Part shown: positions 1 to 64,000 of the stretch, one piece after another
Position numbering within the stretch: the first letter of the stretch is position 1
How the letters are laid out: the number at the start of each line of letters is the position of its first letter
Assembly: GCA_023245855.1 (NCBI GenBank)
Contig: JAHFJL010000001.1
Coordinates: 19,975-83,974, forward strand
Direction: 5' to 3'
DNA length: 64,000 nucleotides
Source: a bacterium
Lineage (GTDB): Bacteria; Patescibacteriota; Gracilibacteria; Absconditabacterales; Absconditicoccaceae
Made by a program: the position numbers and the translations under genes
The notes under the pieces: generated by a model
The model's database searches: none
Told to the model about the DNA's origin: nothing
Seen by the model: the letters and a program-made list of their open reading frames with translations, nothing else

Positions 1-1
1 G

Positions 2-1837
2 GGAGGTTCTTGTGTACTTGTAACCCAAGCAATCGTCAATAACGCATGCATCAACTATCAATATAATAATTCACTCGGATGAATAACAACCGGTCAAACC
101 TGCAGCTCAGTCAATGCAGCGATTACCCTTCCTCCTGTCGTGGCAAGTGGATGACAATGCCAATCCTTGACTCCGCTCAATGGAACTATCGCACTCGTAA
201 ATTCAAATGGAAATGCATCTAGTATGTTTAGATGTTCAACTACCAGCTGAACAACCGCACAAAATATCACTATCAATTGTTGAGATGGTAATATACATAC
301 CGCGACTAATGTTTCCACTTTGGATGCGACATGTATCTATACTAATGTCAGCACACCTCACACCTATCCTGTTTCCTGTTCTGTCGACGGAGCAACCTCA
401 CCTGCTTGTCAGCAAAATCTAATCGCTGATCAGTGAACATTCTGAAGATGCGGTGATGGTATCCGTCAATGATATGAACAATGCGACGATGGAAATCTCA
501 ATTGAAGTTCTCAATCAAGTTGTTCTGTAGGATGTAATCTTAACTCTACTACAGCAGGACTTGCAGGATGTTTCAATATCGGCGATGCCAACATCTCTGT
601 ACAAGAAAATGAACTCTTGCCGTTTTGGCGAACCGTTGATGGCGATCAAAACGCAGTCTCCACTTGTGATTCTCTCAACACAAATAAAGTGCAAGCAGAT
701 AGTCTGCAATGTGTATTCCAAATATACAACAGCAATGGTGTAGCGGGCAACACTATCAATGTCCCATGCAAACAGCAAAATTCTGCTGCTATCTTCGATT
801 ACTTCAGCAGCATCGGAGTCTCATCAATGCTTGATGCATACGGAAAATTTTATACTCCTATAGATAGTAGTATAACTAACGGAATGTATGGAGAATATAA
901 AATCAGGCTTCAGGAAGTCAAATATAACTACTGTAATGGCACTACCTTTGTAAGCTGATCACCGCTCCAAAGGGTCTGTGAAACTAATTTCACTGTTACC
1001 AAACCTTATCTCGCACAGAAGAATTCCTTTGGTCTGACGCCTAAAGCTACGAATATCAGACTCGATGGATACAGCACATTGAATGGAACGAATCTGATCG
1101 ACAGTACGGATCTTTCTGACATCATGATACTCAATGAATCAGCATACGCTCCTGGAAATAACATTCAAGCGATGATCAATACCTTCATCACCAAATATGA
1201 TAAGCTCGCTATCCCTGTTCCTCAAAGCTCATTGAAAAATACGGCTTTTGATGGATTAGATATCACAGTAAAAATCGTCCCTCAACAGAAAATCTATATC
1301 TTACAATCTGACACCAAGAAGACGATTACCTTGAAAAACATCACTTCATTTACCGCTCCGTTTACGATCGTCACAAATAATATCGATCTTATAATCAAGG
1401 GAGATGTGAATTATAATGGTATGTTCTTGGTCAAAGGAGGAACGATCTCGTTTGAAAAATCAGATGATATCGTAGGTAATGATAGATGTCCTACTACGCA
1501 GACCGTCAAATGAATATTTGTTACTGACGGCGGATTTGTCGGCTGAGCACCACTCGCAAATACTGATGCCAATCAAAATCGATGTTCTCATGGAGGTTTA
1601 TACGTCAAATGAGTTTTGATCGGCGATAATGTTGAAAGCATCGTCCAATCCAGAAGATCACAGCTCAATCATCGGTTTATAGCTGGCGGATCATCTGACG
1701 CAGCAATCAAAGCTGAAAGAAGAAATGAGATTTTCAACGGTGCTGCTGTACTCATAGAATACAGTCCAAGTCTATGGAGTTCATTACCTCCAGGTGCAAG
1801 CGAATTTACAACTGCATTGAATATCTACAAGCAATAA
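2..1837 (+). CDS. Secreted cysteine-rich-repeat surface protein, C-terminal 611 aa (5' end outside window)
   Basis: Sequence from base 2 plus track fragments 617-958, 1079-1513 and 1616-1837 form one frame interrupted only by TGA. The motif RCGDGIRQGYEQCDDGNLNG (about 440-510) fits the Myxococcus-type Cys-rich repeat, with TGA at conserved Gly positions. TAA stop at 1835-1837. Confidence 0.7.
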
Positions 1838-1927
1838 AAATAGCCGAAAGCTAAAAGCTTGAAGCGAAAAGCAGCAAAACAGAAAAGAGGCGGAGAGTAT
1901 CTGTCTCTTTTTTTATTTATCTTTTTT

Positions 1928-1995
1928 GTCCTCCTTTGTGAAGGAGGGGCTTGTCCTTTGCGAAGTCAAAGGGAACCCAAAGGGTGGAGGATTTA
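1928..1995. repeat. GC-rich hairpin cluster (REP-like), probable terminator of upstream gene
   Basis: Hairpins cctcctt-tgtg-aaggagg (1930-1947) and cctttg-cgaagt-caaagg (1955-1972), followed by a T-rich tract. GC-rich in AT-rich surroundings. Track ORFs 1859-2132 are just translations of it. Confidence 0.5.
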
Positions 1996-2104
1996 TTTTT
2001 TTCTTTTTTTATTTCAAATTCCTTTTCTTTCGGCTTCTCCTTTATCCACGAAAGTGTTTTTTCATAAATTATTTTTCAAAACACAAAAATAAACCAAATA
2101 TTTA

Positions 2105-2139
2105 CTTGACATTGTTTAGTAAATATTTATAAAATTAAA
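2105..2139 (+). promoter_or_regulatory. Sigma70-like promoter candidate
   Basis: TTGACA (2105-2110), 17-18 nt spacer, then ATAAAAT. Lies about 40 nt upstream of ATG 2178. Confidence 0.45.
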
Positions 2140-2177
2140 CATTCAATCCAAACTTTTATACTTAATATATCGCACAC

Positions 2178-4424
2178 ATGAAACTTTTCTCTTTAAAAAC
2201 GCTCTTAGGTTTGTTTCTCGTAACCCTTGCAGGAGTGATAGTATGAAACGGTGGTGCGCAAGTTTTTGCGTATGATAGTTTATACTATACAGGAAACTTT
2301 ACTCCAGCAAATTGTGACCCTACGCTTATGAACGTAGTCAATCTTTCTGGTGTTTCATTTGTGGGTGGAAACTTAGCTGTTAACAGCATCTATGTATTCG
2401 ATGCAGGGAATTACACTATCCCAGCAGGGAATATTACGCTTAATGGAAATTGTATTTCCATGGTAGCAAATGGAGACACTCCAGGAAATGTAGTGCTTAA
2501 TTTTGCGGGAGGCGGATATATCTCCAGCAATGGATTCAGTAATCTTATGATTGCGGGTTTTGATGCTACTCACATGATCACCTCTGATTTCCTTTGGAGT
2601 TCTTTCTTAGGAATCTATCTTCAGAACTGATCTAATGCAACGATTAAAAACGTATCTATGAATGATACAGTGACTAACGGAGCATGAATCGCAATTGAGA
2701 ATTTTAGCTGAGGAACGATCTCAAATACTACTTTATCCGGAAATCGTTCACTAGGATTGACTTTGAATGCCTCTTCTAATATCACTATTACGAACAATAC
2801 ATTTACGGATAACAATGTTTGACTTTCATTGCAACTTGCTTCTTTAAACAACACTATTTCCAACAATACCGCAAATTTCAATACGGACAAAGGTATCTGG
2901 TTACAAGCTTGAGCTAATGGCAATACGATTTCTAACAACACTATAAACAATAATACTAATTATGGAACACTTTTGGAAGGGGTATCAGGTTCTCTGGTCT
3001 CTAACAATACCATCACGAATCAAACCCTTGGAATCTGATTAGCACTATCTTCAAATAGCAATCAAAACAATGTTATCTCCAGCAATACGGTTACTGCTAA
3101 TTTTATCGGAGTATATATTGATGCAGCAAAAAGCAATTCATTTTCAAATAATATTATCTCTTCAAACGCTAACTGGGGATTAAACCTTGTGAATACTGCT
3201 ACAGGGAATATTTTCACTTCAGATATGCTCTCTTCAAATACTAATGAAAACATAGATATCTCCAATGCGCACAACAATCAATTTATCAACACTACGATAC
3301 AAAGTTCTGCATTAGGTATCAATCTCATCAATGCAAATTTCAATGTTTTTTCTGGTGTAAATGTAGCAGGTAATACCAGTGGAATAACCCTTACCACTTC
3401 ATCAAACAACACGTTAAATCTTGTAAACAATACTAATGGCATCTCATTGTATGCTGGATCAAATACCAACAACGTCATCAATACTCAAGTTGTCGGGCAG
3501 AATATGATCACTATCGTAAATGGATCTAGCAACATCATCACAGGATGACTCTTTGGTGCGAGTTCTACTACGAGCTCAGCAGTAAATATCACCCTCAAAA
3601 ATAATCAATGAAGTCCAACGTATGACATCACTTGATCAGGATTAAGTGGAAGCTATGCTGGCTTAATGAGCGGTTCTTCACAAACATTCGCTATCAATCT
3701 CACTTCTGGTCTTTGAACAAAAAATATTCTTGTCACCTATAATAATGGAAATAAACAATACGATACTCTCACTCTTAATGCTGTTCCTCCTCCCCCAGAT
3801 GGCGGTTGAGGTTGATGAGGAGGAGGTGGTTGAGGCGGATTTGTAGCTCCCACAACATGAACTACTACTCAAACAAACATATTTACTGGGATTTCTCTTC
3901 CTGTATGAAATATTGTAGGATCACCATATACGACTGAAATGAATAGTGCTTATCTCTGGGCATATGCAAATGGCATCACCACTATGGATACTATCCAACA
4001 AGCAGATATGGAAGGTAAACTTCTTAGATCACATATGGCAAAAATGATGAGTAATTTTGCGATAAAATTATGAGGACTTATTCCAAATACTTGAGCGCAA
4101 TGTGAATTTACAGACATTGAAAATCAAACTACTGAAATGAAATTCTATATTAAACTTTCATGTCAGCTTTGACTTATGGGTGTAGGTATCACTACTTTCG
4201 ATCCTAATAGCGAAGTGACCAGAGCTCAATTTGGTACTGTTTTATCGAGATTAATCTGGGGAACAACATATAACAATACAACTCCTTATTATCTTTCACA
4301 TTTGAATGCACTTAAAAATGCGGGCATTATGACAATCATCTCAGATCCAAGTATGGAGGAAATCAGAGGGTTTGTTTTGATCATGATGAAAAGGACATAT
4401 GATTGAGGATTTTTAAATAATTAG
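2178..4424 (+). CDS. Secreted parallel beta-helix (PbH1/NosD-like) repeat protein with poly-Gly linker and C-terminal SLH-like repeats
   Basis: ATG 2178 with signal-peptide-like MKLFSLKTLLGLFLVTLAGVIV. Track fragments 2328-2630, 3189-3548 and 4176-4406 are the same frame joined through TGA; I checked 2631-3188 and 3549-4175 and found no TAA/TAG. Many N..IS.N.......GI repeats. G13 linker at 3801-3839. SLH-like segment FDPNSEVTRAQFGTVLSRL. TAG stop at 4422-4424. Confidence 0.8.
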
Positions 4425-4566
4425 GGGAAAGCAGAAAGCAGAAAGGGACAAGGAACAAGGTGAAAGGAACATGGGATGAGGCGAAAGTATAAAGTTTTAC
4501 ATTATAAATTATACACTCTAAATTATACCTTATAAATTATAATTTCTGAATTTTTAATTCATCAAA

Positions 4567-4596
4567 AATGAGCACTTCGGTGTTCATTTTTTTTTG
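4567..4596 (+). terminator. Rho-independent terminator
   Basis: Stem atgagcac / gtgttcat (one G-U pair) with ttcg loop, followed by T9. Confidence 0.6.
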
Positions 4597-4734
4597 TTAA
4601 AAATATTACGAAAAATGAAAATCATATGTTATCTAAAATCATCAGCGTGTATATAAATCAAAACGTAGTTCATAAGCCAGAAAAATATATTATATCACCT
4701 AACTCATCTTCTTGCTATTTTCTTCCAATTATAC

Positions 4735-4768
4735 TTGACAATTATCAGGAAATATTTATACATAACTT
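4735..4768 (+). promoter_or_regulatory. Sigma70-like promoter candidate upstream of adhesin block
   Basis: TTGACA (4735-4740), N16, then TATACA. The context tacTTGACA...AAATATTTATA is nearly identical to the element at 2103-2135. Confidence 0.35.
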
Positions 4769-5121
4769 ACTGCGGTAAGTATACCGACAGAACTGACCCT
4801 GGGAAATATTATGTTTCCCTAGGTAGATCCTTAACAAAATCACTAACCAAAAAAACTTATGAAAGGAGCAAAAAGATCATGACTCTAAAATTTTTGGTTA
4901 ACAACATAAAATATATCTTTGAGATTAAAAATAAAATGCTTTTGATACATCATAGAAAAATCTATGCAGAAGATCTTATTTTTTATTCGGGATAATTTTG
5001 TGCTGTTGACTAGCGTTTATAGGCTTTCTGAATATTGCCTGCTTGCGCGTAAATAAATACAAGCGAAAAAAAAATTCTGTCACTAAACCTGAAACAAAAA
5101 AACAAATTAAATCCAAAAATT

Positions 5122-5892
5122 ATGAAAAAAATCATGTATCTGTTGGTTCTGATGATCATTACGATATCAGCCCAACTGGTTACCGCGCAAACCGTAACCA
5201 TCGCTACAAATCCAAATCCGGCCGATATCTGTGCTGGAAGCGGTACCATTGTGTCGCTAACTGCTAATCCTACGGGTGGGATAGTCATGGGATATTCATG
5301 GTCAAATGGTGGAAACACTCAGACGATCAATGTATCTCCTCTTGCTACCACTCCTTACACGGTTACTGTTACCTTTTTGGGTGGCTTTACTGCTACTGCT
5401 TCACAAACTGTCACTGTCCTGCTTTCACCTACACCAACAATCACTGCAGGTGGTTCATTAAACATCTGCATCGGAAATTCGGTTACACTCACTTCATCTG
5501 CTGCTGCTTCATATCAGTGGTATTTGAATGGTACAATCATTCTCGGTGCAACATTACAAACATACTCAGCTTCTACCTCTGGTTCTTACCAGGTATTCGT
5601 AACTGTAGGCACTTGTACTGGTATGTCACTTGCTTCTGTGGTAACGGCAAATCCATTACCCACTGCAACTGTCACACCTTTAGGTCCTCTTACTACGTGC
5701 TGGGGAACACCTATCACTTTAACTGCCGCTGTCGGTGTTGGTTATAATTATCAATGGCAAATGTCTCCCAATGGACTTGTTCCATGGACAAATATTATTG
5801 GTGAAACCAATCAGACTACAAATATCAATACAACCGGCTATTATCGTGTACAAGTGATTGACGCAAATGGATGCGTAAATTATTCATTGTAA
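5122..5892 (+). CDS. Secreted Ig-like repeat protein (Bacteroidota-style adhesin family)
   Basis: Uninterrupted 256-aa ORF with signal peptide MKKIMYLLVLMIITISAQLVTAQ. Thr/Gly-rich Ig-like modules carry YQW..NG..I.GAT..tY motifs. No in-frame TGA. TAA stop. Confidence 0.75.
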   Translation: MKKIMYLLVLMIITISAQLVTAQTVTIATNPNPADICAGSGTIVSLTANPTGGIVMGYSWSNGGNTQTINVSPLATTPYTVTVTFLGGFTATASQTVTVLLSPTPTITAGGSLNICIGNSVTLTSSAAASYQWYLNGTIILGATLQTYSASTSGSYQVFVTVGTCTGMSLASVVTANPLPTATVTPLGPLTTCWGTPITLTAAVGVGYNYQWQMSPNGLVPWTNIIGETNQTTNINTTGYYRVQVIDANGCVNYSL

Positions 5893-5938
5893 ACATCAAC
5901 TCACTAACTCATTAAAAACTAAAAAAACGTAACTTCAT

Positions 5939-7420
5939 ATGAAAAAAATCTTCGTATTCTGTTGTTTGATGGCAATGCTTTCTACAACACAGACAATAAC
6001 AGCTCAAACTGGTATACATATCACTGTATGGCCTCAATTTGTAGCTGGGACATTATCCGGTGGTATCTCTCCATTATGTTATAATGGAGCTACTGGAATC
6101 ATTACAGGAGTCGCTCCAATAGGAGGACAAGGAGTATATACCTACCAATGGCAACAATCATTGGATGGAGGAACTACTTGGACTAATATTGGTGGCGCAA
6201 CTGGTATCAATTATGATCCTGGAAATCTTCTTGTAAGCACAATGTTCAAAAGAAATGATACAGATCCTTGCGGAACTGTACCTACCAATAACATATCAAT
6301 TATTGTATATGGGCAATTCTTAGCTGGTGTAACAACTGGCGGAACTTCTCCTATATGTAATGGTGTTTTTGGTGGCGCATTAACTTCAACTGCAGGAAGC
6401 GGTGGTGCTCCTGGCACTACGTATCAATGGCAATTATCCACTGATGCTGGAGTAACTTGGAATGATATCTTAGGGCAAACTGCCCTAACTTTGAATATCG
6501 GTGCTCTTACCCAATCTTCCTCATTCAGATTAAAATTTATCAATCCAAGTTGTGGTGCAATTTATGGTAATGTAACATCCTTTACCGTGTATGCAATATT
6601 CTCTGCAGGAACGGTAACTGGCGGTAACACTCCTATGTGCTACAATACCAATGCAGGTATTTTGACAAGTACAGCTCCAACAGGAGGTGCTCTTGGAACA
6701 ACCTTACAATGGGAAAGTTCAAATGACGGTATCACTTATATTGATATTGTTGGTCAAACTACACTTACAACCAACTTGGGTAATTTAACTCAAACTATGT
6801 GGTATCGGTTACGATACACCAATCCTTGTGGTATTACGTACAGCAATGTAAGTAATATCGTAGTGTATGCTCAATTCGTAGCGGGCACTATCTCATTGGT
6901 TGGTTTAACTCCAATCTGTAATGCTACTGATCCCGGATCATTTAATGGAACGGCTGCTGCTGGTGGTGCTCCTGGCACAACTTATCAATGGCAACAATCT
7001 GTGGATGGTGGAACAACTTGGACTAATGTCCTAGGAGCTACACTGGCTACGTACGATCCGGCTAATTTAACTATTACAACTATGTTCCGCCGTCAGGATG
7101 TGAACAGTTGTTTAACTCTTCTTACCAATATCATTACCATTACCGTTTACCCTGCATTTAATCCTGGGGTTATCGGAGTTGCTCAAACAATATGCTGGGG
7201 ATCGACACCGAATTCGTTAAATTTCACTACTCCTCCAAGTGGCGGAGATGGAACGTATACGTATCAGTGGGAATCAAGTTCTAATGGTCTTGTACCTTGG
7301 ACAACAATTCCAGCAGCTATAGCAAATACCTATCAACCACCTTCATTAACAAGTGGCATCTGGTACCATGTAGTAGTCACTAGCGGTTCAGGCTGTGGCA
7401 GTGGCCCAGCTCTTCCATAA
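5939..7420 (+). CDS. Secreted protein with five tandem ~92-aa Ig-like repeats
   Basis: Signal peptide MKKIFVFCCLMAMLSTTQTITAQ. Repeat unit is FVAGT..GG.SP.CYN...G.....A..GG.G.Y.YQWQ.S.DGGTTWTNI.GAT...Y.P.NL...TMFRR, five copies. No in-frame TGA. Confidence 0.75.
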   Translation: MKKIFVFCCLMAMLSTTQTITAQTGIHITVWPQFVAGTLSGGISPLCYNGATGIITGVAPIGGQGVYTYQWQQSLDGGTTWTNIGGATGINYDPGNLLVSTMFKRNDTDPCGTVPTNNISIIVYGQFLAGVTTGGTSPICNGVFGGALTSTAGSGGAPGTTYQWQLSTDAGVTWNDILGQTALTLNIGALTQSSSFRLKFINPSCGAIYGNVTSFTVYAIFSAGTVTGGNTPMCYNTNAGILTSTAPTGGALGTTLQWESSNDGITYIDIVGQTTLTTNLGNLTQTMWYRLRYTNPCGITYSNVSNIVVYAQFVAGTISLVGLTPICNATDPGSFNGTAAAGGAPGTTYQWQQSVDGGTTWTNVLGATLATYDPANLTITTMFRRQDVNSCLTLLTNIITITVYPAFNPGVIGVAQTICWGSTPNSLNFTTPPSGGDGTYTYQWESSSNGLVPWTTIPAAIANTYQPPSLTSGIWYHVVVTSGSGCGSGPALP

Positions 7421-7445
7421 TACATACAATAAAAAAATATACTAT

Positions 7446-9533
7446 ATGAAAAAAACAATCAAAATCCTGTTGTGTGTTGCCGTATTATTCACGGTAACCA
7501 CAGTAGGGCTCTCTCAAACGGGAGTTCAGATTACAATAAGCCCTTCCCCTACGCTACATAGCGTCATGGGAGGCGGACAATATTGCGCTGGACAACCAGG
7601 GGTATCTGTATCACTTTCAAATTCGGAAGGTAATATCAGTTATCAACTGGTACGTAACGGCATGAATACTGGTTTACCTGTAACGAATGTAATAGGAGGA
7701 ATCAACTTTGGAATACAAATTATTCCAGGGATATATACGGTTGTTGCTACGGATGTTAATACGGGTTGCTCTATCCAAATGAGTAATTCTGCAAATGTAA
7801 CAATGAATCCTATACCTTCTATTACTATGAGTGCATCTGGTCCCGTTGTTTTCTGTGGTTCAGGAACAGTTACCTTGTCAGCGAATGTTGCTGGAGGTGG
7901 TTGTACCTATCAATGGAAACATAACGGAACAGCAATCCTGGGGGCTAACCTCAATCAGTATGTAGCTAACCAAACCGGTATGTTTACCGTAGTTGCTACA
8001 AACGGAAGCGGATGTTCCAATACCCATGATACCATGGTTACTGTTAATCAGTTACCTCAACAATTCAATGTCTCTGGCAGTTCAGCAACGTTCTGTCAAG
8101 GCAGTGCCGGTGTAACTATCAATCAGAATGGCTCTCAAAACAATACCAGCTATCAATTGGTATTGAACGGGTTTTCTCAAGGAGGACCTGTAGGTGGGAA
8201 CAATTCTGCCTTAGCATGGGCAAACCAAGCTAATGCGGGTATCTATACCGTTGTTGCAACAGATAATTTAACAGGTTGCACTAACGTAATGAATGGAAGT
8301 GCAGTTGTTGCTATGGATCCTTTACCAAGTGCTGCTTCAGCTATTGTTGGAGTAATGTCTCTATGCCAAGGAGCAACATCTACATTTACTACAAATACAA
8401 TCACCAATGCAACCAGTTATGTCTGGTCAGTACCTACCGGAGCTACTATTATTTCCGGTCAAGGCACAAACATGATACAAGTTAATTTTACTGGCGCTTC
8501 CAGTGGAAACATTGGAGTGTCTGGACAAAATGCTTGTGGTAGTGGACAATCTTCTACAATTCCAATTACTATTAACTTAGCACCAACGCTTATAGTTACT
8601 GCTACGAGTACAGACATCTGTACTGGTGCAAGCACTAATTTGACAGCTAATGGTACTGGAGCAAGCTTTAATTGGACTGGAGTAGGCATAACCCAAACAA
8701 TCACAATTAGCCCTATAATAACAACAACCTATACCGTTACAGTAACTGGGAATAATTCTTGTACCGCTACTGACAATATCACGATAAATGTTCATGCATT
8801 ACCTATAGTTAGCTTAACCTTAGCTCAGGACAATTTCTGTACTGATGTTAATAGCGCTGTAATTAGTGGCGGTTTACCTGTAGGTGGTAGCTATATCGGT
8901 TCTTGCGTACTGGGTAGCAATACCGTTTACCCTCCAGTTTCAGGAACGGGAACGTATATCGTAACTTATACCTATACCAACAATTGGGGATGCGGCAGTT
9001 CTGCAACGGACAATCTAACAATCAACCCTCTCCCTACTGTAATGTTTACCAATATCACTGGACAAATATTTGTTAATACCCCGGCATTCAGTTTATCAGG
9101 GTTTGTCAGTCCAAGCGGTGGAACATTTACAGGTACTGGGATGACAGGAAGCATGTTTGATCCGGCTGTTGCTGGAGCAGGAAGTTATATGATTACTTAT
9201 ACGTATACCCATCCGATCACGGGATGCAGCGCAAGCCAAATCCAGTATATCAATATCGGAGCGGTTGGTATCAATGAAATCGCTGCTGCAACCAAAAATA
9301 TTACTCTTTACCCAAATCCAACCCATAGCCAGTTGAATTTGTCTAACATCAATACCAGGGAAATAAAAAGCATTCGCATTACTAACATTATTGGCGAGGT
9401 AGTTTCTACTACTGAAGTCATTACTGAAAATATGCAGCTTAATGTTTCCAATCTTGTACCGGCTACTTATCTTATTCAATTCATAAATGCTGACGGTATG
9501 TCTGCCAGCAAATACTTTATGAAAACTGAGTAA
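7446..9533 (+). CDS. Secreted Ig/PKD-like repeat adhesin with T9SS type A C-terminal sorting domain
   Basis: Start moved from 7395 to ATG 7446 (MKKTIKILLCVAVLF signal peptide). The C-terminal ~80 aa (ITLYPNPTHSQLNL...IRITNIIGEVV...LNVSNLVPATYLIQFINADGMSASKYFMKTE) fit the Por/T9SS CTD pattern. No in-frame TGA in 695 codons. Confidence 0.8.
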   Translation: MKKTIKILLCVAVLFTVTTVGLSQTGVQITISPSPTLHSVMGGGQYCAGQPGVSVSLSNSEGNISYQLVRNGMNTGLPVTNVIGGINFGIQIIPGIYTVVATDVNTGCSIQMSNSANVTMNPIPSITMSASGPVVFCGSGTVTLSANVAGGGCTYQWKHNGTAILGANLNQYVANQTGMFTVVATNGSGCSNTHDTMVTVNQLPQQFNVSGSSATFCQGSAGVTINQNGSQNNTSYQLVLNGFSQGGPVGGNNSALAWANQANAGIYTVVATDNLTGCTNVMNGSAVVAMDPLPSAASAIVGVMSLCQGATSTFTTNTITNATSYVWSVPTGATIISGQGTNMIQVNFTGASSGNIGVSGQNACGSGQSSTIPITINLAPTLIVTATSTDICTGASTNLTANGTGASFNWTGVGITQTITISPIITTTYTVTVTGNNSCTATDNITINVHALPIVSLTLAQDNFCTDVNSAVISGGLPVGGSYIGSCVLGSNTVYPPVSGTGTYIVTYTYTNNWGCGSSATDNLTINPLPTVMFTNITGQIFVNTPAFSLSGFVSPSGGTFTGTGMTGSMFDPAVAGAGSYMITYTYTHPITGCSASQIQYINIGAVGINEIAAATKNITLYPNPTHSQLNLSNINTREIKSIRITNIIGEVVSTTEVITENMQLNVSNLVPATYLIQFINADGMSASKYFMKTE

Positions 9534-9568
9534 ATATAGAAATAATTAACTGAAATATTCACTTAACA

Positions 9569-9599
9569 GGCGTCGGTTTTTTACCGGCGCTTTTTTTTT
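9569..9599 (+). terminator. Rho-independent terminator
   Basis: Stem ggcgtcggt / accggcgc (one wobble) followed by T9, 36 nt after the stop at 9533. Confidence 0.7.
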
Positions 9600-9912
9600 G
9601 TTTAAAATAAATCTAATGAAGTATGCTTCGTAGAAATGTAGATTTTCAAAAATATCTATTTTTCACTGATTCTGATCCAGATAAAATTTCTTTCCACTCT
9701 CATTCCTCATTCATTATTCATCATTCCTCATCCATTTTTTGGATATTCATTCATTTTATGTCAATTTCGTATTGATTTCACAACTATTTTCTATATATTC
9801 ATCCACACGTAAATTTTTTGTTTATTCAGAATTTTTGAAAACCTAATTACCACCTATAATAGCTTCAAGCATCAGGCTTCGAGCATTAAGCTTTAATATT
9901 TAAGTTATGTGT

Positions 9913-10341
9913 ATGCCTACTATCAACCAGTTACTTAAAAAATGAAGGACTAAAAGGACTTATAAATCAAAAGCTCCTGCTTTGCAGTTTGGTATCAACA
10001 AACTCGACAGCAACAAAAGAGTAGATAATCCAGCTCCTTTCAAGAGAGGGGTTTGTCTCAAAGTATCTGTCATGGGACCAAAGAAACCGAATTCAGCGCA
10101 AAGAAAATTTGCGAAGGTAAGATTATCTAATGGAGCTGAAATACTTGCATATATTCCAGGAGAATCTCATACGCTTCAAGAACACAGTGTCGTACTTGTA
10201 AGAGGATGAAGAGTAAAGGATCTTCCAGGTGTGAGATATCATATCGTCAGAGGAAAATATGATGCCAATCCTGTAGACAAGAGAAGACAATCAAGATCTC
10301 TCTACGGAGCAAAGAGACCAAAAGCAACTGTTAAAAAATAA
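9913..10341 (+). CDS. rpsL: 30S ribosomal protein S12
   Basis: [14 protein letters not shown]...[19 protein letters not shown]...[27 protein letters not shown] at 9943-9945 and 10207-10209 both sit at conserved Gly. Track ORF 9982-10209 is the internal fragment. Confidence 0.95.
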
Positions 10342-10404
10342 CATTAGGTCCTGGACGTTAGTCCTTGTACCTTGTACCTTTTACCTTGTACCTCAGTCAC
10401 TATC

Positions 10405-10857
10405 ATGTCAAAATTAGTTGTAGGAAATATGTCTAATCCAAAAATCGAAAAAATCATCAACTATCTCATGAAGCATGGGAAGAAAAGTGTTGCTAAAAAA
10501 ATCTATGATGATACTTTAGCTGAGATCAAATCTAGTGGACATATGAATCCAGAAATCGTATTGGAAACTGCTATAGAAAATGCTTCTCCTACTTTGATGA
10601 TTAAGTCAAAGAGAATGGGAGGTTCAGTATATCAAGTTCCTGTGGAAGTGAGACAAGATAAAAAATTATTTTTCGCTTTCAAATGGATTTTGGATGGAAC
10701 TAAATCTAAAAAAGGAAAACCTATGTACAAAAAATTGGCTGAAGAATTATTGGCTGCTTACGGTAACCAAGGATATGCAGTAAAAAAGAAGGAAGAAACA
10801 CTTAAGATGGCGGAAGCTAACAAAGCGTTTGCTTACATGGCTAAATACGTACATTAA
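10405..10857 (+). CDS. rpsG: 30S ribosomal protein S7
   Basis: MSKLVVGN...HGKKSVAKKIYDDTL...KSKRMGGSVYQVPVEVR...KEETLKMAEANKAFA. ATG 10405 chosen inside track ORF 10372-10857. Confidence 0.9.
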   Translation: MSKLVVGNMSNPKIEKIINYLMKHGKKSVAKKIYDDTLAEIKSSGHMNPEIVLETAIENASPTLMIKSKRMGGSVYQVPVEVRQDKKLFFAFKWILDGTKSKKGKPMYKKLAEELLAAYGNQGYAVKKKEETLKMAEANKAFAYMAKYVH

Positions 10858-10924
10858 ACATAACAACCAAGCGTTTCGTCGCTTAAACATTTCAAGGATT
10901 TATCTTCTATAAATTATTAAGAAA

Positions 10925-11176
10925 ATGGGAAATACAAGTGGTGCAAAATATAAACACATGATGTACAACGTATCGCGAGCAAGCCAAAAATCTGGTAGAA
11001 AACTAGAAAAAGCTCTTGATCGATATGTTGATCTTATCAAAAAAGAAGCTGCACAAGGAGAGACAAAATGGATCTACAAGACAAAAGAGAGAGCACAAGC
11101 AAGACTTAAAAAATTTGGTATTACACAAAAGATGGTTGATGCTGCTTTGGAGAAAAAATGACTCCTTAAAAAATAG
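10925..11176 (+). CDS. Small Lys-rich hypothetical protein (83 aa)
   Basis: Track ORF 10925-11161 extended through TGA to TAG at 11174-11176. No family recognised. Confidence 0.4.
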
Positions 11177-11249
11177 ATTTAGATACTAGATTCAAGATTG
11201 CAATCATGCATCATATATCGTGAATCGTTTTAAATTATTTGTTTATTAG

Positions 11250-11393
11250 ATGACTAGATTAAAAACCAACGCAAAAAGAAAACTCAACAAAGCTTTGTTT
11301 AGAGTTGAAAAAGTAGTAATCATGGACGTAAGAAGAAATCTTGAGCAACAGAAAAAATGGAAAGCTAAAGTAATGAACAAAAAATCTAAATAA
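11250..11393 (+). CDS. Very basic 47-aa hypothetical protein (possibly ribosome-associated)
   Basis: MTRLKTNAKRKLNKALFRVEKVVIMDVRRNLEQQKKWKAKVMNKKSK. Sits between ribosomal protein genes and is below the track's length cutoff. Confidence 0.3.
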   Translation: MTRLKTNAKRKLNKALFRVEKVVIMDVRRNLEQQKKWKAKVMNKKSK

Positions 11394-11465
11394 ATCTTTA
11401 GATGCTAGGTTCGATACTACAAATCCTGTATTATGAAACAAATTTATATTATTATATATTGGTAA

Positions 11466-11891
11466 ATGAATTTTGACAGACTAAAACATTTCTACGAAAA
11501 CAATGGAAGCAAAATCCTTGACGTACAACCAGGTATGCAATTGGAAATCCACGAAAAAGATGTAGAAACAAATAGAATTTGGAGATTTAAATGTCTCGTG
11601 ATCAAAGTAAAAAAACCTGGTCATGCTGATGGTTCTTTCACGGTTAGAGGAACTGTTGCTGGTGTGGAAGTAGAAAAGATCTACCCACTTTCTTTCAATA
11701 ATTTCGATAAAATCATCCTCTTGGATGAATATAAAGTAAGAAGAGCTAAACTCTACTACATCAGAGATAAGGTAGGAAAGGATGCAAGATTCAAGTCTAA
11801 GATCACTGCTGCAAAAAGAGATATGAACCTTCTCGACAAAGACGCAGCAAAAGTAAAAGAGAACAAAGGAAAGAAAAAAGCAAAAAAATAA
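11466..11891 (+). CDS. rplS: 50S ribosomal protein L19
   Basis: ...RIWRFKCLVIKVKK...FTVRGTVAGVEVEKIYPLSFNNFDKI.LLDEYKVRRAKLYYIRDKVGK is the L19 signature. Confidence 0.9.
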   Translation: MNFDRLKHFYENNGSKILDVQPGMQLEIHEKDVETNRIWRFKCLVIKVKKPGHADGSFTVRGTVAGVEVEKIYPLSFNNFDKIILLDEYKVRRAKLYYIRDKVGKDARFKSKITAAKRDMNLLDKDAAKVKENKGKKKAKK

Positions 11892-11972
11892 CATTTAGAA
11901 TGTAGTAATTAGAATTTTCAGCTTTATGCTTTATGCTTTGAGCTTAGAAATTATCATTTATCATCTATCATT

Positions 11973-12644
11973 ATGTATAAAATGGAACTTATTGTAACCT
12001 CTCGCCAAAATATGAAGGCAAAAGACTTGAGAAAAGAAGGATTGATTCCTGGAATAATTTATGGAAAACATCTCGATACCCCTATCATGGTCGCTTGCAA
12101 AAGAAATGATCTTATCAAAAAATATAAGGAAGCTGGATACTCTACTCCGCTTACTATTACAGGTGACAACAAACTTGATCAGCTCGTTTTGATCCAAGAT
12201 ATCCAATTAGATCCTGTGTCTGATGTACTCTTGCATATAGATTTTTTGGCGGTTAACAAAGATGAAAAAGTTACTACGGAAATACCTATCAAGATGATCG
12301 GTGAATCTCCTATCGAAAAATTGGGACAAGGAAAAATACAGCTTTTGAAAGACTTTATCGAAGTTGAAGCGTTCCCTCAAGACTTACCGCATGACATTAC
12401 TGTTGATATCTCAATCATCCAAAATATGAATGATACGGTAGTCGTTAAAGATCTTAAAGTATCAAGTAAAGTCAAAGTACTTGATGATCCTGAACAAGCT
12501 ATTATTACCGTTGTTACTATGCAAGAAGAAGTAGAAGAGACTCCTGTAGTCGCTGCTGCTGAAGGTACGCCTGCTGAAGGTGCTGCTGCTCCAGCTGCTG
12601 GTGCTGCTCCTGCTAAGGATGATAAAAAAGATGCTAAAAAATAA
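11973..12644 (+). CDS. rplY: 50S ribosomal protein L25 / general stress protein Ctc
   Basis: LRKEGLIPGIIYGKH...IQLDPVSDVLLHIDFL...IEVEAFPQDLPHDITVDIS plus an Ala/Pro/Lys-rich tail. The start could be the Met at 11982. Confidence 0.85.
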   Translation: MYKMELIVTSRQNMKAKDLRKEGLIPGIIYGKHLDTPIMVACKRNDLIKKYKEAGYSTPLTITGDNKLDQLVLIQDIQLDPVSDVLLHIDFLAVNKDEKVTTEIPIKMIGESPIEKLGQGKIQLLKDFIEVEAFPQDLPHDITVDISIIQNMNDTVVVKDLKVSSKVKVLDDPEQAIITVVTMQEEVEETPVVAAAEGTPAEGAAAPAAGAAPAKDDKKDAKK

Positions 12645-12675
12645 TTCCCTTTATATATATTAACTGCTAAATACA

Positions 12676-12864
12676 ATGGCAAGAATATGCGACTTTTCTG
12701 GAAAATGAACTAGATCTGGAAATATGAGATCTCACTCTATGAGAGCAACTAAAAGAGCGTTCAAACCCAACTTGATCAACAAACAAGTGACTTTGGAAGA
12801 TGGTTCAAAACTCAATGTAAAAATCAGCTCTAAGATATACAAGAAACTTAAAGGATTCATCTAA
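12676..12864 (+). CDS. rpmB: 50S ribosomal protein L28
   Basis: [33 protein letters not shown]... The TGA encodes the Gly in the GK-G-T segment. Not in the track because it is split by that TGA. Confidence 0.9.
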
Positions 12865-12892
12865 AAAAAACCTGTATATATTTCATCGACAT

Positions 12893-12965
12893 GGGGTGGT
12901 AGCTCAGTCGGTAGAGCAATGGCCTTTTAAGCCAGTGGTCCAGGGTTCGATCCCCTGTCACCCTA
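12893..12965 (+). tRNA. tRNA-Lys (anticodon UUU)
   Basis: Cloverleaf folded by hand. Acceptor GGGGTGG/TCACCCT; D arm GCTC-AGTCGGTA-GAGC. Anticodon stem ATGGC/GCCAG with loop CTTTTAA. T arm CAGGG-TTCGATC-CCCTG. No encoded CCA. Confidence 0.85.
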
Positions 12966-13000
12966 GATGAAATATGTTTCTTGTTTTCATATATATTGAA

Positions 13001-13027
13001 ATATCTGAGCAATCAGATATTTTTTTG
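13001..13027 (+). terminator. Rho-independent terminator after tRNA-Lys
   Basis: Perfect stem atatctga / tcagatat with loop gcaa, then T6. Confidence 0.65.
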
Positions 13028-13228
13028 TTTTTTTTAGTCCAGGTTTTATCTAGAGGACTCCACTACTATTGCCTTAGATGAAATAGGTACTAATCTAAAG
13101 ATATTAACAACAAGTTACTCTAGTATTTTTTTATTTAAACGATTTTTTTAGTTGAAATACGGACCAAATACAGTACATAAGAGTATTGAATTTTCGCTTG
13201 CTAGTATGTTTATCTCTCATATATCGCT

Positions 13229-15619
13229 ATGAAAAATCTTGTTATCGTTGAGTCTCCCGCTAAATCAGCCACTATCAAAAAATTTCTCGGTGAATGATTT
13301 GAGGTCAAAGCATCATTTGGGCATGTAGTTGATCTGCCTCAAAAAGAGCTCTGAGTGGATGTGAAAAATAATTTCGCGCCAAAATACGTCGTCTCTCCTG
13401 AAAAGACTAAGGTCGTAAGCGAGCTGAAAGCTCTAGCGAAAAAGGCTGATAAAGTCTGGATCGCTACCGATGAAGACCGCGAGGGGGAAGCTATTGGTCG
13501 ACATGTAGCTAACGAGCTATGATTAGATATCAAAAAGACTGCAAGGATCGTATTCCATGAGATTACAAAAGAAGCGATCGATAAAGCCGTAAAAAATCCA
13601 AGAACCATAGATATGCATTTAGTGGATGCTCAACAGGCAAGAAGAATCCTTGATAGACTCGTAGGATTCGAGCTCTCACCTGTCCTCTGGAAGAAGATTA
13701 AAATGGGGTTGAGTGCATGAAGAGTCCAATCCGTCGCCGTAAGGTTGATCGTAGAAAGGGAAAGAGAAATCCAAAAATTTGAGTCAGCATCGTTCTTTAA
13801 AGTTATTGGAAATTTTGTTGGTGATGCGAAAAAGGAGTTTAGAGCTGAATTAAGCAAGGATCTCGGCAACGCCGACGAAGCGAAGAAATTTTTGGAGTCC
13901 TGCAAGGATGCGAAATACGCTATCGAAAACGTCGAAGTCAAACCCGGAAAAAAATCGCCTTCTGCGCCGTTCACGACTTCTACGCTCCAACAGGAAGCGA
14001 GTAGAAAGCTCGGATTCTCCGTAGCGAGAACGATGCAAGTCGCTCAGAAATTATATGAATGAGGGTTCATCACCTACATGAGAACCGATTCCGTGAACAT
14101 GTCAGATTTCGCGGTGAAAGCGGCTCAAGACGAGATCATCAGCAGATATGGGAAAGACTATTCGAAACCGACGCAATATACCACTAAATCCAAATGATCG
14201 CAAGAAGCGCATGAATGTATCAGACCGACACATATGGAAAACAATATCGCTGGAGGCGACGCTTCTGAAAAGAGGTTGTACGAACTTATCTGGAAGAGAT
14301 CCATCGCATCCCAGATGGCGTCTGCTGAAGTAGAGAAAACTAAAGCGACTATCAGCATCTCAACGAATAATAAATTCAATTTCATCGCGAGCGGTGAAGT
14401 CATCAAGTTTGAAGGGTTCTTGAAAGTATATCTGGAATCTACCGATGAAGATGAAGACGAAGAAGAGTCTGGGATGTTGCCGAAGCTCACGAAAGGAGAG
14501 ATCCTTGCGATGCAGCAGATCCTTGCGACAGAAAGATTCAAGAACCATCCGCCAAGATACACGGAGGCGTCGTTGGTCAAGAAGCTTGAAGAGCTTGGAA
14601 TCGGACGTCCGTCTACGTACGCGCCTACGATCTCTACCGTCCAAAAAAGAGGATATGTATTGAAAGAGGATAGGAATGGAACGGAAAGAAAGTACCAGGA
14701 ATTTGTGCTGAGATTAGGCACCATCAAAGCGGATACCAGGACACAAAATACCGGAGCTGAGAAACAAAAACTTTTCCCGACTGACATCTGAATGTTGGTG
14801 AATGATTTTTTGGTGACGAATTTCAAAGATATTTTGGATTACAACTTCACGGCGAGCGTTGAAGGGGAATTTGATGAAATCGCTGAAGGGAAGGTGAAAT
14901 GGGCGGAAATGATCAAACATTTTTATGGGCCGTTCCACAAAGAGGTCGCTAAAACGATGGAGTTTGCTGAAAAGCAAAGCGCTGAAAAAGAGCTCGGAAT
15001 CGATCCCAATACCGGAAAGAAAGTCATCGCAAGGATCGGAAGATTCGGACCGATGGTGCAAGTAGGGACCGCTCAAGATACTGAGAAGCCGAAATTCGCG
15101 TCATTGAAACCTGGGCAGACTATCGAGATGCTTACCTTGGAAGATGCATTAGGATTGTTCGCGTTACCAAGGATTGCAGGAAACTACGAATGAGAGCCTG
15201 TGACCGTGGCTGTCGGTAAATTTTGACCCTATCTGAAATACAAGACGTTCTTTGTCTCGATTCCGAAAACGCTTGATCCGTATACCATCACCATGGACGA
15301 AGCTACGCCGCTTATCGCGAAGAAAATCGATACAGAAAAAAATAAATATATCAATGAATTTGATAACAAGTGAAAAAAAATAGAAGTGCTTAATGGGCTC
15401 TATGGTGCATACATCAAGTTTGATGGTAATAACTACAAGATCCCCAAAGGATGAAAGGATGCAACTGATCTTACGATGAAGGATTGCCTAGAGATTATCG
15501 CTAATGGTCCTAAGCCAAAGTTTGGTAGTAAAAAAGAGGCTGCACCTGTAAAAAAGGCGCCTGCTAAGAAAGCTGTTGCTAAAAAACCAGCCGCTAAAAA
15601 AATCACTAGGAAGAAGTAA
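13229..15619 (+). CDS. topA: DNA topoisomerase I
   Basis: [21 protein letters not shown]..., [10 protein letters not shown] (Toprim), [32 protein letters not shown]. Track fragments 13745-14062, 14234-14791 and 14792-15193 are in one frame joined by TGA. Lys/Ala-rich tail. TAA stop at 15617-15619. Confidence 0.95.
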
Positions 15620-15631
15620 AAAATATGTGAA

Positions 15632-15652
15632 TCCGGCGAAAGTCGGGTTTTT
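15632..15652 (+). terminator. Rho-independent terminator after topA
   Basis: Stem ccggc / gtcgg with GAAA tetraloop, followed by T5. Confidence 0.6.
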
Positions 15653-15803
15653 CTAAAAAAAATTATTTCTATCAAATAAACAATCCAAATTACTTTATAT
15701 TTAAAGCGGAATTGGTACATTAGAAAAAATCAATTTTTTTGACCTAAAGGATAAAAAGTGTTCTGAGTACATCAAAAAATAGCTTTATTTTCAATCATAC
15801 CAT

Positions 15804-16355
15804 ATGCCAATAAACAATCCATTACATCGGGATAAGAATGCTTTTCTATTAGTAATAAACGATATTCTAGATAGATTATATACTAAAGAACTCCATTTAT
15901 TTACTAATAATGAAGGTAAATGATTGACCGAAAGATGTTTGGTATTTAGAATATCATTTTTCTTACAAAGATTTTTTACAAAATACAAATATTATGTAGA
16001 TTGTGACTATAATAGTTCTCTCGAATTAGTCTATACTCACGATGGACGTTACCAATGGAAAAATAATCCAGGAAAGCTAATTACCTGCAAAAACTCTCAA
16101 TGAAATCTAGTTATGATTAAGAGATTCATTGATATTATTATCCATAAAAGAGTTAATAAAAGAACTGATTTAATTTGTTTTGAAGTAAAAAAACGAAATA
16201 ATCAAGACTCAAAAAATATGGAAAAAGATACGAACAATTTAAAAGTTTTAACTTCCGACTATTGATATAAATTTTGATTCCATTTAATTTTATGACAGAC
16301 CAGAAAAACTTGTAAAATACATACTTATGCCTTTTGATCAGAGATTATTGAATAG
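15804..16355 (+). CDS. Hypothetical protein, possible PD-(D/E)xK nuclease fold (183 aa)
   Basis: Continuous frame with 7 TGA=Gly. RFIDIIIH ... DLICFEVKK resembles a D...ExK catalytic motif. Invisible in the track because of the TGA splits. Confidence 0.5.
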
Positions 16356-16413
16356 CAATCTCATTCATTTTTTTATTTCTCACTAAAATATATATTTTTT
16401 ATAATTTAGAATA

Positions 16414-16893
16414 CTAATGTTTCCAACTCCGTTTGATAAATTTTACTATCAAATAAATAATTAATAATATTCATACTAAAGAAATAATATATCGTTTAAT
16501 AGCCCATAAAAATCCAAGTATTCATATTACAATATTTTCTAAACTCATTCATCGTGTTCGATAACTCAATAACACAATTATTGCAAGAACCAACAAAAAT
16601 CGAAATATATTTGCAATATATTCTCAAATATATTTAAATGAAAGACCCATATTTCAAAGGAACAATAAAAATCACATTGTGCTCAGTGGTATGGATATTA
16701 TTAATCACACAATTATTCAATCTTTACCTCATATAATTCATCAAATTATAGGTAGAATTAACCGAGATAAGATGGTAAGCCATAATAAACATCAATTATT
16801 TTGGATCTTGTTAATTATAGACAATTTTTGTTGTCCTTCAGATATTTTATTAATTTTTTCTACTTTTTGATAATGATTGGACTTCTTAGACAT
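16414..16893 (-). CDS. Small Gly/Ile/Leu-rich integral membrane protein (159 aa)
   Basis: ATG at 16893-16891, TAG at 16416-16414, and 13 in-frame TGA codons. Hydrophobic segments such as LLWLTILSRLILPIIGGIIGG. Confidence 0.55.
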
Positions 16894-17160
16894 GTGTATT
16901 TATAACAATAAAAACAAACATATAATATATAAACTATCACTATAAATATTCAAGATAAGGAATAGATTTTTCATCGTACAAATTTCTACTAAAAACACAC
17001 TTTAACTCATCTTAAATACTAGCTTCCCCATATAATTTCTATTTCTGTCAAAAATAATCTTGATAATTAAAATATGATGTATATAATTGATACGCAAAAA
17101 AAATCTGAACTTTTGTGAATATTTTTTAATGTCGAATTTTTATTTTTTTATGACAGGAAG

Positions 17161-18183
17161 ATGGAGAAGAAAATTACAGAAGCACCGAATAAAGGTGATA
17201 TTATGCTCTACAAGGATAAAGAGGGAAAAACTGCGGTCGAAGTGAAATTTGAAAATGAGACGGTGCGGTTAAATCAGAAACAGATTGCTATCTTGTTTGA
17301 TAGAGATACCAATACCATCTGAGAACATATACAAAATGTTTTTCATGAAAAAGAATTAGATAAGACAGCAACTACCCGGAAATTCCGGGTAGTTCAAAAA
17401 GAGTGATGAAAAGCAGTAAAAAGAACTATAGTACACTATAATCTGGATGTGATTATATCCGTAGGATATCGTGTAAAATCTATGAGAGGCACTCAATTCC
17501 GTATCTGGGCAACACAAAGACTCAAGGATTATCTCATCAAGGGATTCGCTCTCAACCAAAAAAGGCTTGAAGAGACTAAACTCAACGAGTTGGAACAAGT
17601 GGTCGCTTTGATCAAAAAAAATATCGATTATAAATGACTTTCGTATAAGGAGACTGCCGGATTGCTCCAAGTCATCACTACCTATACCTATTCATGGATC
17701 TTATTGCAAAAATATGATGAAGGAACACTAAGTCTACCCAATCTTCACGATGAACTGAAAGCTGAACTTACCTACAAAGAAGCTATCGAAGCGGTGCAGG
17801 CTATGAAGAAAGAATTCCTGCCCAAAAAACAGGTATCAACGCTCTTTGGTATCGAAAGGAATGATGAGTTGAAAGGGATATTGCAAAGCGTGTATCAATT
17901 TTTTGATGGACAACCACTCTACTCGAGCATCGAAGAAAAGGCAGCATACCTCTTATATTTTATCATCAAAAATCATCCTTTCGCTGATGGGAACAAGAAA
18001 ATCGGGGCGTTTCTTTTTCTCCGATTTCTTGCTAAAAATAGCTGTCTCTATCATGCCAATGGATCTAAAAAAATCGATGATGCAACCGTGGTTGCGATAA
18101 CGCTTTTGGTCGCGACTTGCGATAAAAACCAAAAAGATATGATCATAAAATTGGTTCTCAATTTCCTAGCAAAGAAAGAATAA
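17161..18183 (+). CDS. RhuM-family N-terminal domain fused to Fic/Doc domain protein
   Basis: N-terminal part: VVHYNLDVIISVGYRVKSMRGTQFRIWATQRLKDYLIKGF (RhuM-like). C-terminal part: HPFADGNKKIGAFLF (Doc-type Fic motif). Fragments 17449-17637 and 17662-18183 join through TGA. Confidence 0.8.
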
Positions 18184-18289
18184 TCATTATCTTGTAATTT
18201 CTCGCTAAAAACATACCTTGGAGCTAGTTTAAAACCAATATCATTTCCAGATTATAAATTATAAATTTTAAATTATAAATTCTTTTCTC

Positions 18290-19333
18290 GTGTTTTATAT
18301 CCGATACGAACATCTTTCCGAATCCCACCCGAGTTTTCGTGTCTACAAAATCCGTGAAAAGGATCAGATTTTGCAATATATCCTTCATGAAGACCTTATC
18401 AAGATCACTGAAGAATCACGAGAATACCCCAAATATAGCCATTATTTCATGCTCGATGAAAGCAGATTTTCGTTTTTCAGGTTTGATGTTTTCCAGACGT
18501 TCGACAAAAAATTCACCTATGATGATCTCAAAAAAATCATCGAAGAAAAATGCCAATCTACAAAAAAACATCATGATGTCGATGGTGAAAGGATTATGAT
18601 CTACGTCGATAGCGTCTTCGTCAACGGCGAAGAAAAGAAATATGTCATCGGCGAACAAGGCGAGATATTCTTCAGATTGTATGTCGTATATCTCAATAAA
18701 CAGACTATGAATATCATCAATTCCGTCTACGGAAATCTCCTCGAGGTAAAAAATATAAGCATCCTGCCGCAGTCGTTCCACACGCTCCTCTTCCTCAGAA
18801 ACAATCTGAAAAAAGATAATTTTGTGCTGCTGTATATCACAGAAAATTCGTGCAAGGCGATCAAGATCCAGAACGGGTTCTATTATAGCGTTGAGACATT
18901 AAATCTGGGGATGGCGGCGTTAAAACAGATGTACAAAGACAACGGCATCGTCCAATACCGGTACAAGACTTATGAATTCATCGAGTCAAACCCGCTTGCG
19001 AAAGGGCTTGTAACCGATACGCTCCAATTCTACTCTCAGCTTTTCTGTAAACGATTCCATGAAAAAAATCTTACCTGAACGGACGTGATCGTCATTTCTC
19101 CTATCACGAAAAACGTCCATTTCATCGAGACTTTCAACCAAGAATATAAGAAAACGACCAACAATTATATCGTGCCATTCCATCATTCCAATGTACTGAA
19201 TACGTTCAATAAAATACGGGAACCTGATGATATGGATGCAATCATATTGATGAACCGTGACGAAAAAATAAGGAACACGCTCCTGCAGAAAGATGATGAA
19301 ACGATAAAATGAGAAAACGACCCAACGATGTAA
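18290..19333 (+). CDS. Hypothetical protein (347 aa), weak resemblance to actin-like PilM/FtsA fold
   Basis: GTG start. Track ORFs 18290-19078 and 19085-19312 are in the same frame joined by TGA. TAA stop at 19331-19333. The function call is speculative. Confidence 0.5.
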
Positions 19334-19454
19334 TTTCGTTCGATCGCTTCTTCGATTGTGAGTTGTTCCGTATACTGTGTCTTGAGTGAAATTTAAATGG
19401 TCGTCTAAATATTTCCCCTCCTTCATTCTTGTCCCGATGGTTCGAGATAAACTA

Positions 19455-19958
19455 CTACAAAAATCCTTTCATTTGTTTTACTTTTTTTAAAAATACAATA
19501 TCTCTTTGGTGAATAAAAGAACCTCCATAATTTTCTGGTTTATCATTTTTTATTAAAGAGATAGCTTCATCGAGAGATACTCGAATGATCTTAAATCATT
19601 GATTTAATTCCTTTTCTGTAAAATTAGGATCTCCCTTTGAAAGCACTTTACATAAATAACAATATGAAGTCTGTTTTTGATTTCGTTCTGTGCGAAATTC
19701 AATAATTTTTCAAATCTCTTCGATGACTTTAATTTCACATCAGACTTCTTCTTTAGCTTCTCTTCTTAGTGCTTTTTCCTTATTTTCTCCTATTTCGATA
19801 CCACCACCTGGTAATTTATGGTAGTTGAATTTTGAAACAAAAAGTAAAGGAACCAATTCATTTTCATCGAAAATTACTGCTCTTGAAGCTTCTCTGATTT
19901 GTAGGTTTCATTCCGTTTCAGGGAATTTCGTATCGGTTATCTCTTTTAATAGTTCCAT
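19455..19958 (-). CDS. NUDIX hydrolase
   Basis: Nudix box GGGIEIGENKEKALRREAKEEVGCEI. 167 aa with 5 TGA=Gly codons. Confidence 0.8.
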
Positions 19959-20027
19959 ATTAGTAAGGTTCTTTTTTAAATAACAATTAGGATAAATTAG
20001 CAATAGCGTACAACTCTTAACTATGGA

Positions 20028-20048
20028 TTCCGGATCAAGTCCGGAATG
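20028..20048. repeat. Perfect 8-bp-stem GC hairpin (REP-like)
   Basis: attccgga-tcaag-tccggaat, lying between two minus-strand genes. Confidence 0.5.
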
Positions 20049-20070
20049 ACGGGTTTGAGTTCTATTTTGT

Positions 20071-20748
20071 TATTTTTTTCTTGAGCGTACCCCTAAATAT
20101 TTCTGACAGATTGAAACATAATTCCGACAATAAATACATCTGATGCAACGAGGCAATCTCGAATATCTTTTGTCATTCCTTCAATTTAGAGAAGTCTATC
20201 TCGATATCGAGACCGTACTCCTTGCTTCATTTCCGTTCTGTGAAATAGTCTGCGTATTTGAAGTTGAATCTTATTTTTTTTAGTTTCTCGCCTTTGAGTA
20301 TATAGTCTTTCTGTTTGATAAAATCAGTGATTTTGAGCTTAATATCTGCGGTCTCGATATGGTTGAGCACGTTCCTGAAAAACCTGATCACCTGTTCAAA
20401 CGCGAAATAATTGTCTTGCAGTTTCCTTTGGAGGAATATCTGAAAATCTCATTGGGTGTCAATCATCTCTCTCGTCACCGAGAAAATCCCCCTAAACGAA
20501 TTGATCTCAACCATATATCAGAATATATTCTTTTTGTCAGGATGCGCGTAGATGTCGGACAACAATTTTTTTATCACGTTCCCTTTCAACACAAATTTCT
20601 TTTTATCTGATGTGCTGATGGGCAGATCGACTACCGTTCCGGAGATATCCTTTTTTTTGATGACATCTTCGAGGAACTTTCAGAGATACAAGAATCTATA
20701 GAATCATTGTAAAAGCTCTAAATTCTGTAAGATTTTGTTGCTTGCCAT
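20071..20748 (-). CDS. Hypothetical protein (225 aa)
   Basis: I translated every codon from ATG 20748 to TAA 20073-20071. Only TGA interruptions (6). No family recognised. Confidence 0.55.
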
Positions 20749-20778
20749 CTGCTAAGATTAGCGATAAAAAAATCTGTT

Positions 20779-21330
20779 TTATTTTTTTGGGATCTTATAT
20801 TCTACACCATTAAGTTTTCTATTGGGGTCCAAGGTATCCTTTGTTTGTACTCTCTCTTCCCCATCAGCATCTCTCTCAATAATTCATCACAAAGACTCCG
20901 CTATCTTTCTACTCGGGATATTGTCCTTATCTACTGGATAATATAAGTATTTAAACTCCAGATTGTTTTGTGCTCGATCCGCTAATCCAGCAACAGCCTC
21001 CCTTCCTATCTTTTTTCCGAACGCTCACTTCTTGATCCGGATACCCAGTTCCGGAGCTTCAGGATTTTTGAAATGCAATCCTCAACATCCTAAGAACTCT
21101 TGGGTGATCTTATCCAAAATAGCTATTTGATAATTTTTTCAGTTGGTATTTTTATCGATAGATTCTTGGATAAATTTTTCCGTCTCGGTGATATGTTTTG
21201 GAGATTTAGGGAACATATATGTAGTGATCTCTGGTGTAAACTCCTTGAATATCTCTTGAGCATATTGTATTGAAATAGGCACGAGAAGCAAGCGTTCCGT
21301 CTCTATCGTTAGTGTGTTAAAATTTTCCAT
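20779..21330 (-). CDS. GNAT-family N-acetyltransferase (RimJ/RimL-like)
   Basis: MENFNTLTIETERLLLVPIS... is a typical RimJ/L N-terminus. Later ...LGCGGLHF...PELGIRIKK.AFGKKIGREA. Start moved to ATG 21330 inside track ORF 21139-21396 and extended through TGA. Confidence 0.7.
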
Positions 21331-21368
21331 TGTAGTATATGTACATGATAAAATGATTACGTATTTTT

Positions 21369-23159
21369 TTATTCGTTTTCTCCTATGAACCCTCATGACT
21401 GGATATCTCGCAGTTTCTTGTATTGTCCGTCTTTCTTAGCCAGCAACTCCTTATGACTTCATTTCTCTATGATCTGCCCCTTATCCATCACGATAATCTT
21501 ATCCATCTTCATGATGGTCGATAATCTATGTGCAATCACGATAGCCGTTTTGTTTCTGAGGACCTCATCCATCGCTTCCTGTATAAGTTGTTCTGATTCT
21601 GAATCAAGTGATGATGTCGCTTCATCCATGACGAGGATATTCTTATTTTCTAAGATCGCTCTAGCGATAGCAACTCTCTGCCTCTCTCCTCAGCTCAGCT
21701 TGATCCCTCTTTCGCCGACCAATGTCTCATACCCGTCCTGGAAGCTCGTAATAAACCCATGACATCTCGCCATCTTGGAAGCGGCGATAATCTCTTCTTC
21801 GCTTGCATCAGGCTTACCGTAGGCGATATTTTCTCTGAGCGTACGATGGAAGAGAATCGGATCTTGCGGCACCATAGAGATATGTGATCTCAACGACTCT
21901 TGCGTAACCTCAGCAATATCCTGGTTATCAATTATTATCTTTCCTCATTGAATATCAAATAATCTAAACAGAAGTTTTACGATGGTTGTCTTTCCTCCTC
22001 ATGATTGACCTACTATCGCGACCTTTTCTCCGGGTTTGATTCTTAAGGATAATCATGTGAAGACATCTTTATTCGCTAGATATTGGAAGTTTACGTTTTG
22101 AAACTCGATCCTTCCCTCTCTAACAATCAGCTTCTTATCTGATCTATCTATAATCTCATGCGGTGTATCTAGGATCTCAAGCATCTCTGCTGATTCTCCG
22201 ATAGCTTTATTGAGCTGCTTCAAAATCTGTCTGATGCCGAAGAGTTGCTCGAATATTTTGAAGATATATACCTGGATCAAAATAATGACGCCCGCCGAGA
22301 TTGCTCATCTCCCTCGTGATTGGATCGCTAAATAGATTGCTGAGATTTCAAATATCAATATCAGTATCGAACTTCAAAAGAACATCCGTTCTCCTCTCAT
22401 CCGTTTCACTTTCGTCAAACGTTCCCGTTCTTTTACTACACCGCCAAATCTTTTGATCTCTCTCGGCAATGATGCGAAAGTGATGATATTAAAATTATTG
22501 GTGATCGTATCAGATAGCTCTCCTGTCAATTTTGAATCCTGGATATTAGATTTTATTTCGTATGCGGTATTTCGCTTGAAGAAGAAATATTGCAGGACTG
22601 AAAATATGATAATGAATGCTAGAAATACTAGTCCTATCCTCGTATCTTTTCTTATCACTACAACGACTATAAATGGCAGATATAGTACTGTCTTCATGAT
22701 ATTAAAGATAAAATTATCGATGATGTTTTCATATGAGAATACTAATTTATTCAATTTCTTTACCAGCGATCCAGAAAAATTGTTGGTAAAAAATCTAAAT
22801 GAATGCTTATGCAGATAAGCGAACGTCTGCTCGAAAATCTTTCTCATGACTTTCGGTTCTAAACTCACTAGACCAAATCCTATCATCCTCCATGCGCTAA
22901 TATTGATAATTTCTAAGATGGTCATAGCAACCAAAATTCACATCAATAGCGGCACTAATTCGGCTCTGGTTTTTGTGGTCATCTGTACGATATCTATAAT
23001 CTTGGTGTAATAGATAGGTAAAAGCAATCCCGTTCATGAAGCAAAAATGATTCCTGCTAAAGCTATAAAAAACGGCCATCTATTGGTCATCGTCATTTTC
23101 CAAAAATACGAAATCACTCTTCGTGTTCATATCTGGGTATTCTTGTTTTCGTGTATCAT
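21369..23159 (-). CDS. ABC exporter, fused permease/ATPase (MsbA-like)
   Basis: Walker A GQSGGGKTT (the first central Gly is TGA at 21999-22001). Signature [14 protein letters not shown] (first Gly is TGA). Walker [14 protein letters not shown]-loop [10 protein letters not shown]. Six-TM N-terminal half. Fragments 21690-21893, 22053-22280 and 22374-22934 share one frame. Alternative start at 23096. Confidence 0.9.
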
Positions 23160-23414
23160 AATAATAATTGCATAAAAAATAAAAAGCTACGGAATGTCTT
23201 GTTCCATAGCTTGATATCATGAGGTGAATATTTTTTACTTGGTAAGCATAAAATCTTTCTCCTGTAAGCATCAAGCTACGGTCGAATCTGGTTGGGCAAC
23301 TACAAACAACATCACTGTTTTCATCGTATTTAGAGGAGAAATAAAAAAGGGGTGGCTACTCATATATACGAACGAGTAGACATTTTGTGACAGGAGGAAA
23401 TATTCCAATCGTTA

Positions 23415-23930
23415 TTATTTGTTTAATAAGAGATCGCTATATGAGACAGAAATCAAATCCTCTTGCGGTATTTTGAATAGATCAAGATATATTTTACATT
23501 GTTCCAAAAGTTTCTGTTTTGCTAGAGTTCCATCGCTGTCGATTGCTTCGATCTCTATGAACGTTCCTAAGTCTGCAACCGTATCGATATGAAATTTTAC
23601 GTTGTCGATGAAATAGATCTCTCTCTTTTTGTCGATGACTACTAATATCCCTAACGCTTTCGTTAATATCTCTTTCAAAGAAGAACTAGGATCTGATTTG
23701 AATAATATTACGTCTGATTGTTTCGGACCTTCCTTATTTTCTCTTTGGTAGTGGATCAAATAATTCTCTATCTTTCATTCTCTGAGTTTCAGTCTTCAGA
23801 AATGTACGTTGAAATACGTATCGATCTGATGATCTATGCCTTTAAAATCAGCGTGGTGTGCCTGCAATATCTGTCTCACCTGATCTTGCTTGTTTGATCT
23901 CGCTTTGATCTCGATGTTTAGATGTTCCAT
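23415..23930 (-). CDS. CYTH-domain protein / class IV adenylate cyclase (CyaB-like)
   Basis: MEHLNIEIKARS...QIDTYF...GRLKLRE...FIEIEAID. Track ORF 23415-23759 extended upstream through two TGA codons. Confidence 0.75.
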
Positions 23931-24027
23931 GCCAGAGTTTTTTTTAAACTAAAGATTTTCATGTCATCTCTTTTGGGATAGCGATCCCCATGCATTTCAA
24001 AACAGTCGGAGCTATATTGACGAGGGA

Positions 24028-25470
24028 TCAAGTTTTTTTGATGGCTTGCACTTTCCCGTGGACGATATATCGGCATGGGACAGGGTTCATCGTGTGTGCG
24101 GTGATCGGTGCTTCAGGTGTGCCTTCGTCGTCGCTGTTTCCGTGGTCTGCAGTGATGAGCAATTGGATGTTGTTGGTGTCACAATATTTTATGATGTCGC
24201 CGATGATTTCATCGAGCGTTTGGATAGCTTTAACTACTGCCGGCATTTTACCGGTGTGACCTACCATATCTCCGTTGGCGAAATTGACTACAGTGAAATC
24301 GAATTCTTTTGCATGCTCTAAAAACTGGCTGCAGATTTCTGGAGCTGACATCGCAGGATCGAGATCATAGGTCGCTACTTTATGGGAAGGGACTAAGATA
24401 TCCTTTTCTCCATCAAACACGATCTGTCTATCTCCGTTGAAGAATTTCGTAACGTGAGCGAATTTTTCCGTCTCTGCGAGATGGAGTTGACGAAGCTCAT
24501 TATGTGAAATCACTTCAGATAAAATATTTTTTATTTTCGTTTCTTTGATAAATACCGGTCATTCATATTCTTTGAAATACTTGGTCATCGCTACAAAATA
24601 CACGTCGTTCAACCTCTTGAGCGTAAAATGTTTGTTTCGCATCGGATACTGTTCAGCGTTTTTTTTGTCCATAGAAACCATAAGCGCTTGTGCCATCTGT
24701 CTCGCCCTATCGGATCTGAAGTTGAGAAAAAATACGGTGTCGCCGTCCTCTACCTGGTCCGCACCTACAAAACTCACTGAAGGAAGGAATTCGTCCGTGA
24801 TCAGTTTTTCGTATTGTTTCGCAATATACGCGCTTGGGGTGTCGCTGGTCTGGAGCTGACCGAATACTATCTCATCATACGATTTCTGGGTTCTTTCTCG
24901 GTTATTGTCCCTATCCATGCCATAGTATCTTCATGAGAGACTTGAGATTTTGACGTTAGGAAATTTTTTGAGGAATATCTCGAATTTGTTCATCAAAGCA
25001 AGCATGCTGTTGGGAGCGAGATCTCTTCCGTCGCCAAACAGATGAAGCGAGACATTGATATTTTTGGGGATGATTGCAATGATTTTTTGGAGATGGGAAT
25101 CCATCGCATGCACGCCTCCCGGCCCGAAAAGCTGGATCAGATGCAATATAGAACTATTTTCTTTGCAGTGTGCGATCCCTGCTTTAAATTCCGGTAATTT
25201 AGCGAATGATCAGCTATCGAGCATATCATCGATCTCTACAAGATTTTGTTTTATGATTCTTCCTGCACCGATAGTCGTATGTCCGACTTCCGAGTTTCCC
25301 ATCTGAGCTGCAGGCAAACCTACCGCTTTTCCTGAGGCTTCGAGCGAAGCATACGGTTGTTTGAATAATTTTTTGAATATCGGAGAATCCGCCTGAGTGA
25401 TCCCATTTTGTTTGGGTGTCTTCGTGTTTATGCCAAATCCGTCGAGGATGATCAGAGCGAGTTTTTTCAT
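24028..25470 (-). CDS. gpmI: 2,3-bisphosphoglycerate-independent phosphoglycerate mutase
   Basis: MKKLALIILDGFG...MGNSEVGHTTIGAGR...ITADHGNSD... Four track fragments (24028-24513, 24559-24918, 24931-25146, 25210-25470) share one frame joined by TGA. Confidence 0.92.
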
Positions 25471-25657
25471 AGGGATGCGGAATATGTATAAAGTGCAAAG
25501 TATAAGTTATATACTAGTTATTTCCTAGGGAAATTCAATGATTAAAAACTGGATCTCTATTATCGTTTTATAAACATTTTTTCAATCATATATTTTAATT
25601 ATAACCACTTGTTGTAATAAGTCTACTACACATATATTATATACTAATTATATTTAC

Positions 25658-25691
25658 TTGACTTTTATATACTATAATATATAAATATATT
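25658..25691 (+). promoter_or_regulatory. Sigma70-like promoter candidate
   Basis: TTGACT (25658-25663), N16, then TATAAA, about 190 nt upstream of ATG 25883. Confidence 0.3.
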
Positions 25692-25882
25692 ACAAAAAAA
25701 ACAAAAAAATAAACCTAAAAAAAATATGTATGGATCCTTAAAAATTCTATAGGTTATGGTGATTACCCCAAAAAAATCACATGAGGTTTCTGATAGATAA
25801 CCAAGAAAAACAACATTTTATCCTACTTGTGGCGTTGATAAACCACAAATAGTAATGTATCAAAATAAAACAAAAACAAATT

Positions 25883-28207
25883 ATGATAACAATTATTTTA
25901 ACTTATGCGATACCTATCATTATAGGTATTGTGGTAGTATTTATACTATCAAAATTCTTCGTTAATGTCGGAGCTGATCAATTAGCTACCGTAGAAAGAC
26001 GATACCTCGGCAAAGAAATGTCCGATGGTCGTACTGTGGCTTTGCCCGGTGAAGTTGGTATCCAAGCAAAAATTTTGGGTCCTGGTCTTCACTTTCTGAT
26101 ACCTTTTTTACAGGTAGCTAAAAAATACAAATATCTGGTTATTAATGATGATGAAATTGGAGAAGTGGAAGCAATCACTGGAGCATCAATCCCTAGTGGA
26201 GAATTTATGGCTGCTCATGTAGAATGCAACACGTTCCAAGATGGAGAAGAATTTTTGAAAAACGGTGGACAGAAAGGTCCTCAGATTGCAATTATTCCTC
26301 CGGGAGAACACAGAATCAATCCACATCTTTTTAATGTAAGTATCAAAAAAGCTACTACAGTAGCACAAAATGAAATTGCAACTGTTGAAGCAATTGCTGG
26401 AAAACCGATTGAACCAGGAAAGATTATGGCACAAACCGTAGAGTCTGATTTATTTACTGATGGTGTATTGTTTTTGAAAAACGGTGGACAAAAAGGTCCA
26501 CAGGTACAGATCCTTACCCCTGGTATGTATCGTATCAATACCTATCTTTTTAGAGTGAGAATATCTCCGGTAACCGTAGTCGATGGTGGACATATCTGTA
26601 TGGTAACTGCTATGGACGGTGCTCAAATACCTGACGGCAGATTACTTGCTGATAAGGTTGACGGACATTCCAATTTTGAAAAAGGTGAAGAGTTTTTGAA
26701 AAACGGTGGTCAGAAAGGTCGTCAGATTCAACATTTGATGCCTGGTACTTATCGTATCAATACTACATTATTTCAAATCAGTGAACCACAAAAATGGATT
26801 CAGATTGCAAATGATGAAGTTGGTATTGTAACAATTCTTGAAGGTAAGGCAATTACTGATCCTACTAAGATCGCTGCTGAAGAAATTCCTTTAGAAAAAC
26901 ATCAAAACTTTCAGAATACTGATGAATTTATCAAAGCAGGTGGACAAAAAGGTCTTCAGATTCCTGTACTTAGAGCCGGTGCTTATGCCATCAATCCTTG
27001 GTTCGCTAAAGTTGACTCTCAAAAAATGGTCGAAATAGCGATAGGAGAATGTGGTGTAGTAACCAACTTTGTTGGAGATGAAGGTGAAGATACTTCAGAA
27101 GAAACAGTAAATGCTAAGATTGTTCAAAACGGCAAAAAAGGGATCTGGAAAGATCCATTAGGTCCTGGAAAACATGCGTTAAACTTACAAATCTGCAAAG
27201 TAGATAAAATACCTACAACACAGATTTTGTTGAGTTGGGCAGATGATGAATCCAGCGCACACAAATTTGATGCAGGTTTGAAAACGATTGTTTTACGTAC
27301 TGCAGATGCATTTAATGTCAGTATGGATGTGAGAGTTATTATCCATATCGCTATGAAGGATGCACCGAAAGTTGTTGCTAACCTTGGTTCAGTAACCAAC
27401 ATGATCTCTCAGGTTTTAGAACCAGCAATTAGTTCACATTTCAGGAATGCTGCACAATCCGTAGAAGCGCTTAAATTGTATACTAATCGTTCTGAACTGC
27501 AGGAAAAAGCGAAAGCACACATTCAGATGGTATTGAAAGCTCATCATATTGAGTCCAAAGATACTATGATTGCTGATATTCTCTTACCGGAAAAATTAAC
27601 TAAACCGGTTACTGATCGTCAGATTGCTGAGCAGGAAAAGAAAACTTTTGATACACAAAGAGAAGCCCAAGAAGGACGTAACAAACTTGAAAATGCTACT
27701 GCACAAGCAGATATGCAAAAAGATGTGGTTATCTCTGAACGAGGAGTAGATATCTCAAAAAACCTTGCTAATTCTAAAATCAAAGAAGCTGAAGGTGCGG
27801 CCGAAGCTACTAAAATCAAAGCTGCTGCTGATGCTACGAATCAAGAAGTTATTGCAGCAGCAAATGCTAAAGCCACCAAACTCAATGCTGAAGCAGATGC
27901 AGAAAAAATTACAAAAGTAGGTAATGCTGATGCCGCGATTATCCTTGCAAAAGGTAAATCCACAGCTGAAGCATATAAGCTTTCTGTAGAAGCAATGGGC
28001 AAAGATTATGCTAAGCTGAAAATGATTGAGTCTATAGTAGCAGGAAAAGTTAAACTAGTACCGGACAATATCATCGTAGGTGGTGGTGAACATGGTGGAA
28101 ATATGATTGAAAATTTTATGGGCATATCCATGTTGGAAAAAGTGACCGGCAAAAAATTCAATGAGATTACTTCTGGAGCTGACACCGAAGAAGAAAAAAA
28201 ACAATAG
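25883..28207 (+). CDS. SPFH/flotillin-like membrane protein with tandem N-terminal repeats
   Basis: N-terminal TM segment, then 4-5 copies of a ~74-aa module (EFLKNGGQKGPQ....PG.YRIN..LF). This is followed by an SPFH-like core and an Ala/Lys/Glu-rich coiled-coil typical of flotillins. 774 codons with no TGA. Confidence 0.65.
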   Translation: MITIILTYAIPIIIGIVVVFILSKFFVNVGADQLATVERRYLGKEMSDGRTVALPGEVGIQAKILGPGLHFLIPFLQVAKKYKYLVINDDEIGEVEAITGASIPSGEFMAAHVECNTFQDGEEFLKNGGQKGPQIAIIPPGEHRINPHLFNVSIKKATTVAQNEIATVEAIAGKPIEPGKIMAQTVESDLFTDGVLFLKNGGQKGPQVQILTPGMYRINTYLFRVRISPVTVVDGGHICMVTAMDGAQIPDGRLLADKVDGHSNFEKGEEFLKNGGQKGRQIQHLMPGTYRINTTLFQISEPQKWIQIANDEVGIVTILEGKAITDPTKIAAEEIPLEKHQNFQNTDEFIKAGGQKGLQIPVLRAGAYAINPWFAKVDSQKMVEIAIGECGVVTNFVGDEGEDTSEETVNAKIVQNGKKGIWKDPLGPGKHALNLQICKVDKIPTTQILLSWADDESSAHKFDAGLKTIVLRTADAFNVSMDVRVIIHIAMKDAPKVVANLGSVTNMISQVLEPAISSHFRNAAQSVEALKLYTNRSELQEKAKAHIQMVLKAHHIESKDTMIADILLPEKLTKPVTDRQIAEQEKKTFDTQREAQEGRNKLENATAQADMQKDVVISERGVDISKNLANSKIKEAEGAAEATKIKAAADATNQEVIAAANAKATKLNAEADAEKITKVGNADAAIILAKGKSTAEAYKLSVEAMGKDYAKLKMIESIVAGKVKLVPDNIIVGGGEHGGNMIENFMGISMLEKVTGKKFNEITSGADTEEEKKQ

Positions 28208-28224
28208 CAAATAAGAAAACAAGT

Positions 28225-28253
28225 AAGGCGCTGTATTTCAGCGCCTTTTTTTT
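28225..28253 (+). terminator. Rho-independent terminator
   Basis: Stem aaggcgc / gcgcctt followed by a T-run. Confidence 0.7.
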
Positions 28254-28355
28254 ATGCAAAAAATTTGATTTTTTTATATGAAAGGGATATAATTGAGATG
28301 TACTCCTCATGCTCTTATTGGGATATCCTTTTATACAAGAAAAATCTCTACTCAT

Positions 28356-29507
28356 ATGAATAAAAATCCTAAAAAAAACATCATATCTTCCTGACAGGAA
28401 AATATCGGCGATATTCCAGATATTCTGCGTACCGATATTTTGCATGTGCTCGATCGACATCATATTCTTGAAAAAGATATCCAATCAAATTTTGCATATA
28501 TCGATGACAAGTTATCACTATTTTCAAATCTGAAAGAAAATTTTGATACTATTCCTCATCTCAAGACTCTCCTTTCCCTCTATATGATCATCTATAGGAA
28601 GTGCAATGATCATGATAGGGATATATTAAAAAAAATGATCAAGAAACACCTCATATCTGCAGGTGTATATAATAACCAACAAATATTGGAATTCTGCTTA
28701 TTGATCTCAGAAAGAAAACGTTCATTTGTAGATTGTCCGTCACATGTATCAGATGAAGATCTTGGAAAATATTATTTCAAAAAATACAAAAATAACGAAA
28801 AACGAGCTTCTAAAGATTTTCGTTTTTATCTCAAAAAAACACATAGTTATCAAACGGATAATAATCGCAAAATAGAAGAAGTGATTTTGTATATGATTTC
28901 ACAAAGCCGTTGAAATTTAGCTGGAGTTATCCCTTCACCAGACCCTGGCATCATCACTACAATCAACGATGCGGAGACATATTTTCAGAATTCTTTCTTG
29001 TCTCTATTCAAAAAAAACGCTCCTTTATCTCTCCGTTCTGTTACCCGTATAACTGATGAACTTACTGAACATGCTGATCGTATCAGTGGACACACTTTTA
29101 TCAATCAATGAAATTTTTATCGCAATAGAGATGAGTTTGTGCATCTTGTAATCCATGAAGGAATGCATCTCTGTTTTGATGGATTTGATACCACTATGAT
29201 CGAGGAATGACTTATCGAATATTATATCCAGAAAATGTATTTTCAATATCCATCCGATAAATTCTCGTACAGACCTATATCAGCAACATATGCCGAATGG
29301 AAAAATTATTTTTCTATGATATTTAAATCATTTCCTAAATTAGAAGACTGTTTTACAAAATATTTTTTGACTGGAGATATGAGTGACTTGAAAAAATATA
29401 TTGCTGTACATCTCTCTGATGAAGCAATTCATAAGATTGAAAATGAGCAATATTTGAGATGATTATCTGATTTTCTCCAATCATTGAAAAAATTAGCAGA
29501 AGTATAA
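28356..29507 (+). CDS. Hypothetical protein with HExxH motif (383 aa)
   Basis: ATG 28356. Track ORFs 28440-28913 and 29235-29462 share one frame joined via TGA, and I checked the gap for stops. VIHEGMHLCFDG suggests a zinc metallopeptidase-like site. Confidence 0.55.
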
Positions 29508-29540
29508 ATCTCGCTCTTTGCGCTCTATCCATAAAATAAA

Positions 29541-29783
29541 TTATATTCCCTTATATACATCACCCCTGACATCTATTTTCTTTATCACTCAAATATTCCC
29601 TTCTTGAGTAAATATTATCCTAAATTTTCACTTTCTGATTCTTCGCAGTCATGAAGTTCATTGCAAAGGAGACATATCATATCCTGACACACGGAGTGCT
29701 ATAATATCTTGGACTATATGCAGCAATATCACTCTCATATTCGCCGGCATCGCATCTATTTTCTTTTGTCGGGCTTTGGTCAT
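29541..29783 (-). CDS. RelE/ParE-family toxin
   Basis: MTKARQKKIDAMP...LQGTSGLRRIRKGKFRIIFTQEGNIGVIKKIDVRGDVYKGI shows the typical (Y/F)RIR.G.(Y/F)RII...R..VY pattern. Overlaps the upstream antitoxin by 28 nt. Confidence 0.7.
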
Positions 29784-30019
29784 TGTTTTGAAGTACGTGC
29801 TAAATATTCTACGAAATCTTTCTGGTCGATGTGTTCCTTATCAAAATCAAAGAGCTTATTCCATTTTTCGAATTGCGAAATATCTACAAGCACGGCAACA
29901 GGTTTATTATTTATGAATACGTATTTTTCATGGCGTCATAATCCTGCAAGACATTCTTTGGTTTTGAATCTTAAGTCAGTGATGGATACACATTGTTTTG
30001 CTAGCATTACGATTTTCAT
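29756..30019 (-). CDS. Phd/YefM-family antitoxin
   Basis: MKIVMLAKQCVSITDLRFKTKECLAGLGRHEKYVFINNKPVAVLVDISQFEKW is Phd/YefM-like. Sits directly upstream of the RelE-like gene. Confidence 0.65.
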
Positions 30020-30104
30020 AGAAAATAAATATAACGAATTTATATATAAATTCGTAACGAATACAAATAATAATTTGAAATTTATAATTTATAATTTTAA
30101 AATG

Positions 30105-30449
30105 CTAGTATGTCTTCACTTTTTTGGCTATAGTATTGAAAATATACATTATTTCTTTTGCTTCGTTTATTAATTCCTGAAGTTCTGGTGAATATATTTT
30201 CAAAACACTTTGTAATAATTCCAACCAATAAAATGTTTCTTTCGCTTCTTTTTTGCAAATATGTATTTTGTTTGCAAAATCTTTTTTACCATTAGCTCAA
30301 TTTGCTTCATGGTAATTTGCTCCAATACTTGTCCCTGATCTCAATACCTGATCAATAATATTTCTATTAATATACTCAATACGATTGTCTCTTATATATA
30401 AGAGCAATCTTTTACTGAAATCCAAAAGTCTTCTTTCCAAATCATACAT
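30105..30449 (-). CDS. Four-helix-bundle protein (23S rRNA intervening-sequence protein family)
   Basis: ...QVLRSGTSIGANYHEANGANGKKDFANKIHICKKEAKETFYWLELL is the family signature. Confidence 0.75.
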
Positions 30450-30529
30450 GTGTCTAACTTATACAACTAAAATACTTGATGACGTTTTCAAATTGTAAAT
30501 TTCAAATTCAAAATTTAAAATTAATGTAG

Positions 30530-32074
30530 TTATTCCGCTTCCACGAACATCGTCTTGCTTCTATACTGCATCGCTTCAGCGAGATGATTGATTGTCACCG
30601 TTTCCTGGCCTTGGATGTCGGCGATGGTCCTTGCAAGCTTAATCGTACGATGAACGATTCTCGTAGATAAGGTCAATTTTCTCGCCGCTTCCGCCAAAAA
30701 GTTTTTGCAAGGTTCGTCGAGAGGGATCAGTTCGTCGATATGCTGTGATGTGATCTGCGAGTTGGATGTGATGTTCAGTCAGATAAATCTTTTTTGTTGG
30801 ATCCTCCATGCAGAAACGACTTTTTCTCTGATGCTTTCAGAGCTCTCTCATTTGATGTTGTCGAGAATCCTATCGATATTCTCTCTCGGGATTTCAAGCA
30901 CCATATCTATCCTATCGAGCAACGGTCATGAAATTTTCGCTTGATAACGCTTGATATCCATATACGAGCAGCCACAATTCTTTTCTGGATCTTTGTAATA
31001 TCCACAGATACAAGGATTCATCGCCGCTACGAACATGAAATTTGCCGGATACTGGATGGTGCCTGAGACGCGGGAAATCACAACGCTTTTGTCTTCGAGC
31101 GGTTGGCGCAGTACCTCAAGCACTTCGCGTGGAAATTCTGTCAGCTCGTCAAAAAACAGGATTCATTTGTGTGCGAGCGAAATCTCTCACGGCGTCAAAC
31201 GCGCTCCCCCTCAAGTAATAGAGATTTTAGAAGCGGTATGATGCACCTGACGGAACGGTCTCTTGGTGATCAATGGCGTCTCTTTACTCAGCTTTCCGAC
31301 GATGGAATACACTTGTGAAACTTCCAGGATCTCCTCGAATCCCAGTGGCGGCAGGATGCTCGGCAACGCTTTGCTCAGCAATGTCTTTCCGCTTCATGGC
31401 GCTCCTACCATGATGATATTATGTAGTCCCGCTGCTGCGATACTCAATGCTCTCTTCGCCAACAGCTGTCATTTGATATGTGCGAAATCCACCTCATGTG
31501 TGTTGTTTTTTTGGTAGAGATGCTCGATATCTTTTGCTTGGTCGATAGACGAGAACGCTTTGCCGGAGACGAAATACTCTACGATCTGTTGAAATGTTTT
31601 GAGCGGATAGACCGTTATGCCGGGCACGTATTCCAGCTCGTACACGTTCTCTTCCGGCACGAAAAAATGTTTGTATCCGTTCGTCATCGCGCTGATGACA
31701 CAGGGTAACAACCCGTTCACTCTCTTGATATTTCCGTCGAGTCACAGCTCTCCAAAAAAAAGGAACTCGTCCGTCTGGAGCGAAATTTTCTCTTCATAGA
31801 TCAGCAATAAAATCGCGACCGCCATCGGCAAATCGAAGCTCGTCCCGACTTTTTTGATGTCGGAAGGCGAGAGATTGAGCACAATCTTTCTCTTGGGGAG
31901 CTCGATGTTGACATTGCGGAACGTCGCTCTCAAACGCTCTTTTGATTCTTTGATGGCGGTGTCAGGCAGCCCGACAATCTCGATGGTGGGCAGCGATTTG
32001 CTGGAGTCCGCTTCGACTATAATCTCGTGGCCTTCGAGTCCCACATTGGCATACGTCTTCACTTTTCGGATCAT
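30530..32074 (-). CDS. comM: YifB/ComM-family Mg-chelatase-like AAA+ ATPase
   Basis: N-terminus [24 protein letters not shown]...[11 protein letters not shown]. Walker region in the middle. C-terminus ...[11 protein letters not shown]...[16 protein letters not shown]. Fragments 30926-31123, 31469-31720 and 31742-32074 are in frame, and I hand-translated the 3' end to TAA at 30532-30530. Confidence 0.88.
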
Positions 32075-32143
32075 GATATTTCAACTAACAACTAAAAGTT
32101 AATAACTAACAGTGATGGAATTTTTTTATCTAAAAAACAATAA

Positions 32144-32938
32144 TTATTTTAATTTTTTCTGGTTGTTTATCCTTTTCTTTGCCTCTTTTATATGTTCTGC
32201 TGCAAGTAATTTTTCTGGCATAGTGCCCCCAATTTCTTGGATTGTTTTTCTTACTTTTTTTCCAACCTCAAAATGAGTCAGACTTGCTTTATCCTGTCAT
32301 CTGATTCATTCTCTTTTGATCTTTGATTCTGTCTGAGTCGCACGAAACAGATTTGCTGCCATCTCTTCGCTTCAGATATGGTCAAATAAGTTTTTCCCTT
32401 GCAATCATTTCATCTCCTGGATCTGTTTCACTCTTATACCATACAATCATACATATCCTGCATCATTGAAATTGGCATAATCATTCACTCCAGCCTTCTT
32501 GGCTGTACTCATCAATTTTTTATTGTGTGTTTTCATCTCTTCTCTCAGATACATCCTTTTACTATCTTCTATATACTGATCCTGTACTTCCTGCTTCCTT
32601 GTCTGAAAAGCAAAATAATTTTGTCCAAGTGCAACTATCTCTTTTGCAGGATCGGCGTTCTGTACGATAAGATAACATGCATAACGAGATAGAGCATAGC
32701 TTGGTAATGATCTCTGGCTTCATAAGCCAACTTCTACCATCTCGTTGATATCACCGAAATGGTAAGATACCGCATTACCACTGTTTTTACACGCTTCCTT
32801 CGCTTTGTCGATTACATTGATAAAATTACGATAATCTGAATACTCGAGAATCCTGGCTAACTCACGAGCTTTCCAATACTCTTGACGGTATTTGTTCATG
32901 TGTTTATACGCGTCAAACGTCTTTAATGTCATATTCAT
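32144..32938 (-). CDS. dinD: DNA-damage-inducible protein D
   Basis: Close motif-by-motif resemblance to E. coli DinD: LSRYACYLIVQNADPAK, YFAFQTRKQE, GYVGLYG (the central Gly is TGA), AANLFRATQTE, IQEIGGTMPE. Confidence 0.85.
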
Positions 32939-33111
32939 GGTAGTATGATAAAGGATAAAAAAATATACTTCATCCTTTTTTTTCTCCTCACAACAAAAAA
33001 AAGATGCTAAAAGTTGAGCATCTCATTCCATAGGCTTGCATATAAATTTTGGCAACAGCTGAATTGTAAAAATTTTATTGAGGATTGCAAGTGGACATAT
33101 CTTACAATCAA

Positions 33112-33140
33112 CAAAAAAACTCTCCGAAAAACACGGAGAG
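33112..33140 (-). terminator. Rho-independent terminator (minus strand)
   Basis: Stem ctctccg / cggagag with a 7-nt loop; A7 on the plus strand gives a U-run on the minus strand. Lies downstream of 33171-33860. Confidence 0.7.
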
Positions 33141-33170
33141 CACTATCTGGTTTCGATACCCAGCAACTTA

Positions 33171-33860
33171 TTACATTCTTTCACTTTTGCGCAGACTTCT
33201 GAGCATATTCAATAACATATTGATGATATCTATATATACATCCACATACATACATATACAGACATCCAAGGTATTATCAATCGTCTTTGGCATCTCATAT
33301 GCGCGGTGCATATTGTAGCCTATGTACAATGCGAATATCTCTGTTCCAAGATACTCAGCTCCGCCAATATGCAATGATGGAATACTGATAGCTACAATCC
33401 CTACCCATGCTAATGCAGATAGACCGAGCCACAAAGAACGTTCTATCTGTTTAAAGAAGTTGGGGAATATTGCCCCTATGCTTCCCATAAACACACCTAT
33501 ACCTGCAGTCAATCCAAAGATATTCCTTATGATCACAGGACTGTGCTGATACATGATACTGCAGAGCAAGACTCCAAAAGGTATCACAACCAAATTATAT
33601 CCGATAAAGGAAATAATCGTATTTTCGCTTTTGAAAGCCATAACGATTCCTAGCAGAGGCACGCCTATGCCTAGCACTAATGCCTGCCAAAAATTAAGTA
33701 CAAATGGATATTTTATAGCGAAGTGAGCTACCCCTGCGGTGCCAAAAAAGCCCCAAAAAAGGAATGCAGTCATCACCATATAAAATGTTCGTGTTGATAT
33801 GGTATCATGGTCATACCGGTCAAACACTCCTGTCGAAATTTTAAAGTCATTTGTTTTCAT
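33171..33860 (-). CDS. BAX-inhibitor-1/YccA-family membrane protein
   Basis: Seven hydrophobic segments and a C-terminal ...YVDVYIDIINMLLNMLRSL typical of the BI-1 family. No in-frame TGA despite about 20 Gly. Confidence 0.65.
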   Translation of the reverse strand: MKTNDFKISTGVFDRYDHDTISTRTFYMVMTAFLFWGFFGTAGVAHFAIKYPFVLNFWQALVLGIGVPLLGIVMAFKSENTIISFIGYNLVVIPFGVLLCSIMYQHSPVIIRNIFGLTAGIGVFMGSIGAIFPNFFKQIERSLWLGLSALAWVGIVAISIPSLHIGGAEYLGTEIFALYIGYNMHRAYEMPKTIDNTLDVCICMYVDVYIDIINMLLNMLRSLRKSERM

Positions 33861-33931
33861 GAGAGATATTTTTTTGTTTAGATCTCATTTGTATATATTT
33901 CCATACAAATGTCAATCTCAAGGAAAAAAAT

Positions 33932-33960
33932 AAAAAAACTCTCCGACAATACGCGGAGAG
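33932..33960 (-). terminator. Rho-independent terminator (minus strand)
   Basis: Same ctctccg / cggagag stem as at 33112-33140, preceded by A7 on the plus strand. Lies downstream of 34055-34453. Confidence 0.65.
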
Positions 33961-34054
33961 CAACTTAATCTACAGACAAGCATTCACATACGAGATGATC
34001 CAATGGATGCATTTTATCACACTTGCTGGTTCCATACTTTTGTTTCTTTTGGGG

Positions 34055-34453
34055 TTACTTGAAATACATTCCTGCATTTTTTGAGTATTCTAAGAATATC
34101 TCTTTAATCTCTTTGATTTCTGCTTTTATCACCGGGGTCACAGAAAGCGGTTCAGAAAATTCAGATTCTTGTTTGTCTTTTCTTGATCTCTTTTTCTTGG
34201 CATATATTGCAATACCTGAAAAGTAAAATTTAGAATCCGAAATAGGACAGAGTATAAACTCTCCGCTAGAACATTGCCATGTCATGAAACAACGTCCATT
34301 TTTGCTATTTTCTATGATCTCTAAATTTTGGTAATATCGTGAAGCTCTCAACCTTTCTATAAAAGATACTTCATGGGGAGATATTCCGCTTTTAAACAAT
34401 TGGAATCGCGGTGATCGCAATACTGCTGTCAAAATTTGTTGGGGAGTATTCAT
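34055..34453 (-). CDS. Hypothetical protein (132 aa)
   Basis: Uninterrupted ORF with a TAA stop and its own terminator. No family recognised. Confidence 0.5.
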   Translation of the reverse strand: MNTPQQILTAVLRSPRFQLFKSGISPHEVSFIERLRASRYYQNLEIIENSKNGRCFMTWQCSSGEFILCPISDSKFYFSGIAIYAKKKRSRKDKQESEFSEPLSVTPVIKAEIKEIKEIFLEYSKNAGMYFK

Positions 34454-34652
34454 GATTTTTTATGGTTTTTAGATTGTTTTATTTTTTGTTTGTATATTCT
34501 TATATTTATTCGCTTATAAATGTCAATTGCTTCAATTCTTTCTATTTTCAGTTAAAAAACAGATATATCATTTAGAATAAAGCAAAAACAATACTATTGA
34601 CTTATATATACAAAAATATATCCTCATATAAACAAAAAAACCAAATAAAACT

Positions 34653-35885
34653 ATGAAAAAACAAACAAACAACAAAATCGCCAGCAACGGTACACTTACC
34701 GTTTATGGTATCACTTCAAACATCATCAAACTCATCAACAAAACCACTGATGTACTTCCTGATCATCTCAACTGGCAAGAACTTGCCTGTCTCTATTTTT
34801 ATGCACCACAGCTTAAAGAACACATTAAGCCCTGGATGGATAAAATACAGAAACATTTCGCTCAAAACGATTCAGAAGTATATATCATCATTACGCTTGC
34901 GACAGAACATAAAGAACTTGAACATTTTTTACTCGAAGAGATTGTACATATCAAGCATACTTTGATCTTGCACGATTTCGGAACGTTATTTCAGCTCTTC
35001 CCAAAACTTGATCGCAAAAATAAAAAAATCGCTATGCTTTGGATACTCAATGATATCCAAAATGAGAGTAATCCTGGACGTAAAAAGGATAAATTAACGA
35101 TGTATCATGAGATCTGCACTTCCAAGAACGAAAAATCCGATATCGTAGATCAGATTGTAAAATTATCTTCCGGTATGACTGTTCATTATCTCAAAGAGGT
35201 CTATAAAAAGATTCCTGATCAACGTATCGAGGACTTATGGTTCAAAGCGTTGGATCAAGAAAGACCGTTGGATGTCTTTATCGATGCCGCATTGATGACG
35301 AAAAAAGATGCGTTCTTCGAGAAAGCTAAGATGGTGAAAATCTACGATCTCGCACCAGAATCTTGTAGAATGCTTGGAGAAAAATATGAAGCATCCAAAG
35401 ACGTCCGTGTGCTTGATGTGCTGATGTATGTGATAGAATATTTTTATGGAAAGAAAGAACCGCATATCATCACGTATGCAATCGATGCATTTGCATTGAC
35501 CAAGGATATCCGTTTCTTTGATTTTGCAAAAAAGCATAGCGAACATTTCGATTCTAAGCTAAAATTGTACTGGTTAAAACCGGATTCAGAGCTTCTGGAA
35601 TCTATGAAGCTCACCGTTAAAGATTTTAGAGGTGCAAAAGAAGGCTTATTAGCAACCGGAGACGATTACTTCCTCACTGAAGTTAAAAAGCATATCAGTG
35701 TAAGTTGGGAATCAAGCATCGATCTTAGCATCCACATTTATAGGATATTGCTGGAAAATCCCAACAAAAACAAACAACATATCAAAGATCTGAAAAAATT
35801 CATTGAAGATAATCTTGGTATAGTATGGACACATTCAAGAGGCGATAAAGATAAAGAAGTGCTTCTGGAGATGTTAGCATCCTAA
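34653..35885 (+). CDS. Hypothetical helical protein (410 aa)
   Basis: Uninterrupted ORF with no TGA, followed by a strong terminator. No family recognised. Confidence 0.6.
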   Translation: MKKQTNNKIASNGTLTVYGITSNIIKLINKTTDVLPDHLNWQELACLYFYAPQLKEHIKPWMDKIQKHFAQNDSEVYIIITLATEHKELEHFLLEEIVHIKHTLILHDFGTLFQLFPKLDRKNKKIAMLWILNDIQNESNPGRKKDKLTMYHEICTSKNEKSDIVDQIVKLSSGMTVHYLKEVYKKIPDQRIEDLWFKALDQERPLDVFIDAALMTKKDAFFEKAKMVKIYDLAPESCRMLGEKYEASKDVRVLDVLMYVIEYFYGKKEPHIITYAIDAFALTKDIRFFDFAKKHSEHFDSKLKLYWLKPDSELLESMKLTVKDFRGAKEGLLATGDDYFLTEVKKHISVSWESSIDLSIHIYRILLENPNKNKQHIKDLKKFIEDNLGIVWTHSRGDKDKEVLLEMLAS

Positions 35886-35893
35886 GGTAGTAG

Positions 35894-35923
35894 CAGAGTC
35901 GGTTTGTCCGACTCTGTTTTTTT
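35894..35923 (+). terminator. Rho-independent terminator
   Basis: Perfect 9-bp stem cagagtcgg / ccgactctg with loop tttgt, then T7. Confidence 0.8.
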
Positions 35924-35929
35924 GTGGTA

Positions 35930-35956
35930 GAAAAAAATCCGCCGGAGAGGGCGGAG
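35930..35956 (-). terminator. Rho-independent terminator (minus strand)
   Basis: Stem tccgcc / ggcgga; A7 on the plus strand gives a U-run on the minus strand. Marks the end of the minus-strand defence locus. Confidence 0.6.
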
Positions 35957-35995
35957 ATTTGTGGTGTGTGCGGGGAGGGGAAAATTTTTAACTGA

Positions 35996-36244
35996 TTATC
36001 CTTTATATTCTTCTTTCCATATTCTTGCTTTTTCTCTTTCTTTATTTTCTCGTGCCTTATGTTTATGCCTATTTTTCAATCGAGCAAAAAACAATATCAC
36101 TGCAAATATTATAAGTAGTTTCCATCGATTACCGTTAGCGCCAAAAACCTTTCGTAGACCGTTTCAAAGATCACTCATCATTTTTCATTGATCTATATTA
36201 AGATTTATTATACCACCGGTTGAAATAGTAACAGTTGGTTCCAT
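35996..36244 (-). CDS. Small membrane protein (82 aa)
   Basis: MEPTVTISTGGIINLNIDQGKMMSDLGNGL...WKLLIIFAVILFFARL plus a basic tail. Two TGA=Gly. Lies 18 nt downstream of the antitoxin gene. Confidence 0.45.
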
Positions 36245-36262
36245 ATTAGTTTTAATAAAATT

Positions 36263-36940
36263 TTAAAATATCTTTTCTCAGATCCTTTCGTTTCATCACA
36301 CAGTGCATCATTTCATAGGTTCCAGTTTATATGTATATTCCATAAGATTTGTTGCCGACATATGTCAAAATTTTTCTATAATCAAATCAATAAATTTCTT
36401 ATCATTTTTTTCTAATACAAGATACGTCTTGCATGATATCGGTTTATATATCTGATGCTTACCCTTAGCAAAAATATTTTCTGCATCGTAGATTTCTCTA
36501 TTAAAAGGTCATCGATTCCATCTTCGATATTCCCGTCAAATCAGTTTTTCCTTATTCTTCTGTAAAGATTCATAATCTATGATAAAAAGCATTTTCATAG
36601 CTTTTAGTGTATCTATGTCCTTTATCTTAGCTGTTATATAATCTATTGTTTCTATCATTTTTCGCGTGATTTTTCTTTTGGTCAGAAGTTCGTAATCGAT
36701 ATCCAATGCTAATGCTATTTTTTGAAGCACTTCCAAAGACGGATTATAATCACCGTTTTCAAGTTCTGATATGATACTCTGAGTAAGTTTCGCATTTTGC
36801 GCTAATTCCTGTTGAGATAATCACTTATATTTTCTCCAATGAAAAATATTACCTCAAACAATAAGTTGTAGCATCTGCTGTCATCCATCGTCCTTGAGGT
36901 ACTTAACTCGTTTTGGTTTGTGATTTTTGATGATAGGCAT
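36263..36940 (-). CDS. XRE-family HTH fused to Panacea (DUF4065) antitoxin domain
   Basis: HTH: LSQQELAQNAKLTQSIISELENGDYNPSLEVLQKIALAL. Panacea-like: KAMKMLFIIDYESL...LIGREYRRWNRGPFNREIYD. Track ORF 36536-36736 extended both ways through TGA. Confidence 0.7.
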
Positions 36941-36963
36941 CTATCGGTATAAAAGAATAAAAA

Positions 36964-37410
36964 TTATCTGATTTCCGTATAGGTGAACTTCTGGTGTTTT
37001 GTGAATCTAAAATCCTCATAAATCTTCTTGGATTCTTGTATCTTCTCGTCATATAACCTATCTACTTGTTGAACATTCTTTTTGTCATCGTATTTCTGCG
37101 GTTTAATGAGATAACTCGTCAACAATATTAATTTAGATTTTTCGAGGGCAAAAAATATCCTTAAAAAAAAATTTGAACAAGGTATCGAAATTCTGAATTC
37201 ATGGATCGGTCAATCAAGATGCTTAATGTAATGTCAGTCAGGAATCATGTTTGATTGAAGAAAAAAAAATATTGCTTCGTCTATTTTCTTGGACATTTTC
37301 TCAAAAATCTTTTCATCTGTAAGACGTATGATACTTTTGGCAAGCACGGCATCGATGCTTTGATCTATGATATCATGATTGTTTATAATCAATGAATATA
37401 CACTCACCAT
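36964..37410 (-). CDS. Gp49/HigB-like (RelE superfamily) toxin
   Basis: IKHLDGPIHEFRISIPCSNFFLRIFFALEKSKLILLTSYLIKP matches the phage Gp49-like (DUF891) pattern. Lies 23 nt upstream of the XRE-Panacea gene. Confidence 0.6.
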
Positions 37411-37583
37411 GACTATCTTAAAAGTAAATATTGATGTAATTTTACCAAATTCCGATAAAATTGCAAGTTAATTTTCACTTTTATATGTTATTACATATTT
37501 TATTGTCACAAAATCGCTTCTCATTCGTATATAGGAGTAGAGGTAGCTTTTATATTATTACCGATTACCAATGGCATGTTGAA

Positions 37584-37614
37584 GAAAAACCTCCGCGTCC
37601 TGGTGCGGCGGAGG
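37584..37614 (-). terminator. Rho-independent terminator (minus strand)
   Basis: 7-bp stem cctccgc / gcggagg; A5 on the plus strand gives a U-run on the minus strand. Separates the macro gene from the toxin-antitoxin pair. Confidence 0.55.
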
Positions 37615-37761
37615 GTTGGTTGAGGCATGCGGGGAGGGAGGAAGTGTAAATACATTTGTTCCTGTTTCATTTTTAAAGGCATCGAATTCGATGCTGTTAA
37701 AATTTAGATTGTTTATAGATTCCCATAATCACATATATTCGGTCGTGGGTATGAGAGAGAA

Positions 37762-38286
37762 TTATATTAATTTCTGATATACTCAATAATCCTTATTTGA
37801 AAATAATACAAATCTAACTTCTTCGATTTCTGGATATAATTCAACAAATCCTCTTACTGTTTCTACTGCGATTTTACTACATTCCTCTATCGGACATCCA
37901 TAAGCGCCCGTACTGATCGATGGAAACGAAATCGTTTTTATCCCATGATCCAATGCGATTTTCAAACTATTTTCGTAACAATGAAATAGATCATCTTTTC
38001 GGTCATCGTTTTTATAATCCGAGAATCTTGGACCGACCGTATGGATCACTCGTTTAGCGGGAAGATTTCATCATACGGTAGCTACTGCTTCACCTGTAGG
38101 CAAGCCTTTGGGATATTCAATTCTTGTAATATTTTGACACGCTTGTAAAATCATTGGTCAGCCTGCACGATGAATTGCTCCGTCTACGCCTCATCATCAC
38201 AAAAGAGTACTATTCGCAGCATTAACGATAGCATCAGTATTTTGAGTAGTTATGTCTCAGAGGATGAGAATAATAGTAGCAACCAT
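37762..38286 (-). CDS. Macro-domain protein (YmdB / O-acetyl-ADP-ribose deacetylase-like)
   Basis: [35 protein letters not shown]...RVIHTVGPRF...ISFPSISTGAYG. Three consecutive TGA (38191-38199) encode the conserved Gly loop. Confidence 0.9.
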
Positions 38287-38304
38287 AAGAGATATGAAGA
38301 TAAA

Positions 38305-40512
38305 TTAATTTTTCCAATGAGATTGAATGTATTTATTGGCTTCACTTATTGACATAGGTTCTGCACTAGTCCCCGCTCTAATATAAAATTCTTCTTTATT
38401 GTTATTATTCACAAAACATGGTCTATCGCTCAGCGATATTTTTATTACCGCAATATCTTTATCGTCAATGTTTTTGATGCTAACAGAAATGAATTGATGA
38501 AACTCTTTTCAAAGAAAATTATTGATGAGTTCAGTAAATTTTAGTACGAATCAATCTTTATTCTGCTTTTTTCACAATGTCTTATAATCATTTTCTAATC
38601 CTAGTATATTACTATTATCGTCAATACCTATAAGTAGAATCCCTCAGTTTGTGTTAAGGAAGGCACAAGTTTCTTTCATTACCTTTATCTCTAATTCTTT
38701 ATTAATCTCATTTCTAATTAGATCCCATCTTATAGATGATTTGAATTCTATCTTCTCTGTTTCTCATTCTTCAATAAGTTCTTCAATATCCATTTCATTA
38801 CTCATTTTTTTTCCACTTTCTATGTTCTCCATGAATTCATTTATCTTGGTCGCTATTTCATTTCTTCTGAATTCTATAAACGATTTATAACTATCTAGCT
38901 TCCATAACTCTTTTTGAGAAGGGATTAGTTGTGAGTCCAATGCTTCCATTTTGCGTTTCTTAATGATATCTTGGAAGTAAACGATTGGCTCTTTGTTGCT
39001 TATTGATTTATTCGTACCTCACGATATAAATGCTAAATTTGCTATTTCATTAATCTCCTTTTGATCATATTTATCTTTCATTAGTGATTTTGGGAAAATG
39101 TGATGGAATTGTATTTTATGCGATTTTCAAATATTCTTATCAGATAAACCCAGTCATGTCTTTCGATCCTTCGCTCCATTAGCTTTCAATACAAAATAAA
39201 GCATTGAGAATAAAGGACTTCTTATTGATTTATACGCAATATCCTCGCTATCAACAATAAACTTTTTAACATGTAATTTTAGTTGATTAATAAGCTCATC
39301 AACACTATTAGTTTTAAACAATATGGATACATCAGCATCCAACAATCATTCGCTTGATCACATACCATAATGTCCTCTCATATGAGCCAAGAAAAATCGT
39401 TTTAGTAATTTTCTTTCATTTTCAGAAGAAAGTTTTTCTTTATTATTAATTGCATATACTGCTAGAGGCAATAATAGGAATGGTGAAGATAGATATCCTA
39501 AATCATTTATTTGTGCGTTATTTCTCAAAAAATCTACAACAAAACGCAATCAGTCCATAACAGCGGGTCGATGCTTCTGGAACGTCTCTTTGTTTATTTT
39601 TGATACGGTCTGAAACTTACTTTGATGTGTAATGAGTATAACCAGCAAACGTATGGTAATGTTGGTATCAACAATATAGTCTGCATCATTTCAGAATTCT
39701 TTAGAAAATATTTCAACTTCATTCATAAATCCTTTCCACTTTGAGGTTATTTGTGCCAATGCCAAATCACTTCATCTCAATTTTATACCTAATGAATTCA
39801 CTCTAACAAAAATTTCCGTCACTTCTTCATATGACATTGATTTATCCAGAACCTGCATTACATATGGATATTCTTGAATTCATTTTAACTTTTGTATCCT
39901 TGCAGAATAAAAATCCCATATATCGTCATCAGAATTTATACCCTTTGGCTTTAAGAGTTCTTTCTCTGTCTTTCTAAATACATCTGATACTGAAATCCGA
40001 CTAGGATTATTCTTCAATGTTTTAGTGGCCACAACAAAAGTTCTTTTTTTAAATTCTTCTTGAATATCATATTTGGCTGTTTCTTCATCTTCTAACTCCT
40101 CGAAATCTTCTGGTATATCAGTCTCGTCATCCTCTATAACTTCTGATAAGGTTCACTCGGGATGATCTAAATTAAATAAAATATCTATTGGTTTTCTGCG
40201 ATACTTTACGATAATTGGTTCTCAGTTTATGACAGCAGATAGAGAAGTGATCCTTTGTTGTCCATCTAATAGTAATTGTTTTTGATTTGTCTGTTCCTCT
40301 GTTGGTCTTACAGCCAACTCCCTTTCATTACCAAATTCATCTGTTGCTCGTACTAATATTGTACCAGAAGGGTATCATCTATATAAAGAATCAATCAAAT
40401 CACGGACACGAGATGATGGCCGAACATATTTTCTTTGCATTTCTGGAAGAGCAAGCTCTCACCTTTTTACCTTATCAACTAAGCCTCTGACGGTAATATC
40501 AACTTTCTCCAT
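38305..40512 (-). CDS. GmrSD-like DUF262-DUF1524 nuclease fused to a C-terminal AlbA_2 (Schlafen-type) domain
   Basis: DUF262: LPEMQRKYVR...YRGYPSGTI...LLLDGQQRITSL. DUF1524 (His-Me finger): HKIQFHHIFPKS...NLAFISGGTNKSISNK. AlbA_2: ETEKIEFKSS...AFLNTNGGILLIGIDDN. I verified all 735 codons line by line; about 18 TGA=Gly and no TAA/TAG. Confidence 0.8.
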
Positions 40513-40597
40513 TAGAATAGATTATCAATAAAAGTCTTTAATATAATTATACGTACTTTAAAATTATTGTCAAATTTAGTAGATAAATAACATTGTA

Positions 40598-42094
40598 CTA
40601 AATCATCTTTTCTACTTCATCCAAACCTTTTTGAATCTGACCTTCAATTTCTTTAATCTGACCAATCAATACTTTTGGATTTTCATACTTCACTGCTATA
40701 TATTCTATCTTTTTATACTTGGAGATACTGAGGTCGTAATTATTTTTTTTAATCTCTTCCTTATCTACTCGGAACCATTTATCTCACTTGCTAGGCTCAT
40801 TATCATACTTACGATCAGTTACACATTTTGCAAAATTAGCTAATACATCAGGAATATTGTTATCGTTGATTGGAGATCTTTTGTCATCCAAACTAAAGCC
40901 ATCGGCTTGCAGATCATAGAACCACACTTTTTTTGTCTCATCTCATTTAGTAAATATAAGTACGGCTGTACTTACTCCAGCGTATGGTTTAAATACTCAT
41001 GATGGTAAACTAATAACTGCTTTGAGGTCTGTATTTTCTAACAATAGTTCTCTCAATTTTTTGTGAGCGTTGGATGAGCCAAACAAAACTCCGTCTGGAA
41101 CGATTACTCAACATCTACCCCCTACAACTAATTTATTATAAATTAATTCCATAAACAATAATTCTGTTTTCGTTGTTCCAAGTGTAAAATCAGGATTAAT
41201 ATCTCCTTTATCTATACTCCCCTTAAACGGTGGATTCATCAAAATCACATCAAATTCTGGAGCATGAGAAAATTGCTTCCCTAAGGTATCTTGATATTTT
41301 ATATTTGGTGTGGCAATACCGTGCATGATACAGTTCATCAATGCAATTCTAACCATCGTACTATCAAAATCAAACCCCGTCAATCCATCAGACTTTAGTC
41401 TTTTCCGATCTTTTTCATCAAGTAAATCTGCGGGATAATGGGTTCCGAATTCATCAGAAAAAAGAGCATCTTTTGAGGTATTTTGTTCTAAAATATGCTT
41501 GTAGGCATTGATCAAAAATCCTGCGGTTCCTGCTGCTAAATCAGCTATTTTATCGTGTTTATTTGGATTAACGACATCCACTATCATTTGGATGATATGT
41601 CTTGGTGTACGGAACTGTCCGTTTTTTCACGCACTTGCGATTTCATTCAAAAGATATTCATAAATATCTCCTGAAGTATCTTCGTTTTGTTCTGTAATAT
41701 GAAGATTTTCTAGAATATTTACCGCAGTAACTAACATGCTTGCTTTGGGAATAACGAGATTTGCGTCTTTTAGATTTCCTGCAAATCATTCTTCTGTATG
41801 CAATGTTTTGATAAATGGAAAAACAGCATCTCTTACATACGTAAACATTTCCTCTGCAGGCATTTGGATCCAGTGGCTTCGTCTAAGCTTTTCATTGCCC
41901 TCAAAAAGTGAGGCATATTTAAAAGAAGAAACTCTGTTTGCTTTAAGCACATTTTGTTTGTCTAATTCGTCCAATCTTTTCATGAAAATAAGAAAAGAAA
42001 TCTGTTCTATAGCAGTCAATGGATTAGCAATCCCTCATGATCGAAAGGTATTTCGTAATGAGTTAATCTGTGATTTAAGTTCGGGGTTGAGCAT
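40598..42094 (-). CDS. hsdM: Type I restriction-modification system, N6-adenine DNA methyltransferase subunit
   Basis: HsdM N-terminal domain ([23 protein letters not shown]), SAM-binding region ([10 protein letters not shown]), and catalytic NPPF (ILMNPPFKG). I verified the frame to TAG at 40600-40598. Confidence 0.92.
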
Positions 42095-42098
42095 GAGA

Positions 42099-43004
42099 TT
42101 AGTGTTTGAAAGATAAAACAAAATTGAATATCTGGTCAAAATCAAAATCAGGATATTTTTTTCATAAAACAGGATCGAGATCATTTGCTATCTGTATTTT
42201 CAAAGCATCATAGTGATCATCAATAGTATATCCACTCTCTGATTCTGCTACTTTGTGAGCAATAAGATCTTGAATGCTAACAAAATCAAAGCCTTGCTGC
42301 TGCATATACCAGATATCAAAGAAATCTCTGATCGCTGGTAATTGACGTGTCAGCGCAGCTCTCATCTTCTCTGCCATCATCTCTTCCAAAGACAGGCACG
42401 TGATACTCATCTCATCAAAGATGGGCTCTTCAAGAATCGGATCAATAAATACAGCATGGACTGTTCATGTTGTTGATGGCAAGTATTGTTTGCTGGTATA
42501 GGTCACTTCTATTTTGATTGTCTGTTGTTGCTGACTAAACATACTCGTGTAGCTAATCACGTATTTGAGATAGGTGTATTCTTTGGTTTTTAAAAAATGG
42601 TTGCCTTGTGCTCTTTTGTGATGATATTCATCAGCATTCAACTTCCGATTCATAATTTTGCAAACTTTTTTCATTTTTTCTCTCAGATGTTGAGCAAATT
42701 TCTCTCTTTTTCCATTGGTATTTACTAGAGGATCTTCAATACTTATAGAAAAATCTAAATCTTCACTCAGACGAAAATAGGGATAATATACCTTATTGAG
42801 GCATGTTCCTCCTTTGAAGGTTATCTCTGGGATGTTGATGGAAATCCGTTGAAGAAGTATGGTCAGATAAAAATCTTTTTCAAATTTTTCTTTGTCAAAA
42901 TTGGCTGTATTGCTTTTTTCAAATATCGATAAAAGATCTTCCTCGTTTTCTATAGGAAGCGCTGTTCACAAAAGTGTATCAATACGATCTATCAGCGTGG
43001 TCAT
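42099..43004 (-). CDS. AbiEii/AbiGii-family nucleotidyltransferase toxin
   Basis: ITFKGGTCLNKVYYPYFRLSEDLDF is the hallmark motif. Fragments 42162-42410 and 42465-42674 are in frame. The stop lies 4 nt before the hsdM start. Confidence 0.8.
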
Positions 43005-43633
43005 AGTTCCAAAAATTGTTTTACTAAAATTTGTACTCTTTGGCTACAATATTTCTGAGAAAGAGAAATAAGTTTGGTTGGAGAGATTATTTTCTTTTTG
43101 ATCTCTTGATAAATATCTTCGACATATTCCATCTTTCCATCGTTTTCATCAATCATCTGGATAAGCGCTCTTTCACTAGTCATACGATTGTACGTCCCAT
43201 ATCACTGAGCATCCACTTTTTCTATCCCTCGAAAAAATGACGGTCTGACCTGACGAAAAATAAACGTATATCCGGCTATATTTCTCTCGCCACGGGTACT
43301 GGCATTGTATACTGTAATCTTGTTCGCAAGCTGCTGGGAAAAATGATACTGATTGTACAGATACATTCCTCCTATGGAATACAATTTATTTTTTCCATAC
43401 TGTGCTAAGATTGTCGTAGCCAGCAGTCATTTTTTTTTGCTTGAGAGCAGATTGAGATAGAGTTCTCACCTTAGGATAGGAGAGAGTAATCAACGACTAC
43501 ATAAAGTATCTATTCTATATTTAGGAGCGAATTTATCCAAAATTTTTTGCAACAGAGAAATTTCTATGAATGGTTTATCATAGATTCTGAGTTTTTCTTC
43601 TATAGTTTTAAACTGATTGATCGGTATATTCAT
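42989..43633 (-). CDS. AbiEi-like antitoxin / transcriptional regulator
   Basis: 214-aa ORF immediately upstream of AbiEii and overlapping it by 16 nt. SERALIQMID segment is typical of AbiEi. Fragments 43001-43183 and 43202-43384 are in frame. Confidence 0.6.
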
Positions 43634-43780
43634 TTTTATTATTGTCATCTAAATCCAGCAATATTGTGTTTTTTTGATGACAGATTGCAAGAGGAAATTT
43701 GCATCTTATTTTTCTAATGCGTAAACAATATTAAAAATAAAAAAAAACAGTCGAGAACTGGAATCTTGTGGCTAGTGATG

Positions 43781-43835
43781 GAAGAATACTAAACTTCGGA
43801 ACAGGTATGGTAGTTACCGAAGTTTAGTATTCTTC
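43781..43835. repeat. Perfect 19-bp inverted repeat with 17-nt loop
   Basis: gaagaatactaaacttcgg - N17 - ccgaagtttagtattcttc, in the 380-nt gap between the Abi_C gene and abiEi. Confidence 0.8.
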
Positions 43836-43860
43836 GACGGGGAATCAAGTATTTGCAAGT

Positions 43861-44009
43861 ATATGTTAGATTTTCTTCGTTTTTTTAACATATTTATGAG
43901 ATATGTTAGATTTTGGAGATAATGTATACCCAATACCTATAAAATAATTTTATAGATATTTGCGGATTTTGATGAATAACTATAAAAAAATTAGGGATAT
44001 GTTAGATTT
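43861..44009. repeat. Three direct copies of ATATGTTAGATTT (operator-like)
   Basis: Copies at 43861, 43901 and 43997. The first is also half of the palindrome ATATGTTA-N16-TAACATAT. Confidence 0.7.
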
Positions 44010-44013
44010 CTTA

Positions 44014-44994
44014 CTATTCTTTAATGTATATTTTTCTTAATCTCACTATTCACTCTAGGGATAATTTAAATAGTTTGTTTCAAATTTTTATAGCATGATC
44101 ACCAGGAAAACTTTTTATAATTTGTATTAGCTCATTAAATGATTTTACTTCTGCAGGCAATGGGAAATTGGATATTTCTTTCTTTTTAATTTGATATTCA
44201 TACGAATCATTCAAAAACCAAGTTAACGTCTTTACAGAATTTAACATCAATAATGCATGATGTTTTAGCGGTTTAATTCTTATTTTTCATTCTTTATCTT
44301 TCAATTTTCTATGTCTATCTCACATAGAATTACATAATCTATCTATCGCATCTACTATTTGAGAAAATCACATTAACATTTGTTTAATTAGTTGATCCGC
44401 ATGTCAGTCAGGCACTAGATTTAATAAATTCTTAATTTTAACAAAATCTTTTTTAAGATCAGCACTTTCTCATAAAGATTCTCAAGTAATTTTTATATGT
44501 AATCATTCAAAAAACTCCTCTAAAAATGTAGATAGAGTGCCGATTGCTCAATCATAGTCTGTTTTCTTAATTTCATCTTCTGCTTTTTTTAAATGTTTTC
44601 CAATTTCCTGAGAAAGATCAATTTCTGGCTTTATCTCTAAGTCATCAGATTTTTGCTCTAATAGTTTCATTCATATTTTTTTTCATTCCTTTAATCTAGC
44701 ATCCGGAAAATCTATCTGTTTTAAATAACCCATAGCAATCTTGGTTTCAATATATTCAATGAGCTTTATTATGCTCTTGGCAATCATTTGATTACTTTCT
44801 AAAGTCCAAAAACTTCTCATTCTACTAGCTTTTGATTCTCCATTCTGGCTATATTTTTCGTCATAGATATTGATACCAACATCATCGTGGAAAAAATCTA
44901 ACATTGTTCTATTTGAAAAATCAAGAACATATCATCCTTTCATTTGGAATCATTGCTCTAATATCTGTTTATCTATTGATGATAGATCTGCCAT
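44014..44994 (-). CDS. Abortive-infection family protein (Abi_C-like C-terminal domain)
   Basis: 326 aa, every codon checked, about 19 TGA=Gly. C-terminal IDRLCNSMGDRHRK resembles the Abi_C motif (RN..G.aHG). Starts 6 nt after the hsdS stop. Confidence 0.5.
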
Positions 44995-45000
44995 TATTCC

Positions 45001-46134
45001 TTATAATTTAAAACTACTCTGCATTGTCGCCTGATACAGTTCCTCCAACTTCGCTAATGCTTGCTTATGCTTATCAGTACTAGCTTGGAGCTTGGTGATG
45101 ATGTCGGCAAATTTTTGCTGAAGAGAAAGCGGCGGAAGTGGAATATTTAAATTTCTTAAAACATCTAAGCTTAAAAATCATTGCGCTCATCATTTTCAAT
45201 TATTTCATAGTAAGGTTGTCTTAAATTGTTGAAAATTCAATAGGTGGGTTAAATAATATCATATTAAATTATTTCTATTTGGTTTAAATAATGCAACGTT
45301 TTTCATACTAAAAGGGAACTTAAATGTATTTAATACCGCTGTTCACATATTAACTCAAATATTTGTATATAATACATCTTCATATTCAGGATTACATCTT
45401 TGATATATGATTTCATGAACTTCGGAAGATACATAATCTAGATCAGAAAGATCAAATTGGAACTGTCTAATGTTTTTTCATGTTATAAACATGATTCATT
45501 TTTTTAATCTTTCTGGTGTGTCGTGGGTTCAATCAGTAATTTTATTACAGATACTTTTCATTTTCCTCACTTCCCATCCTTTCTCATTCGTCATTGGATC
45601 GCCAAACATCTCCAAAAATATCGCCTTCGTAAGTTCGTTAGTCTTGGTGATTGCTTGCTTTTTGAGGTCGATGAGGGACTGGAGTTTATCAAGTTTATCG
45701 ACGATGGTGCGTTGGGTAGCGAGAGGTGGGAGATTAATCTTTGTGTTCATGAATTCTGGTTTGGTTATATGTACCATAGTTGCTCCATGAGTTCTGCTCT
45801 CAAAATTTTTAATAAGAGAAAGCAACAAATAATAAAAGTATTTCTTATCAATAATTTGTTTATTTTGGATTATCTTAAAAATATGTTGGTTTAACCATGC
45901 GTCACCTCTATTTCGTATAAATGCTCACAAAGATCAAGATCGCGCGAATAACAAATCTCAATCTTCAACTAAATATTTTTTATCAATATTTTTTGAAGAA
46001 TAATTAAAAATAGTATCAGAATTATTTAGATTCTGTATTCTTATAATAGGCAATCCTTCCATTTCTCGCTCTGTTGGCTTAAAGGCTCTACCATTAATAT
46101 AGTCTGCTATTTCTCAAAGTTTATAAGTTTGCAT
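45001..46134 (-). CDS. hsdS: Type I restriction-modification system, specificity subunit
   Basis: Two target-recognition domains. They are separated and followed by the conserved helices PPLATQRTIVDKLDKLQSLIDLKKQ and PLPPLSLQQKFADIITKLQAS. Confidence 0.88.
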
Positions 46135-46141
46135 ATTATTA

Positions 46142-48109
46142 TTATTTTTTTAATGATGCTAAAGATTTGCTTATTTTTTTATCTCATTGAGTTTTGTTTT
46201 CTATTTTACTATGTTTACATATGGATTCATATGTAGTTTCTAGCTGTTGTCTTAAATATTCCAAACGTGTTCTATTCTCCTCAATAATATCTGACCATTT
46301 TCTACAATATACAGATACGTTATTGGTTGGAACCTTATGTATAAGTCATCTATCCTTCTCTCCCCAATTTTGATGGGATTCTATCAATTGATTGATTTCT
46401 CCACTGGTATCAAATTTATCTCAAACTAAGAAAAATTTCCAATCATAGTTGGATCAATTAAAGCGAGGCTCTTTTGTTATTACATTTAGATAATTCTTCA
46501 CCTGATCTACCTCTTTTCTTCATAGACTTATTTTAGGGTGTTTCAATTCAATCACAATATTCTTTACGTTTCATCATCTCCTGTCTTGTCTGCACATAAA
46601 AATATCCAACTCTTTGTTTTTATGCTCATTTTCGATATAAACTTTCTCATCGATCCCATAAAGAACAAACAAAAATTTCCTTAGATTCTGTTCAAAGTCA
46701 GGTTCTGCTGCTCAGATTAAAAAGTATTCATCTCAAAATAATCGATAATGGCTCTCTACCAATTTTTGCAAATTATGTACTTCATCTGCCTTTAGTTCCT
46801 CATCAAAAACATATTGCTCTAAAAACTTTATTACATTTAATCTCTCGTTTATTATATCAATAGTCCTAATTATATTAGATAGTTTTATATCTTTAAGTAA
46901 GGTACCAAACCTTTCTTTTTCCATGTCAGAAAGGGCCAAAACGTTATCTATAATATCAAAAAGTTTGTGACTATTTCCTTCTTCCAATATCGCCGATATT
47001 AATCTAATAAATATTTTTCTTTGGTCGTCTCATAATTTGGTGAATATCTTAGGCTCAACCAGATAAATTTTTTTTATTGTTTCTTTTATAATTCCTGTTT
47101 TCATTTCTCATACTATGGAATCTTCCTCATTAGTAATATCTTCGATATTGGTGTTAACATAAGTCTCGGCTAACGATTCAATGAATGGTCTTCTAAATTC
47201 ATTTAATTGTTTGTTTAGCTGAACCATAAAATCTTTGAAAGTTTCTCTATTATTTTGACTATTCTGTCCCTCAAATAAGAGATTATCTCATCCATCATTT
47301 AATATTTGCTTATCAAAAAAAGATGACTGAATAAATACGCTATGGTGGAAATCATCGGATTGTCTATTTAAGGAAGTTCATTCTTTTAATATTTCCTTGT
47401 CTGCAGAATTTATAAAATAATTTTTAGATTCTTCCTCTATGAGTTTATCTTCCCATTTTATAAATTTTATATCAAATTTTATCTTGTCTATAATTAAAGA
47501 ACTTAGCTTCTCCATAGATATGTACTTTTTATATTCCAATTCTTTCTTATTTATACGTATTGTAATTCCTTTCAATAATAAAATCCAAGAAAATCTAGCG
47601 ATTAAATATTTTTCTAAATCGGTTTCCATGAAGAATTTACTTACGCCAACATCTTCGAAACTAACTTTGGTTCCTGTATACTTACTTTTCTTAGAATTTT
47701 TATCTAAAATGTCATATTTGCTTAAATCTCTAGAAGATACTTTCAATTTTATATATCATCCCTCTTGTCTTGATTCCCACGTTGCAGAAGAAGAAAAACA
47801 GAAAAATGTCAGTCTTCATACTCAATCTTTGCCGAAGACATCTGACTTATTGAGAGATCTATTCTTCTTTGAAAAAAGAAAAACATCAAAAGTCGTAGAT
47901 AAATCTTTCTCAGAAAATCCTCCTCAATCATCAATTATTTCAAATTTAGAAATATATCAAGTATCATCAAAAACATAATTGATATCGATATTCTTTGCTT
48001 GCGCATCAATTGAATTCTCTATATATTCTGAAATCGCTTTATCGGGAGTGTAGTCCTTTAGTCTCTTTCTTATTCAATCATTAGTTACAATTAAATTTTT
48101 TTGTGCCAT
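46142..48109 (-). CDS. GHKL (HATPase_c) ATPase fused to a C-terminal PD-(D/E)xK nuclease-like domain
   Basis: N-terminus: AISEYIENSIDAQAKNIDI...FEIIDDGGGFSEKDL...FGKDGVGRLTFF (Bergerat fold motifs). C-terminus: ELDIFMCR...NIVIELKHP...VDQVKNYL (D..ExK, Shedu/DUF4263-like). 655 aa verified, about 19 TGA=Gly. Confidence 0.65.
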
Positions 48110-48135
48110 AATAGCAATTTACAAACTAAATATAT

Positions 48136-50139
48136 TTATTTATCTTTCTGACTTAAGATAAATTGATAGATATTTTCAGCAACTTCTTTAGCCTCAGCAG
48201 ATAAATCTTCATAATTGTTTATATATTTAATTGCGGTTTCATAAAATTTAACCTTATCTCGTATAGTTCATCATTTGGCCTTATATCTTGTTTTCATCTT
48301 TTTTACCAATAATTTTTTTTCTATGAATTCACCTAACTTAGTCTTTCTGTGATCTCCTATTCTTGTTTTAAATTCCACAGACTGATTTCAACATTTTTTT
48401 TCTAATTCCGTTACGGCATCTTTTAGCACGTTCAATGACAATAGATTTTCTATTTCTCTCACTGGTAATTTATTATATCTCTTTTCTAGTTTTTCTTTTA
48501 ATTTTTCTTTCCTCTCTTTTTTTCTATTTTCTCAATCTTCATCTATAATCAAAAAAGACTTACCACATAATCTATCAATATTAACTTGTTCATGTCAATT
48601 TTCATCATCTAAGAAAGAAAAATGAGTAATATTATTACCTCAATATTCAACAAAACAATAATCAATGTCTTGTTTAACTTCTATAAAATTTGGATTCTCT
48701 TTTTTTTTCTGCTTTTGATAAAGATCAAGATATCTACCTAAATACAATCTATCAGTAATACCTTCGACCCATATTGTGCTATTAGCAATAAATATAGATG
48801 ATTTTTGCACTCAGAGTTCTAGCAATATATTTTCATCACCTGACTTAATATTTTCTATGATAAATTGTTTGTTTTCTGTCTTTCTAGCCTTAAAAATTGA
48901 TATATTGTCAAAGTCCAGGGTCAGATCCAAAAAGTTATTTGAATGTGTTGTTATAAAAAACTGATGCCCAATAAAATCAGAAGTTTTAATCAAAACTTCA
49001 ATGAGTTTTCTTTGCATTCAAGGGTGTAAATATAATTCTGGTTCTTCTATAAAGAAAAGCCCGTTAGTGCATTCAAATAGCGGTAATGTAATTGTTATTA
49101 ACGTTTGTATTCAGTCTCACAGATCATAAATAGCCCTATCGTCTTCGTCTCATATTTTTATATGTAATATTCCATTTTCTTTATCTCGTTTGTCTTTATT
49201 AACATCTCTTCATAAAATATTATTATCCTTTGATATCAAAGTAATATCCTGCCCATCGAATAAATTCTCCTTCAAAAATTCCTGATATTTCTTGATTTTA
49301 TTTCTTTGATCTTGTGTTCACAAAAGCATCTTTTTTACTATTTCGTTAAGCTTTTGTCAAGAATTTATATCCACTTTATAGTCTTTCCCAGCTGTTGTAA
49401 AATAATCTTTTTTTACTTTTTCTTCAAATAAGTCATTATTAATCAAACCTCTCAAGGAATCTACTACTTTGGATGTTACGTCTGATTGAGTTCAACGTCA
49501 AGAGAACATATCTTCCACCCATTTTACTAAAGGTCATCTTATGTTATTAACAGATCTTAAGGCTGGAGTATAATTTTTTGTATAATCAACAAATTTAAAT
49601 AAAGCTAATTCATTAAGATTCTTTATAATATCTGATGCACTAGAAATTTTTTCTTTTAGTGAATTAATGAATTTAACATTTTCCATATAGATAATTCATC
49701 AACTTTGTTTTTGAGGATCACATAAAAGTATTTTATTCAACGTATTTTTCATTGATAATATATCTTCAATATTCTTTTTAGAAAAAAATATATCAAAATT
49801 TCAAGTTAAAGTTGTTTTATCTAAACTGAAAGATCACATATTAAAATTTCAAAATCAAGCATTTTGTTGGTCTCGAACTTGAAGCAAGGATTTTATTAAT
49901 TCATTTAAAGAAGTAATAAAGTCTTTAAAATTGAATGTTAATCTTGTTGGTATAAATTTAAACTCTTCTATCTTTGAAATTTCCCTCATAAAGCGACTCT
50001 TTCCAGAATTATTTGGTCATATAAAAATATTTATTTTTGATAAGCTATTTAATTCTTGCAATCTATTCCCATCATTTCAGAGAAAATCCTTAAAATTTTC
50101 ATTTTGCGGTATTTGAATTTCTTTGAAAATATAGGTCAT
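48136..50139 (-). CDS. OLD-family / PARIS-like ABC-type ATPase fused to TOPRIM (DUF4435-like) nuclease domain
   Basis: Walker A IFIGPNNSGKSRF, signature-like LGDGIQTL, Walker B GLFFIEEPELYLHP, and H-loop FFITTHSNNF. TOPRIM-like region: TIWVEGITDRLYL...FVEYGG...LIIDEDG. 667 aa verified line by line, with 25 TGA=Gly. Confidence 0.75.
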
Positions 50140-50149
50140 ATTGCAACTT

Positions 50150-50245
50150 TTACAAACTAAATATCTCTACAAACTCTCCCGCTGAAGACGGGATAGACAT
50201 CCTTTCTTCGCTTCCTTCTGCTTACGCAGCCAATCAAATGCTCAC
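50150..50245 (-). pseudogene. Degenerate duplicate of the last ~25 codons and stop of hsdR
   Basis: The first 28 nt are identical to 51030-51057, and the last 43 nt are about 80 percent identical to 51063-51105. A 25-nt hairpin-containing insert interrupts it. Confidence 0.7.
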
Positions 50246-50277
50246 CTATTAAATATTGGTTTGTCAAGCAAATTCTC

Positions 50278-50306
50278 TTGCAAAATAAGGTAGATATGAG
50301 TATAAT
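50278..50306 (+). promoter_or_regulatory. Near-consensus sigma70 promoter on the plus strand
   Basis: TTGCAA (50278-50283), exactly 17 nt, then TATAAT (50301-50306). Confidence 0.45.
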
Positions 50307-50312
50307 AATACT

Positions 50313-50382
50313 GGAATTGAAGCTCTTATCGAACTGTGGTCTTTATGGCCTGCGTTCCCTTACGGGATAGATAAGGGTTTTT
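50313..50382 (+). ncRNA. Putative ~70-nt small RNA (promoter-to-terminator unit, no ORF)
   Basis: Bounded by the promoter above and by the hairpin ccctta-cgggataga-taaggg plus T5 (50357-50382). Convergent with the DUF3800 gene, whose stop is at 50389. Confidence 0.3.
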
Positions 50383-50388
50383 CCTTTA

Positions 50389-51021
50389 TTATAATTTTTG
50401 TCTGGGTCGTTGTTGGACATTGATTTCTCTATGAGATATAAAACGACGAAAGTCATTTTTACTTTTACTGTCGCCATAATAGCGATGTATTACTCAGCAT
50501 ACATAATCTACAAGTTGGACAAGATTGTCCGTATGTGAACGGTGCATAGCTACTTTTTTAATCCTCTTACAATTTTTAGTATTCAGTTTGTTTCTTAAAT
50601 ATTTTCATAAGGCATATTTAAAACCTTCGGATCATGTTTTATCTATAATAACGGTAGCATTTTCTATTTTATCTTTTGCGTTTTCGAAAACATATCAACA
50701 TATACATTTATAAAAAGAATCTTTATACTGAAATCATTTTCATGTTACGATTTTCTTATTTAAGACAAAACCATGATAGAAAAAATTGTAATTTGCTACA
50801 GCTTCTAAAAACAATTGTCTGATTTTGTCAGAGTTTTTTTTAAAATGAAATTCAAAATTATCGTGGAGTCAAAGCTCTCTTCTTAATAAATCTATTCTTT
50901 GACTACATGCAATTGCTTCATCGTGATCGTTGAAGACAACTAATGCTATAGAAAAAAATGGACTTGATCATTGATCAAACTTAAAACCCGAATCTCCACT
51001 TTCATCTATATAAATAAGCAT
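50389..51021 (-). CDS. DUF3800-family protein
   Basis: MLIYIDESGDSG... and C-terminal HRSHTDNLVQLVDYVCGVIHRY are DUF3800 hallmarks. 210 aa, 9 TGA=Gly. Starts 8 nt after the hsdR stop. Confidence 0.7.
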
Positions 51022-51029
51022 ATATATGA

Positions 51030-53729
51030 TTACAAACTAAATATCTCTACAAACTCTATCAATTTCTTCGCTTCTTCCTGCTTAAATAATCTATCAAACG
51101 CTCACATGCCAAAGGTTGTCTCAAACACGGGACTATAAAAGTCGTCGTAAGTAATATGCTTCTTCTGAATAATCAATGACTTCACGATCTGCAAAAACTT
51201 GATCTGCGCAGAGTTGAAGTTATTCCCATGGATATGCTGTTCAAAGATTTGATTTACCTCTTGTTCCCAACCAGGCAAAGTACCTTTACCTAACGCCACC
51301 TTGATTAACTGTTCAAAGCTTGCTGTAGGTCTCCCATAGGCTTTCCTCAAATTAAGGACGTTGATATGATACTCGGTATTATTGAGCATCGTTTCAAGTT
51401 CTATAATGTCGCCTTGTGTTAACTCTTCGTTGTTAAGTATCTTCTGGATAGCTTTGGAACTCTTGGCATAGTCTTCCAACTGATGCACAAAAAGTTCCCG
51501 ATACTTATCAGAAGCCATCTTTTTGCCTTCGGTGTATTCTATCCATCTCCTTTCGATGACGGTATCTTCGATATCTGTGATCATAATCTCCGGTTTGGTG
51601 GTGTCCTTGTATTTCATCAGTCAGGTAAACTCTTTTTTTAAGTCTTGGATCTTATCCAAAGATATTTCTTTCCAGTACTTAGGACTAAGTACTTCTTTGA
51701 TAGAAGTTTCTTTATCTTTTACTTTGCTGATATTCCTAGATAGGGCGTTAATATCTGAAGCTATCTTATTTACCAGCACTTTTGTTTCATCGCCCTTTAC
51801 TAAGGCGACTACAAACTGTTCATTCTTAATTAAAAATCTAAGTTCATCAGCACTATGTTTGTCATAGTATCTTACTAATGGTGCAAGTTTTTGAAGCTGT
51901 TCATATGGATTAACTGCCATATTATCAAAAATAGATTCTGACATTACATTATCAATCAAATCTTTGTGAGCGAGTAGTTCGTCGTTTGGTTTCAATCCTT
52001 TGACAAAAATCAGTATCTCTTTTTTTGTCTTCTCGAAATACTTAGTATCTTGTCTATTCTCAAATAGCTTAAGTTGTTCTATCTTAAGTTCAAAGTATTT
52101 TTGTTGGAGCGATATTCATTGTTGGTTTGGTGGTAGGAACTTGTGTGCTTCATCGAAATTGAGCGCGAAATCGATAATCAGAAAATCTTTTTTATCTTCT
52201 CCAGGACCGTAGACATTAGGACGCAACCTCGTTCACCTTCCTACCATCTGCCAAAATTTAGCTTCTGATAATACCTTTTTGGCGAAAACGAGATTTACTA
52301 ATTCAGGAACATCTACGCCCGTATCTAGCATATCTACTGATATAGCGACTCTGTATTTCTTCTCTGTCTTATATTTTTTGAAGTCTTTAAGTAATTGGTC
52401 AGCCCTTTCTACATTGGAAGTAATGACTACGGAAAATTTGTTTAAGTGAGGATAGAGTTCCTCGAATGTTTCCTGTAAGTGTTCGGCATGTTTTTGATTC
52501 ATCGCAAAAATAATAGTTTTCCCCGGAAGTCCGTCTTCACCTTTATATGCTTGTTCCATAAATTCTCTGATGATAGCTCTATTAGTATCTTTGTTGTCGA
52601 TTTTTTTGCCGATCTCAGAACCCTCGAAGTTATAGTCCTCAGGATTTTTTCATTCTTTGATAAGTTGTTCTCTGAGGTCTTTCGGTAATTGTCTTCATTT
52701 GATTCCTTGAATCTGAAATTGTGTCCTTGCCATCAAGACTCTGTACGGCACGAGATATCCTTCCTGTACCGCCTCATCGAGTCAATAATTGTAGGTCGGT
52801 CATTTTTCATGACAATCAAATTCCTTGTACGTACTTCTATCGATAAAATCCACGGGCGTAGCGGTAAGTCCTACATGGTAGCAATCGAAGTGGTCAAGAA
52901 TAGCTCTCCATTCTCCATAAATTGATCTATGTACTTCATCCACGATAATCATATCAAAATATCCACTACTGTATCTGTCCAAATAATTAATCATTGTCTG
53001 ATAATTCGCTGAATAGAGCCTCGCGTTATCATCAGTTTTTCCCGTCTCTATTTTAGTTTTTGGCTCCTCCGGGAAATATACTTTAAATCCATCGTCAAAT
53101 GCCTGATCCCTCAAAGCTGTCCTGTCTGTGAGAAATAATATCTTTTGCGCATTATGCGTTTTCAACATCACATCAATCAATCCCATAGCGGTTCTCGTCT
53201 TTCCGCATCCCGTTGCCATCACAAGCAAAAATTTTCTTTTACCGACACTTATTCATTCTGTAACGGATTTGATTGCTGCTATCTGATAGTGTCTACTTGC
53301 TATATCTGGATCCACTTGTTGACTATTTGGTGATGTTTGAGTCTCATTGAGAAATTTGAGTCTATGTAAGTCATGCAGAGTGAAAAATGTCCTGACTTTT
53401 CTTGGTGATTCTTCTTCAGCAGAATTATAAAAATGAATTTCTTTTCCATTAGAAAGAAAAATAAACGGTTGAAATCACTGTTTATCTTTGAGAAGGATAG
53501 AATATTCCAATGCTTGATATTCTCCATCTCTTGGTGATCTGCTAAACTTTTTTGCTTCGATAATAGCGAGAACTTTTCCATCAGTATCTAACAAAGCATA
53601 GTCTGCAAATAAGGTAGTTCAATTTCTATCTATAGGAAACTCTAGGACTACTTGCCTATGATTATTTATATCCCAGCCAGCTTTCTTGAGTTTGGTATCT
53701 ATCAATAAACGAGTCTCTTTTTCGAGCAT
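51030..53729 (-). CDS. hsdR: Type I restriction enzyme, R (helicase-nuclease) subunit
   Basis: N-terminal nuclease motif ADYALLD...AIIEAKK. Helicase motifs VMATGCGKT, DEVH, LTATP, DMLDTGVDVP and QMVGRGTR. Long C-terminal helical domain. Fragments 51102-51617, 51621-51995, 52233-52559 and 52800-53228 are all in frame with ATG 53729. TAA stop at 51032-51030. Confidence 0.92.
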
Positions 53730-53757
53730 AACGAAAAAATAGAAATAAAGTATATTT

Positions 53758-53785
53758 TTTATAGTGATTTCGGGGGAAAATCCAA
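53758..53785 (-). promoter_or_regulatory. Candidate promoter of the hsd/defence operon
   Basis: On the minus strand: TTGGAT, N16, TATAAA. The -10 lies about 30 nt upstream of ATG 53729. Confidence 0.35.
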
Positions 53786-53790
53786 TCGAA

Positions 53791-53820
53791 TAAAATAAAA
53801 AATCCCCGCTGAGACGGAGA
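53791..53820 (-). terminator. Rho-independent terminator (minus strand)
   Basis: On the minus strand: tctccg-tctcag-cgggga (one G-U pair) followed by TTTTTTATTTT. Insulates the membrane gene from hsdR. Confidence 0.55.
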
Positions 53821-53926
53821 TCTTTTCGTTAAAAATAAAATCAGATATATATTTTTTAAATAAAAAATACAATTTCGATATCATGAAAACACTTCGATAT
53901 CTCAGGTTTTCATTGTATCTCAAACG

Positions 53927-55240
53927 TTAGTTTAAAGTTTGAATCCTTCCTAAATATCTCGCTGCATAATATACAATCATCGACTGCAATCCCACATACA
54001 CCAACACCAAGAAGAAGATAAGCTCGCCTGGCAATTGCGTATAGATCAGCAATATCACGTTCACCACCATCGCTGCGACACAGGAAACAATCCAGTACAT
54101 ATAATCGGTCTTGTTGAATATCTTCGCCAGCATCGGTACCCTATGCGCATAGAAAATCATCGCTGTACTAAAGATATTTCGGAAGATCCCTCGGCTCGCT
54201 ACTGCGCCGATATCGCCGTTGAAATATGAGAACAAGCTCACATAGATCGCGAAATTGATTACGAGGAATACTACGAGATTTTGCAGGATGCTGTTGTATC
54301 AGACTTTCTTGAGCAGCAGCACATTGGCTACGAATGCGAGGATTGTGAGCCGATAGAAAATATGGTTGATGTTTGCAAAACTGCCTACATGTCATATGTA
54401 ATAGATGATAAGGATTGTGACTAGTACGATATTGAAAAGCTCTAGGATCTGCTTTGTAGCGCCCGGCATCGCCGCCAAGAAACCGTATAACTGCTCTATC
54501 CAAGCTGAACGGAAATATTTTTTTTCTGTAGTGATTCTCTCGCCTGCGAGGATACGTCTGACCGAGATATTCTTTTTTTTCTCGTCGGATTGCGGCGTGA
54601 ATTGGAAGACTTTGTAGATGAGGTAATACAGCCCCGTCAGGAGCAATGCATTGATGGATAATGAGATATATACATTTTTTATCTGATCGAAAACGAAGAG
54701 GAAGATGGTTCCCAACGAGAGGATCCCTAATTCATATCGGAGATACTTTTCAACGTCTTTGTGGATATTGACGATAAAAATTATGAACGCGGTGATTGCT
54801 AGATGCATCACCCGCAGCATCGCAAACACGTTCCCCAGCGCTGCTCGTCATCCAAACGCAAACGCTGTGATTAGGATAAATAATATGGAGAGATAGAATC
54901 AAAGTTGAAAGACCGCTTTCCCGTCTTGATATTCAGCGAGAGATGAGATTATCCGTAAAACGAGGTTGAGCGAAAGTATTCATAATGCGGTGTAAGTTGC
55001 ATCCATTCAGAAGTAATTAAGCATCCCGACCAGCCCTGCGAGGATGATGATCCATGCGACGTAGAGCGAATATTTTTGCAGGACTTCAGATCATTTGACT
55101 TTGATGGTCTGGGTCGCTCCGTAATATCCAAAAAATATCCCGATAAATATCATCGGTATCAATGCAAGATATCGTAGTCCTATCCCATAGAAGAAGAGCA
55201 CGAATCAGATGACTACTGTTGAAAGGAGCAATAAAGCCAT
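53927..55240 (-). CDS. Polytopic integral membrane protein (437 aa), function unknown
   Basis: Fragments 53927-54241 and 54392-54829 plus the 5' part up to ATG 55240 form one frame joined by TGA. About 10 or more hydrophobic segments. Confidence 0.6.
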
Positions 55241-55291
55241 ACTAAATAAACTAACAACTAAAAGTGAAAAACTAAAAGTGGTGGTATTTTT

Positions 55292-55651
55292 TTAATATTC
55301 TTTTTTCGCTTTGGATGTTTTGATAGTAGCTACTAACATTCTTAATATTTCTTCTCATTTGCCATGTAATGTTTGATACTGTTGTTGATCTATATATAAT
55401 GTATCTTGTAACAAGTCCAACCGATATAATGTTTCATTTGCTTCCTTAAGTGCAATACTCATCTTATTGATAAAATCTGCTTTTGACTGTCCAAACTCTG
55501 CTTCACGTATCATAGCTCAAACACTTGTTCATGATCTTATAAGCTGTTTGCTTATAATGAATTCTTGTTTTTCTTTGGAAAGATGTTTATAGATTTTCAC
55601 TATTTCAATACTGAACTCATAACTTTTCGTTTTAAGTATACTTTCACCCAT
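55292..55651 (-). CDS. Four-helix-bundle protein (23S rRNA intervening-sequence protein family), second copy
   Basis: QLIRSGTSVGAMIREAEFGQSKADFINKMSIALKEANETLYRLDLL is the family signature. Confidence 0.75.
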
Positions 55652-55726
55652 AATACTAGTTAAAAACTAAAAATGAAAAACTAAAAGTGTTTGTATTTTT
55701 ATGTATAATATTCTCATCATTATTAG

Positions 55727-55860
55727 TTTTTCACTTTTCACTATTTATTTATCAAAATATTCCATCGTTTTTCACTTTTCACTATTCACTTTTCACTATT
55801 TATTTATCAAAATATTCCATCGTTTTTCACTTTTCACTATTCACTTTTCACTATTTATTT
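55727..55860. repeat. 55-nt tandem repeat, about 2.4 copies
   Basis: Unit tcacttttcactatttatttatcaaaatattccatcgtttttcacttttcactat, starting at 55731, 55786 and 55841. Intergenic. Confidence 0.85.
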
Positions 55861-57040
55861 AAAGGGCGAAATTCGTCGTGATCGCTCGCATCCCGATATA
55901 ATGCAATATGATGATACACAAGATGAATAATAATAATCTGCCGAATATCTTTTTTTTGAAAGAGTTAGCGATAAAGAGTCCGATGCTTCGGATACCCACG
56001 CTCATCAGCGAGAACGCTAATCCGTAGCCATTCGTAGAAAAAAGGAATACATCATTTGTTGTGGCATATACTCCCAGCAACACCAGTATGATCAGCATCA
56101 CCAATTCTGTCAGATCAAACGCATAATAGAGCAAGTTCGTGATATCGGATACTTTGAGCAGCAGATCTTTCTGCAGAAATTTCCGGAAGATCGCTGATGA
56201 TCCGAATACCGAGTAATCCTGGTTCTTTAGCGATATTTTCGCACCAAGCGATTTGAGGATCCTGATATTCTCCATCCTCTCAAGCTCTTTGTCTACATCG
56301 ACCGGAGTCACGACCGAATCTGAGATAATCGTATCGTTCGGGTTTTGGATGCTCGCGTAATAGTCGTCGTTCATCGTTTCGATCAGTTTGAATATTTCTT
56401 CGATCGTCTCCCTGATCTTTTCAAAATTTGTCCCCATTCTCAGCTTCTTGAGCTCTTCCGTGAGCGATTTCATTTTTTTCATATCTTGGATAGAGATTTT
56501 TCCATCTGACCTTTTCAACGTCTCATCTACCTTTTCAAAGACCCTCGAGATCATCTTTTTCGCGGATTCGAGATTCTCGTCGCTATATATTTTTTTCTCT
56601 GATTGCTCGGTCTGCTGCGCTTCAAGCTTTTGGATATTCTTTTTGGATGCAGCATCCGCGATTCATTTGCTGATGATCGCTTCGACCTCTTTTGCAGGCA
56701 ACGGCTTGCTATAGCTATTGATGGTCTTGATCTCAAAGCCGATGAATGTGAAAAAATTACAGGCTTCCTGGATATCTGCGTATTTGGTAACGATCTCTAT
56801 AGTCTGGAAATTATGTTCAATCTGAAAATAGATGTCGCCAAACAGCGTCTTGTCCTGGGAAAATTCTTTGACGGAAAGAATCAGTATATTGGTTGTTTCG
56901 AGGATTTTTCTCGCAATTGAAGACGCATCAACACACACCAGCATCTCAACGTTATATTTCTCGTCATTCTCTTCTTTTATACCATTTACGCTAAAAGTCA
57001 TCACAAAAATATTAGGTAAAAAGCCATAACTTACGCTCAT
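55859..57040 (-). CDS. Membrane-anchored coiled-coil protein (393 aa), function unknown
   Basis: Track ORFs 55859-56554 and 56663-57040 are in frame and joined through TGA. C-terminal hydrophobic segments. Confidence 0.6.
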
Positions 57041-57315
57041 TTTATGCTTTTATATTGAATTTTCAAAGAAAATCAATATATACAACCTTGTTGAAACAAC
57101 CAATTTACAAGTAATCATATTTGTGATTTATAGACACCACGAGTAAACAATTTGATACCATCATCAAGGACGGAATTTATTCCAAGTCCTTTTTTCTTCT
57201 GCTGATTTAACTCCACAATCAAATACCTCTCTGTCAGAAGAGGGGGACCCCGGATTGCCGGGGTGGAGAGATTGAACCTCTGGCTTGATACCTTTTATTT
57301 TCTAGCTTATATGTA

Positions 57316-57984
57316 ATGAGGAAAATTATTTTCTGGTTACTCTTCATCGTCCTTCTCCTCTGAGCCGGATTTACTTTTATCATCCAAAATCCTGACTTAC
57401 CCGTTTCAAAATCAATATTAACTACTATAGGAATCACCACTACAACACCTATTGTCCAAGACCTTACCGGACAAACAAGTACCGGCATCGATCTTACAGA
57501 TTGTGTCAGCTATTTTGATGGCTGCAACCACTGCAGCGTCAAAGACGGCAAACCGGATGCATGTACGCTCATGTACTGCGAAACCCCAAGCACACCAAAA
57601 TGCTTACAATACGCTACCGGCAACGAAGCGATTGTCACCCAAGCGACAGGCGCTGCTGGGATAGCTAACCCTGCTTCCGTCTACTGCCAAAACAATTGAG
57701 GAACACTGGAAATACAGACAGATACGAGTGGCTGACAAATTGGGCTCTGCCATCTCCTTGATGGCACCACCTGCGATGAACGAGCGTACTTGAGAGGCGA
57801 ATGCAAACCGGACAAATGAAATACGGTATGCACCGCTGAATATGCGCCTGTGTGTGCAAGCATCCAGATCCAATGCATCAGAGCTCCTTGCAATCCTATA
57901 GAACAAACCTTCAGCAACACCTGTACCATGGACGCCAACAAACTCGCAGTATTCTTGCATGACGGCGAATGTGTAGCTAAATAG
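57316..57984 (+). CDS. Secreted DUF333-domain plus Kazal-like-domain protein
   Basis: Signal/TM segment MRKIIFWLLFIVLLLGAGF. DUF333-like: IANPASVYCQNNGGTLEIQTDTSGGQIGLCHLLDGTTCDERAYLRGEC. Kazal-like: CTAEYAPVCA...FSNTCTMDANKLAVFLHDGEC. Four TGA=Gly. Confidence 0.7.
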
Positions 57985-57995
57985 CTAAAAAAAAT

Positions 57996-58060
57996 TGTCA
58001 TTCTGAACGAAGTGAAGAATATAGTAATCACTTATATCCTTCGTTTCACTCAGGATGACA
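57996..58060. repeat. Imperfect 24-bp inverted repeat (REP-like, gtcattctgaacgaagtgaagaa type)
   Basis: Left arm 57996-58019, right arm 58037-58060; mismatches are mostly wobble-compatible. Probable terminator of 57316-57984. Confidence 0.6.
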
Positions 58061-58092
58061 ATAAAAATTAAATTTTATGAAAAATATTCCAT

Positions 58093-58209
58093 CATTATTC
58101 ATTATTCATTATTCATTATTCATTATTCATTATTCATTATTCATTATTCATTATTCATTATTCATTATTCATTATTCATTATTCATTATTCATTATTCAT
58201 TATTCATTA
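58093..58209. repeat. Heptanucleotide microsatellite (CATTATT) x16.7
   Basis: Sixteen perfect units from 58093 to 58204 plus a partial unit. Ends 28 nt upstream of ATG 58237. Confidence 0.95.
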
Positions 58210-58236
58210 AAATTTTACTTAGTAAAATTTTCATTT

Positions 58237-59667
58237 ATGGAACAAGTTATCTGAAATTCACTCCTCGATAAATACTTCGACGAGAATACGATGTCCTTTC
58301 ACGTCAAAGAAAACAGGCAGATGATGAGGAAAAAAGGGACACCAGGAAACTGGAAACCGGTCCTCGATGAACACATCATGTCCAAAGACGATATGAAAAA
58401 ACTTATCGACGATATCTACAAAGAGATAGAAAACAGAGATGACGGATTCTTGGAAATAGATAGACCGCTCTCCAAAGTATTGCAACTTGGAGTGTATAGG
58501 ATCGTTATCGTGTATCCTCCGCTTTCAGATGGATTGGAAATGACGATAGTGAAACCGATAAAAAAATTGGTCATCGAAGATTATAATCTAGATAAAGAGG
58601 TGTTTGAATTATTGAGAAATCAAGCGAAAGGTATCCTGATCTCCTGATCGCCAGGCAGCGGAAAAACCACATTCGCTCAAGCGCTTATCGACGTCTATCA
58701 CAAAGATAATAATGTCATCAAGACGATCGAATCACCGCGTGATCTCTTGGTGAGCGACGATATCGTGCAATATAGCTTCACCTACGGAACGCATGACGAA
58801 GTGAGAGATATCTTGTTGCTTTCGAGGCCTGATTATACGGTCTATGATGAAGTGAGAAACAAATCTGATTTTGAATTATACAAGGATCTGAGATTGACGG
58901 GTATCGGGTTGGTCGGCGTAATCCACGCAACCAGAGCCGTAGACAGCATCCAGAGATTTATCGGAACTATCGAGATGGGAATCATCCCGCAAGTGATCGA
59001 TACGGTCATCTATATCGATAAATGAGTCATCCAAGAAATATTTACACTCCAGCTGACCGTCAAAGTGCCTGAAGGCATGGAGTCGCAAGATCTTGCAAGA
59101 CCGGTCATCATCATCACTAGTTTCCTCACGAAACAAGTGGAGTACGAAATCTACACCTTCGGTGAACAGATAGTTGTCATGCCGCTTTCCGGCGACGCTG
59201 ATGGCAATGGCAAAGTGACTAGCAAATGAAAGACCGCCATCTCTGAATATGCTAAACATACCATCAACCAAAAATTAGAACAGATCCTTCCGTGCGATTT
59301 CATCATCAAAATCAAAGGATCATCTACCCTTGATCTCTATATCCCTGAATTCTACAAAGGACGCGTCATCGGAAAATCAGGCGCTACCATCAACGAGCTG
59401 GAAAAAAATCTCAAGCTCAAGATCAACGTAAAAACATTTGATGAACTCCAGCTCTTGGATGTCCCTACCCAAACTGAAATGCACAAAGGCGGCATCAATG
59501 TCAGTTTCCCTGTAGAATTCGCAGGCCAGATCATGTGTTTCCTTATCGGAGAGCAGATAGCGTATTTCACAGCTGATGACAAATCTACCATCACCATCAA
59601 AAATAAAGATCTCGTAAAAGTCATGAACAAAAAAGGTTTTGTACTCGTGGATACCAATAAATTGTAA
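58237..59667 (+). CDS. P-loop ATPase (PilT/PINA-like) with C-terminal KH domain
   Basis: Walker A GILISGSPGSGKTT (first Gly is TGA). RPDYTVYDEVR (Walker B-like). KH motif GRVIGKSGATINELEKNL. Fragments 58291-58647, 58747-59025 and 59455-59667 are in frame with ATG 58237. Confidence 0.7.
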
Positions 59668-59768
59668 ACAAATCCACCCTCACCCTCCTTTATCCTTTAC
59701 AGGATTCCCTTTGGTCTCAAGGAGGGCTGCTCCTCCCTTGACAAAGGGAGGTCGGGAGGGATTTGTTA
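59667..59768. repeat. GC-rich REP-like composite hairpin
   Basis: Outer arms aacaaatccaccctcaccctcc / ggaggtcgggagggatttgtt. Inner perfect hairpin cctccctt-gaca-aagggagg (59732-59751). Confidence 0.65.
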
Positions 59769-59818
59769 AAAAAGAAATTCATTCACTTTTCACTTTTAAT
59801 TATTCACTATATTTGAAT

Positions 59819-61225
59819 ATGAACAATTTCCATTTCGCAAAAGTCATCGCAGGTGTAGGACCGACATTAGCCAAAGAAACTGTGCTTTCCAAAGTCATCA
59901 ATATGGTCGATGTTTTTAGGATTTCTCTTTCAGGAGGGTTCGACGACAACAACAAAAAATACATCGATACGATTATGAAGCTTGATAACAGCAAAACCAT
60001 CATGCTTGAAACTAGAGGATCAGATATCAGAGTAAAAAACGTCTTGGATATCAAAGTGAAAGCTAAACAGAATATCGAGATTGATTATTCTGAATACGCT
60101 CAAGAACATGATAAAAAAATCTTCGTCGATGCTCCGTTCCTCCATGAATTGAAGACAGGGCAAGTGATCAAGTTCCAGCAAAGCGGTGTCGTGATCAAAA
60201 TCAAATCCACCAAAGATAATATGGTGCTTTGCGAAGTGATCGAATGAGGATGGATCATCCAGTTTGATAGAACATTCTTTCAAAACTATGATCTCAACTT
60301 GCCTTTTCTTGGTGAAAGAGATTTCAAAGATATTTTGTGGGGATTGGAATACGGGGTGCATGTGATAGCGCCTTCTATGGTAAGAACTGTGGAAGATATC
60401 TTGGAGCTCAAAAAATTCTTGGCTACGAAAAATGCAGACAAGATGAAAATCCTTACAAAGATCGAGACAAAAGAAGCGTTAGAAAATATCGATGACCTTA
60501 TCGAAATCTCTGATGGTATCATCTATATCTTTGAAAAAATAGAAAAGGAAATGAAAGCCATGAAACTCAACGAAGAGATCCTTGTAAAAAAATGTAAAGA
60601 TGTAGGGAAACCTGCTATCGTGACCTTTGTCGGCAAGATTGAAAAAAACAAATATCAGCTCATCAATGAAAATCAACTCAAAAAATTCTCGAATATGGCA
60701 GCTGATGCCTATATGATTGACACTCTGCTTCAAGAGAACGATCCGCTTGAAATCATCACTCAGCTTTCAGACGCTTTAGATAAATTAGAACTTAAGATAC
60801 AGACACCGGAATTGCTTCGTTTCTATGCGAACAACGAATATATGGTGAGAGATTATATCATCTATAATGCGTACAGGACAACCCAAGAAGTCGATGTAAG
60901 AGCTATGGTATTGTATACGGAAAACGGGTATTCAGCAGGAAGACTTTCTAGTTTGAAACCGAGAGTGCCTATCATCGCATTCACCAAAAACGATGAGAAC
61001 TATAGATACCTCAACATGCTTCGAGGAGTGAGAGGATACAAGATATCCCAGTCCTTCAGCTACGATAATCTCAAAAGAATCGGAAAAGAGATGATCAGAA
61101 TCATATTCAAAGGGAACATCTCACTCGATGACAAGATCATCATTGTACAGGCGAATGAGATTACTACCGACGAAAAGACAGGTATGATCAATGGTTTGGA
61201 ATTATATAAATTCAAAAATATCTAG
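59819..61225 (+). CDS. pyk: Pyruvate kinase (divergent)
   Basis: AKVIAGVGPTLAKE...VDVFRISLSGG...IMLETRGSDIRV...ILTKIETKEALENIDDLIEISDGI. C-terminal alpha/beta domain. Real start is ATG 59819. Joined to 60299-61225 through TGA. Confidence 0.7.
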
Positions 61226-61257
61226 AAATATTTCAATACTATACATACCTATCAGAC

Positions 61258-61288
61258 AGGAACTTCGAATTACTCGGGGTTCCTTTTT
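61258..61288 (+). terminator. Rho-independent terminator after pyk
   Basis: Stem aggaac / gttcct followed by T5. Confidence 0.5.
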
Positions 61289-61401
61289 GATATCTCCCAA
61301 TCCTTTTTTGCCTTCTATTTTTTTCCTTTGAAAAATGGCTTTTTGAATTGCCTTTTCCTTATAATTTTTTCTAATGAATTTTCTGTTGCATTAGGTACTT
61401 G

Positions 61402-61417
61402 ATACTATATATAGTGG
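61402..61417. promoter_or_regulatory. NrdR box 1
   Basis: atactatatatagtgg compared with the consensus acaCwAtATaTwGtgt. Confidence 0.6.
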
Positions 61418-61434
61418 CTACGTTTTTTTTCATA

Positions 61435-61450
61435 CCACAATATATTGTGT
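61435..61450. promoter_or_regulatory. NrdR box 2
   Basis: ccacaatatattgtgt, with a perfect 14-nt palindrome core. Its centre is 33 bp from box 1, upstream of nrdD. Confidence 0.7.
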
Positions 61451-61600
61451 ATTCTGCATCTTTTCAAAGAATTGTAAATACAAAACAATATATAATGAAA
61501 AATTAATAATGAATAATTAATAATGTCGGAAAATATTATATAAAAAGATTCCATCATCATTCATCATTCACTACACTTTTAATTGTTAGTTGGTAAAGTA

Positions 61601-63811
61601 ATGGCTATCTACAAAATCAGGAAACGTAATGGAGCGATCATCGACTTTGATATCAGCAAAATCGAATATGCCGTAAAAAGCGCTATAGAATCTGTCGGAG
61701 GGACAGACTTCACCCAAGTATCTTCGCTCGCAAACAAAATAGGAAAAGAGATAGAGAAGAAAGTGAACAAAGAGATTCCTGATGTAGAGATCGTGCAAGA
61801 TATCGTAGAACAGGTCTTGATTAAAGAAGGACATGATAAAGTAGCAAAAGCCTATATCCTCTACCGCAAACAAAGAGAACAATCCAGATCAGAAAAGAAT
61901 GTTGTCGTAGAAGTGGGAAAGACTATGGATGAATACCTCCAACAAAGCGATTGGAGAGTCAACGCAAATAGCAACCAAGGATATTCACTCGGAGGACTTA
62001 TCTTGAATGTTTCCGGAAAAGTGATCGCTAACTACTGGCTTTCTCACGTCTATCCTGCAGAAATAGGAAACGCTCACAGAACGGGAGAGATTCATATCCA
62101 TGACTTAGATATGTTTTCTGGATACTGTGCAGGACGAAGTTTGAGGCAATTGCTTGAAGAAGGATTCAACGGACTTTCAAATAGGGTGCAATCCGCTCCG
62201 CCAAAAAATCTCCAGGCGGCGGTCAACCAGATGATTAACTTCTTCTGAACTTTACAGAACGAATGGGCGGGTGCTCAAGCATTCTCATCATTCGATACTT
62301 ACCTTGCTCCGTTTGTACACAAATACAGAATGGAATTAGAAAAAGATCTTGATGACTTGTGAGTACAATTCCCTTCTGAAGAAGCAAGAAAAGAACATAT
62401 CGCAAAAACTACCCATAAATATGTCACTCAGCAGATGCAAAATTTCGTCTTTGGACTTAACGTACCTTCACGCTGGGGAACGCAAACACCGTTCACGAAT
62501 ATCACGCTTGATCGGACTTGTCCTGAAGATCTCAAAGAAAAATCGCTTATGCTTTGAGGGATAGAGAAATGATATTATTACAAAAAATTCAGCGAACTTG
62601 ATGAAGAGATGAAGCTCATCAATAGAGTCTTGATTGAAGTCTATACGGCAGGAGATTGGACAGGATCAGTATTCACCTTTCCTATCCCAACTTATAATAT
62701 CACTGAAGACTTTCCACGAGAGGATCCAGATGTAAATCTTCTCTTCGAAATGACAGCTAAATACGGGATCCCTTACTTTCAAAACTTCGTAGGATCGCAA
62801 TTCAAAGTCAGCAAAGACAAAGACGGGAAAGTCACTAAAGTAGAAAATCCTGATGCCTACAAACCGGGAGCAGTAAGATCGATGTGCTGTAGATTGCAGC
62901 TTGACCTTACCCAGCTAGAAAAAAGATGAGGAGGCCTCTTCGGATCAGCAGAAATGACGTGATCCATTGGAGTCGTAACTATCAATATGGCCAGAATCGG
63001 ATATAATTTTAAATGAGATATGGCGGGGTTCAAAGCACATGTCCATTACCTTATGAACCTTTCAAAAATATCTCTTGAGCTCAAAAGAAAAGAGATTACC
63101 AGATGGTTGGATATGGGTCTCTATCCTTATACCAAGAGATATCTCCATTCATTCAGAAACCATTTCTCTACTATCGGCCTCAACGGTATGAACGAAGCTA
63201 TCCAAAACTTCACGAACGGTAAGGAAGACATCTCTACTGATGAGGGAAAGAAATTCACAATCGAGATCTTAGATTTTATGAGAGATATCCTCAAACAATA
63301 CCAAGAAGAGACGGAAAACCTCTACAATCTTGAAGCTACACCAGCAGAAGGGACTACGTATAGATTCGCTAAAGAAGATAAGAAGCAGATCCCGAACATC
63401 ATCCAAGCAGGAACGAATGATGCTCCTTACTATACCAATTCAACCCAGCTGCCTGTAGGATATACTGACGATCCGTTTGAAGCGCTCGAACAGCAAAATG
63501 AAATGCAATGCAAATATACATGAGGAACAGTACTTCACCTGTATATGTGAGAAAGACTTTCAGACGCTAAAGCATGCAAACAATTAGTAAAAAAAGTCAT
63601 TGATAATTATCAGCTTCCGTATATAACTATCTCACCCGTCTTCTCTATCTGTCCAAAACATGGATATGTCATCGGAGAACACGATTTCTGTCCAAAATGC
63701 GATAAAGAGCTTGGATACACGGGAGATGAATTTAATATTGATATCAGACAAAAACATACTTCTGACCCTGAAAAACTCAGGATTATCAGAGAAAAACAAT
63801 TCACGGAATAA
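61601..63811 (+). CDS. nrdD: Anaerobic ribonucleoside-triphosphate reductase, large part (lacks glycyl-radical tail)
   Basis: ATP-cone MAIYKIRKRNGAIIDFDISKI. GEIHIHDLDMFSGYCAG. SMCCRLQLDL. GGGLFGSAEMTGSIGVVTIN. Zn-site ICPKHGYVIGEHDFCPKC. Fragments 61583-62248, 62609-62929 and 63020-63523 are in frame via TGA. TAA stop at 63809-63811. Confidence 0.9.
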
Positions 63812-63876
63812 TGTATAGCATAAAGCCAAAAGCGTAAAGCAGAAAAAAATCTTTTAACTTTTAACAAAATTGCCCC

Positions 63877-64000
63877 ATGAAAGCATTCTACAACAAAGAA
63901 GGAAAAGAAATTCAAAGAACTCCCTGCCAAGTCTATACGAGAGTTATGGGATACCTCAGACCGGTGAGTCATTACAATATCGGTAAAAAATCAGAATTCT
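63877..64000 (+). CDS. NrdD glycyl-radical C-terminal domain as a separate ORF (3' end outside window)
   Basis: MKAFYNKEGKEIQRTPCQVYTRVMGYLRPVSHYNIGKKSEF contains the RV.GY.RPV...N.GK..E glycyl-radical signature. It is in a different frame and starts 65 nt after the nrdD stop. Confidence 0.7.
   Translation, partial: MKAFYNKEGKEIQRTPCQVYTRVMGYLRPVSHYNIGKKSEF

What the first reader, a model, noticed from the sequence alone, without database searches (positions are those of the whole stretch)
1..64000. The locus is written in genetic code 25 (UGA = Gly); the standard-code ORF track is systematically fragmented
Almost every gene with a recognisable homolog is chopped into pieces in the supplied track. 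Every break I inspected is TGA, never TAA or TAG. Reading TGA as Gly restores full-length proteins and places Gly on invariant positions. Examples: S12 [17 protein letters not shown] (10207-10209); L28 FSGK-G-TRSGN; ABC exporter Walker A GQS-G-GGKTT (21999-22001) and signature LS-G-GERQR. Further examples: macro domain LL-GGG-GVDGAIH, where three consecutive TGA (38191-38199) encode the Gly loop; DinD GYV-G-LYG; and the KH-ATPase P-loop S-G-SPGSGKTT. TGG is still used where Trp is expected, so this is not code 4. This assigns the DNA to a Gracilibacteria/Absconditabacteria-type lineage and changes every downstream annotation.
Basis: partly seen in the sequence, partly recalled or inferred. Interest (0 to 1): 0.7.

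Follow-up and report, generated by a model that had tools for sequence, protein, structure and literature searches.

The report
Recoded SR1 genome: UGA-Gly, CGA/CGG-Trp

Summary
With TGA as a stop, only 5 ORFs of at least 300 aa exist (13% of the window). With only TAA/TAG as stops there are 28 (72%). All 53 long ORFs end in TAA or TAG.

TGA sits on glycine columns. In HsdM, GmrSD and NrdD, 10 of the 11 TGA codons in columns at least 80% conserved fall on Gly and none on Trp. In iPGM three TGA fall on Gly columns that are 97-100% conserved.

"Code 25" is incomplete. CGA and CGG align with invariant Trp, not Arg. Of 18 columns at least 80% Trp, 9 are CGA, 2 are CGG and 7 are TGG. No conserved Arg column carries CGA or CGG. 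Reading them as Trp gains 99 bits over table 25 in three family profiles and 58 bits in Pfam.

The closest named relatives are SR1/Absconditabacterales MAGs. This extended code was predicted for the lineage in 2021, so the result is already known.

tRNA-Gly(UCA), a Trp-type tRNA(UCG) and loss of RF2 could not be checked from the window.

Side observation: a conserved surface-protein family with a T9SS sorting domain, and an SPFH gene, avoid all three reassigned codons completely.

The parts
1..64000 (.). Whole window: coding sequence written in the Absconditabacteria code (UGA=Gly, CGA/CGG=Trp; stops are TAA/TAG only). GC is 35.7%.
   Evidence: ORF statistics; codon counts; profile tests.
10207..10209 (+). 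TGA in ribosomal protein S12 (gene 9913-10341), at the invariant [14 protein letters not shown] glycine.
   Evidence: PDB S12 sequences have G; Pfam S12 match.
12706..12708 (+). TGA in ribosomal protein L28 (about 12676-12861), in FSGK-G-TRSGN.
   Evidence: weak L28 Pfam hit on the code-11 fragment in L008.
21999..22001 (-). TGA at the Walker A glycine of the ABC exporter (gene 21369-23159). Further TGA at the LSGGQ signature (21690-21692) and the G-S-H motif (21459-21461).
38191..38199 (-). Three consecutive TGA encoding the GGG of the macro-domain loop LLGGGGVDGAIH (gene 37762-38286).
   Evidence: MacroD structures have GGGG.
31394..31396 (-). TGA in the Walker A motif GAP-G-SGKT of the ComM/Mg-chelatase-like ATPase (gene 30530-32074).
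58645..58647 (+). TGA in the P-loop IS-G-SPGSGKTT of the PilT/KH-type ATPase (gene 58237-59667).
24898..24900 (-). CGA in iPGM (gene 23944-25470) at a Trp that is invariant in 68/68 standard-code loci and is TGG in 12/12 UGA-recoded relatives. In the same gene, TGA at 24931-24933, 24028-24030 and 23959-23961 lie on Gly columns that are 97-100% conserved.
42041..42055 (-). Two CGA (42053-42055 and 42041-42043) in the HsdM N-terminal motif L-W-NTF-W-SGG. A third CGA is at 41879-41881. The homologue columns are Trp in 101/103, 95/103 and 102/111.
   Evidence: The Pfam HsdM_N score rises from 38.3 to 52.8 bits with W.
40420..40422 (-). CGG in GmrSD (gene 38305-40512), motif QRKYV-W; Trp in 108/108 homologues. 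Further Trp columns in the same gene: CGA 40348-40350 (108/110), CGG 39997-39999 (95/119), CGA 39568-39570, 39397-39399 and 39163-39165.
62135..62137 (+). CGA in NrdD (gene 61601-63811), motif CAG-W-SL; Trp in 117/119. Also CGG 62513-62515 (Trp 75/119, Ile 43) and CGA 62717-62719 (Trp 119/119). TGA at 62246, 62960 and 63521 lie on Gly columns at least 97% conserved.
13499..13501 (+). CGA in the topoisomerase I Toprim motif [10 protein letters not shown] (gene 13229-15619).
   Evidence: The Pfam Toprim score rises from 73.9 to 77.3 bits with W.
21037..21039 (-). CGG in the GNAT acetyltransferase (gene 20779-21396), motif ELGI-W-IKKG.
   Evidence: The Acetyltransf_3 score rises from 72.5 to 79.0 bits with W at the CGR codons.
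5122..9533 (+). Exception block. Three secreted Ig-like/PKD/SprB-repeat proteins; the last (7446-9533) ends in a T9SS type A sorting domain. The block has 170 GGN and 0 TGA, and 23 TGG against 2 CGR.
   Evidence: Syntenic and also TGA-free in relatives.
25883..28207 (+). Exception gene: a 774-aa SPFH/Band-7 protein with 64 GGN and 0 TGA.
12892..12966 (+). tRNA-Lys(UUU), the only tRNA in the window. No tRNA(UCA), tRNA(UCG) or tRNA(CCG) is present here.

Best explanation
The window is a stretch of chromosome from an uncultured SR1 / Absconditabacteria (Ca. Absconditibacteriota, GTDB Absconditabacterales) bacterium. It uses the extended code already predicted for that lineage: UGA = Gly, CGA and CGG = Trp, and termination only at UAA/UAG.

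Shown here:
1. TGA is in frame throughout conserved genes and falls on glycine columns.
2. CGA and CGG fall on tryptophan columns. In close relatives they interchange with TGG and never with other Arg codons.
3. CGU, CGC, AGA and AGG still fall on Arg columns, and TGG still falls on Trp columns.
4. Every ORF ends in TAA or TAG.

Inferred from the literature, not shown here:
- UGA is read by a tRNA-Gly(UCA), and release factor 2 has been lost.
- CGA/CGG are read by tRNA(UCG) and tRNA(CCG) that carry Trp identity elements.
- CGU/CGC are left to tRNA-Arg(GCG).

Low GC content (35.7% here) is thought to have made these codons rare before they were captured. In this organism the reassignment is advanced. 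TGA is the commonest Gly codon (32%) and CGA+CGG are the majority of Trp codons (56%) in ordinary genes.
For: ORF restoration is specific to TGA, and terminators are only TAA (40) or TAG (13).

Composition:
- Gly is 6.7% of codons if TGA = Gly.
- Trp would be 2.2% if TGA = Trp.
- Trp is 0.59% from TGG alone and 1.14% with CGA/CGG added.

Codon substitutions against SR1 relatives L001-L005:
- Window TGA aligns with GGN 34, TGA 11 and TGG 0, out of 64.
- Window TGG aligns with TGG 28 and CGA 8.
- Window CGA aligns with CGA 6, TGG 3 and CGG 2, and with no Arg codon.

iPGM at DNA level against 68 standard-code loci:
- TGA codons lie on Gly columns of 68/68, 66/66 and 64/66.
- One CGA lies on a Trp column of 68/68.

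HsdM, GmrSD and NrdD against 116, 152 and 119 homologues:
- The 18 columns at least 80% Trp carry CGA 9, TGG 7 and CGG 2.
- The 67 columns at least 80% Gly include 10 TGA.
- The 38 columns at least 80% Arg carry no CGA, no CGG and no TGA.

Family HMM scores for (TGA=G, CGR=W) / table 25 / table 4:
- HsdM: 838 / 810 / 781 bits.
- GmrSD: 892 / 841 / 780 bits.
- NrdD: 1155 / 1136 / 1107 bits.

Pfam: a net gain of 58 bits for W over R across ten proteins.

Lineage: relatives named SR1 or Absconditabacterales.

Literature: UGA=Gly in SR1, and CGA+CGG=Trp predicted for Absconditabacteria (PMC8629427); restated in PMC13092985.
Against: No tRNA(UCA), tRNA(UCG), tRNA(CCG), prfB or trpS lies in the window or in any fetched locus. 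The decoding machinery is therefore inferred.

CGG rests on only four tabulated positions. Three are Trp columns. One, HsdM aa260, is mixed: R 26, gap 24, W 23.

Three Pfam domains lose 0.3-2.1 bits with W: Macro, N6_Mtase and EcoEI_R_C.

There is no protein-level evidence, so partial or ambiguous decoding of CGA/CGG cannot be excluded.

Two of the closest MAGs are labelled 'Candidatus Peribacteria' by their submitters. They carry in-frame TGA all the same.
Confidence: 0.93

Rival explanations
1. Plain NCBI table 25: UGA = Gly but CGA/CGG still Arg.
For: CGA/CGG are Arg in nearly all bacteria. One CGG column (HsdM aa260) has a slight Arg plurality. Three Pfam domains score 0.3-2.1 bits better with R.
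Against: Eleven of 14 tabulated CGA/CGG positions lie on columns at least 80% Trp, and none lies on a conserved Arg column. In family HMMs, R scores no better than X at these codons, while W gains 18-52 bits per protein. In relatives CGA interchanges with TGG and never with AGA, AGG or CGY. Trp would be only 0.59% of residues.
Confidence: 0.04
2. Table 4 (UGA = Trp), as in Mycoplasma. This is how a public protein collection has translated this organism.
For: P0001, the stored copy of the window's GmrSD protein, has W at all 18 TGA codons. That is a gene-caller's choice, not evidence.
Against: None of the 38 tabulated TGA positions has a Trp plurality, and 28 have a Gly plurality. Table 4 loses 29-61 bits per protein against table 25. 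Window TGA never aligns with TGG in relatives. Trp would be 2.2% of residues.
Confidence: 0.01
3. The breaks are not a code change. They reflect pseudogenes, sequencing or assembly errors, selenocysteine, or a chimeric contig that joins a recoded genome to a standard-code one (which would explain the TGA-free block).
For: A 4.4-kb block (5122-9533) and several other genes lack TGA. The block has somewhat higher GC and a Bacteroidota-type T9SS sorting domain.
Against: All 312 internal 'stops' are TGA, and they sit on conserved Gly. The junction between the TGA-free block and rpsL is reproduced in an independent Logan assembly and in two related MAGs, where the block is also TGA-free. Orthologues of the block's last gene are named SR1/Absconditabacterales. 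Third-position GC of the block (0.30) is below the window's ordinary genes (0.365) and matches the ribosomal-protein genes.
Confidence: 0.01
4. CGA/CGG are decoded ambiguously (Trp and Arg). This would be an intermediate stage rather than a completed reassignment.
For: The literature allows for ambiguity during reassignment (PMC8629427). A few CGA/CGG sit on non-conserved or mixed columns. Genes that look highly expressed avoid these codons, as expected if decoding is costly or error-prone.
Against: CGA/CGG occupy invariant, functionally critical Trp positions in housekeeping enzymes (iPGM, NrdD, TopA) at a frequency equal to or above TGG. Substantial Arg misincorporation there would be hard to tolerate.
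Confidence: 0.1

Closest known systems
NCBI translation table 25 (Candidate division SR1 and Gracilibacteria code; Campbell et al. 2013, Rinke et al. 2013, as cited in PMC8629427)
   Same: UGA is a sense codon for Gly. UAA and UAG are the only terminators. The genome is low-GC and of CPR type. The lineage is the same.
   Different: Table 25 keeps CGA and CGG as Arg. Here they are Trp codons, and they outnumber TGG in ordinary genes.
Absconditabacteria code predicted by Codetta (Shulgina & Eddy 2021, eLife, PMC8629427): UGA=Gly plus CGA and CGG=Trp
   Same: The three reassignments, the lineage and the GC range (0.26-0.38) are the same. CGU/CGC are retained as Arg. A relative carries tRNA-Arg(GCG), as the paper describes for CPR bacteria.
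   Different: Nothing qualitative differs. Usage here is at or above the top of the reported range: CGA 39, CGG 16 and TGG 59 per 10,000 codons over the window. The paper gives CGA below 37 in all species and CGG below 7 in all but one, although it counts Pfam-aligned columns, so the numbers are not strictly comparable.
NCBI table 4 (Mycoplasmatales and several insect endosymbionts; UGA=Trp)
   Same: UGA is a sense codon in a low-GC, reduced genome, and termination uses UAA/UAG only.
   Different: UGA means Gly here, not Trp.
CGG=Trp reassignments in Anaerococcus and RFN20 Bacilli (PMC8629427, PMC13092985)
   Same: An Arg CGN-box codon has been captured for Trp in a low-GC lineage.
   Different: In those lineages only CGG is reassigned and CGA stays Arg. 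Here both are reassigned, and this sits on top of a stop-codon reassignment.

Membership tests
Genetic code 25 (UGA = Gly) | In-frame UGA is common in conserved protein genes, and removing UGA as a stop restores full-length ORFs. | tested here: met
   There are 312 in-frame TGA. ORFs of at least 300 aa rise from 5 to 28, and control stop pairs do not restore them.
Genetic code 25 (UGA = Gly) | UGA aligns with Gly, not Trp, in homologues from standard-code organisms. | tested here: met
   Gly is the plurality residue at 28 of 38 tabulated TGA positions, and Trp at none. G scores 118 bits above W over three family HMMs. PDB motifs agree.
Genetic code 25 (UGA = Gly) | Only UAA/UAG are used as terminators. 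| tested here: met
   TAA 40, TAG 13.
Genetic code 25 (UGA = Gly) | A tRNA-Gly with anticodon UCA is present in the genome. | not testable with these tools
   The only tRNA in the window is Lys(UUU). No tRNA(UCA) occurs in the roughly 250 kb of recoded loci scanned for tRNAs. The rest of the source contig could not be fetched.
Genetic code 25 (UGA = Gly) | Release factor 2 (prfB) is absent. | not testable with these tools
   No prfB is seen in the window, but 64 kb of a genome says nothing about absence.
Absconditabacteria extended code (CGA, CGG = Trp) | CGA aligns with conserved Trp. | tested here: met
   Nine of 10 CGA positions in HsdM, GmrSD and NrdD lie on columns at least 80% Trp. iPGM aa191 is Trp in 68/68. 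CGA and TGG interchange in relatives.
Absconditabacteria extended code (CGA, CGG = Trp) | CGG aligns with conserved Trp. | tested here: met
   GmrSD aa31 is Trp in 108/108 and aa172 in 95/119; NrdD aa311 in 75/119. HsdM aa260 is mixed. The sample is small (4 positions).
Absconditabacteria extended code (CGA, CGG = Trp) | CGU, CGC, AGA and AGG remain Arg, and UGG remains Trp. | tested here: met
   Arg is the plurality residue at 5/7 CGT, 4/4 CGC, 35/45 AGA and 5/7 AGG positions. Trp is the plurality at 9/14 TGG positions.
Absconditabacteria extended code (CGA, CGG = Trp) | tRNA(UCG)/tRNA(CCG) with Trp identity elements (G73, no A20). | not testable with these tools
   No such tRNA occurs in any sequence held. 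Only tRNA-Arg(GCG) was seen, in relative L002.
Lineage SR1 / Absconditabacterales | The closest relatives of housekeeping genes are Absconditabacteria. | tested here: met
   TopA is 88% identical to that of the 'candidate division SR1 bacterium' MAG LacPavin_0818_WC45_MAG_36_8. Orthologues are named SR1 and Absconditabacterales. SR1 corresponds to Ca. Absconditibacteriota. No marker-gene phylogeny was made, and two close MAGs are labelled Peribacteria by their submitters.
Genetic code 4 (UGA = Trp) | UGA aligns with Trp. | tested here: not met
   No TGA position has a Trp plurality. Table 4 gives the lowest score in all three family HMMs.
T9SS type A sorting-domain cargo (side observation, gene 7446-9533) | A C-terminal Por_Secre_tail / TIGR04183 domain above the curated cut-off. 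| tested here: met
   Pfam PF18962 scores 40.8 bits against a cut-off of 27. TIGR04183 scores 32.2 bits against a cut-off of 23.
T9SS type A sorting-domain cargo (side observation, gene 7446-9533) | A type IX secretion machinery is present in the same genome. | not testable with these tools
   None is in the window. Whole-genome data are not available here.

The most novel reading that the evidence does not exclude
A conserved set of Absconditabacterales genes is kept free of all three reassigned codons, and more strictly than the ribosomal-protein genes. The set includes the 695-aa surface-protein family with a T9SS type A sorting domain, found next to rpsL, and probably its two neighbours and an SPFH protein.

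The most novel reading the evidence leaves open is this. These genes are held 'code-neutral' because they must remain readable under the standard code. That could be through recurrent exchange with standard-code partners or hosts, or through expression inside them. Bacteroidota-type organisms, which own a T9SS, are the obvious candidates. The alternative is simply that the genes are very highly expressed.
Probability: 0.08. Interest if true: 0.75.

Novelty: already known. Interest (0 to 1): 0.3.

Why it matters
The practical consequence is annotation.

- Any annotation made with table 11 shatters the genes. In public assemblies S12 is called as 75 aa and TopA as three fragments.
- Table 4 puts Trp at every UGA glycine. 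The stored copy of the window's GmrSD protein has 18 wrong Trp residues.
These include catalytic-domain motifs of NrdD, iPGM, TopA, HsdM and GmrSD.

The window independently corroborates a reassignment that so far rests on computational prediction. It also shows an organism in which the new Trp codons already outnumber UGG in ordinary genes.

The side observation, complete and conserved avoidance of the reassigned codons in a few genes, bears on what it costs a cell to decode reassigned codons.

Tried and rejected
1. PDB alignment of NrdD. The solved NrdD structures are too divergent. The TGA and CGR positions fell in poorly aligned regions, so I replaced this with 119 closer homologues.

2. 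Fetching the rest of the source contig (probably 91,202 bp) to look for tRNA(UCA), tRNA(UCG) and prfB.
- Exact look-ups of window proteins were not on record or returned only short Logan/ENA contigs.
- The last protein search returned no self-hit for NrdD or the first surface protein.

3. tRNA and Rfam scans of the window, 5 related genome loci and 14 other loci found no tRNA with anticodon UCA, UCG or CCG.

4. Using the 10-kb flanks of the 80 iPGM loci for more codon comparisons. There was almost no synteny with the window.

5. Chimeric assembly or recent horizontal transfer as the explanation for the TGA-free block. I rejected this on synteny in relatives, an independent assembly, SR1-named orthologues and codon usage like that of ribosomal-protein genes.

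6. A gene-by-gene correlation between a T-ending versus G-ending codon index and TGA usage. It was weak (Spearman -0.14, not significant) because AT-rich defence genes confound the index. The link to expression level therefore remains an inference.

7. A literature search for a description of reassigned-codon avoidance in SR1 found nothing specific.

Full report
**1. Checking the observation**

The window has 35.7% GC. Under the bacterial code it contains only 13 ORFs of at least 200 aa (22% of its length) and 5 of at least 300 aa (13%). If TGA is not a stop there are 56 and 28, and the 300-aa class covers 72%. Freeing TAG or TAA instead leaves 13% and 20%. The fragmentation is therefore specific to TGA.

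A greedy non-overlapping set of 53 TAA/TAG-bounded ORFs covers 88.5% of the window. It contains 312 in-frame TGA, and every ORF ends in TAA (40) or TAG (13).

- 10207-10209 is the TGA in S12 [17 protein letters not shown].
- 12706-12708 is the TGA in L28 FSGK-G-TRSGN.
- 21999-22001 (minus strand) is the TGA in the ABC Walker A motif GQS-G-GGKTT.
- 38191-38199 is TGATGATGA in the macro loop LL-GGG-GVDGAIH.

**2. UGA means Gly, not Trp**

Composition already points that way. GGN alone gives 5.0% Gly and adding TGA gives 6.7%. Adding TGA to Trp instead would give 2.2% Trp.

Solved structures, which cannot be affected by annotation choices, have Gly at the quoted motifs:
- S12 [14 protein letters not shown].
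- MacroD LLGGGGVDGAIH, plus the VVGDIT and AAGP glycines.
- ABCB Walker A, LSGGQ and the G-[TS]-H motif.

At DNA level I compared iPGM with 80 metagenomic loci. Sixty-eight of them have no in-frame TGA. In those, the window's TGA at aa180, 481 and 504 lie on Gly in 68/68, 66/66 and 64/66. In the 12 recoded loci, conserved Gly columns are TGA 116 times.

Against 116 HsdM, 152 GmrSD and 119 NrdD homologues:
- Gly is the plurality residue at 24 of 33 TGA positions, and Trp at none.
- Ten of the 11 TGA that fall in columns at least 80% conserved are on Gly.

In family HMMs built from those homologues, TGA=G beats TGA=W by 29, 61 and 29 bits.

In SR1 relatives, window TGA aligns with GGN 34 times, with TGA 11 times and with TGG never.

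**3.

While reading the translations I saw Arg where Trp is expected: TopA EAIG-R-H, NrdD CAG-R-SL, GmrSD QRKYV-R. Every such codon was CGA or CGG. The tests agree.

iPGM:
- CGA at aa191 is Trp in 68/68 standard-code loci and TGG in 12/12 recoded relatives.

HsdM:
- CGA at aa44, 48 and 102 are Trp in 101/103, 95/103 and 102/111.

GmrSD:
- All six CGR positions are Trp columns, including CGG aa31 at 108/108 and CGG aa172 at 95/119.

NrdD:
- CGA aa185 is Trp in 117/119.
- CGA aa379 is Trp in 119/119.
- CGG aa311 is Trp in 75/119.

Pooled over HsdM, GmrSD and NrdD:
- The 18 columns that are at least 80% Trp carry CGA 9, TGG 7 and CGG 2 in the window.
- The 38 columns at least 80% Arg carry AGA, AGG, CGT and CGC, but never CGA or CGG.

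Scores:
- Reading CGR as W rather than R gains 28, 52 and 19 bits in the family HMMs. R scores no better than X there.
- The same change gives a net +58 bits over ten proteins in Pfam. The largest gains are HsdM_N +14.5, GmrSD_N +13.8, NRDD +11.4, iPGM_N +7.2 and Acetyltransf_3 +6.5. Three domains lose 0.3-2.1 bits.

In relatives, window TGG aligns with CGA 8 times. Window CGA aligns with TGG, CGA or CGG and never with another Arg codon.

With CGR counted as Trp, Trp rises from 0.59% to 1.14% of residues.

**4. Lineage and prior knowledge**

TopA finds genome loci at 85-88% identity. One is titled 'candidate division SR1 bacterium'. Orthologues of the window's T9SS-domain protein are named SR1 and Candidatus Absconditabacterales. 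SR1 corresponds to Ca. Absconditibacteriota.

UGA=Gly in this lineage dates from 2013. Shulgina & Eddy (eLife 2021, PMC8629427) predicted that Absconditabacteria also read CGA and CGG as Trp. They explained it by a tRNA(UCG) that cannot separate the two codons, with CGU/CGC left to tRNA-Arg(GCG). A 2026 paper treats this as established. Relative L002 does carry tRNA-Arg(GCG).

Nothing here is new in kind. What can be added is degree. In ordinary genes of this window, TGA is the commonest Gly codon (32%), and CGA+CGG make up 56% of Trp codons. That puts the organism at or beyond the most advanced case in that paper.

**5. Mechanism: shown and inferred**

Shown: the codon-to-amino-acid mapping, the restriction of terminators to TAA/TAG, and the retention of Arg meaning by CGY and AGR.

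Inferred from the literature: tRNA-Gly(UCA), loss of RF2, and Trp-identity tRNA(UCG)/(CCG).

I could not reach these genes. The window has only tRNA-Lys(UUU). No fetched locus has the relevant tRNAs. The remainder of the source contig could not be retrieved.

**6. State of public data**

One collection holds this organism's proteins as code-11 fragments: S12 is 75 aa and TopA is in three pieces. It also holds code-4 translations: P0001 is the window's GmrSD with W at all 18 TGA and R at all 6 CGR. Neither table 4, 11 nor 25 gives the right protein.

**7. Exceptions, and a side observation**

The following genes have 0 TGA among 246 Gly codons and only 4 CGR among 38 Trp-type codons:
- 5122-5892 (Ig_7 domain).
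- 5939-7420 (SprB-like repeats).
- 7446-9533 (PKD_6, Ig_7 and a T9SS type A sorting domain).
- 25883-28207 (SPFH).
- 34653-35885 (unknown function).

Ribosomal-protein genes are intermediate, with 2 TGA among 39 Gly codons.

This is not a chimera or a recent import:
- The block lies upstream of rpsL in two related MAGs, and it is TGA- and CGR-free there too.
- An independent assembly has the same junction.
- The 695-aa protein has at least 30 orthologues at 43-71% identity. These are full length in a collection that would truncate them or write W at any TGA. They have 0-1 W at the 79 reference Gly columns and no R at the 5 Trp columns.

Codon usage of these genes resembles the ribosomal-protein genes. 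They are rich in GCT, CCT, ACT and GGT, and their third-position GC is 0.25-0.30 against 0.365. Their 5' leaders are A-rich. The ordinary explanation is very high expression, with selection against the reassigned codons.

Two things keep this open. The avoidance is stricter than in ribosomal-protein genes. And a gene-wise correlation is weak. I therefore record it as an unexplained side finding.

**8. Verdict**

The phenomenon is already known, so interest is modest and mainly practical.

Noticed in passing
window 5122-9533 (+); relatives L001:2-1495 and L004:1345-5440; L008: Three secreted Ig-like/PKD/SprB-repeat proteins, the last with a T9SS type A sorting domain, contain none of the reassigned codons: 170 GGN with 0 TGA, and 23 TGG against 2 CGR. 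The block is syntenic next to rpsL in related SR1 MAGs and is codon-free there too. About 30 orthologues from other metagenomes also appear free of TGA and CGR. A T9SS sorting signal in a CPR bacterium is itself odd.
   Followed up: partly
window 25883-28207 (+) and 34653-35885 (+): A 774-aa SPFH/Band-7 protein with internal repeats (64 GGN, 0 TGA) and a 410-aa protein of unknown function (12 GGN, 0 TGA; 7 TGG, 0 CGR) share the avoidance of reassigned codons. They also share the A-rich 5' leaders of the T9SS-like block.
   Followed up: partly
window 61601-63811 and 63877-64000 (+): NrdD ends after its zinc-ribbon region. The glycyl-radical C-terminal piece (…CQVYTRVMGYLRPVSHYNIGKKSEF…) starts as a separate ORF 65 nt downstream, so the class III ribonucleotide reductase looks split. 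Many of its closest homologues carry inteins. The named ones include purple sulfur bacteria (Allochromatium, Thiocystis, Chromatiaceae), alongside CPR and other phyla.
   Followed up: no
window 50320-50384 (+): Rfam match to the DUF3800-IX RNA motif (50.2 bits against a gathering score of 36.8), immediately beside the DUF3800 gene (50389-51021, minus strand).
   Followed up: no
window about 36000-54000 (-): A defence island: macro domain, GmrSD_N+GmrSD_C fused to SLFN_AlbA_2, a type I restriction-modification system (HsdM, HsdS, HsdR), AbiEii, Abi_C, HATPase_c_3, an AAA_15/AAA_21 ATPase and DUF3800. These AT-rich genes are the richest in TGA. In 48136-50139, 25 of 40 Gly codons are TGA.
   Followed up: partly
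window 16414-16893 (-) and 2178-4424 (+): A 159-aa predicted membrane protein has 12 TGA and 6 CGA/CGG, so 11% of its codons are reassigned. The surface protein 2178-4424 has a PPPPD-G13 linker in which 5 of the 13 Gly are TGA. This is an independent visual clue that TGA = Gly.
   Followed up: no
window, 27 gene starts: No Shine-Dalgarno-like motif is seen upstream of any start inspected. Most leaders are T-rich. Those of the genes free of reassigned codons are A-rich.
   Followed up: no
P0001, L008, L089 (public copies of window genes): The same organism is present in Logan run SRR14366756 and ENA assembly ERZ27297709. Its proteins are stored either as code-11 fragments or as code-4 translations with Trp at every UGA. 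Two close MAGs are labelled 'Candidatus Peribacteria' although they carry in-frame TGA.
   Followed up: partly

What the first reader, a model, noticed from the sequence alone, without database searches (positions are those of the whole stretch)
4600..9600. TGA-free block of Bacteroidota-type T9SS-cargo adhesins inside a code-25 genome
Three consecutive secreted, very Gly-rich Ig-repeat proteins (5122-5892, 5939-7420, 7446-9533; 1,444 codons) contain no in-frame TGA. By my hand counts the flanking genes use TGA=Gly at roughly 1.4-3.7 percent of codons (about 11 in topA, 11 in hsdR, 25 in the OLD-like gene). The third protein ends in a canonical T9SS type A sorting domain. That signal is recognised by the Por/T9SS machinery, which is confined to Bacteroidota and close relatives. 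Two readings are possible. The block may have been imported from a standard-code donor recently enough not to have acquired TGA-Gly codons, or the contig is chimeric. For an epibiotic or predatory CPR lineage, carrying host-type surface adhesins could serve attachment or mimicry.
Basis: partly seen in the sequence, partly recalled or inferred. Interest (0 to 1): 0.75.

Follow-up and report, generated by a model that had tools for sequence, protein, structure and literature searches.

The report
Standard-code operon inside a recoded genome
A three-gene operon for Bacteroidota-type surface adhesins sits in a bacterium that reads TGA as glycine and CGA/CGG as tryptophan, yet across at least eleven diverged lineages the operon has stayed written in the ordinary genetic code, so one genome carries two coding dialects and something must read this operon by standard rules.

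Summary
ORFs 5122-5892, 5939-7420 and 7446-9533 (1,444 codons) have no in-frame TGA. The third ends in a T9SS type A sorting domain. The flanks use TGA as Gly.

- The closest full-length homologs (43-74% identity) lie in other Absconditabacterales/SR1 genomes.
- They sit at the same locus (CLIPPER, beta-helix, block, rpsL-rpsG-L19-L25-L28) in 11 lineages from independent assemblies.

What is really there is stranger.
- Native genes use TGA=Gly (482/2059 Gly codons) and CGA/CGG=Trp (19/76 cells in Trp columns, 0/467 in Arg columns).
- The block has 0/1571 TGA and 0/182 CGA/CGG in Trp columns, but 5/60 CGA/CGG in Arg columns.
- Its CGA/CGG share of Arg codons (13%) equals that of standard-code relatives.
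- Its conserved leader sORF uses CGA/CGG for a conserved Arg (4 lineages) and TGA as its stop (3 lineages).
- An SPFH gene at 25883-28207 behaves the same way.

So the unit (native-type sigma70 promoter, structured leader, sORF, three genes, terminator) evolves under standard-code rules. Its origin is Bacteroidota: Q-rule signal peptides, the CTD, a GhpA-like fold. Who decodes it is unresolved. I favour a standard-code (host-type) translation apparatus.

The parts
4564..4601 (+). Intrinsic terminator of the upstream native beta-helix gene (UUCG-loop hairpin plus T-run). It marks the left boundary of the unit.
   Evidence: scan; conserved across lineages in the alignment.
4735..4763 (+). Sigma70-type promoter of the operon: -35 TTGACA, 17-nt spacer, -10 TATACA.
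   Evidence: TTGACAA found 359-397 nt upstream of P1 in seven lineages. It is the same type as the conserved native rpsL promoter TTGATT-N17-TATATT. No conserved Bacteroidota TAnnTTTG motif.
4770..4826 (+). Two 5'-proximal leader hairpins (about 4770-4790 and 4793-4826).
   Evidence: The same two hairpins form in 7 lineages with different stem sequences, z -2.8 to -4.4. No Rfam family matches.
4879..4995 (+). GGAG-preceded leader sORF of 38 aa (MTLKFLVNN...LLIHHRKIY...SG*).
   Evidence: Present in 10 lineages. The conserved Arg of HRKI(Y/F) is AGA in 5 lineages and CGA/CGG in 4. The stop is TAA in 7 and TGA in 3. Length is 33-41 aa only if TGA is a stop; under code 25 those three would be 77, 345 and 101 aa.
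4895..5012 (+). Long-range 9-bp helix pairing the sORF start (4895-4903, UGGUUAACA) with the sequence just after its stop (5004-5012, UGUUGACUA).
   Evidence: RNAalifold on 8 lineages: 9 pairs, 5 of them with compensatory changes. Window coordinates were derived by hand from the alignment.
5122..5892 (+). P1: secreted 256-aa Ig_7 (CHU_C-associated) protein. Predicted signal peptide ends VTA|Q.
   Evidence: 0 TGA against 202 GGN over 9 lineages. A-rich leader without a Shine-Dalgarno sequence.
5939..7420 (+). P2: secreted 493-aa repeat protein with a weak SprB repeat. Predicted signal peptide ends ITA|Q.
   Evidence: 0 TGA against 632 GGN. CGA/CGG 0/110 cells in Trp columns and 5/60 in Arg columns. 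Standard-code Bacteroidota homologs have Arg at those columns.
7446..9533 (+). P3: secreted 695-aa chain of Ig-like/PKD domains. Predicted signal peptide ends GLS|Q. T9SS type A CTD at nt 9306-9512.
   Evidence: AF2 model pLDDT 86.6, all-beta. Best PDB matches are GhpA grappling-hook fragments, E 8e-26. 0 TGA against 737 GGN. Gln at +1 is invariant in 24 orthologs.
9568..9602 (+). Strong intrinsic terminator ending the operon.
   Evidence: 10-bp stem with 6 GC pairs plus a T-run. A hairpin plus T-run is conserved in six of the seven aligned lineages.
25883..28207 (+). SPFH/Band-7 gene: a second standard-dialect gene in the same genome.
   Evidence: 0 TGA against 64 GGN. CGA at a column that is Arg in 86/86 homologs, and all Trp columns are TGG. 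TGA-free also in the syntenic SR1-type locus L028. 71% identical to a chromosomal Chitinophagales copy and 79% to a copy on a tRNA-rich phage-like contig.
34653..35885 (+). ORF of 410 aa with no family match: a candidate third standard-dialect gene (weak evidence).
   Evidence: 0 TGA against 12 GGN, TGG 7 against CGA/CGG 0, CGY share of AGR+CGY Arg codons 0.5, A-rich leader.

Best explanation
SHOWN.
1. The block is a self-contained transcription unit: native-type sigma70 promoter, about 360-nt structured leader with a conserved sORF, three genes, terminator.
2. It encodes secreted Ig-like/PKD adhesin-type proteins of Bacteroidota ancestry.
3. It entered the ancestor of this Absconditabacterales (SR1) clade and has been inherited vertically at one locus.
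4. Throughout that time purifying selection has kept it in the standard genetic code. It never uses TGA for Gly or CGA/CGG for Trp, as its neighbours do freely. It uses CGA/CGG for Arg as often as standard-code relatives do. Its leader sORF ends in TGA in some lineages.

INFERRED. The decoder that matters for this operon's fitness reads TGA as stop and CGA/CGG as Arg.

My committed mechanism (about 0.3 on its own): the epibiont transcribes a stabilised mRNA, and a standard-code translation apparatus of Bacteroidota type, i.e. that of a host or partner cell, translates it. That cell's Sec/signal-peptidase (Gln+1) and T9SS machinery would recognise the conserved sorting signals. The result would be grappling-hook-like adhesins that mediate attachment. 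The nucleic-acid or machinery transfer step is unproven.
For: Vertical inheritance: the same synteny in 11 lineages from independent assemblies.

Codon evidence, with the reassigned codons masked during alignment:
- TGA share of Gly codons: block 0/1571, native surface genes 375/1387, native housekeeping genes 107/672.
- CGA/CGG in Trp-conserved columns: block 0/182, native 19/76 (p=1e-11).
- CGA/CGG in Arg-conserved columns: block 5/60, native 0/467 (p=2e-5).

Native CGA=Trp is verified against solved structures: topA DREGEAI(A/S)W-H and iPGM DRDKRW-DR. It was predicted for this phylum by PMC8629427.

Block CGA/CGG columns are Arg in standard-code Bacteroidota homologs. SPFH has CGA at an Arg that is invariant in 86/86 homologs.

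The CGA/CGG share of Arg codons is 13% in the block and 11-14% in standard-code relatives, so there is no depletion.

The sORF uses CGA/CGG for its conserved Arg in 4 lineages and TGA as its stop in 3.

Bacteroidota-type signals are conserved: invariant Gln+1, the type A CTD, and A-rich leaders without a Shine-Dalgarno sequence, unlike native T-rich leaders. The fold resembles GhpA.

SPFH is 71% identical to a Chitinophagales gene. A coverage-based association of Absconditabacteria with Bacteroidetes has been reported (PMC8406219).
Against: The promoter is of the native SR1 type and not a Bacteroidota TAnnTTTG promoter. Transcription therefore probably happens in the epibiont, and translation by a foreign apparatus needs an unprecedented RNA or machinery transfer.

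The hosts named in the papers read here (Vampirococcus; the epibiont of PMC13059738) and, from my own knowledge, Absconditicoccus are Gammaproteobacteria, which lack T9SS.

Only a few CGA/CGG codons occur per protein (0-3), so SR1's own ribosomes could still make near-correct products.

The Arg-column signal in the block rests on P2 alone (5/60; p=0.006 against native surface genes only).

No expression or proteomic data were available. Complete genomes could not be searched for tRNA-Arg(UCG/CCG), RF2 or T9SS genes.
Confidence: 0.45

Rival explanations
1. Cost avoidance under native decoding. SR1's own ribosomes translate the operon. It is so highly expressed that all three recently reassigned codons, which may be slow or error-prone, are purged. 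The few CGA/CGG codons are real Arg-to-Trp substitutions that happen to be tolerated.
For: Near-consensus promoter, 5' stabilising hairpins, long leader and strong terminator all suggest a very abundant, stable mRNA. Ribosomal-protein genes show partial TGA depletion, 2-22% against 27-31% in surface genes. CPR cells have few ribosomes, so a surface coat could be expressed more highly than ribosomal proteins (my knowledge).
Against: General codon usage of the block equals that of its TGA-rich native neighbours and is less optimised than ribosomal-protein genes: NNC shares for Asn/Tyr/Ile are 32/28/34 against 44/57/56. Ribosomal-protein genes still use TGA and CGA/CGG=Trp. This rival requires synonymous choices to be under much stronger selection than radical Arg-to-Trp changes at conserved sites, including an Arg invariant in 86/86 SPFH homologs. 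The CGA/CGG share equals that of standard-code relatives. It does not explain the sORF's TGA stops.
Confidence: 0.15
2. Code switching inside the SR1 cell. In some state, such as a life-cycle stage or infection by a standard-code phage that brings tRNAs or RF2, the cell decodes by standard rules. The standard-dialect genes (adhesin operon, SPFH, CTD paralogs) are the set meant to be made correctly then.
For: It explains the native promoter together with the standard-code constraints. It covers a mixed gene set, including a non-secreted SPFH. Code-11-compatible phages of Absconditabacteria exist (PMC10746230). A tRNA-rich, phage-like contig carries a 79%-identical SPFH.
Against: No tRNA-Arg for CGA/CGG and no RF2 were seen in the roughly 250 kb of SR1 sequence held. 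There is no precedent for a cellular code switch. Native genes would be mistranslated in that state. It gives no role to the Bacteroidota sorting signals.
Confidence: 0.2
3. Gene flow. The cassette spends most of its evolutionary time in standard-code genomes or code-agnostic phages. It repeatedly re-enters or overwrites the SR1 locus, so its dialect is set elsewhere.
For: SPFH shows exactly this kind of cross-phylum relationship: 71% identity to Chitinophagales and 79% to a phage-like contig, against 76% between two SR1 lineages.
Against: For the block, every full-length hit that could be placed lies in an SR1 genome at the same locus, with the same leader and promoter. The nearest standard-code proteins are at or below 44% identity. 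Viral contigs hold only 30-43% partial matches. There are no integrase or att-like features. P3 divergence correlates moderately with the flanking beta-helix gene (r=0.63).
Confidence: 0.07
4. One reading: a recent import that has not yet acquired TGA codons, or a chimeric assembly.
For: Foreign-looking domains and a slightly raised GC content (0.41-0.43 against 0.34-0.36 for neighbours).
Against: Eleven syntenic lineages, saturated synonymous divergence, and independent assemblies across both junctions.
Confidence: 0.01

Closest known systems
T9SS type A cargo adhesins of Bacteroidota, especially the GhpA grappling-hook protein of Aureispira (PMC12428579; bioRxiv 10.1101/2024.01.29.577165)
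   Same: N-terminal Sec signal with Gln at +1, chains of Ig-like/PKD domains, a C-terminal type A sorting domain above curated cutoffs, and GhpA fragments as the best structural matches (E 8e-26, TM on target up to 0.6).
   Different: It is encoded in a CPR (Absconditabacterales) genome, a group for which no outer membrane or T9SS has been reported in the literature searched. It is much shorter than GhpA (695 aa against more than 5,000). Sequence identity is only about 20%. P1 and P2 lack a recognisable CTD.
Code-11-compatible (TGA-free) phages predicted to infect Absconditabacteria and Gracilibacteria (Liu et al. 2023, PMC10746230)
   Same: Genes associated with a code-25 organism that contain no in-frame TGA and are readable in the standard code. 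Compatibility with a standard-coded cell is the explanation proposed there too.
   Different: Here it is a chromosomal, vertically inherited cellular operon and not a phage genome. The evidence also covers the CGA/CGG reassignment and shows positive use of the standard meaning (CGA/CGG=Arg, TGA stop in the sORF). That goes beyond mere avoidance.
Genetic code of Absconditabacteria: UGA=Gly (NCBI table 25) plus the predicted CGA/CGG=Trp (Shulgina and Eddy 2021, PMC8629427)
   Same: The native genes in this window and in ten related lineages follow it. This is verified at rpsL (TGA=Gly) and at topA and iPGM (CGA=Trp).
   Different: The operon, SPFH and the CTD paralogs in the same genomes do not follow it.
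Agrobacterium T-DNA (functional analogy only; from my own knowledge)
   Same: Genes kept in one organism but carrying the expression or processing signals of another organism in which they act.
   Different: No transfer machinery, border sequences or host-type promoter are seen here. The analogy rests only on the coding dialect and the sorting signals.

Membership tests
T9SS type A cargo (Por_Secre_tail / TIGR04183) | C-terminal sorting domain matching the curated models above threshold, located at the extreme C-terminus | tested here: met
   P3 residues 621-689 of 695: PF18962 40.8 bits (cutoff 27), TIGR04183 32.2 bits (cutoff 23). The domain is listed for nearly all orthologs. The model shows seven beta strands at 620-693.
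T9SS type A cargo (Por_Secre_tail / TIGR04183) | N-terminal Sec signal peptide | tested here: met
   Read directly from the sequence: MKK..., a hydrophobic core, then a small residue followed by Gln. This holds in all three proteins and all orthologs. No dedicated signal-peptide predictor was available.
T9SS type A cargo (Por_Secre_tail / TIGR04183) | The same organism encodes the T9SS machinery (SprA, PorV, PorU, PorK-N) and has an outer membrane | not testable with these tools
   No such gene is among the roughly 48 genes of the window. Whole genomes could not be scanned. The Vampirococcus paper reports only Sec and type IV pili. No paper in the library links CPR bacteria with T9SS cargo.
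Bacteroidetes Q-rule signal peptides (Gln at +1 of signal peptidase I substrates; my knowledge of Bochtler et al. 2018) | Gln immediately after the predicted cleavage site | tested here: met
   VTA|Q, ITA|Q and GLS|Q in the window. Q24 is invariant in 24 P3 orthologs. It is also present in the three CTD paralogs. It is not evident at the predicted cleavage sites of the native secreted CLIPPER and beta-helix proteins, whose N-termini I read by eye. Cleavage and pyroglutamate formation were not tested.
Genetic code 25 plus CGA/CGG=Trp (native Absconditabacteria code) | In-frame TGA at conserved Gly positions | tested here: not met
   Block 0/1571 Gly codons and 0/1400 cells in Gly-conserved columns. 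Native genes 482/2059 Gly codons.
Genetic code 25 plus CGA/CGG=Trp (native Absconditabacteria code) | CGA/CGG at conserved Trp positions and never at Arg positions | tested here: not met
   Block: 0/182 in Trp columns and 5/60 in Arg columns. Native: 19/76 and 0/467. Outgroup checks.
Standard code (table 11) | TGA only as a stop, CGA/CGG = Arg, Trp = TGG only | tested here: met
   TGA serves as the sORF stop in 3 lineages, and CGA/CGG encodes the sORF's conserved Arg in 4. These are evolutionary signatures; actual decoding was not observed.
GhpA-type grappling hook | [quoted passage not shown] | not tested
   Only fold similarity of the Ig-like chain is shown. Size, oligomeric state and hook domain were not assessed. 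I treat it as 'works like' at most.
Recent horizontal import or assembly chimera | Absent from relatives at this locus, or junctions unsupported by other assemblies | tested here: not met
   The same locus is found in 11 lineages, and independent contigs cross both junctions.

The most novel reading that the evidence does not exclude
An epibiotic CPR bacterium keeps a set of genes (this adhesin operon, CTD paralogs, an SPFH gene) written in its partner's genetic code and carrying its partner's translation-initiation and sorting signals. It does so because they are translated by Bacteroidota-type host machinery, after mRNA, DNA or machinery transfer. The host's own Sec/T9SS pathway would then display parasite-encoded grappling-hook-like adhesins. 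This would be a nucleic-acid-level effector system between bacteria.
Probability: 0.25. Interest if true: 0.97.

Novelty: categorically new. Interest (0 to 1): 0.88.

Why it matters
If the pattern holds, the same codon (CGA) means Trp in topA and Arg in an SPFH and an adhesin gene of one bacterial chromosome. Selection has kept it that way across a whole clade.

No current model of genetic-code reassignment predicts stable islands of the old code in cellular genes. The finding therefore makes several questions directly testable by proteomics on existing samples:
- how recoded organisms handle foreign genes;
- whether decoding can differ by gene class, state or cell;
- how uncultured Absconditabacteria attach to partners, and to which partners.

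There is also a practical point. Single-code gene calling and Codetta-like code inference will mis-handle such genomes. The dialect signature (no TGA, TGG-only Trp, CGY-rich Arg) is a simple marker for finding host-interaction genes in code-25 MAGs.

Tried and rejected
1. Chimeric contig. Rejected by independent assemblies across both junctions and by 11 syntenic lineages.
2. Recent import. Rejected by saturated synonymous divergence without any TGA.
3. Compositional outlier. GC (0.41-0.43) is within the window's range, and GC3 is low, like the neighbours.
4. Simple high-expression codon bias. The block's codon usage equals that of its TGA-rich neighbours and is less optimised than ribosomal-protein genes.
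5. Bacteroidota-type promoter. TAnnTTTG motifs occur in only two of the seven lineages scanned (two in the window, one in L002) and are not conserved.
6. Known RNA family in the leader. None found.
7. Phage reservoir for the block. IMG/VR holds only 30-43% partial matches. The single-protein SPFH scan found nothing, and that method reaches only close relatives.
8. tRNA genes for the reassigned codons in the held loci. Only tRNA-Lys was found.
9. TGA stops as a discriminator between 'standard only' and 'dual compatible'. Uninformative, because standard-code relatives use TGA stops in only 2 of 50 genes.
10. Exact-sequence lookup of P3 found no record, whereas P2 was found.
11. Divergence congruence between block and flanks was only moderate (r 0.0-0.63), so I rely on synteny rather than on that test.

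Full report
OBSERVATION. The three + strand ORFs exist exactly as described: 5122-5892, 5939-7420 and 7446-9533, i.e. 256, 493 and 695 aa. When the window is read with only TAA and TAG as stops, most long ORFs carry in-frame TGAs at 0.2-7.5% of codons. These three carry none and end in TAA. In rpsL a TGA encodes the second Gly of [13 protein letters not shown], so TGA=Gly. P3 has a T9SS type A sorting domain above both curated cutoffs, plus PKD_6 and Ig_7. P1 has Ig_7 and P2 a weak SprB repeat. TGA trinucleotides are present out of frame (23 and 18), so the avoidance acts at the level of translation.

NOT A CHIMERA, NOT RECENT. A Logan contig from another sample is 99.4% identical to window 4785-12909 and runs from the block into rpsL, rpsG, L19 and L25. 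An ENA contig carries the identical P2 together with left-flank ORFs of the same lengths as the window's.
- The best protein hits to P3 and P2 are full-length orthologs at 43-74% identity. The named ones are 'candidate division SR1' and 'Candidatus Absconditabacterales'.
- Fetching DNA for eleven lineages gives the same gene order every time: CLIPPER proteins, a beta-helix protein, P1-P2-P3, then rpsL-rpsG-L19-L25-L28 (and topA and iPGM where the locus reaches). The lineages are the window, L002, L004, L007, L008, L009, L011, L030, L031, L115 and L116.
- Standard-code relatives are much more distant: at or below 42% and partial for P3, with the best for P2 a Bacteroidetes MAG protein at 44% in a 48%-GC contig.

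TGA-FREE BY SELECTION. In codon-aware alignments every invariant Gly column of the block (73 of 73) has more than one GGN codon, so synonymous sites are saturated. None has TGA. In the adjacent beta-helix gene, 19 of 21 invariant Gly columns mix TGA and GGN. The single TGA first counted lay in a spurious 5' extension of one annotation. Over 9-10 lineages TGA accounts for 0 of 1571 Gly codons in the block. The figures are 375 of 1387 in native surface genes and 107 of 672 in housekeeping and ribosomal genes. Three further Por_Secre_tail paralogs in related loci are also TGA-free (0 TGA against 124 GGN).

A SECOND REASSIGNMENT GIVES THE KEY TEST. Shulgina and Eddy predicted that Absconditabacteria also read CGA/CGG as Trp (PMC8629427). 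With TGA, CGA and CGG masked as X during alignment, the results are as follows.
- Native genes place CGA/CGG in Trp-conserved columns (19 of 76 cells) and never in Arg-conserved columns (0 of 467).
- The block does the opposite: 0 of 182 in Trp columns and 5 of 60 in Arg columns.
- Fisher tests give p=1e-11 and p=2e-5. The Arg-column test is p=0.006 when only native surface genes are the comparison.

External checks agree:
- The CGA in topA aligns with the conserved Trp of DREGEAI(A/S)WH in solved structures.
- The CGA in iPGM aligns with the Trp of DRDKRWDR.
- The block's CGA/CGG columns are Arg in standard-code Bacteroidota homologs, and its Trp columns are Trp there.
- The share of CGA/CGG among the block's Arg codons (12 of 94, 13%) matches that of 27 standard-code relatives with GC below 0.46 (11-14%). 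So there is no sign of selection against the standard meaning.
- Arg codon choice is also foreign: CGY-rich, against AGA-dominated natives.

THE WHOLE TRANSCRIPT FOLLOWS STANDARD RULES. Upstream of P1 every lineage examined has these elements:
- the terminator of the beta-helix gene;
- a near-consensus TTGACA-N17-TATAMA promoter;
- two 5' hairpins that keep their shape with different sequences;
- a GGAG-preceded sORF of 33-41 aa;
- a 9-bp covarying helix that pairs the sORF's start with the sequence just past its stop;
- A-rich leaders without a Shine-Dalgarno sequence before P1, P2 and P3.
A strong terminator follows P3.

The sORF's conserved Arg (HRKIY) is AGA in five lineages and CGA/CGG in four. 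Its stop is TAA in seven and TGA in three. Under code 25 those three sORFs would become 77, 101 and 345 aa, the last fused to P1. The native rpsL promoter is also sigma70-like (TTGATT-N17-TATATT). So the operon's promoter is of the native type, and transcription in the epibiont is the simplest reading.

A CLASS OF GENES, NOT ONE LOCUS. In the window the long TGA-free genes are P1-P3, an SPFH gene and ORF 34653. All have A-rich leaders, TGG-only or TGG-dominated Trp, and CGY-rich Arg.
- SPFH is TGA-free in a second SR1-type lineage that shares the iPGM-SPFH arrangement.
- The window copy has CGA at a column that is Arg in 86 of 86 homologs.
- It is 71% identical to a chromosomal Chitinophagales gene.
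- It is 79% identical to a copy on a contig with ten tRNAs and a tmRNA, probably a huge phage.

WHAT THE PROTEINS ARE. All three have Sec-type signal peptides whose predicted cleavage leaves Gln at +1. That Gln is invariant in 24 P3 orthologs. The P3 model (pLDDT 86.6) is a string of beta-sandwich domains ending in a seven-strand C-terminal domain. Its best matches among solved structures are fragments of GhpA, the T9SS-secreted grappling-hook protein with which the predatory Bacteroidota Aureispira catches prey. A host- or prey-capture adhesin role is inferred, not shown.

MECHANISM. What is shown:
- ancient acquisition from a Bacteroidota-like donor;
- vertical inheritance;
- a self-contained transcription unit with signals suggesting strong expression;
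- purifying selection that matches the standard code on four independent counts (no TGA sense codons, no CGA/CGG for Trp, free use of CGA/CGG for Arg, TGA as the sORF stop).

What is inferred: the decoder relevant to fitness is a standard-code one. I weigh four sources for that constraint.
1. Translation by a standard-code, Bacteroidota-type host apparatus. This uniquely explains why Gln+1, the CTD and Bacteroidota-like leaders are conserved. It needs an unproven transfer step and conflicts with the native-type promoter if DNA were what is transferred. The hosts known so far for this group are Gammaproteobacteria.
2. A standard-decoding state of the SR1 cell, perhaps phage-induced.
3. Extreme cost avoidance under native decoding. 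This must treat Arg-to-Trp at conserved sites as neutral while synonymous choices are strongly selected. It is also contradicted by the un-optimised general codon usage.
4. Gene flow from a standard-code pool. This is plausible for SPFH but unsupported for the block.

I commit to (1) as the single most likely mechanism, at about 0.3. I put about 0.45 on the broader statement that a standard-code apparatus external to the native SR1 system reads the operon.

NOVELTY. The literature searches found nothing on T9SS-type cargo in CPR bacteria or on gene-specific avoidance of reassigned codons in code-25 cells. The nearest precedent is the report of TGA-free, code-11-compatible phages of these bacteria (PMC10746230). 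A vertically inherited chromosomal operon that keeps the old code, with the same codon carrying two meanings in one genome, is to my knowledge undescribed.

Noticed in passing
window, 30 nt upstream of most native genes (e.g. 2148-2177, 10375-10404, 11943-11972, 53241-53270 on the minus strand): Native TGA-using genes have T-rich leaders with a recurring CTTTTA / CATTTATCATTTA-like motif 10-25 nt before the ATG and no Shine-Dalgarno sequence. Standard-dialect genes have A-rich leaders instead. The motif could be a promoter for leaderless mRNAs or an unusual initiation signal.
   Followed up: partly
L024 (ENA ERZ4223863 NODE_25, 163 kb), locus 1-18316: A low-GC contig of short genes with 10 tRNA genes and a tmRNA carries an SPFH gene 79% identical to the window's. 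It is probably a huge phage and a possible vehicle for standard-dialect genes.
   Followed up: partly
L028 10374-12758: In another SR1-type lineage the gene immediately after SPFH (about 780 aa, no Pfam match) is also TGA-free (0 TGA against 35 GGN), while its neighbours have 8-39 TGAs. It is another candidate standard-dialect gene.
   Followed up: no
window 36263-53729, minus strand: A large defence island: SocA/Panacea-HTH, GmrSD with a Schlafen AlbA_2 domain, type I R-M (HsdM 40598, HsdS 45001, HsdR 51030), a HATPase_c_3 protein and an AAA_15/AAA_21 OLD-like ATPase. It has the window's lowest GC and the highest TGA use (up to 62% of Gly codons), so these genes circulate within the recoded gene pool.
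   Followed up: partly
L008, L009, L011 (CAZIVH01, CAZKEK01, CAZBQE01): The record titles call these MAGs 'Candidatus Peribacteria'. Their genes use in-frame TGA and CGA/CGG=Trp and share the SR1-type synteny, so the taxonomic label or the implied code looks wrong.
   Followed up: partly
L008 7347-8384: Under code 25 the leader sORF of this lineage reads through its TGA and stays in frame with P1 (a 345-aa ORF). Whether this fusion is ever made, or whether it acts as a decoding-dependent switch, is unknown.
   Followed up: partly
window 12892-12966 and the equivalent position in L002, L004, L007, L008, L009: A tRNA-Lys(UUU) gene lies downstream of the L25 (and, where called, L28) ribosomal-protein genes in the window and five related loci. 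It was the only tRNA found in about 250 kb of SR1-type sequence held.
   Followed up: no
window 2178-4424 (protein residues about 545-560): The native beta-helix (NosD-like) surface protein contains a run of 13 consecutive Gly after PPPPD, and its C-terminal region looks like a cell-wall-binding domain. It has 21 TGA codons and makes a useful native secreted control.
   Followed up: no
L116 15897-18530: Where the source called genes with the standard code, topA appears as five fragments and rpsL and L25 are truncated, while P1-P3 are intact. This is a simple visual marker for dialect islands in public annotations.
   Followed up: yes

Follow-up and report, generated by a model that had tools for sequence, protein, structure and literature searches.

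Within a 64,000-nt stretch of DNA from a small, uncultured member of the Absconditicoccaceae (GCA_023245855.1, contig JAHFJL010000001.1, positions 19,975-83,974 of the forward strand; hereafter the window) lies what is apparently, from its sequence, an intact type I R-M operon with the gene order R-S-M (Table 1). Its hsd genes are separated by six protein genes and one sRNA gene, and four more (a GmrSD-like gene, a macro gene and a two-gene TA-like pair) are appended beyond hsdM rather than interleaved. An earlier note on this DNA had described at least eight interleaved genes, all co-directional; the interleaving is real but involves only six protein genes, and although every protein gene is on the minus strand, the sRNA gene is on the plus strand. 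The assembly is reproducible: over 8 kb it is 99.99% identical to a contig from another sample (L021), and its gene order recurs in an ENA contig.

Table 1. Features of the hsd locus in operon order (window coordinates)
Feature	Position	Strand	Evidence
Terminator-like hairpin of preceding membrane-protein gene	53797-53826		hsdR promoter-like site just after
Promoter-like TTGGAT-16-TATAAA upstream of hsdR	53758-53785	-	sequence match, predicted
hsdR, 899 aa	51030-53729	-	PADLOC REase_I 2.9e-143; Pfam ResIII, HSDR_N, EcoEI_R_C
Tail copy A, true hsdR 3' end (..EFVEIFSL*)	51030-51057	-	28-nt exact direct repeat with 50150-50177
DUF3800 protein, 210 aa	50389-51021	-	Pfam DUF3800 4e-15; PADLOC PDC-M04A 3e-10
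DUF3800-IX small RNA (Rfam RF02968)	50320-50384	+	cmscan 50.2 bits vs gathering score 36.8
Promoter-like TTGCAA-17-TATAAT of DUF3800-IX RNA	50278-50306	+	consensus match, predicted
Tail copy B, hsdR 3' end remnant	50150-50258	-	10 nt before g3 start codon
g3, OLD-family nuclease, 667 aa (ABC ATPase + TOPRIM)	48136-50139	-	Pfam AAA_15, AAA_21
Tail copy C, 15-nt exact	48119-48133	-	in 26-nt g3-g4 gap
g4, GHKL (MutL/MORC-like) ATPase + C-terminal PD-(D/E)xK-like, 655 aa	46142-48109	-	HATPase_c_3 1.8e-18; HSDR_N_2 2.6e-5; Mrr_cat 0.09
hsdS, two target-recognition domains	45001-46134	-	Methylase_S 1.3e-41, two stretches; PADLOC Specificity_I 2e-73
Abi_C / AbiJ-like protein, 326 aa	44014-44994	-	Pfam Abi_C 1.1e-8; PADLOC AbiJ 4.9e-16
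Conserved non-coding block	43850-44025	-	within 365-nt gap upstream of AbiEi
Perfect 19-bp inverted repeat, 17-nt loop	43781-43835	-	fold -30.7 kcal/mol, z = -8.7
AbiEi-like antitoxin/regulator, 219 aa	42989-43648	-	PADLOC AbiEi 8.8e-7 only; no Pfam match
AbiEii nucleotidyltransferase toxin, 301 aa	42099-43004	-	Pfam AbiEii 8.6e-34; PADLOC 8.7e-37
hsdM, 498 aa	40598-42094	-	N6_Mtase 1.3e-60; PADLOC MTase_I 7.9e-164
TTGACA-16-TATAAT, perfect sigma-70 consensus	40546-40573	-	33 nt upstream of GmrSD-like gene
GmrSD/BrxU-like type IV restriction protein (DUF262 + DUF1524) fused to AlbA_2	38305-40512	-	GmrSD_N 1.3e-28; GmrSD_C 4.7e-6; AlbA_2 2e-18; PADLOC HEC-05 1.3e-38
Macro protein, YmdB / O-acetyl-ADP-ribose deacetylase type	37762-38286	-	Pfam Macro 2.5e-41
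Terminator-like hairpin CCTCCGC-N11-GCGGAGG then TTTTT	37585-37614	-	3' of macro gene, predicted
Promoter-like TTGCAA-16-TAAAAT of two-gene Panacea unit	37439-37466	-	predicted
148-aa protein of separate two-gene unit	36964-37410	-	no family match
HTH + SocA_Panacea antitoxin-type protein	36263-36940	-	SocA_Panacea 1.7e-16; HTH_3 1e-13

Genes of the locus and their genetic code

Reading through TGA raised long-ORF coverage from 26 kb to 81 kb, and code 25 (TGA = glycine) is correct for the window, because in-frame TGA falls on invariant glycines of the macro GGGGVDG motif, the Walker A motif of g3 and hsdR motif VI (GRGTR). Under this code the gene order and domains given in the earlier note were borne out, save for the points corrected here. 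The spacings that it listed proved exact: 8 nt from the hsdR stop codon to the DUF3800 start, 26 nt between g3 and g4, 7 nt from g4 to hsdS, 6 nt from hsdS to the Abi_C gene, a 16-nt AbiEi/AbiEii overlap, 4 nt from the AbiEii stop codon to the hsdM start (MLNPEL, which matches the start in homologues) and 18 nt between the GmrSD (DUF262) and macro genes.

The hsdR product has an N-terminal PD-(D/E)xK domain, an SF2 helicase whose motifs are intact by inspection of the translation, and an EcoEI_R_C tail. Next to it, the DUF3800 protein is predicted to adopt an RNase HII/H3-like fold, the top PDB folds for a model (pLDDT 87) of its homologue P0121 (88-92% identical) being RNase HII and RNase H3. 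The RNA gene is convergent with the DUF3800 gene, and its product folds at -24.8 kcal/mol (z = -2.8) with a U-run beyond the closing stem; what had been listed as an sRNA candidate is a member of the Rfam family DUF3800-IX, encoded on the strand opposite to the operon. In the related loci L023-L027 this RNA likewise lies 3' of the DUF3800 gene.

By its sequence g3 is a single-chain OLD-type nuclease. It matches AriA, GajA and Old in PADLOC about equally (~1e-16 to 1e-20), aligns with OLD in PDB 6p74 (4e-6) as far as the VEG motif and matches OLD-like_TOPRIM weakly (E = 0.11). The previous label of PARIS-type ATPase is not supported: g3 is a single chain, and Pfam and PADLOC profile searches found no DUF4435/AriB in the locus. 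The GHKL protein matched no PADLOC defence family, and neither did the macro protein, which may be a housekeeping enzyme because it passes the equivalog cut-off of an NCBIfam deacetylase model (NF001664, 221.7 bits vs 200). In the final unit, the 148-aa protein, formerly a 'Gp49/HigB-like' toxin, matched nothing in Pfam, NCBIfam, PADLOC or PDB sequence comparison; its XRE-Panacea antitoxin partner stands, with both HTH_3 and SocA_Panacea matched.

The locus is AT-richer and TGA-denser than core genes, as had been claimed. Its GC is 0.32 vs 0.39 in the rest of the window, and TGA makes up 49% vs 17% of Gly codons. This contrast is greatest for the cargo and hsdS (GC 0.26-0.31; TGA 50-70% of Gly codons), with hsdS cargo-like in composition (0.31; 71%), whereas hsdR and hsdM (0.34-0.37; 23-24%) are near core genes (17% overall). 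The reported 25 TGA in the 667 codons of g3 was reproduced, and every close relative found has many in-frame TGA codons, which fits recent exchange inside recoded lineages, as the note had suggested.

Predicted transcription signals

The promoters and terminators called here match consensus sequences, and such matches are not enriched region-wide (80 found vs 95 expected). The perfect sigma-70 consensus is the only one in 64 kb, with 0.12 expected in the whole window. The earlier note envisaged a single polycistronic transcript, and one transcript for the whole island is unlikely, since four predicted features point to several transcription units: the convergent sRNA gene between the DUF3800 gene (g2) and g3, with a promoter and a terminator-like end of its own; the conserved non-coding block before AbiEi; the sigma-70 consensus before the GmrSD-like gene; and the terminator beyond the macro gene, which the note had called. 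The non-coding block is possibly a regulated internal promoter. It holds three AATCTAACATAT repeats and a 19-nt palindrome, CTATAAAAT-T-ATTTTATAG (43937-43955), shares 83% identity over 180 nt with the region between RT and Fic in a related locus (L022) and partly resembles the stretch upstream of AbiEi in another (L001). The 19-bp inverted repeat beside it is not conserved in L022.

The minus strand also carries the neighboring genes outside the island (53927-57040), and from 28 to 60 kb the GC skew is negative; the co-orientation of the locus may in part reflect this local strand bias. A Bro-N / PDC-S13 defence-candidate gene (1e-102) is found 3 kb outside the region.

Variable slots and copies of the hsdR 3' end

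We compared ~25 related loci, all TGA-recoded, and found that hsdR, hsdS and hsdM are kept (57-97% aa identity) while the cargo in the same slots differs. Elsewhere, the slots between hsdR and hsdS and between hsdS and hsdM hold RT, AbiTii, DUF6602, Fic, AAA_21+RloB, other AbiE alleles and DUF3644. The minimal form has a 243-aa protein between R and S and nothing between S and M (L003). Others read R, RT, S, M (L014); R, 123-aa protein + DUF6602, S, AbiEi-AbiEii, M (L012/L010); S, AAA_21 + RloB, M (L004); R, OLD + DUF3644, S, 274-aa protein + RT + Fic, M (L022); and R, DUF3800+RNA, other genes, S (L023 and L026), with a GmrSD_N gene beyond hsdM in L026 too. Even where hsdR alleles are 97% (L003/L015) or 99% (L008/L011) identical, the next gene is unlike in each pair, and of L007 and L023 (95%) only L023 has DUF3800. 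By these alignments cargo turnover is fast, with a breakpoint exactly at the hsdR stop codon. The view of the hsd operon as a scaffold is therefore supported, since cargo differs in the same slots even among 97-99% identical hsdR alleles.

Further copies of the final 15-28 nt of hsdR stand at cassette boundaries, both in the window and in other loci. Copy B, already noticed as an hsdR-tail remnant, matches copy A over its last 28 nt and is 73% identical over the 56 nt upstream; it carries an insertion of ~20 nt at about 50177-50200 and is collinear with a genuine hsdR-end-to-OLD junction in L022. Copy C can be extended to 21 nt at 86-90% identity (48118-48138). The 15-mer ATATTTAGTTTGTAA occurs three times in the window (0.03 expected), and all three lie at gene boundaries. 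In other loci a second tail copy borders the 123-aa gene (L012/L010; degenerate in L011) or the DUF3800+RNA cassette (L023-L025). As the insertion inside copy B is at the same position in the window and in L023-L025, the DUF3800 cassette and copy B appear to have a single origin, which implies about three independent tail-duplication events rather than six. The copies, together with the DUF3800+RNA cassette that immediately follows hsdR in the window and in the four related loci with the hsdR end included, point to serial recombination at the hsdR tail.

Interpretation of the locus

We favor, with a probability of roughly 70%, the reading that the hsd operon of this TGA-recoded Gracilibacteria/SR1 lineage is a recombination hot spot for immunity genes. 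Fixed slots past the hsdR stop codon, between hsdS and hsdM and past hsdM would hold independent defence modules, here DUF3800+sRNA, the OLD-type nuclease, the GHKL-nuclease, Abi_C, AbiEi/AbiEii and GmrSD-AlbA_2. The cargo is packed in operon orientation and would therefore travel with the hsd genes and probably be partly co-expressed. The observation of the earlier note is thus confirmed and its interpretation partly supported. The arrangement itself is known from PrrC, the Campylobacter rlo genes (hsdR-rloA-rloB-hsdS-hsdM in C. jejuni) and the "embedded" systems described by Payne et al. 2024; such embedding is common in type I R-M, with 96.7% co-orientation. The new detail is that copies of the hsdR end mark the insertion points.

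Alternatively, in line with the layered guards suggested by the earlier note, the embedded genes might guard the R-M complex, sensing its inhibition by anti-restriction proteins such as Ocr or Stp and triggering abortive infection like PrrC in EcoprrI. PARIS/Ocr guarding is not supported here, and the Ocr trigger has already been voiced as speculation in the literature. Responses to anti-defence proteins are described there for OLD-type ABC ATPases, PARIS and Gabija, and within g3 the presumed sensor insert (residues 61-330) shares only 27% identity with that of L022, against 78% for the remainder, as expected of an arms-race sensor. The tight, operon-like spacing also suits guarding, as does recurrent adjacency: the closest DUF3800 homologues start 8-10 nt past the hsdR stop in 4/4 related loci that include the hsdR end, as in the window, and unrelated phyla, standard-code Firmicutes among them, also have GHKL-family genes immediately 3' of R-M genes. 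A shared insertion site, however, explains such adjacency equally well, and cargo that differs where hsdR alleles are almost the same speaks against an obligate partnership. From the literature, AbiE, GmrSD and OLD nucleases are known to act as stand-alone systems, and the locus has no match to the PrrC/RloC anticodon nucleases, nor to AriB/DUF4435. We consider guarding unlikely.

Slightly less likely is a site-specific cassette platform, in which the conserved last ~25 nt of hsdR would be a dedicated integron-like or att-like recombination site or, in a variant that we include in this estimate, the target of a self-inserting element made of an RNase-H-fold DUF3800 protein and its partner RNA. 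Breakpoints at the stop codon, and cassettes bounded by tail repeats (two in the window, others in L012 and L023-L025), are as this model predicts. Copies A and B share window-specific substitutions (GAGATA vs GGAGTA elsewhere), which implies recent recombination or gene conversion. The DUF3800 protein, apart from its predicted RNase H-like fold, is 55-60% identical across many phyla and is also present in phages, as a mobile gene would be. Yet no integrase or transposase lies in or beside the locus, the tail motif was absent from the viral contigs searched, and there was no conserved structure beside the tail copy (z about 0) and no meaningful sRNA-tail complementarity by eye. The tail is also plain coding sequence, conserved as ..FSL*, and the similar divergence of hsdR and DUF3800 (80% vs 85% nt) fits co-inheritance. 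An ordinary defence island or 'genomic sink', a chance pile-up in a permissive region with a promoter for each gene and leading-strand bias, would suit the predicted internal promoter-like sites and terminator, the same-strand non-defence neighbors and the nearby Bro-N candidate, but is improbable, as the genomic flanks vary from relative to relative around an hsdR, hsdS and hsdM set that remains linked and carries its cargo in the same slots, and gaps of 4-8 nt and overlaps leave no space for separate promoters at most junctions.

Returning to the recombination hot spot, its route is read from scars only, because no recombinase, excision product or donor molecule was observed. The conserved hsd segments would supply the homology for recombination that adds, swaps and probably loses cargo, and additions beside hsdR would leave short duplicates of its 3' end at cassette boundaries. 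Copy C fits an older hsdR-GHKL junction, given that GHKL homologues directly follow R-M genes elsewhere, and the likely order of arrival on this reading of the tails would be GHKL, then OLD, then DUF3800+RNA.

The restriction operon and its variable cargo

Profile search of the island resolved 13 minus-strand genes in the order hsdR, DUF3800, a single-chain OLD-family gene (g3), a gene for a GHKL ATPase with a PD-(D/E)xK-like C-terminus (g4), hsdS, an Abi_C/AbiJ-like gene, AbiEi, AbiEii, hsdM, a gene encoding GmrSD_N, GmrSD_C and AlbA_2 domains, a macro-domain gene, a gene for a 148-aa protein and an HTH-Panacea gene. HsdR combines an N-terminal PD-(D/E)xK nuclease domain with SF2 helicase motifs, and judged by their domains, HsdR, HsdM and HsdS are predicted to form a type I restriction-modification (R-M) system. 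An earlier note on this DNA had counted at least eight defence genes interleaved with the operon. Interleaving is present, with only six protein genes enclosed by hsd genes; the remaining four (the GmrSD-like gene, the macro gene and the final two) come after hsdM. The gaps between genes given in that note were all exact, as was its count of 25 TGA in the 667 codons of g3, and the terminator it placed 3' of the macro gene is present.

Features of the island and its surroundings, with the matches or motifs on which each assignment rests
Feature	Position	Strand	Matches, motifs and remarks
Island (13 genes)	36263-53729	-	
hsdR		-	REase_I 2.9e-143; HSDR_N, ResIII, Helicase_C, EcoEI_R_C; D..EAK, GCGKT, DEVH and QMVGRGTR motifs in translation
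hsdR tail, true end	51030-51057	-	
hsdR tail, second copy (remnant)	50150-50258		before g3
hsdR tail, third copy	48119-48133		before g4
g3 (OLD-type ATPase-TOPRIM)	48136-50139	-	
g4 (GHKL-nuclease)	46142-48109	-	
hsdS		-	Methylase_S in two stretches; Specificity_I 2.2e-73; two target-recognition domains
Inverted repeat between Abi_C and AbiEi	43781-43835	-	perfect, 19 bp; 17-nt loop; z = -8.7
AbiEi		-	8.8e-7, PADLOC only; overlaps downstream AbiEii by 16 nt
AbiEii (DUF1814)		-	8.6e-34
hsdM		-	MTase_I 7.9e-164; NPPF motif; N6-adenine methyltransferase
GmrSD-like gene		-	GmrSD_N (DUF262) 1.3e-28; GmrSD_C (DUF1524) 4.7e-6; AlbA_2 2e-18; HEC-05 1.3e-38
HTH-Panacea gene		-	HTH_3 1e-13; SocA_Panacea 1.7e-16; 148-aa gene 23 nt upstream
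23S rRNA-intervening-sequence protein family gene	55292-55651	-	PF05635, 2e-26; 1.5 kb upstream of hsdR
Bro-N domain gene	32144-33031	-	PADLOC candidate PDC-S13, 1e-102
Three tandem genes, secreted Thr/Gly-rich repeat proteins	5122-9533	+	TGA at 0/170 glycine codons
Small genes, ribosomal-protein-like by eye	10372-12644	+	TGA at 0/28 glycine codons
774-aa protein gene, repeated 'KNGGQKG' segments	25883-28207	+	TGA at 0/64 glycine codons

Reading through TGA expanded the long open reading frames of the window from 26 kb with the standard bacterial code to 81 kb, and in-frame TGA falls on family-invariant glycines of the macro domain (GGGGVDG), the OLD-type Walker A motif (GPNNSGKS) and HsdR helicase motif VI (GRGTR); we therefore conclude that the genome uses code 25. 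With regard to assembly, an independent contig from another sample (L021) matches the window at 99.99% identity over 8 kb, which shows that the arrangement did not arise in assembly; gene order is also the same in an ENA contig. On these two grounds we rejected a chimera.

Using HsdM and HsdR scans together with look-ups of cargo homologues, we gathered approximately 25 related loci, all carrying many in-frame TGA codons; relatives are labelled candidate division SR1 or Candidatus Gracilibacteria. These loci share the order hsdR-hsdS-hsdM (HsdR 57-97% and HsdM 64-89% identical), and the genes between differ. The minimal locus, L003, has hsdR, a single 243-aa gene, hsdS and hsdM. A reverse transcriptase lies 3' of hsdR in L014 and AbiTii does so in L015, and L004 has AAA_21 and RloB between hsdS and hsdM. 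In L012 and L010 the genes following hsdR are a 123-aa gene and DUF6602, and a distant AbiEi-AbiEii pair (35-43% identical to that of the window) precedes hsdM. In L022, hsdR is followed by an OLD nuclease and DUF3644, and hsdM is preceded by a 274-aa gene, a reverse transcriptase and Fic; L023 and L026 have DUF3800 with other genes. Even where HsdR is 97% (L003 and L015) or 99% (L008 and L011) identical, the next gene differs within the pair and similarity stops exactly at the hsdR stop codon. Because cargo differs among related loci, including these pairs, we regard the operon as a genuine scaffold with fast-changing cargo, as the earlier note had proposed. The six protein genes between the hsd genes of the window are co-oriented, and their counterparts differ in L003, L004, L012, L014, L022, L023 and L026.

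None of the ten flanking proteins compared had a match in any related locus. One relative, L002 (CAZPFR010000019.1), is labelled 'Candidatus Peribacteria', although its hsdM is 83% identical to that of the window and has 9 in-frame TGA codons; this bin may be mislabelled or mixed. A gene of the 23S rRNA-intervening-sequence protein family lies upstream of hsdR. The Bro-N gene listed in the table, together with a different Bro-N gene directly 3' of hsdM in L022, indicates that the defence island may reach ~3 kb past its reported end.

Cargo proteins and predicted transcription units

The g3 product, which the earlier note called PARIS-type, carries an N-terminal ABC ATPase and a C-terminal TOPRIM domain in one chain, as in single-chain, class 1-like OLD-family nucleases. 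Its alignment with the OLD protein of PDB entry 6p74 (4e-6) runs into the TOPRIM VEG motif, a DEDG motif can be seen in the translation, and the match of its C-terminus to OLD-like_TOPRIM is weak (E = 0.11). There are more than 2,500 homologues of ~610-630 aa, several of which are named OLD-family endonuclease by JGI. Its neighbours are DUF3800 and g4, and a partner UvrD-type helicase is absent. We rejected PARIS, in which an AriA ABC ATPase accompanies an AriB DUF4435-type TOPRIM (separate or fused), because there is no DUF4435 and because AriA models cover only the ATPase part, with scores approximately equal to those of GajA and Old. Compared with the OLD-type protein of L022 (585-2426), residues 331-667 are 78% identical and residues 61-330 only 27%; the two nucleases are mosaic, and their ATPase insert region may have been swapped or have diverged rapidly. 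Such divergence would be the expected look of a fast-evolving sensor insert.

The g4 family, with its GHKL ATPase and PD-(D/E)xK-like C-terminus, has no PADLOC model. In standard-code Firmicutes (L029-L033), members of this ~670-aa family are encoded downstream of either a Bsp6I-type type II R-M pair or a type I hsdR, at a distance of 21-31 nt, and the family looks R-M-associated.

By profile match, the AbiEi-AbiEii pair is a predicted AbiE system (type IV toxin-antitoxin/abortive infection), and the protein joining DUF262 and DUF1524 is a predicted type IV restriction enzyme of the GmrSD/BrxU kind, whose AlbA_2 domain is a fusion outside both Pfam GmrSD models. The 148-aa protein had been labelled a Gp49/HigB-like toxin, a label that found no support: the protein matched nothing in NCBIfam, PADLOC or a sequence comparison with PDB entries, nor in Pfam with E values allowed up to 5.

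The earlier note also proposed a test for a single polycistronic transcript. From the predicted signals, one transcript for the whole island appears unlikely, as a convergent small RNA (sRNA) gene, internal promoter-like sites and a terminator argue against it. The sRNA gene sits between DUF3800 and g3. In the 365-nt gap upstream of AbiEi is a block with 83% identity to the spacer between the reverse transcriptase and Fic genes of L022; this block carries three AATCTAACATAT repeats and a 19-nt palindrome. TTGACA-N16-TATAAT has a single perfect copy in the 64 kb, 33 nt upstream of the GmrSD-like gene, and following the macro gene there is a predicted terminator and then a promoter-like site before the last two genes. 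In the overall scan for promoters, consensus matches were not enriched over shuffles, and among these predictions only the single perfect consensus site carries some weight. The inverted repeat between Abi_C and AbiEi follows the repeat block; it has no T-run directly after it and is not conserved in L022.

The DUF3800 cassette and copies of the hsdR tail

The sRNA candidate of the earlier note proved to be a full-length match to the Rfam family DUF3800-IX (RF02968), scoring 50.2 bits against a curated covariance-model threshold of 36.8 and adjoining the DUF3800 gene, 4 nt from its stop codon. It is on the plus strand, convergent with DUF3800, and so falls outside the co-directional arrangement described there. 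A promoter-like TTGCAA-17-TATAAT lies upstream, and a U-run is predicted after the closing stem. The same RNA is present in loci L023-L027. Wherever the contig includes the hsdR end, the closest homologues of DUF3800, at 85-92% identity, begin 8-10 nt past the stop codon of an EcoEI_R_C-type hsdR; the same sRNA, in antisense orientation, comes after every one of these homologues. DUF3800 and its RNA thus constitute a discrete cassette of ~0.85 kb directly after the hsdR stop in the window and in four loci with the hsdR end, L023 and L025-L027 (L024 starts within the hsdR tail and is outside this count).

The DUF3800 family is 55-60% identical across many phyla. Its invariant N-terminal DESGD resembles the catalytic motif of RNase HII, and residues D6 and E7 are invariant. 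A structure model of a homologue 88-92% identical to the window protein (P0121; pLDDT 87) matched RNase HII and RNase H3 best, and a published AlphaFold analysis also gives DUF3800 an RNase H fold.

Three copies of the hsdR 3' end are present in the window, one at its real end, one before g3 and one before g4. A 15-nt core is found 3 times, against 0.03 expected. The second copy comprises ~110 nt of decayed hsdR coding sequence, collinear with the genuine junction of hsdR and OLD in L022. Second tail copies also lie 3' of the 123-aa gene in L012 and L010 and 3' of the DUF3800 cassette in L023, L024 and L025, and L011 has a degenerate copy. In the window and in L023-L025, the copy behind the cassette carries an insertion at the same position, and the remnants share, in the same place, an insert of the short sequence GGATGT..GTCTTCAGC. 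Because the insertion position is identical, the cassette probably arose once and then spread, which reduces the total to approximately three independent duplication events.

We infer a mechanism in which recombination inside the conserved end of hsdR would add cargo beside this gene, leaving the resident tail as a scar after each insertion, and direct repeats of the tail would then permit precise loss of a cassette. In the window, GHKL would have arrived first, OLD second and DUF3800 with its RNA last. The presence of GHKL homologues directly 3' of R-M genes in standard-code Firmicutes agrees with the proposed arrival of GHKL first. We give a probability of about one in five to the reading that the last ~25 nt of hsdR are a reusable docking site at which code-25 bacteria insert and precisely excise immunity cassettes with no linked integrase, DUF3800 and its sRNA being one such cassette. 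If the docking site is real, the RNase-HII-like DUF3800 protein and the DUF3800-IX sRNA would acquire a role linked to immunity or to their own mobilisation.

Tail-bounded cassettes would require no more than ordinary homologous recombination. An integron would resemble this arrangement in its serial co-oriented cassettes, the short sequence reiterated between them and the fixed platform gene adjoining. Unlike in integrons, the reiterated sequence here is the coding end of hsdR, and we rejected an integron because neither IntI nor any other recombinase was found among the 23 proteins scanned and there was no attC-type folding beside the tail copies relative to shuffled sequence. A conserved hairpin with covarying stems just upstream of the second copy was likewise rejected (z -1.1 to +1.5 against shuffled controls), and phage carriage was dismissed, as the tail motif had no match in viral contigs. 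The hsdS genes of L022 (4599-4612) and L023 (8078-8091) also end in ..FSL*, encoded by TTTAGTTTGTAA, with the same last 12 nt as in the hsdR tail, which might have come about by chance or through a tail-mediated junction at the hsdS end.

Known embedded systems, transfer and TGA use

Nesting of immunity genes within type I restriction operons is already known and alone would not surprise a specialist. Payne, Hughes, Fineran and Jackson (bioRxiv 10.1101/2024.01.29.577857) systematically surveyed such embedding of defence genes, in BREX, DISARM and Hma systems as well as in type I R-M. In type I R-M it is frequent and 96.7% co-oriented; the survey leaves its biological significance open and, for its origin, proposes only a 'genomic sink'. 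Consistent with those systems, the window has non-system genes nested in the same orientation within a multi-gene defence system, and the cargo is mostly ABC-ATPase/TOPRIM, GmrSD-like and Abi proteins and unknowns. Two window proteins match candidate families of that survey, HEC-05 and PDC-M04A, the latter being DUF3800, which PADLOC lists as an embedded candidate. Unlike those systems, the window belongs to a code-25 candidate-phyla bacterium and has six protein genes and an sRNA distributed over two slots of a single operon. It also has hsdR 3'-end scars at cassette boundaries, which a term search of the survey did not find there.

The C. jejuni hsd loci, in the part of PMC2928727 considered, run hsdR-rloA-rloB-hsdS-hsdM with strain-variable cargo between hsdR and hsdS. 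The window shares this order of hsdR, cargo, hsdS and hsdM, and its relative L004 even has AAA_21 and RloB, but between hsdS and hsdM. The window differs in phylum and genetic code, in having more cargo and in a second filled slot, and that part of the C. jejuni article reports no tail repeats. The EcoprrI-PrrC locus (prrA-prrB-prrC-prrD) and RloC also place an immunity gene inside a type I hsd locus, as the classic R-M 'guardian'. The window resembles EcoprrI-PrrC in this placement and departs from both in carrying not one module but several that are unrelated. Neither PrrC nor RloC was represented among the PADLOC or Pfam matches listed (best 25 per protein) for any protein, and we rejected an anticodon-nuclease guard on this basis. 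The idea of modules that sense inhibition of R-M enzymes is present in the literature; cargo that differs between near-identical hsdR alleles argues against obligate partnerships.

No function has been proposed since 2017 for the DUF3800-associated RNA motifs (Weinberg et al. 2017; PMC5737381; RF02968), among which DUF3800-I and related motifs were reported to occur in either orientation. The window sRNA likewise adjoins a DUF3800 gene, here antisense, and the position of the pair directly after the hsdR stop goes beyond those motifs by placing an orphan pair in an immunity context.

The locus is a rich new example of embedding in an unusual host, extending it to genome-reduced, TGA-recoded candidate-phyla bacteria. 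The tail scars and the recurrent DUF3800 cassette at the hsdR stop are the parts without description in the portions of the literature compared. Repeated hsdR tails, together with cargo differences between hsdR alleles that are 97-99% identical, provide a concrete, checkable footprint of cargo addition. Two uncharacterised families, DUF3800 with its structured RNA and the GHKL-nuclease, are tied to restriction systems and by this link become testable as immunity components.

The earlier note had suggested exchange within recoded lineages, and the composition of the cargo fits this. GC content is 0.26-0.31 in the cargo genes and hsdS, where TGA makes up 50-70% of glycine codons; the figures for hsdR and hsdM are 0.34-0.37 and 23-24%, near the rest of the window (TGA 17% overall). 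This contrast points to a recent history of the cargo in TGA-recoded, AT-rich genomes. The cargo protein families are common to many standard-code phyla, at 35-60% identity. In-frame TGA should limit the outward transfer of cargo to recipients in which TGA is a sense codon.

Elsewhere in the window, three sets of plus-strand genes have no TGA at glycine codons, against a window average of ~17-20%. The tandem repeat-protein genes, the last of which has a C-terminal motif that by eye resembles a Bacteroidota-type C-terminal sorting signal, may be foreign or highly expressed. With regard to the small ribosomal-protein-like genes and the gene for the 774-aa protein, highly expressed genes of the recoded genome may avoid TGA.

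What the first reader, a model, noticed from the sequence alone, without database searches (positions are those of the whole stretch)
37762..40512. GmrSD-like DUF262-DUF1524 enzyme carrying an extra AlbA_2/Schlafen-type domain and coupled to a macro-domain gene
One 735-aa protein combines three parts. The first is a DUF262 NTPase-like domain (LPEMQRKYVR, DGQQRITS). The second is a DUF1524 His-Me nuclease (HKIQFHHIFPKS ... NLAFISGGTNKS). The third, after a coiled linker, is an AlbA_2 DNA-binding domain (EKIEFKSS ... AFLNTNGGILLIGIDD). Eighteen nt downstream lies a canonical macro domain ([24 protein letters not shown]). GmrSD-type enzymes are normally two-domain type IV restriction enzymes. The added Schlafen-like sensor and a translationally coupled ADP-ribose-binding or hydrolysing partner hint at ADP-ribosylation-linked control, comparable to DarG or phage ADP-ribosyltransferases. 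I do not recognise this combination as described.
Basis: partly seen in the sequence, partly recalled or inferred. Interest (0 to 1): 0.7.

Follow-up and report, generated by a model that had tools for sequence, protein, structure and literature searches.

The report
BrxU-like restriction enzyme fused to Schlafen RNase
This is a single-gene anti-phage defence protein, a BrxU/GmrSD-type restriction enzyme carrying a Schlafen RNase module, of a class already catalogued in 2025-26 as pSlfn7; the macro-domain gene next to it is an ordinary housekeeping-type neighbour at the edge of a defence island, not a partner.

Summary
A 735-aa ORF (38305..40512, minus strand) carries GmrSD_N/DUF262, GmrSD_C/DUF1524 and SLFN_AlbA_2. 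A 174-aa macro ORF follows after 18 nt.

The core is collinear with BrxU (PDB 7P9K) and belongs to a very large two-domain family. The C-terminal module is a Schlafen RNase lobe with the catalytic motif Ex4ExK intact (E584, E589, K591). That motif is conserved in all 11 long-form homologs.

The DUF262-Schlafen composition is already published as class pSlfn7 (109 members). One short member, EcoSlfn7, was shown to protect E. coli from phages. The window protein is a long-form member that keeps the His-Me DNase.

The proposed macro coupling is not supported. No macro gene was found in 80 loci of the GmrSD family or beside 8 other fused homologs, and none of 80 background macro loci carries a DUF262 gene. 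In a related genome the macro ortholog follows the same two backbone genes, with only a small NYN gene where the window has a ~15.5-kb defence island.

The macro protein is a YmdB/MacroD-type deacetylase. Verdict: new member of a known kind, with low-to-moderate interest.

The parts
38305..40512 (-). 735-aa gene: BrxU/GmrSD-type core (DUF262 + helical linker + DUF1524) fused to a C-terminal Schlafen RNase module. Long-form member of class pSlfn7.
   Evidence: ORF under code 25. Pfam. PADLOC HEC-05 E=1.3e-38 over aa 4-563. BrxU 7P9K profile hit E=2.9e-21, collinear.
39751..40488 (-). DUF262/GmrSD_N NTPase domain (aa 9-254), with motifs LPEMQR, RDLIDS (cf. BrxU RLFDS, S42) and DGQQR.
   Evidence: Pfam E=1.3e-28, or 7.4e-33 with the corrected Trp residues. 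Motifs invariant in alignment A1. Aligned to BrxU residues 3-112.
38851..39132 (-). DUF1524/GmrSD_C His-Me finger nuclease (aa 461-554): H465-x2-Q468-x-H470-H471-IFPK ... N488 ... N492 ... T500-N501.
   Evidence: Pfam 27.0 bits against a cut-off of 23. Motif residues invariant in 30 family members and in all 11 long-form fusions. Aligned to the BrxU 'vdHIYPK' region.
38353..38763 (-). Schlafen (SLFN_AlbA_2) RNase module (aa 584-720). Catalytic motif E584-x4-E589-x-K591 at nt 38740-38763, followed by GG-x-L-x-IG-x-DD.
   Evidence: Pfam E=2e-18. phmmer hits to the SLFN11/8/14/12/5 catalytic lobe. Motif definition from the paper. Conserved in all long-form homologs and in EcoSlfn7.
40546..40573 (-). 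Perfect sigma-70 consensus promoter-like site (TTGACA-16-TATAAT) in the 85-nt gap between hsdM and the 735-aa gene.
   Evidence: 12/12 match. Sequence read directly. A consensus match only; function not shown.
37762..38286 (-). 174-aa YmdB/MacroD-type macro-domain gene (O-acetyl-ADP-ribose deacetylase type). A backbone neighbour, probably co-transcribed by read-through.
   Evidence: Pfam Macro E=2.5e-41. NCBIfam NF001664 221.7 bits against a cut-off of 200. 55-71% identical to ubiquitous bacterial and archaeal YmdB-like proteins. Synteny.
37585..37614 (-). GC-rich hairpin (CCUCCGC...GCGGAGG) followed by U5, about 150 nt after the macro stop. Terminator-like.
   Evidence: Sequence and fold. Missed by the pattern scan because the loop exceeds 8 nt. 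Function is inferred.
38305..53729 (-). About 15.5-kb defence island, with the 735-aa gene as its last gene. Contents: HsdR, DUF3800, OLD/GajA-like ATPase, HATPase_c_3 protein, HsdS, AbiJ-like, AbiEi/AbiEii, HsdM.
   Evidence: Pfam and PADLOC. The block is absent between the orthologous backbone genes and macro in L009.
53927..57040 (-). Backbone genes A (55859..57040) and B (53927..55240), both membrane proteins with no Pfam hit. Their orthologs lie directly upstream of the macro ortholog in L009.
   Evidence: blastp 59% and 70% identity to L009 ORFs 174-866 and 908-2275. Pfam: no hit.

Best explanation
The 735-aa gene is a self-contained, single-gene anti-phage defence protein with its own promoter.

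Its N-terminal ~565 residues are a complete BrxU/GmrSD-type (PADLOC HEC-05) type IV restriction enzyme. This comprises a DUF262 ParB-like NTPase that binds and hydrolyses nucleotide and controls the enzyme, a helical linker, and a DUF1524 His-Me finger DNase that cuts (modified) invading DNA. A helical linker joins this core to a Schlafen RNase module with the catalytic Ex4ExK motif intact. By analogy with characterised bacterial and human Schlafens, this module would cleave tRNA and shut down translation.

The protein is therefore a long-form member of the published DUF262-Schlafen class pSlfn7, with two nuclease effectors on one chain.

The downstream macro gene is a YmdB/MacroD-type O-acetyl-ADP-ribose deacetylase that belongs to the chromosomal backbone. 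A ~15.5-kb defence island has filled the slot upstream of it, so the last island gene now abuts it. Macro is probably transcribed by read-through, without being part of the defence mechanism.

Shown here: the ORFs, domains, motif conservation, island context, lack of conserved pairing, and synteny. Inferred: all enzymatic activities, substrates and the trigger.
For: - Domains: Pfam; PADLOC HEC-05; HEC-05 equals BrxU according to the paper read.
- A profile of the family hits only BrxU 7P9K/7P9M (E=2.9e-21), collinear over profile positions 3-98, 172-359 and 469-561.
- The DGQQR, QR and His-Me residues are invariant in 30 family members and in all 11 long-form fusions. Ex4ExK and GG..GV.D are conserved in all of them.
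- The C-terminal module aligns to the catalytic lobe of SLFN11, SLFN8 and SLFN14.
- Literature: pSlfn7 = GmrSD_N.SLFN_AlbA_2, 109 members, defence score 0.76. EcoSlfn7 reduces T7 plating 538-fold. Ex4ExK is essential for tRNA cleavage in SLFN11.
- Own promoter: 12/12 consensus match.
- Macro is not a partner. There is no macro next to fused homologs P0002, P0003, P0009 and P0021. There is none in 80 GTDB loci of the family within +-6 kb, including 4 further fused forms. None of 80 background YmdB-type macro loci carries a DUF262 gene.
- L009 has the order A-B-NYN-macro, whereas the window has A-B-[15.5-kb island]-macro.
- The macro passes the NCBIfam equivalog cut-off and has no PADLOC hit.
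Against: - No biochemistry exists for any long-form member. The only tested pSlfn7 (EcoSlfn7) lacks DUF1524 and shares only motif-level similarity with the window protein, so transfer of function is by class, not by orthology.
- GmrSD_C scores only just above its Pfam cut-off (27 against 23 bits).
- The AlphaFold model of the proxy P0003 was of low confidence and Foldseek gave no significant hit.
- The 18-nt same-strand spacing, the absence of a terminator, and the recurrence of 'GmrSD-type gene ... macro' in L011 (with a non-orthologous GmrSD) leave a small chance of a lineage-specific link.
- Only one related genome (L009) shows the near-empty slot.
Confidence: 0.75

Rival explanations
1. 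The macro protein is a functional partner of the GmrSD-Schlafen enzyme. It might read or remove ADP-ribose to gate the nuclease, act as a DarG-like antidote, or counter phage ADP-ribosyltransferases.
For: - Same strand, 18-nt gap and no terminator between the genes; consensus promoter upstream and a terminator-like hairpin after macro.
- In L011 a 71%-identical macro lies downstream of a different GmrSD-type gene plus a 211-aa unknown. In L008 it lies downstream of an MmeI-type R-M gene plus a 97-aa unknown.
Against: - The pairing is absent in 4+4 other fused homolog loci, in 80 family loci and in 80 background macro loci.
- Synteny with L009 makes macro a backbone gene.
- It is of the YmdB/MacroD equivalog type rather than DarG type, with no PADLOC hit.
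- No ADP-ribosyltransferase domain is found in any neighbour.
- More distant macro relatives sit among metabolic genes.
- Short gaps also join unrelated island genes.
Confidence: 0.07
2. The Schlafen/AlbA_2 module is not a nuclease here. It would be a nucleic-acid-binding or sensing domain, for example for ssDNA or RNA, that recruits or regulates an ordinary type IV restriction enzyme whose only effector is the His-Me DNase.
For: - Pfam's historical annotation of AlbA_2 is as a DNA-binding domain.
- The module is a single lobe, whereas mammalian Schlafen N-domains have two.
- The core alone (~567 aa) is by far the commoner and evidently sufficient form.
- The fused forms are polyphyletic in the core tree, as expected for an accessory module.
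Against: - Ex4ExK and the downstream acidic GV.D motif are conserved in all 11 long-form homologs despite only 20-47% identity in this module. That points to catalysis rather than mere binding.
- The same motif is essential in SLFN11, and bacterial Slfn5 is a phage-activated tRNase.
Confidence: 0.15
3. The gene is a decaying or chimeric ORF, an artefact of assembly or of choosing the wrong genetic code, rather than a real three-domain protein.
For: It is fragmented under table 11. Public database copies are mistranslated at 24 of 735 positions.
Against: - The ORF is uninterrupted under code 25.
- Full-length collinear homologs at 40-77% identity occur in several phyla that use the standard code.
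- The recoding is independently supported and published for Absconditabacterales.
Confidence: 0.01

Closest known systems
pSlfn7 (DUF262-Schlafen fusions; EcoSlfn7 of E. coli UC4224), Taboada et al., Nat Microbiol 2026 / bioRxiv 10.1101/2025.07.24.666596
   Same: It has the same Pfam composition that defines the class (GmrSD_N + SLFN_AlbA_2). It has the same Ex4ExK motif and the same defence-island or hotspot location. The class table also lists long forms with the same layout, e.g. NC_013159.1_200 with domains at 13-229 and 603-750.
   Different: EcoSlfn7 is 589 aa, has no DUF1524/His-Me motif, and shows only motif-level similarity to the window protein. The window protein keeps a complete BrxU-like nuclease core. 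The paper does not annotate or discuss DUF1524 in this class, and the mechanism of pSlfn7 was not determined.
BrxU / PADLOC HEC-05 (GmrSD-family type IV restriction enzyme; PDB 7P9K, 7P9M)
   Same: The similarity is collinear over DUF262, the linker and DUF1524. The DGQQR, RLFDS-like (RDLIDS with S42) and His-Me motifs are shared.
   Different: BrxU has no Schlafen module and is BREX-associated. Here the gene follows a type I R-M/Abi cluster. Sequence identity is low, detectable only at profile level.
The ~567-aa two-domain GmrSD-core family of Patescibacteria, DPANN and many other phyla
   Same: It is 60-64% identical over aa 1-565, with at least 495 hits among GTDB species representatives.
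   Different: These proteins end at about residue 567. Only 7 of the top 120 database hits and 4 of 80 GTDB loci carry the Schlafen extension, and those are scattered in the core tree.
YmdB/MacroD O-acetyl-ADP-ribose deacetylases (for the neighbour gene)
   Same: The macro passes the NCBIfam equivalog NF001664 above its cut-off. It has the canonical N-x6[10 protein letters not shown] and STGAYG motifs and is 55-71% identical to homologs in bacteria and archaea.
   Different: Nothing notable. It is not a DarG-type antitoxin macro domain: no PADLOC hit and no DarT nearby.

Membership tests
GmrSD/BrxU-type type IV restriction enzymes | N-terminal DUF262 (ParB/Srx-like) domain with QR and DGQQR nucleotide-hydrolysis motifs | tested here: met
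   Pfam GmrSD_N E=1.3e-28, or 7.4e-33 with corrected Trp residues. LPEMQR and DGQQR are invariant in A1. Aligned to BrxU.
GmrSD/BrxU-type type IV restriction enzymes | C-terminal DUF1524 His-Me finger (HNH-like) nuclease motif | tested here: met
   Pfam GmrSD_C 27.0 bits against a cut-off of 23. H465, Q468, H470, H471, N488, N492 and N501 are invariant. Collinear with BrxU 472-575.
GmrSD/BrxU-type type IV restriction enzymes | NTP-dependent cleavage of modified (e.g. glucosyl-hmC) DNA | not testable with these tools
   Requires biochemistry with a correctly recoded protein.
pSlfn7 (DUF262-Schlafen defence proteins) | Pfam composition GmrSD_N + SLFN_AlbA_2 on one polypeptide | tested here: met
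   Class definition in the paper's supplementary table.
pSlfn7 (DUF262-Schlafen defence proteins) | Schlafen catalytic motif Ex4(E/D)xK | tested here: met
   E584-TEKI-E589-F-K591. Conserved in 11/11 long-form homologs and in EcoSlfn7. Motif as defined.
pSlfn7 (DUF262-Schlafen defence proteins) | Location among defence genes | tested here: met
   Type I R-M, AbiEi/Eii, AbiJ-like, OLD/GajA-like ATPase and DUF3800 lie within 15 kb upstream; a Panacea-antitoxin pair lies downstream.
pSlfn7 (DUF262-Schlafen defence proteins) | Close homology to the experimentally validated member EcoSlfn7 | tested here: not met
   BLASTP finds only 30% identity over 70 aa in DUF262. EcoSlfn7 has no GmrSD_C hit. 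Membership is at the level of class (domain composition), not orthology.
pSlfn7 (DUF262-Schlafen defence proteins) | Phage defence phenotype / tRNA cleavage | not testable with these tools
   Needs expression of a recoded gene and phage challenge.
YmdB/MacroD macro-domain deacetylases (neighbour gene) | Equivalog-level HMM match and catalytic motifs | tested here: met
   NF001664 221.7 bits against a cut-off of 200. Pfam Macro E=2.5e-41.
Macro-coupled defence or TA systems (DarTG-like) | Adjacent ADP-ribosyltransferase (DarT-like) and a DarG-type macro | tested here: not met
   No ART domain in any neighbour. The macro has no PADLOC match.
Macro-coupled defence or TA systems (DarTG-like) | Conserved co-occurrence of the two genes across homologs | tested here: not met
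   The pairing was found in 0 of 8 other fused homolog loci, 0 of 80 family loci and 0 of 80 background macro loci. L009 synteny. Single exception: L011, with a non-orthologous GmrSD.

The most novel reading that the evidence does not exclude
The long-form pSlfn7 proteins, which combine a complete BrxU-like type IV restriction enzyme with a Schlafen RNase, could be a distinct two-layer defence. The DNase would act first on modified phage DNA. The Schlafen tRNase would fire as an abortive-infection backup when the restriction core is engaged, stalled or inhibited by a phage anti-restriction protein (a 'guarded restriction enzyme'). The published class lumps these with short forms lacking the DNase and has not studied them. 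A weaker variant of this reading: in Absconditabacterales the YmdB-type macro gene is habitually read through from whatever defence cargo sits upstream, and so contributes to countering phage ADP-ribosylation.
Probability: 0.2. Interest if true: 0.55.

Novelty: new member of a known kind. Interest (0 to 1): 0.3.

Why it matters
The finding adds a candidate-phyla-radiation (Absconditabacterales-type) long-form example to the recently defined bacterial Schlafen defence class pSlfn7. It also points out that a subset of that class keeps an intact BrxU-like His-Me DNase next to the Schlafen RNase. The published classification did not separate that subset and it has not been tested.

The negative result matters too. 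The appealing ADP-ribose link is a positional accident at the border of a defence island, so it should not seed a hypothesis about a new system.

There is also a practical point. Public copies of this protein are mistranslated at 24 positions (code 4 used where the genome reads UGA=Gly and CGA/CGG=Trp). Any recoded expression construct must correct for this.

Tried and rejected
1. The genome-contig scan with the single 735-aa protein found nothing because the patterns were too specific. It was repeated successfully with alignment A1.
2. I tested whether the 211-aa gene between the GmrSD and macro genes in L011 is a detached Schlafen module. It is not: no similarity to the window protein and no Pfam hit. 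The L011 GmrSD is itself non-orthologous.
It was therefore used only as a background sample.
4. Wider flanks around the L008/L174 macro ortholog showed no further synteny with the window.
The proxy P0003 gave a low-confidence model (pLDDT 60.9, pTM 0.47). Foldseek against the PDB gave no significant match; the top weak hits were SLFN12 and SLFN14 at E about 0.25. This route is inconclusive and not used as evidence.
6. Rfam found nothing in the gap between macro and the downstream gene.
7. Pfam with window DNA references failed because the tool translates with table 11.
8. I considered a DarTG-like or SirTM-like macro operon and rejected it, because no partner enzyme is present.
Full report
**1. 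The observation**

With the standard bacterial code the region contains only short fragments. A straight translation shows in-frame TGA codons at conserved glycines, for example 'LL***GVDGAIH' and 'FIS*GTNKS'. Treating TGA as sense more than doubles the total length of long ORFs in the window.

Under code 25 there is a 735-aa ORF at 38305..40512 (-) and a 174-aa ORF at 37762..38286 (-). They are 18 nt apart and in the same frame, exactly as the finding states.

Pfam places four domains:
- GmrSD_N (DUF262) at aa 9-254, E=1.3e-28
- GmrSD_C (DUF1524) at aa 461-554, 27 bits against a gathering cut-off of 23
- SLFN_AlbA_2 at aa 584-720, E=2e-18
- Macro at aa 21-140 of the second protein, E=2.5e-41

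**2. A second recoding**

The family alignment shows that the window protein has Arg at six near-invariant Trp columns. All six are CGA or CGG codons, whereas CGT and CGC sit on conserved Arg columns.

I made codon-level alignments of eight ortholog pairs from related loci. Window CGA/CGG codons pair with TGG, CGA or CGG in 24 of 29 cases and never with AGA, AGG, CGT or CGC.

[quoted passage not shown] So the organism is very probably of that lineage, and the true protein has Trp at residues 31, 55, 172, 315, 372 and 450.

The database copies P0001 and P0121 are the same DNA translated with code 4. P0001 is wrong at 24 of 735 positions and P0121 at 10 of 174.

**3. What the 735-aa protein is**

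PADLOC matches aa 4-563 to HEC-05 (E=1.3e-38). The paper that defined HEC-05 says its representative is 99.2% identical to BrxU (10.1101/2024.01.29.577857).

A profile of the family hits a single solved structure, BrxU (7P9K/7P9M, E=2.9e-21). The match is collinear over three segments and includes the His-Me region, HHIFPK against vdHIYPK.

The two-domain core of about 567 aa is a very large family:
- Database hits are 60-64% identical across Patescibacteria and DPANN archaea.
- At least 495 GTDB species representatives carry a relative.
- The QR, RDLxDS, DGQQR and His-Me residues are invariant.

The C-terminal 150 residues align to the catalytic lobe of mammalian Schlafen N-domains (SLFN11, 8, 14, 12 and 5). 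They carry E584-x4-E589-x-K591, which is the Ex4ExK motif described as essential for tRNA cleavage.

This motif and the following GG-x-L-x-GV-x-D are conserved in all 11 long-form homologs I could assemble: seven from the protein database and four from GTDB genomes of Chloroflexi, Bathyarchaeota, Deltaproteobacteria and Sphingomonadales. That holds although the module is only 20-47% identical among them, apart from the near relative P0002 at 69%.

The fused forms are a minority, 7 of the top 120 hits and 4 of 80 GTDB loci. They are scattered in a neighbour-joining tree of the core, which suggests repeated gain or loss of the module. That tree has no support values.

**4. Is the architecture new?**

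No. Taboada et al. (bioRxiv 2025; Nat Microbiol 2026, PMC13056530) catalogued 5,930 prokaryotic Schlafens in 55 domain compositions.

Class pSlfn7 is 'DUF262.pSlfn', that is Pfam GmrSD_N.SLFN_AlbA_2. It has 109 members and a defence score of 0.76. EcoSlfn7 from E. coli UC4224 reduced T7 plating 538-fold.

I retrieved EcoSlfn7 (WP_028985442.1, 589 aa, in a P2-like prophage hotspot). It has DUF262 and Slfn but no DUF1524, and shows only motif-level similarity to the window protein.

The class table also lists long members with the window's layout, for example domains at 13-229 and 603-750. DUF1524 is not annotated there.

The window protein is therefore a new member of a known class. It belongs to a long-form subset that keeps the DNase and has not been separately described or tested.

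**5. The macro gene**

It passes the NCBIfam equivalog NF001664 for O-acetyl-ADP-ribose deacetylase (221.7 bits against 200). It has no PADLOC hit. It is 55-71% identical to YmdB-like proteins throughout bacteria and archaea.

Physical linkage is real:
- A 12/12 sigma-70 consensus lies upstream of the 735-aa gene.
- No terminator lies in the 18-nt gap.
- A GC-rich hairpin with a U-tract lies about 150 nt after macro.

But there is no overlap and no Shine-Dalgarno sequence. Gaps of 6-26 nt also join clearly unrelated island genes.

Comparative tests all speak against a functional pairing:
- Four fused homologs at 51-77% identity are followed by Fic, Exo_endo_phos, an unknown gene, or an opposite-strand gene.
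- None of 80 GTDB family loci has a macro within +-6 kb.
- None of 80 background YmdB-type macro loci has a DUF262 gene.
- More distant macro relatives lie among metabolic genes.

The most telling comparison is with locus L009, where the macro is 71% identical. There the orthologs of window genes 55859..57040 (59% identity) and 53927..55240 (70% identity) lie directly upstream of macro, with only a small NYN gene between them.

In the window that slot holds about 15.5 kb of defence genes:
- HsdR
- DUF3800
- an OLD/GajA-like ATPase
- a HATPase_c_3 protein
- HsdS
- an AbiJ-like protein
- AbiEi/AbiEii
- HsdM
- the GmrSD-Slfn gene, last in the block

Macro is thus a backbone gene at the border of a variable slot.

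One observation is not fully explained. In L011 the slot holds a different, non-orthologous GmrSD-type gene plus a 211-aa unknown. In L008 it holds an MmeI-type R-M gene plus a 97-aa unknown. In each case the last cargo gene ends 24-25 nt before macro. I read this as a defence hotspot. A lineage-specific role of macro is not excluded, but it is unlikely.

**6. Mechanism (inferred)**

This is a single-chain defence protein with two nucleases. The BrxU-like core is NTP-regulated and cuts (modified) phage DNA. The Schlafen module cleaves tRNA, causing translational arrest. Which nuclease is primary, and what triggers the Schlafen module, is unknown. No long-form member has been studied.

**7. Dead ends**

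- The AlphaFold model of the proxy P0003 was poor, and Foldseek gave no significant match.
- The window protein itself could not be submitted for structure prediction.
- The metagenome scan did not reach the close macro clade.

**8. Verdict**

The architecture is already catalogued as pSlfn7, and the macro coupling is an accident of position. Interest is low to moderate. It rests on the untested long-form (DNase plus RNase) subset and on the recoding caveat for anyone expressing the protein.

Noticed in passing
whole window; shown in 38305-40512, 37762-38286, 53927-57040, 17074-18183: The genome uses two reassignments: UGA=Gly and CGA/CGG=Trp. CGA/CGG codons sit on conserved Trp columns and interchange with TGG in orthologs, never with other Arg codons. 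This matches the published Absconditabacterales code. Public database copies (P0001, P0121, P0002) are translated with code 4 and are wrong at both kinds of position (24 of 735 residues for P0001).
   Followed up: yes
window 50320-50384 (+): Rfam gathering-level hit to DUF3800-IX RNA (RF02968, 50.2 bits against a cut-off of 36.8). It lies just beyond the 3' end of the DUF3800 gene (50389..51021, minus strand), on the opposite strand.
   Followed up: no
window 40598-53729 (-): A type I R-M operon (HsdR 51030..53729, HsdS 45001..46134, HsdM about 40598..42094) is interrupted by embedded defence-type genes: DUF3800/PDC-M04A (50389..51021), an OLD/GajA/AriA-like ATPase (48136..50139), a HATPase_c_3 + HSDR_N_2 protein with no PADLOC match (46142..48109), an AbiJ-like/Abi_C protein (44014..44994) and AbiEi/AbiEii (42099..43648). 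This is an example of defences nested inside an R-M system.
   Followed up: partly
window 36263-37410 (-): Candidate toxin-antitoxin pair just downstream of macro. A 148-aa protein with no family hit is followed after 23 nt by a 225-aa HTH_3 + SocA/Panacea-domain protein.
   Followed up: no
L011 2379-5244; L008 2585-6528: In two related genomes the macro ortholog (66-71% identical) is again the last gene after defence cargo, with a 24-25-nt gap. The cargo is a non-orthologous GmrSD_N+GmrSD_C protein plus a 211-aa unknown in L011, and an MmeI-type R-M enzyme plus a 97-aa unknown in L008. Neither small unknown protein has a family match. The slot upstream of macro looks like a defence hotspot in this lineage.
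   Followed up: partly
window 37585-37614 (-): An unusually GC-rich hairpin (CCUCCGC/GCGGAGG) plus U5 in a ~32% GC region, about 150 nt after the macro stop. It is probably the terminator of the GmrSD-Slfn/macro transcript. The region has no Rfam match.
   Followed up: partly
window 17074-18183 (+); L001 10152-10739; L008 6654-7124: A RhuM-like gene in the window (57-72% identical) has homologs next to the fused GmrSD-Slfn homolog in L001 and next to the macro ortholog in L008. A 69%-identical Fic gene also links L001 and L008. The same accessory genes recur in different orders in these islands.
   Followed up: no
window 55292-55651 (-): A 119-aa 23S_rRNA_IVP (four-helix-bundle) protein gene lies between backbone genes A and B. 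It is absent at that position in L009.
   Followed up: no
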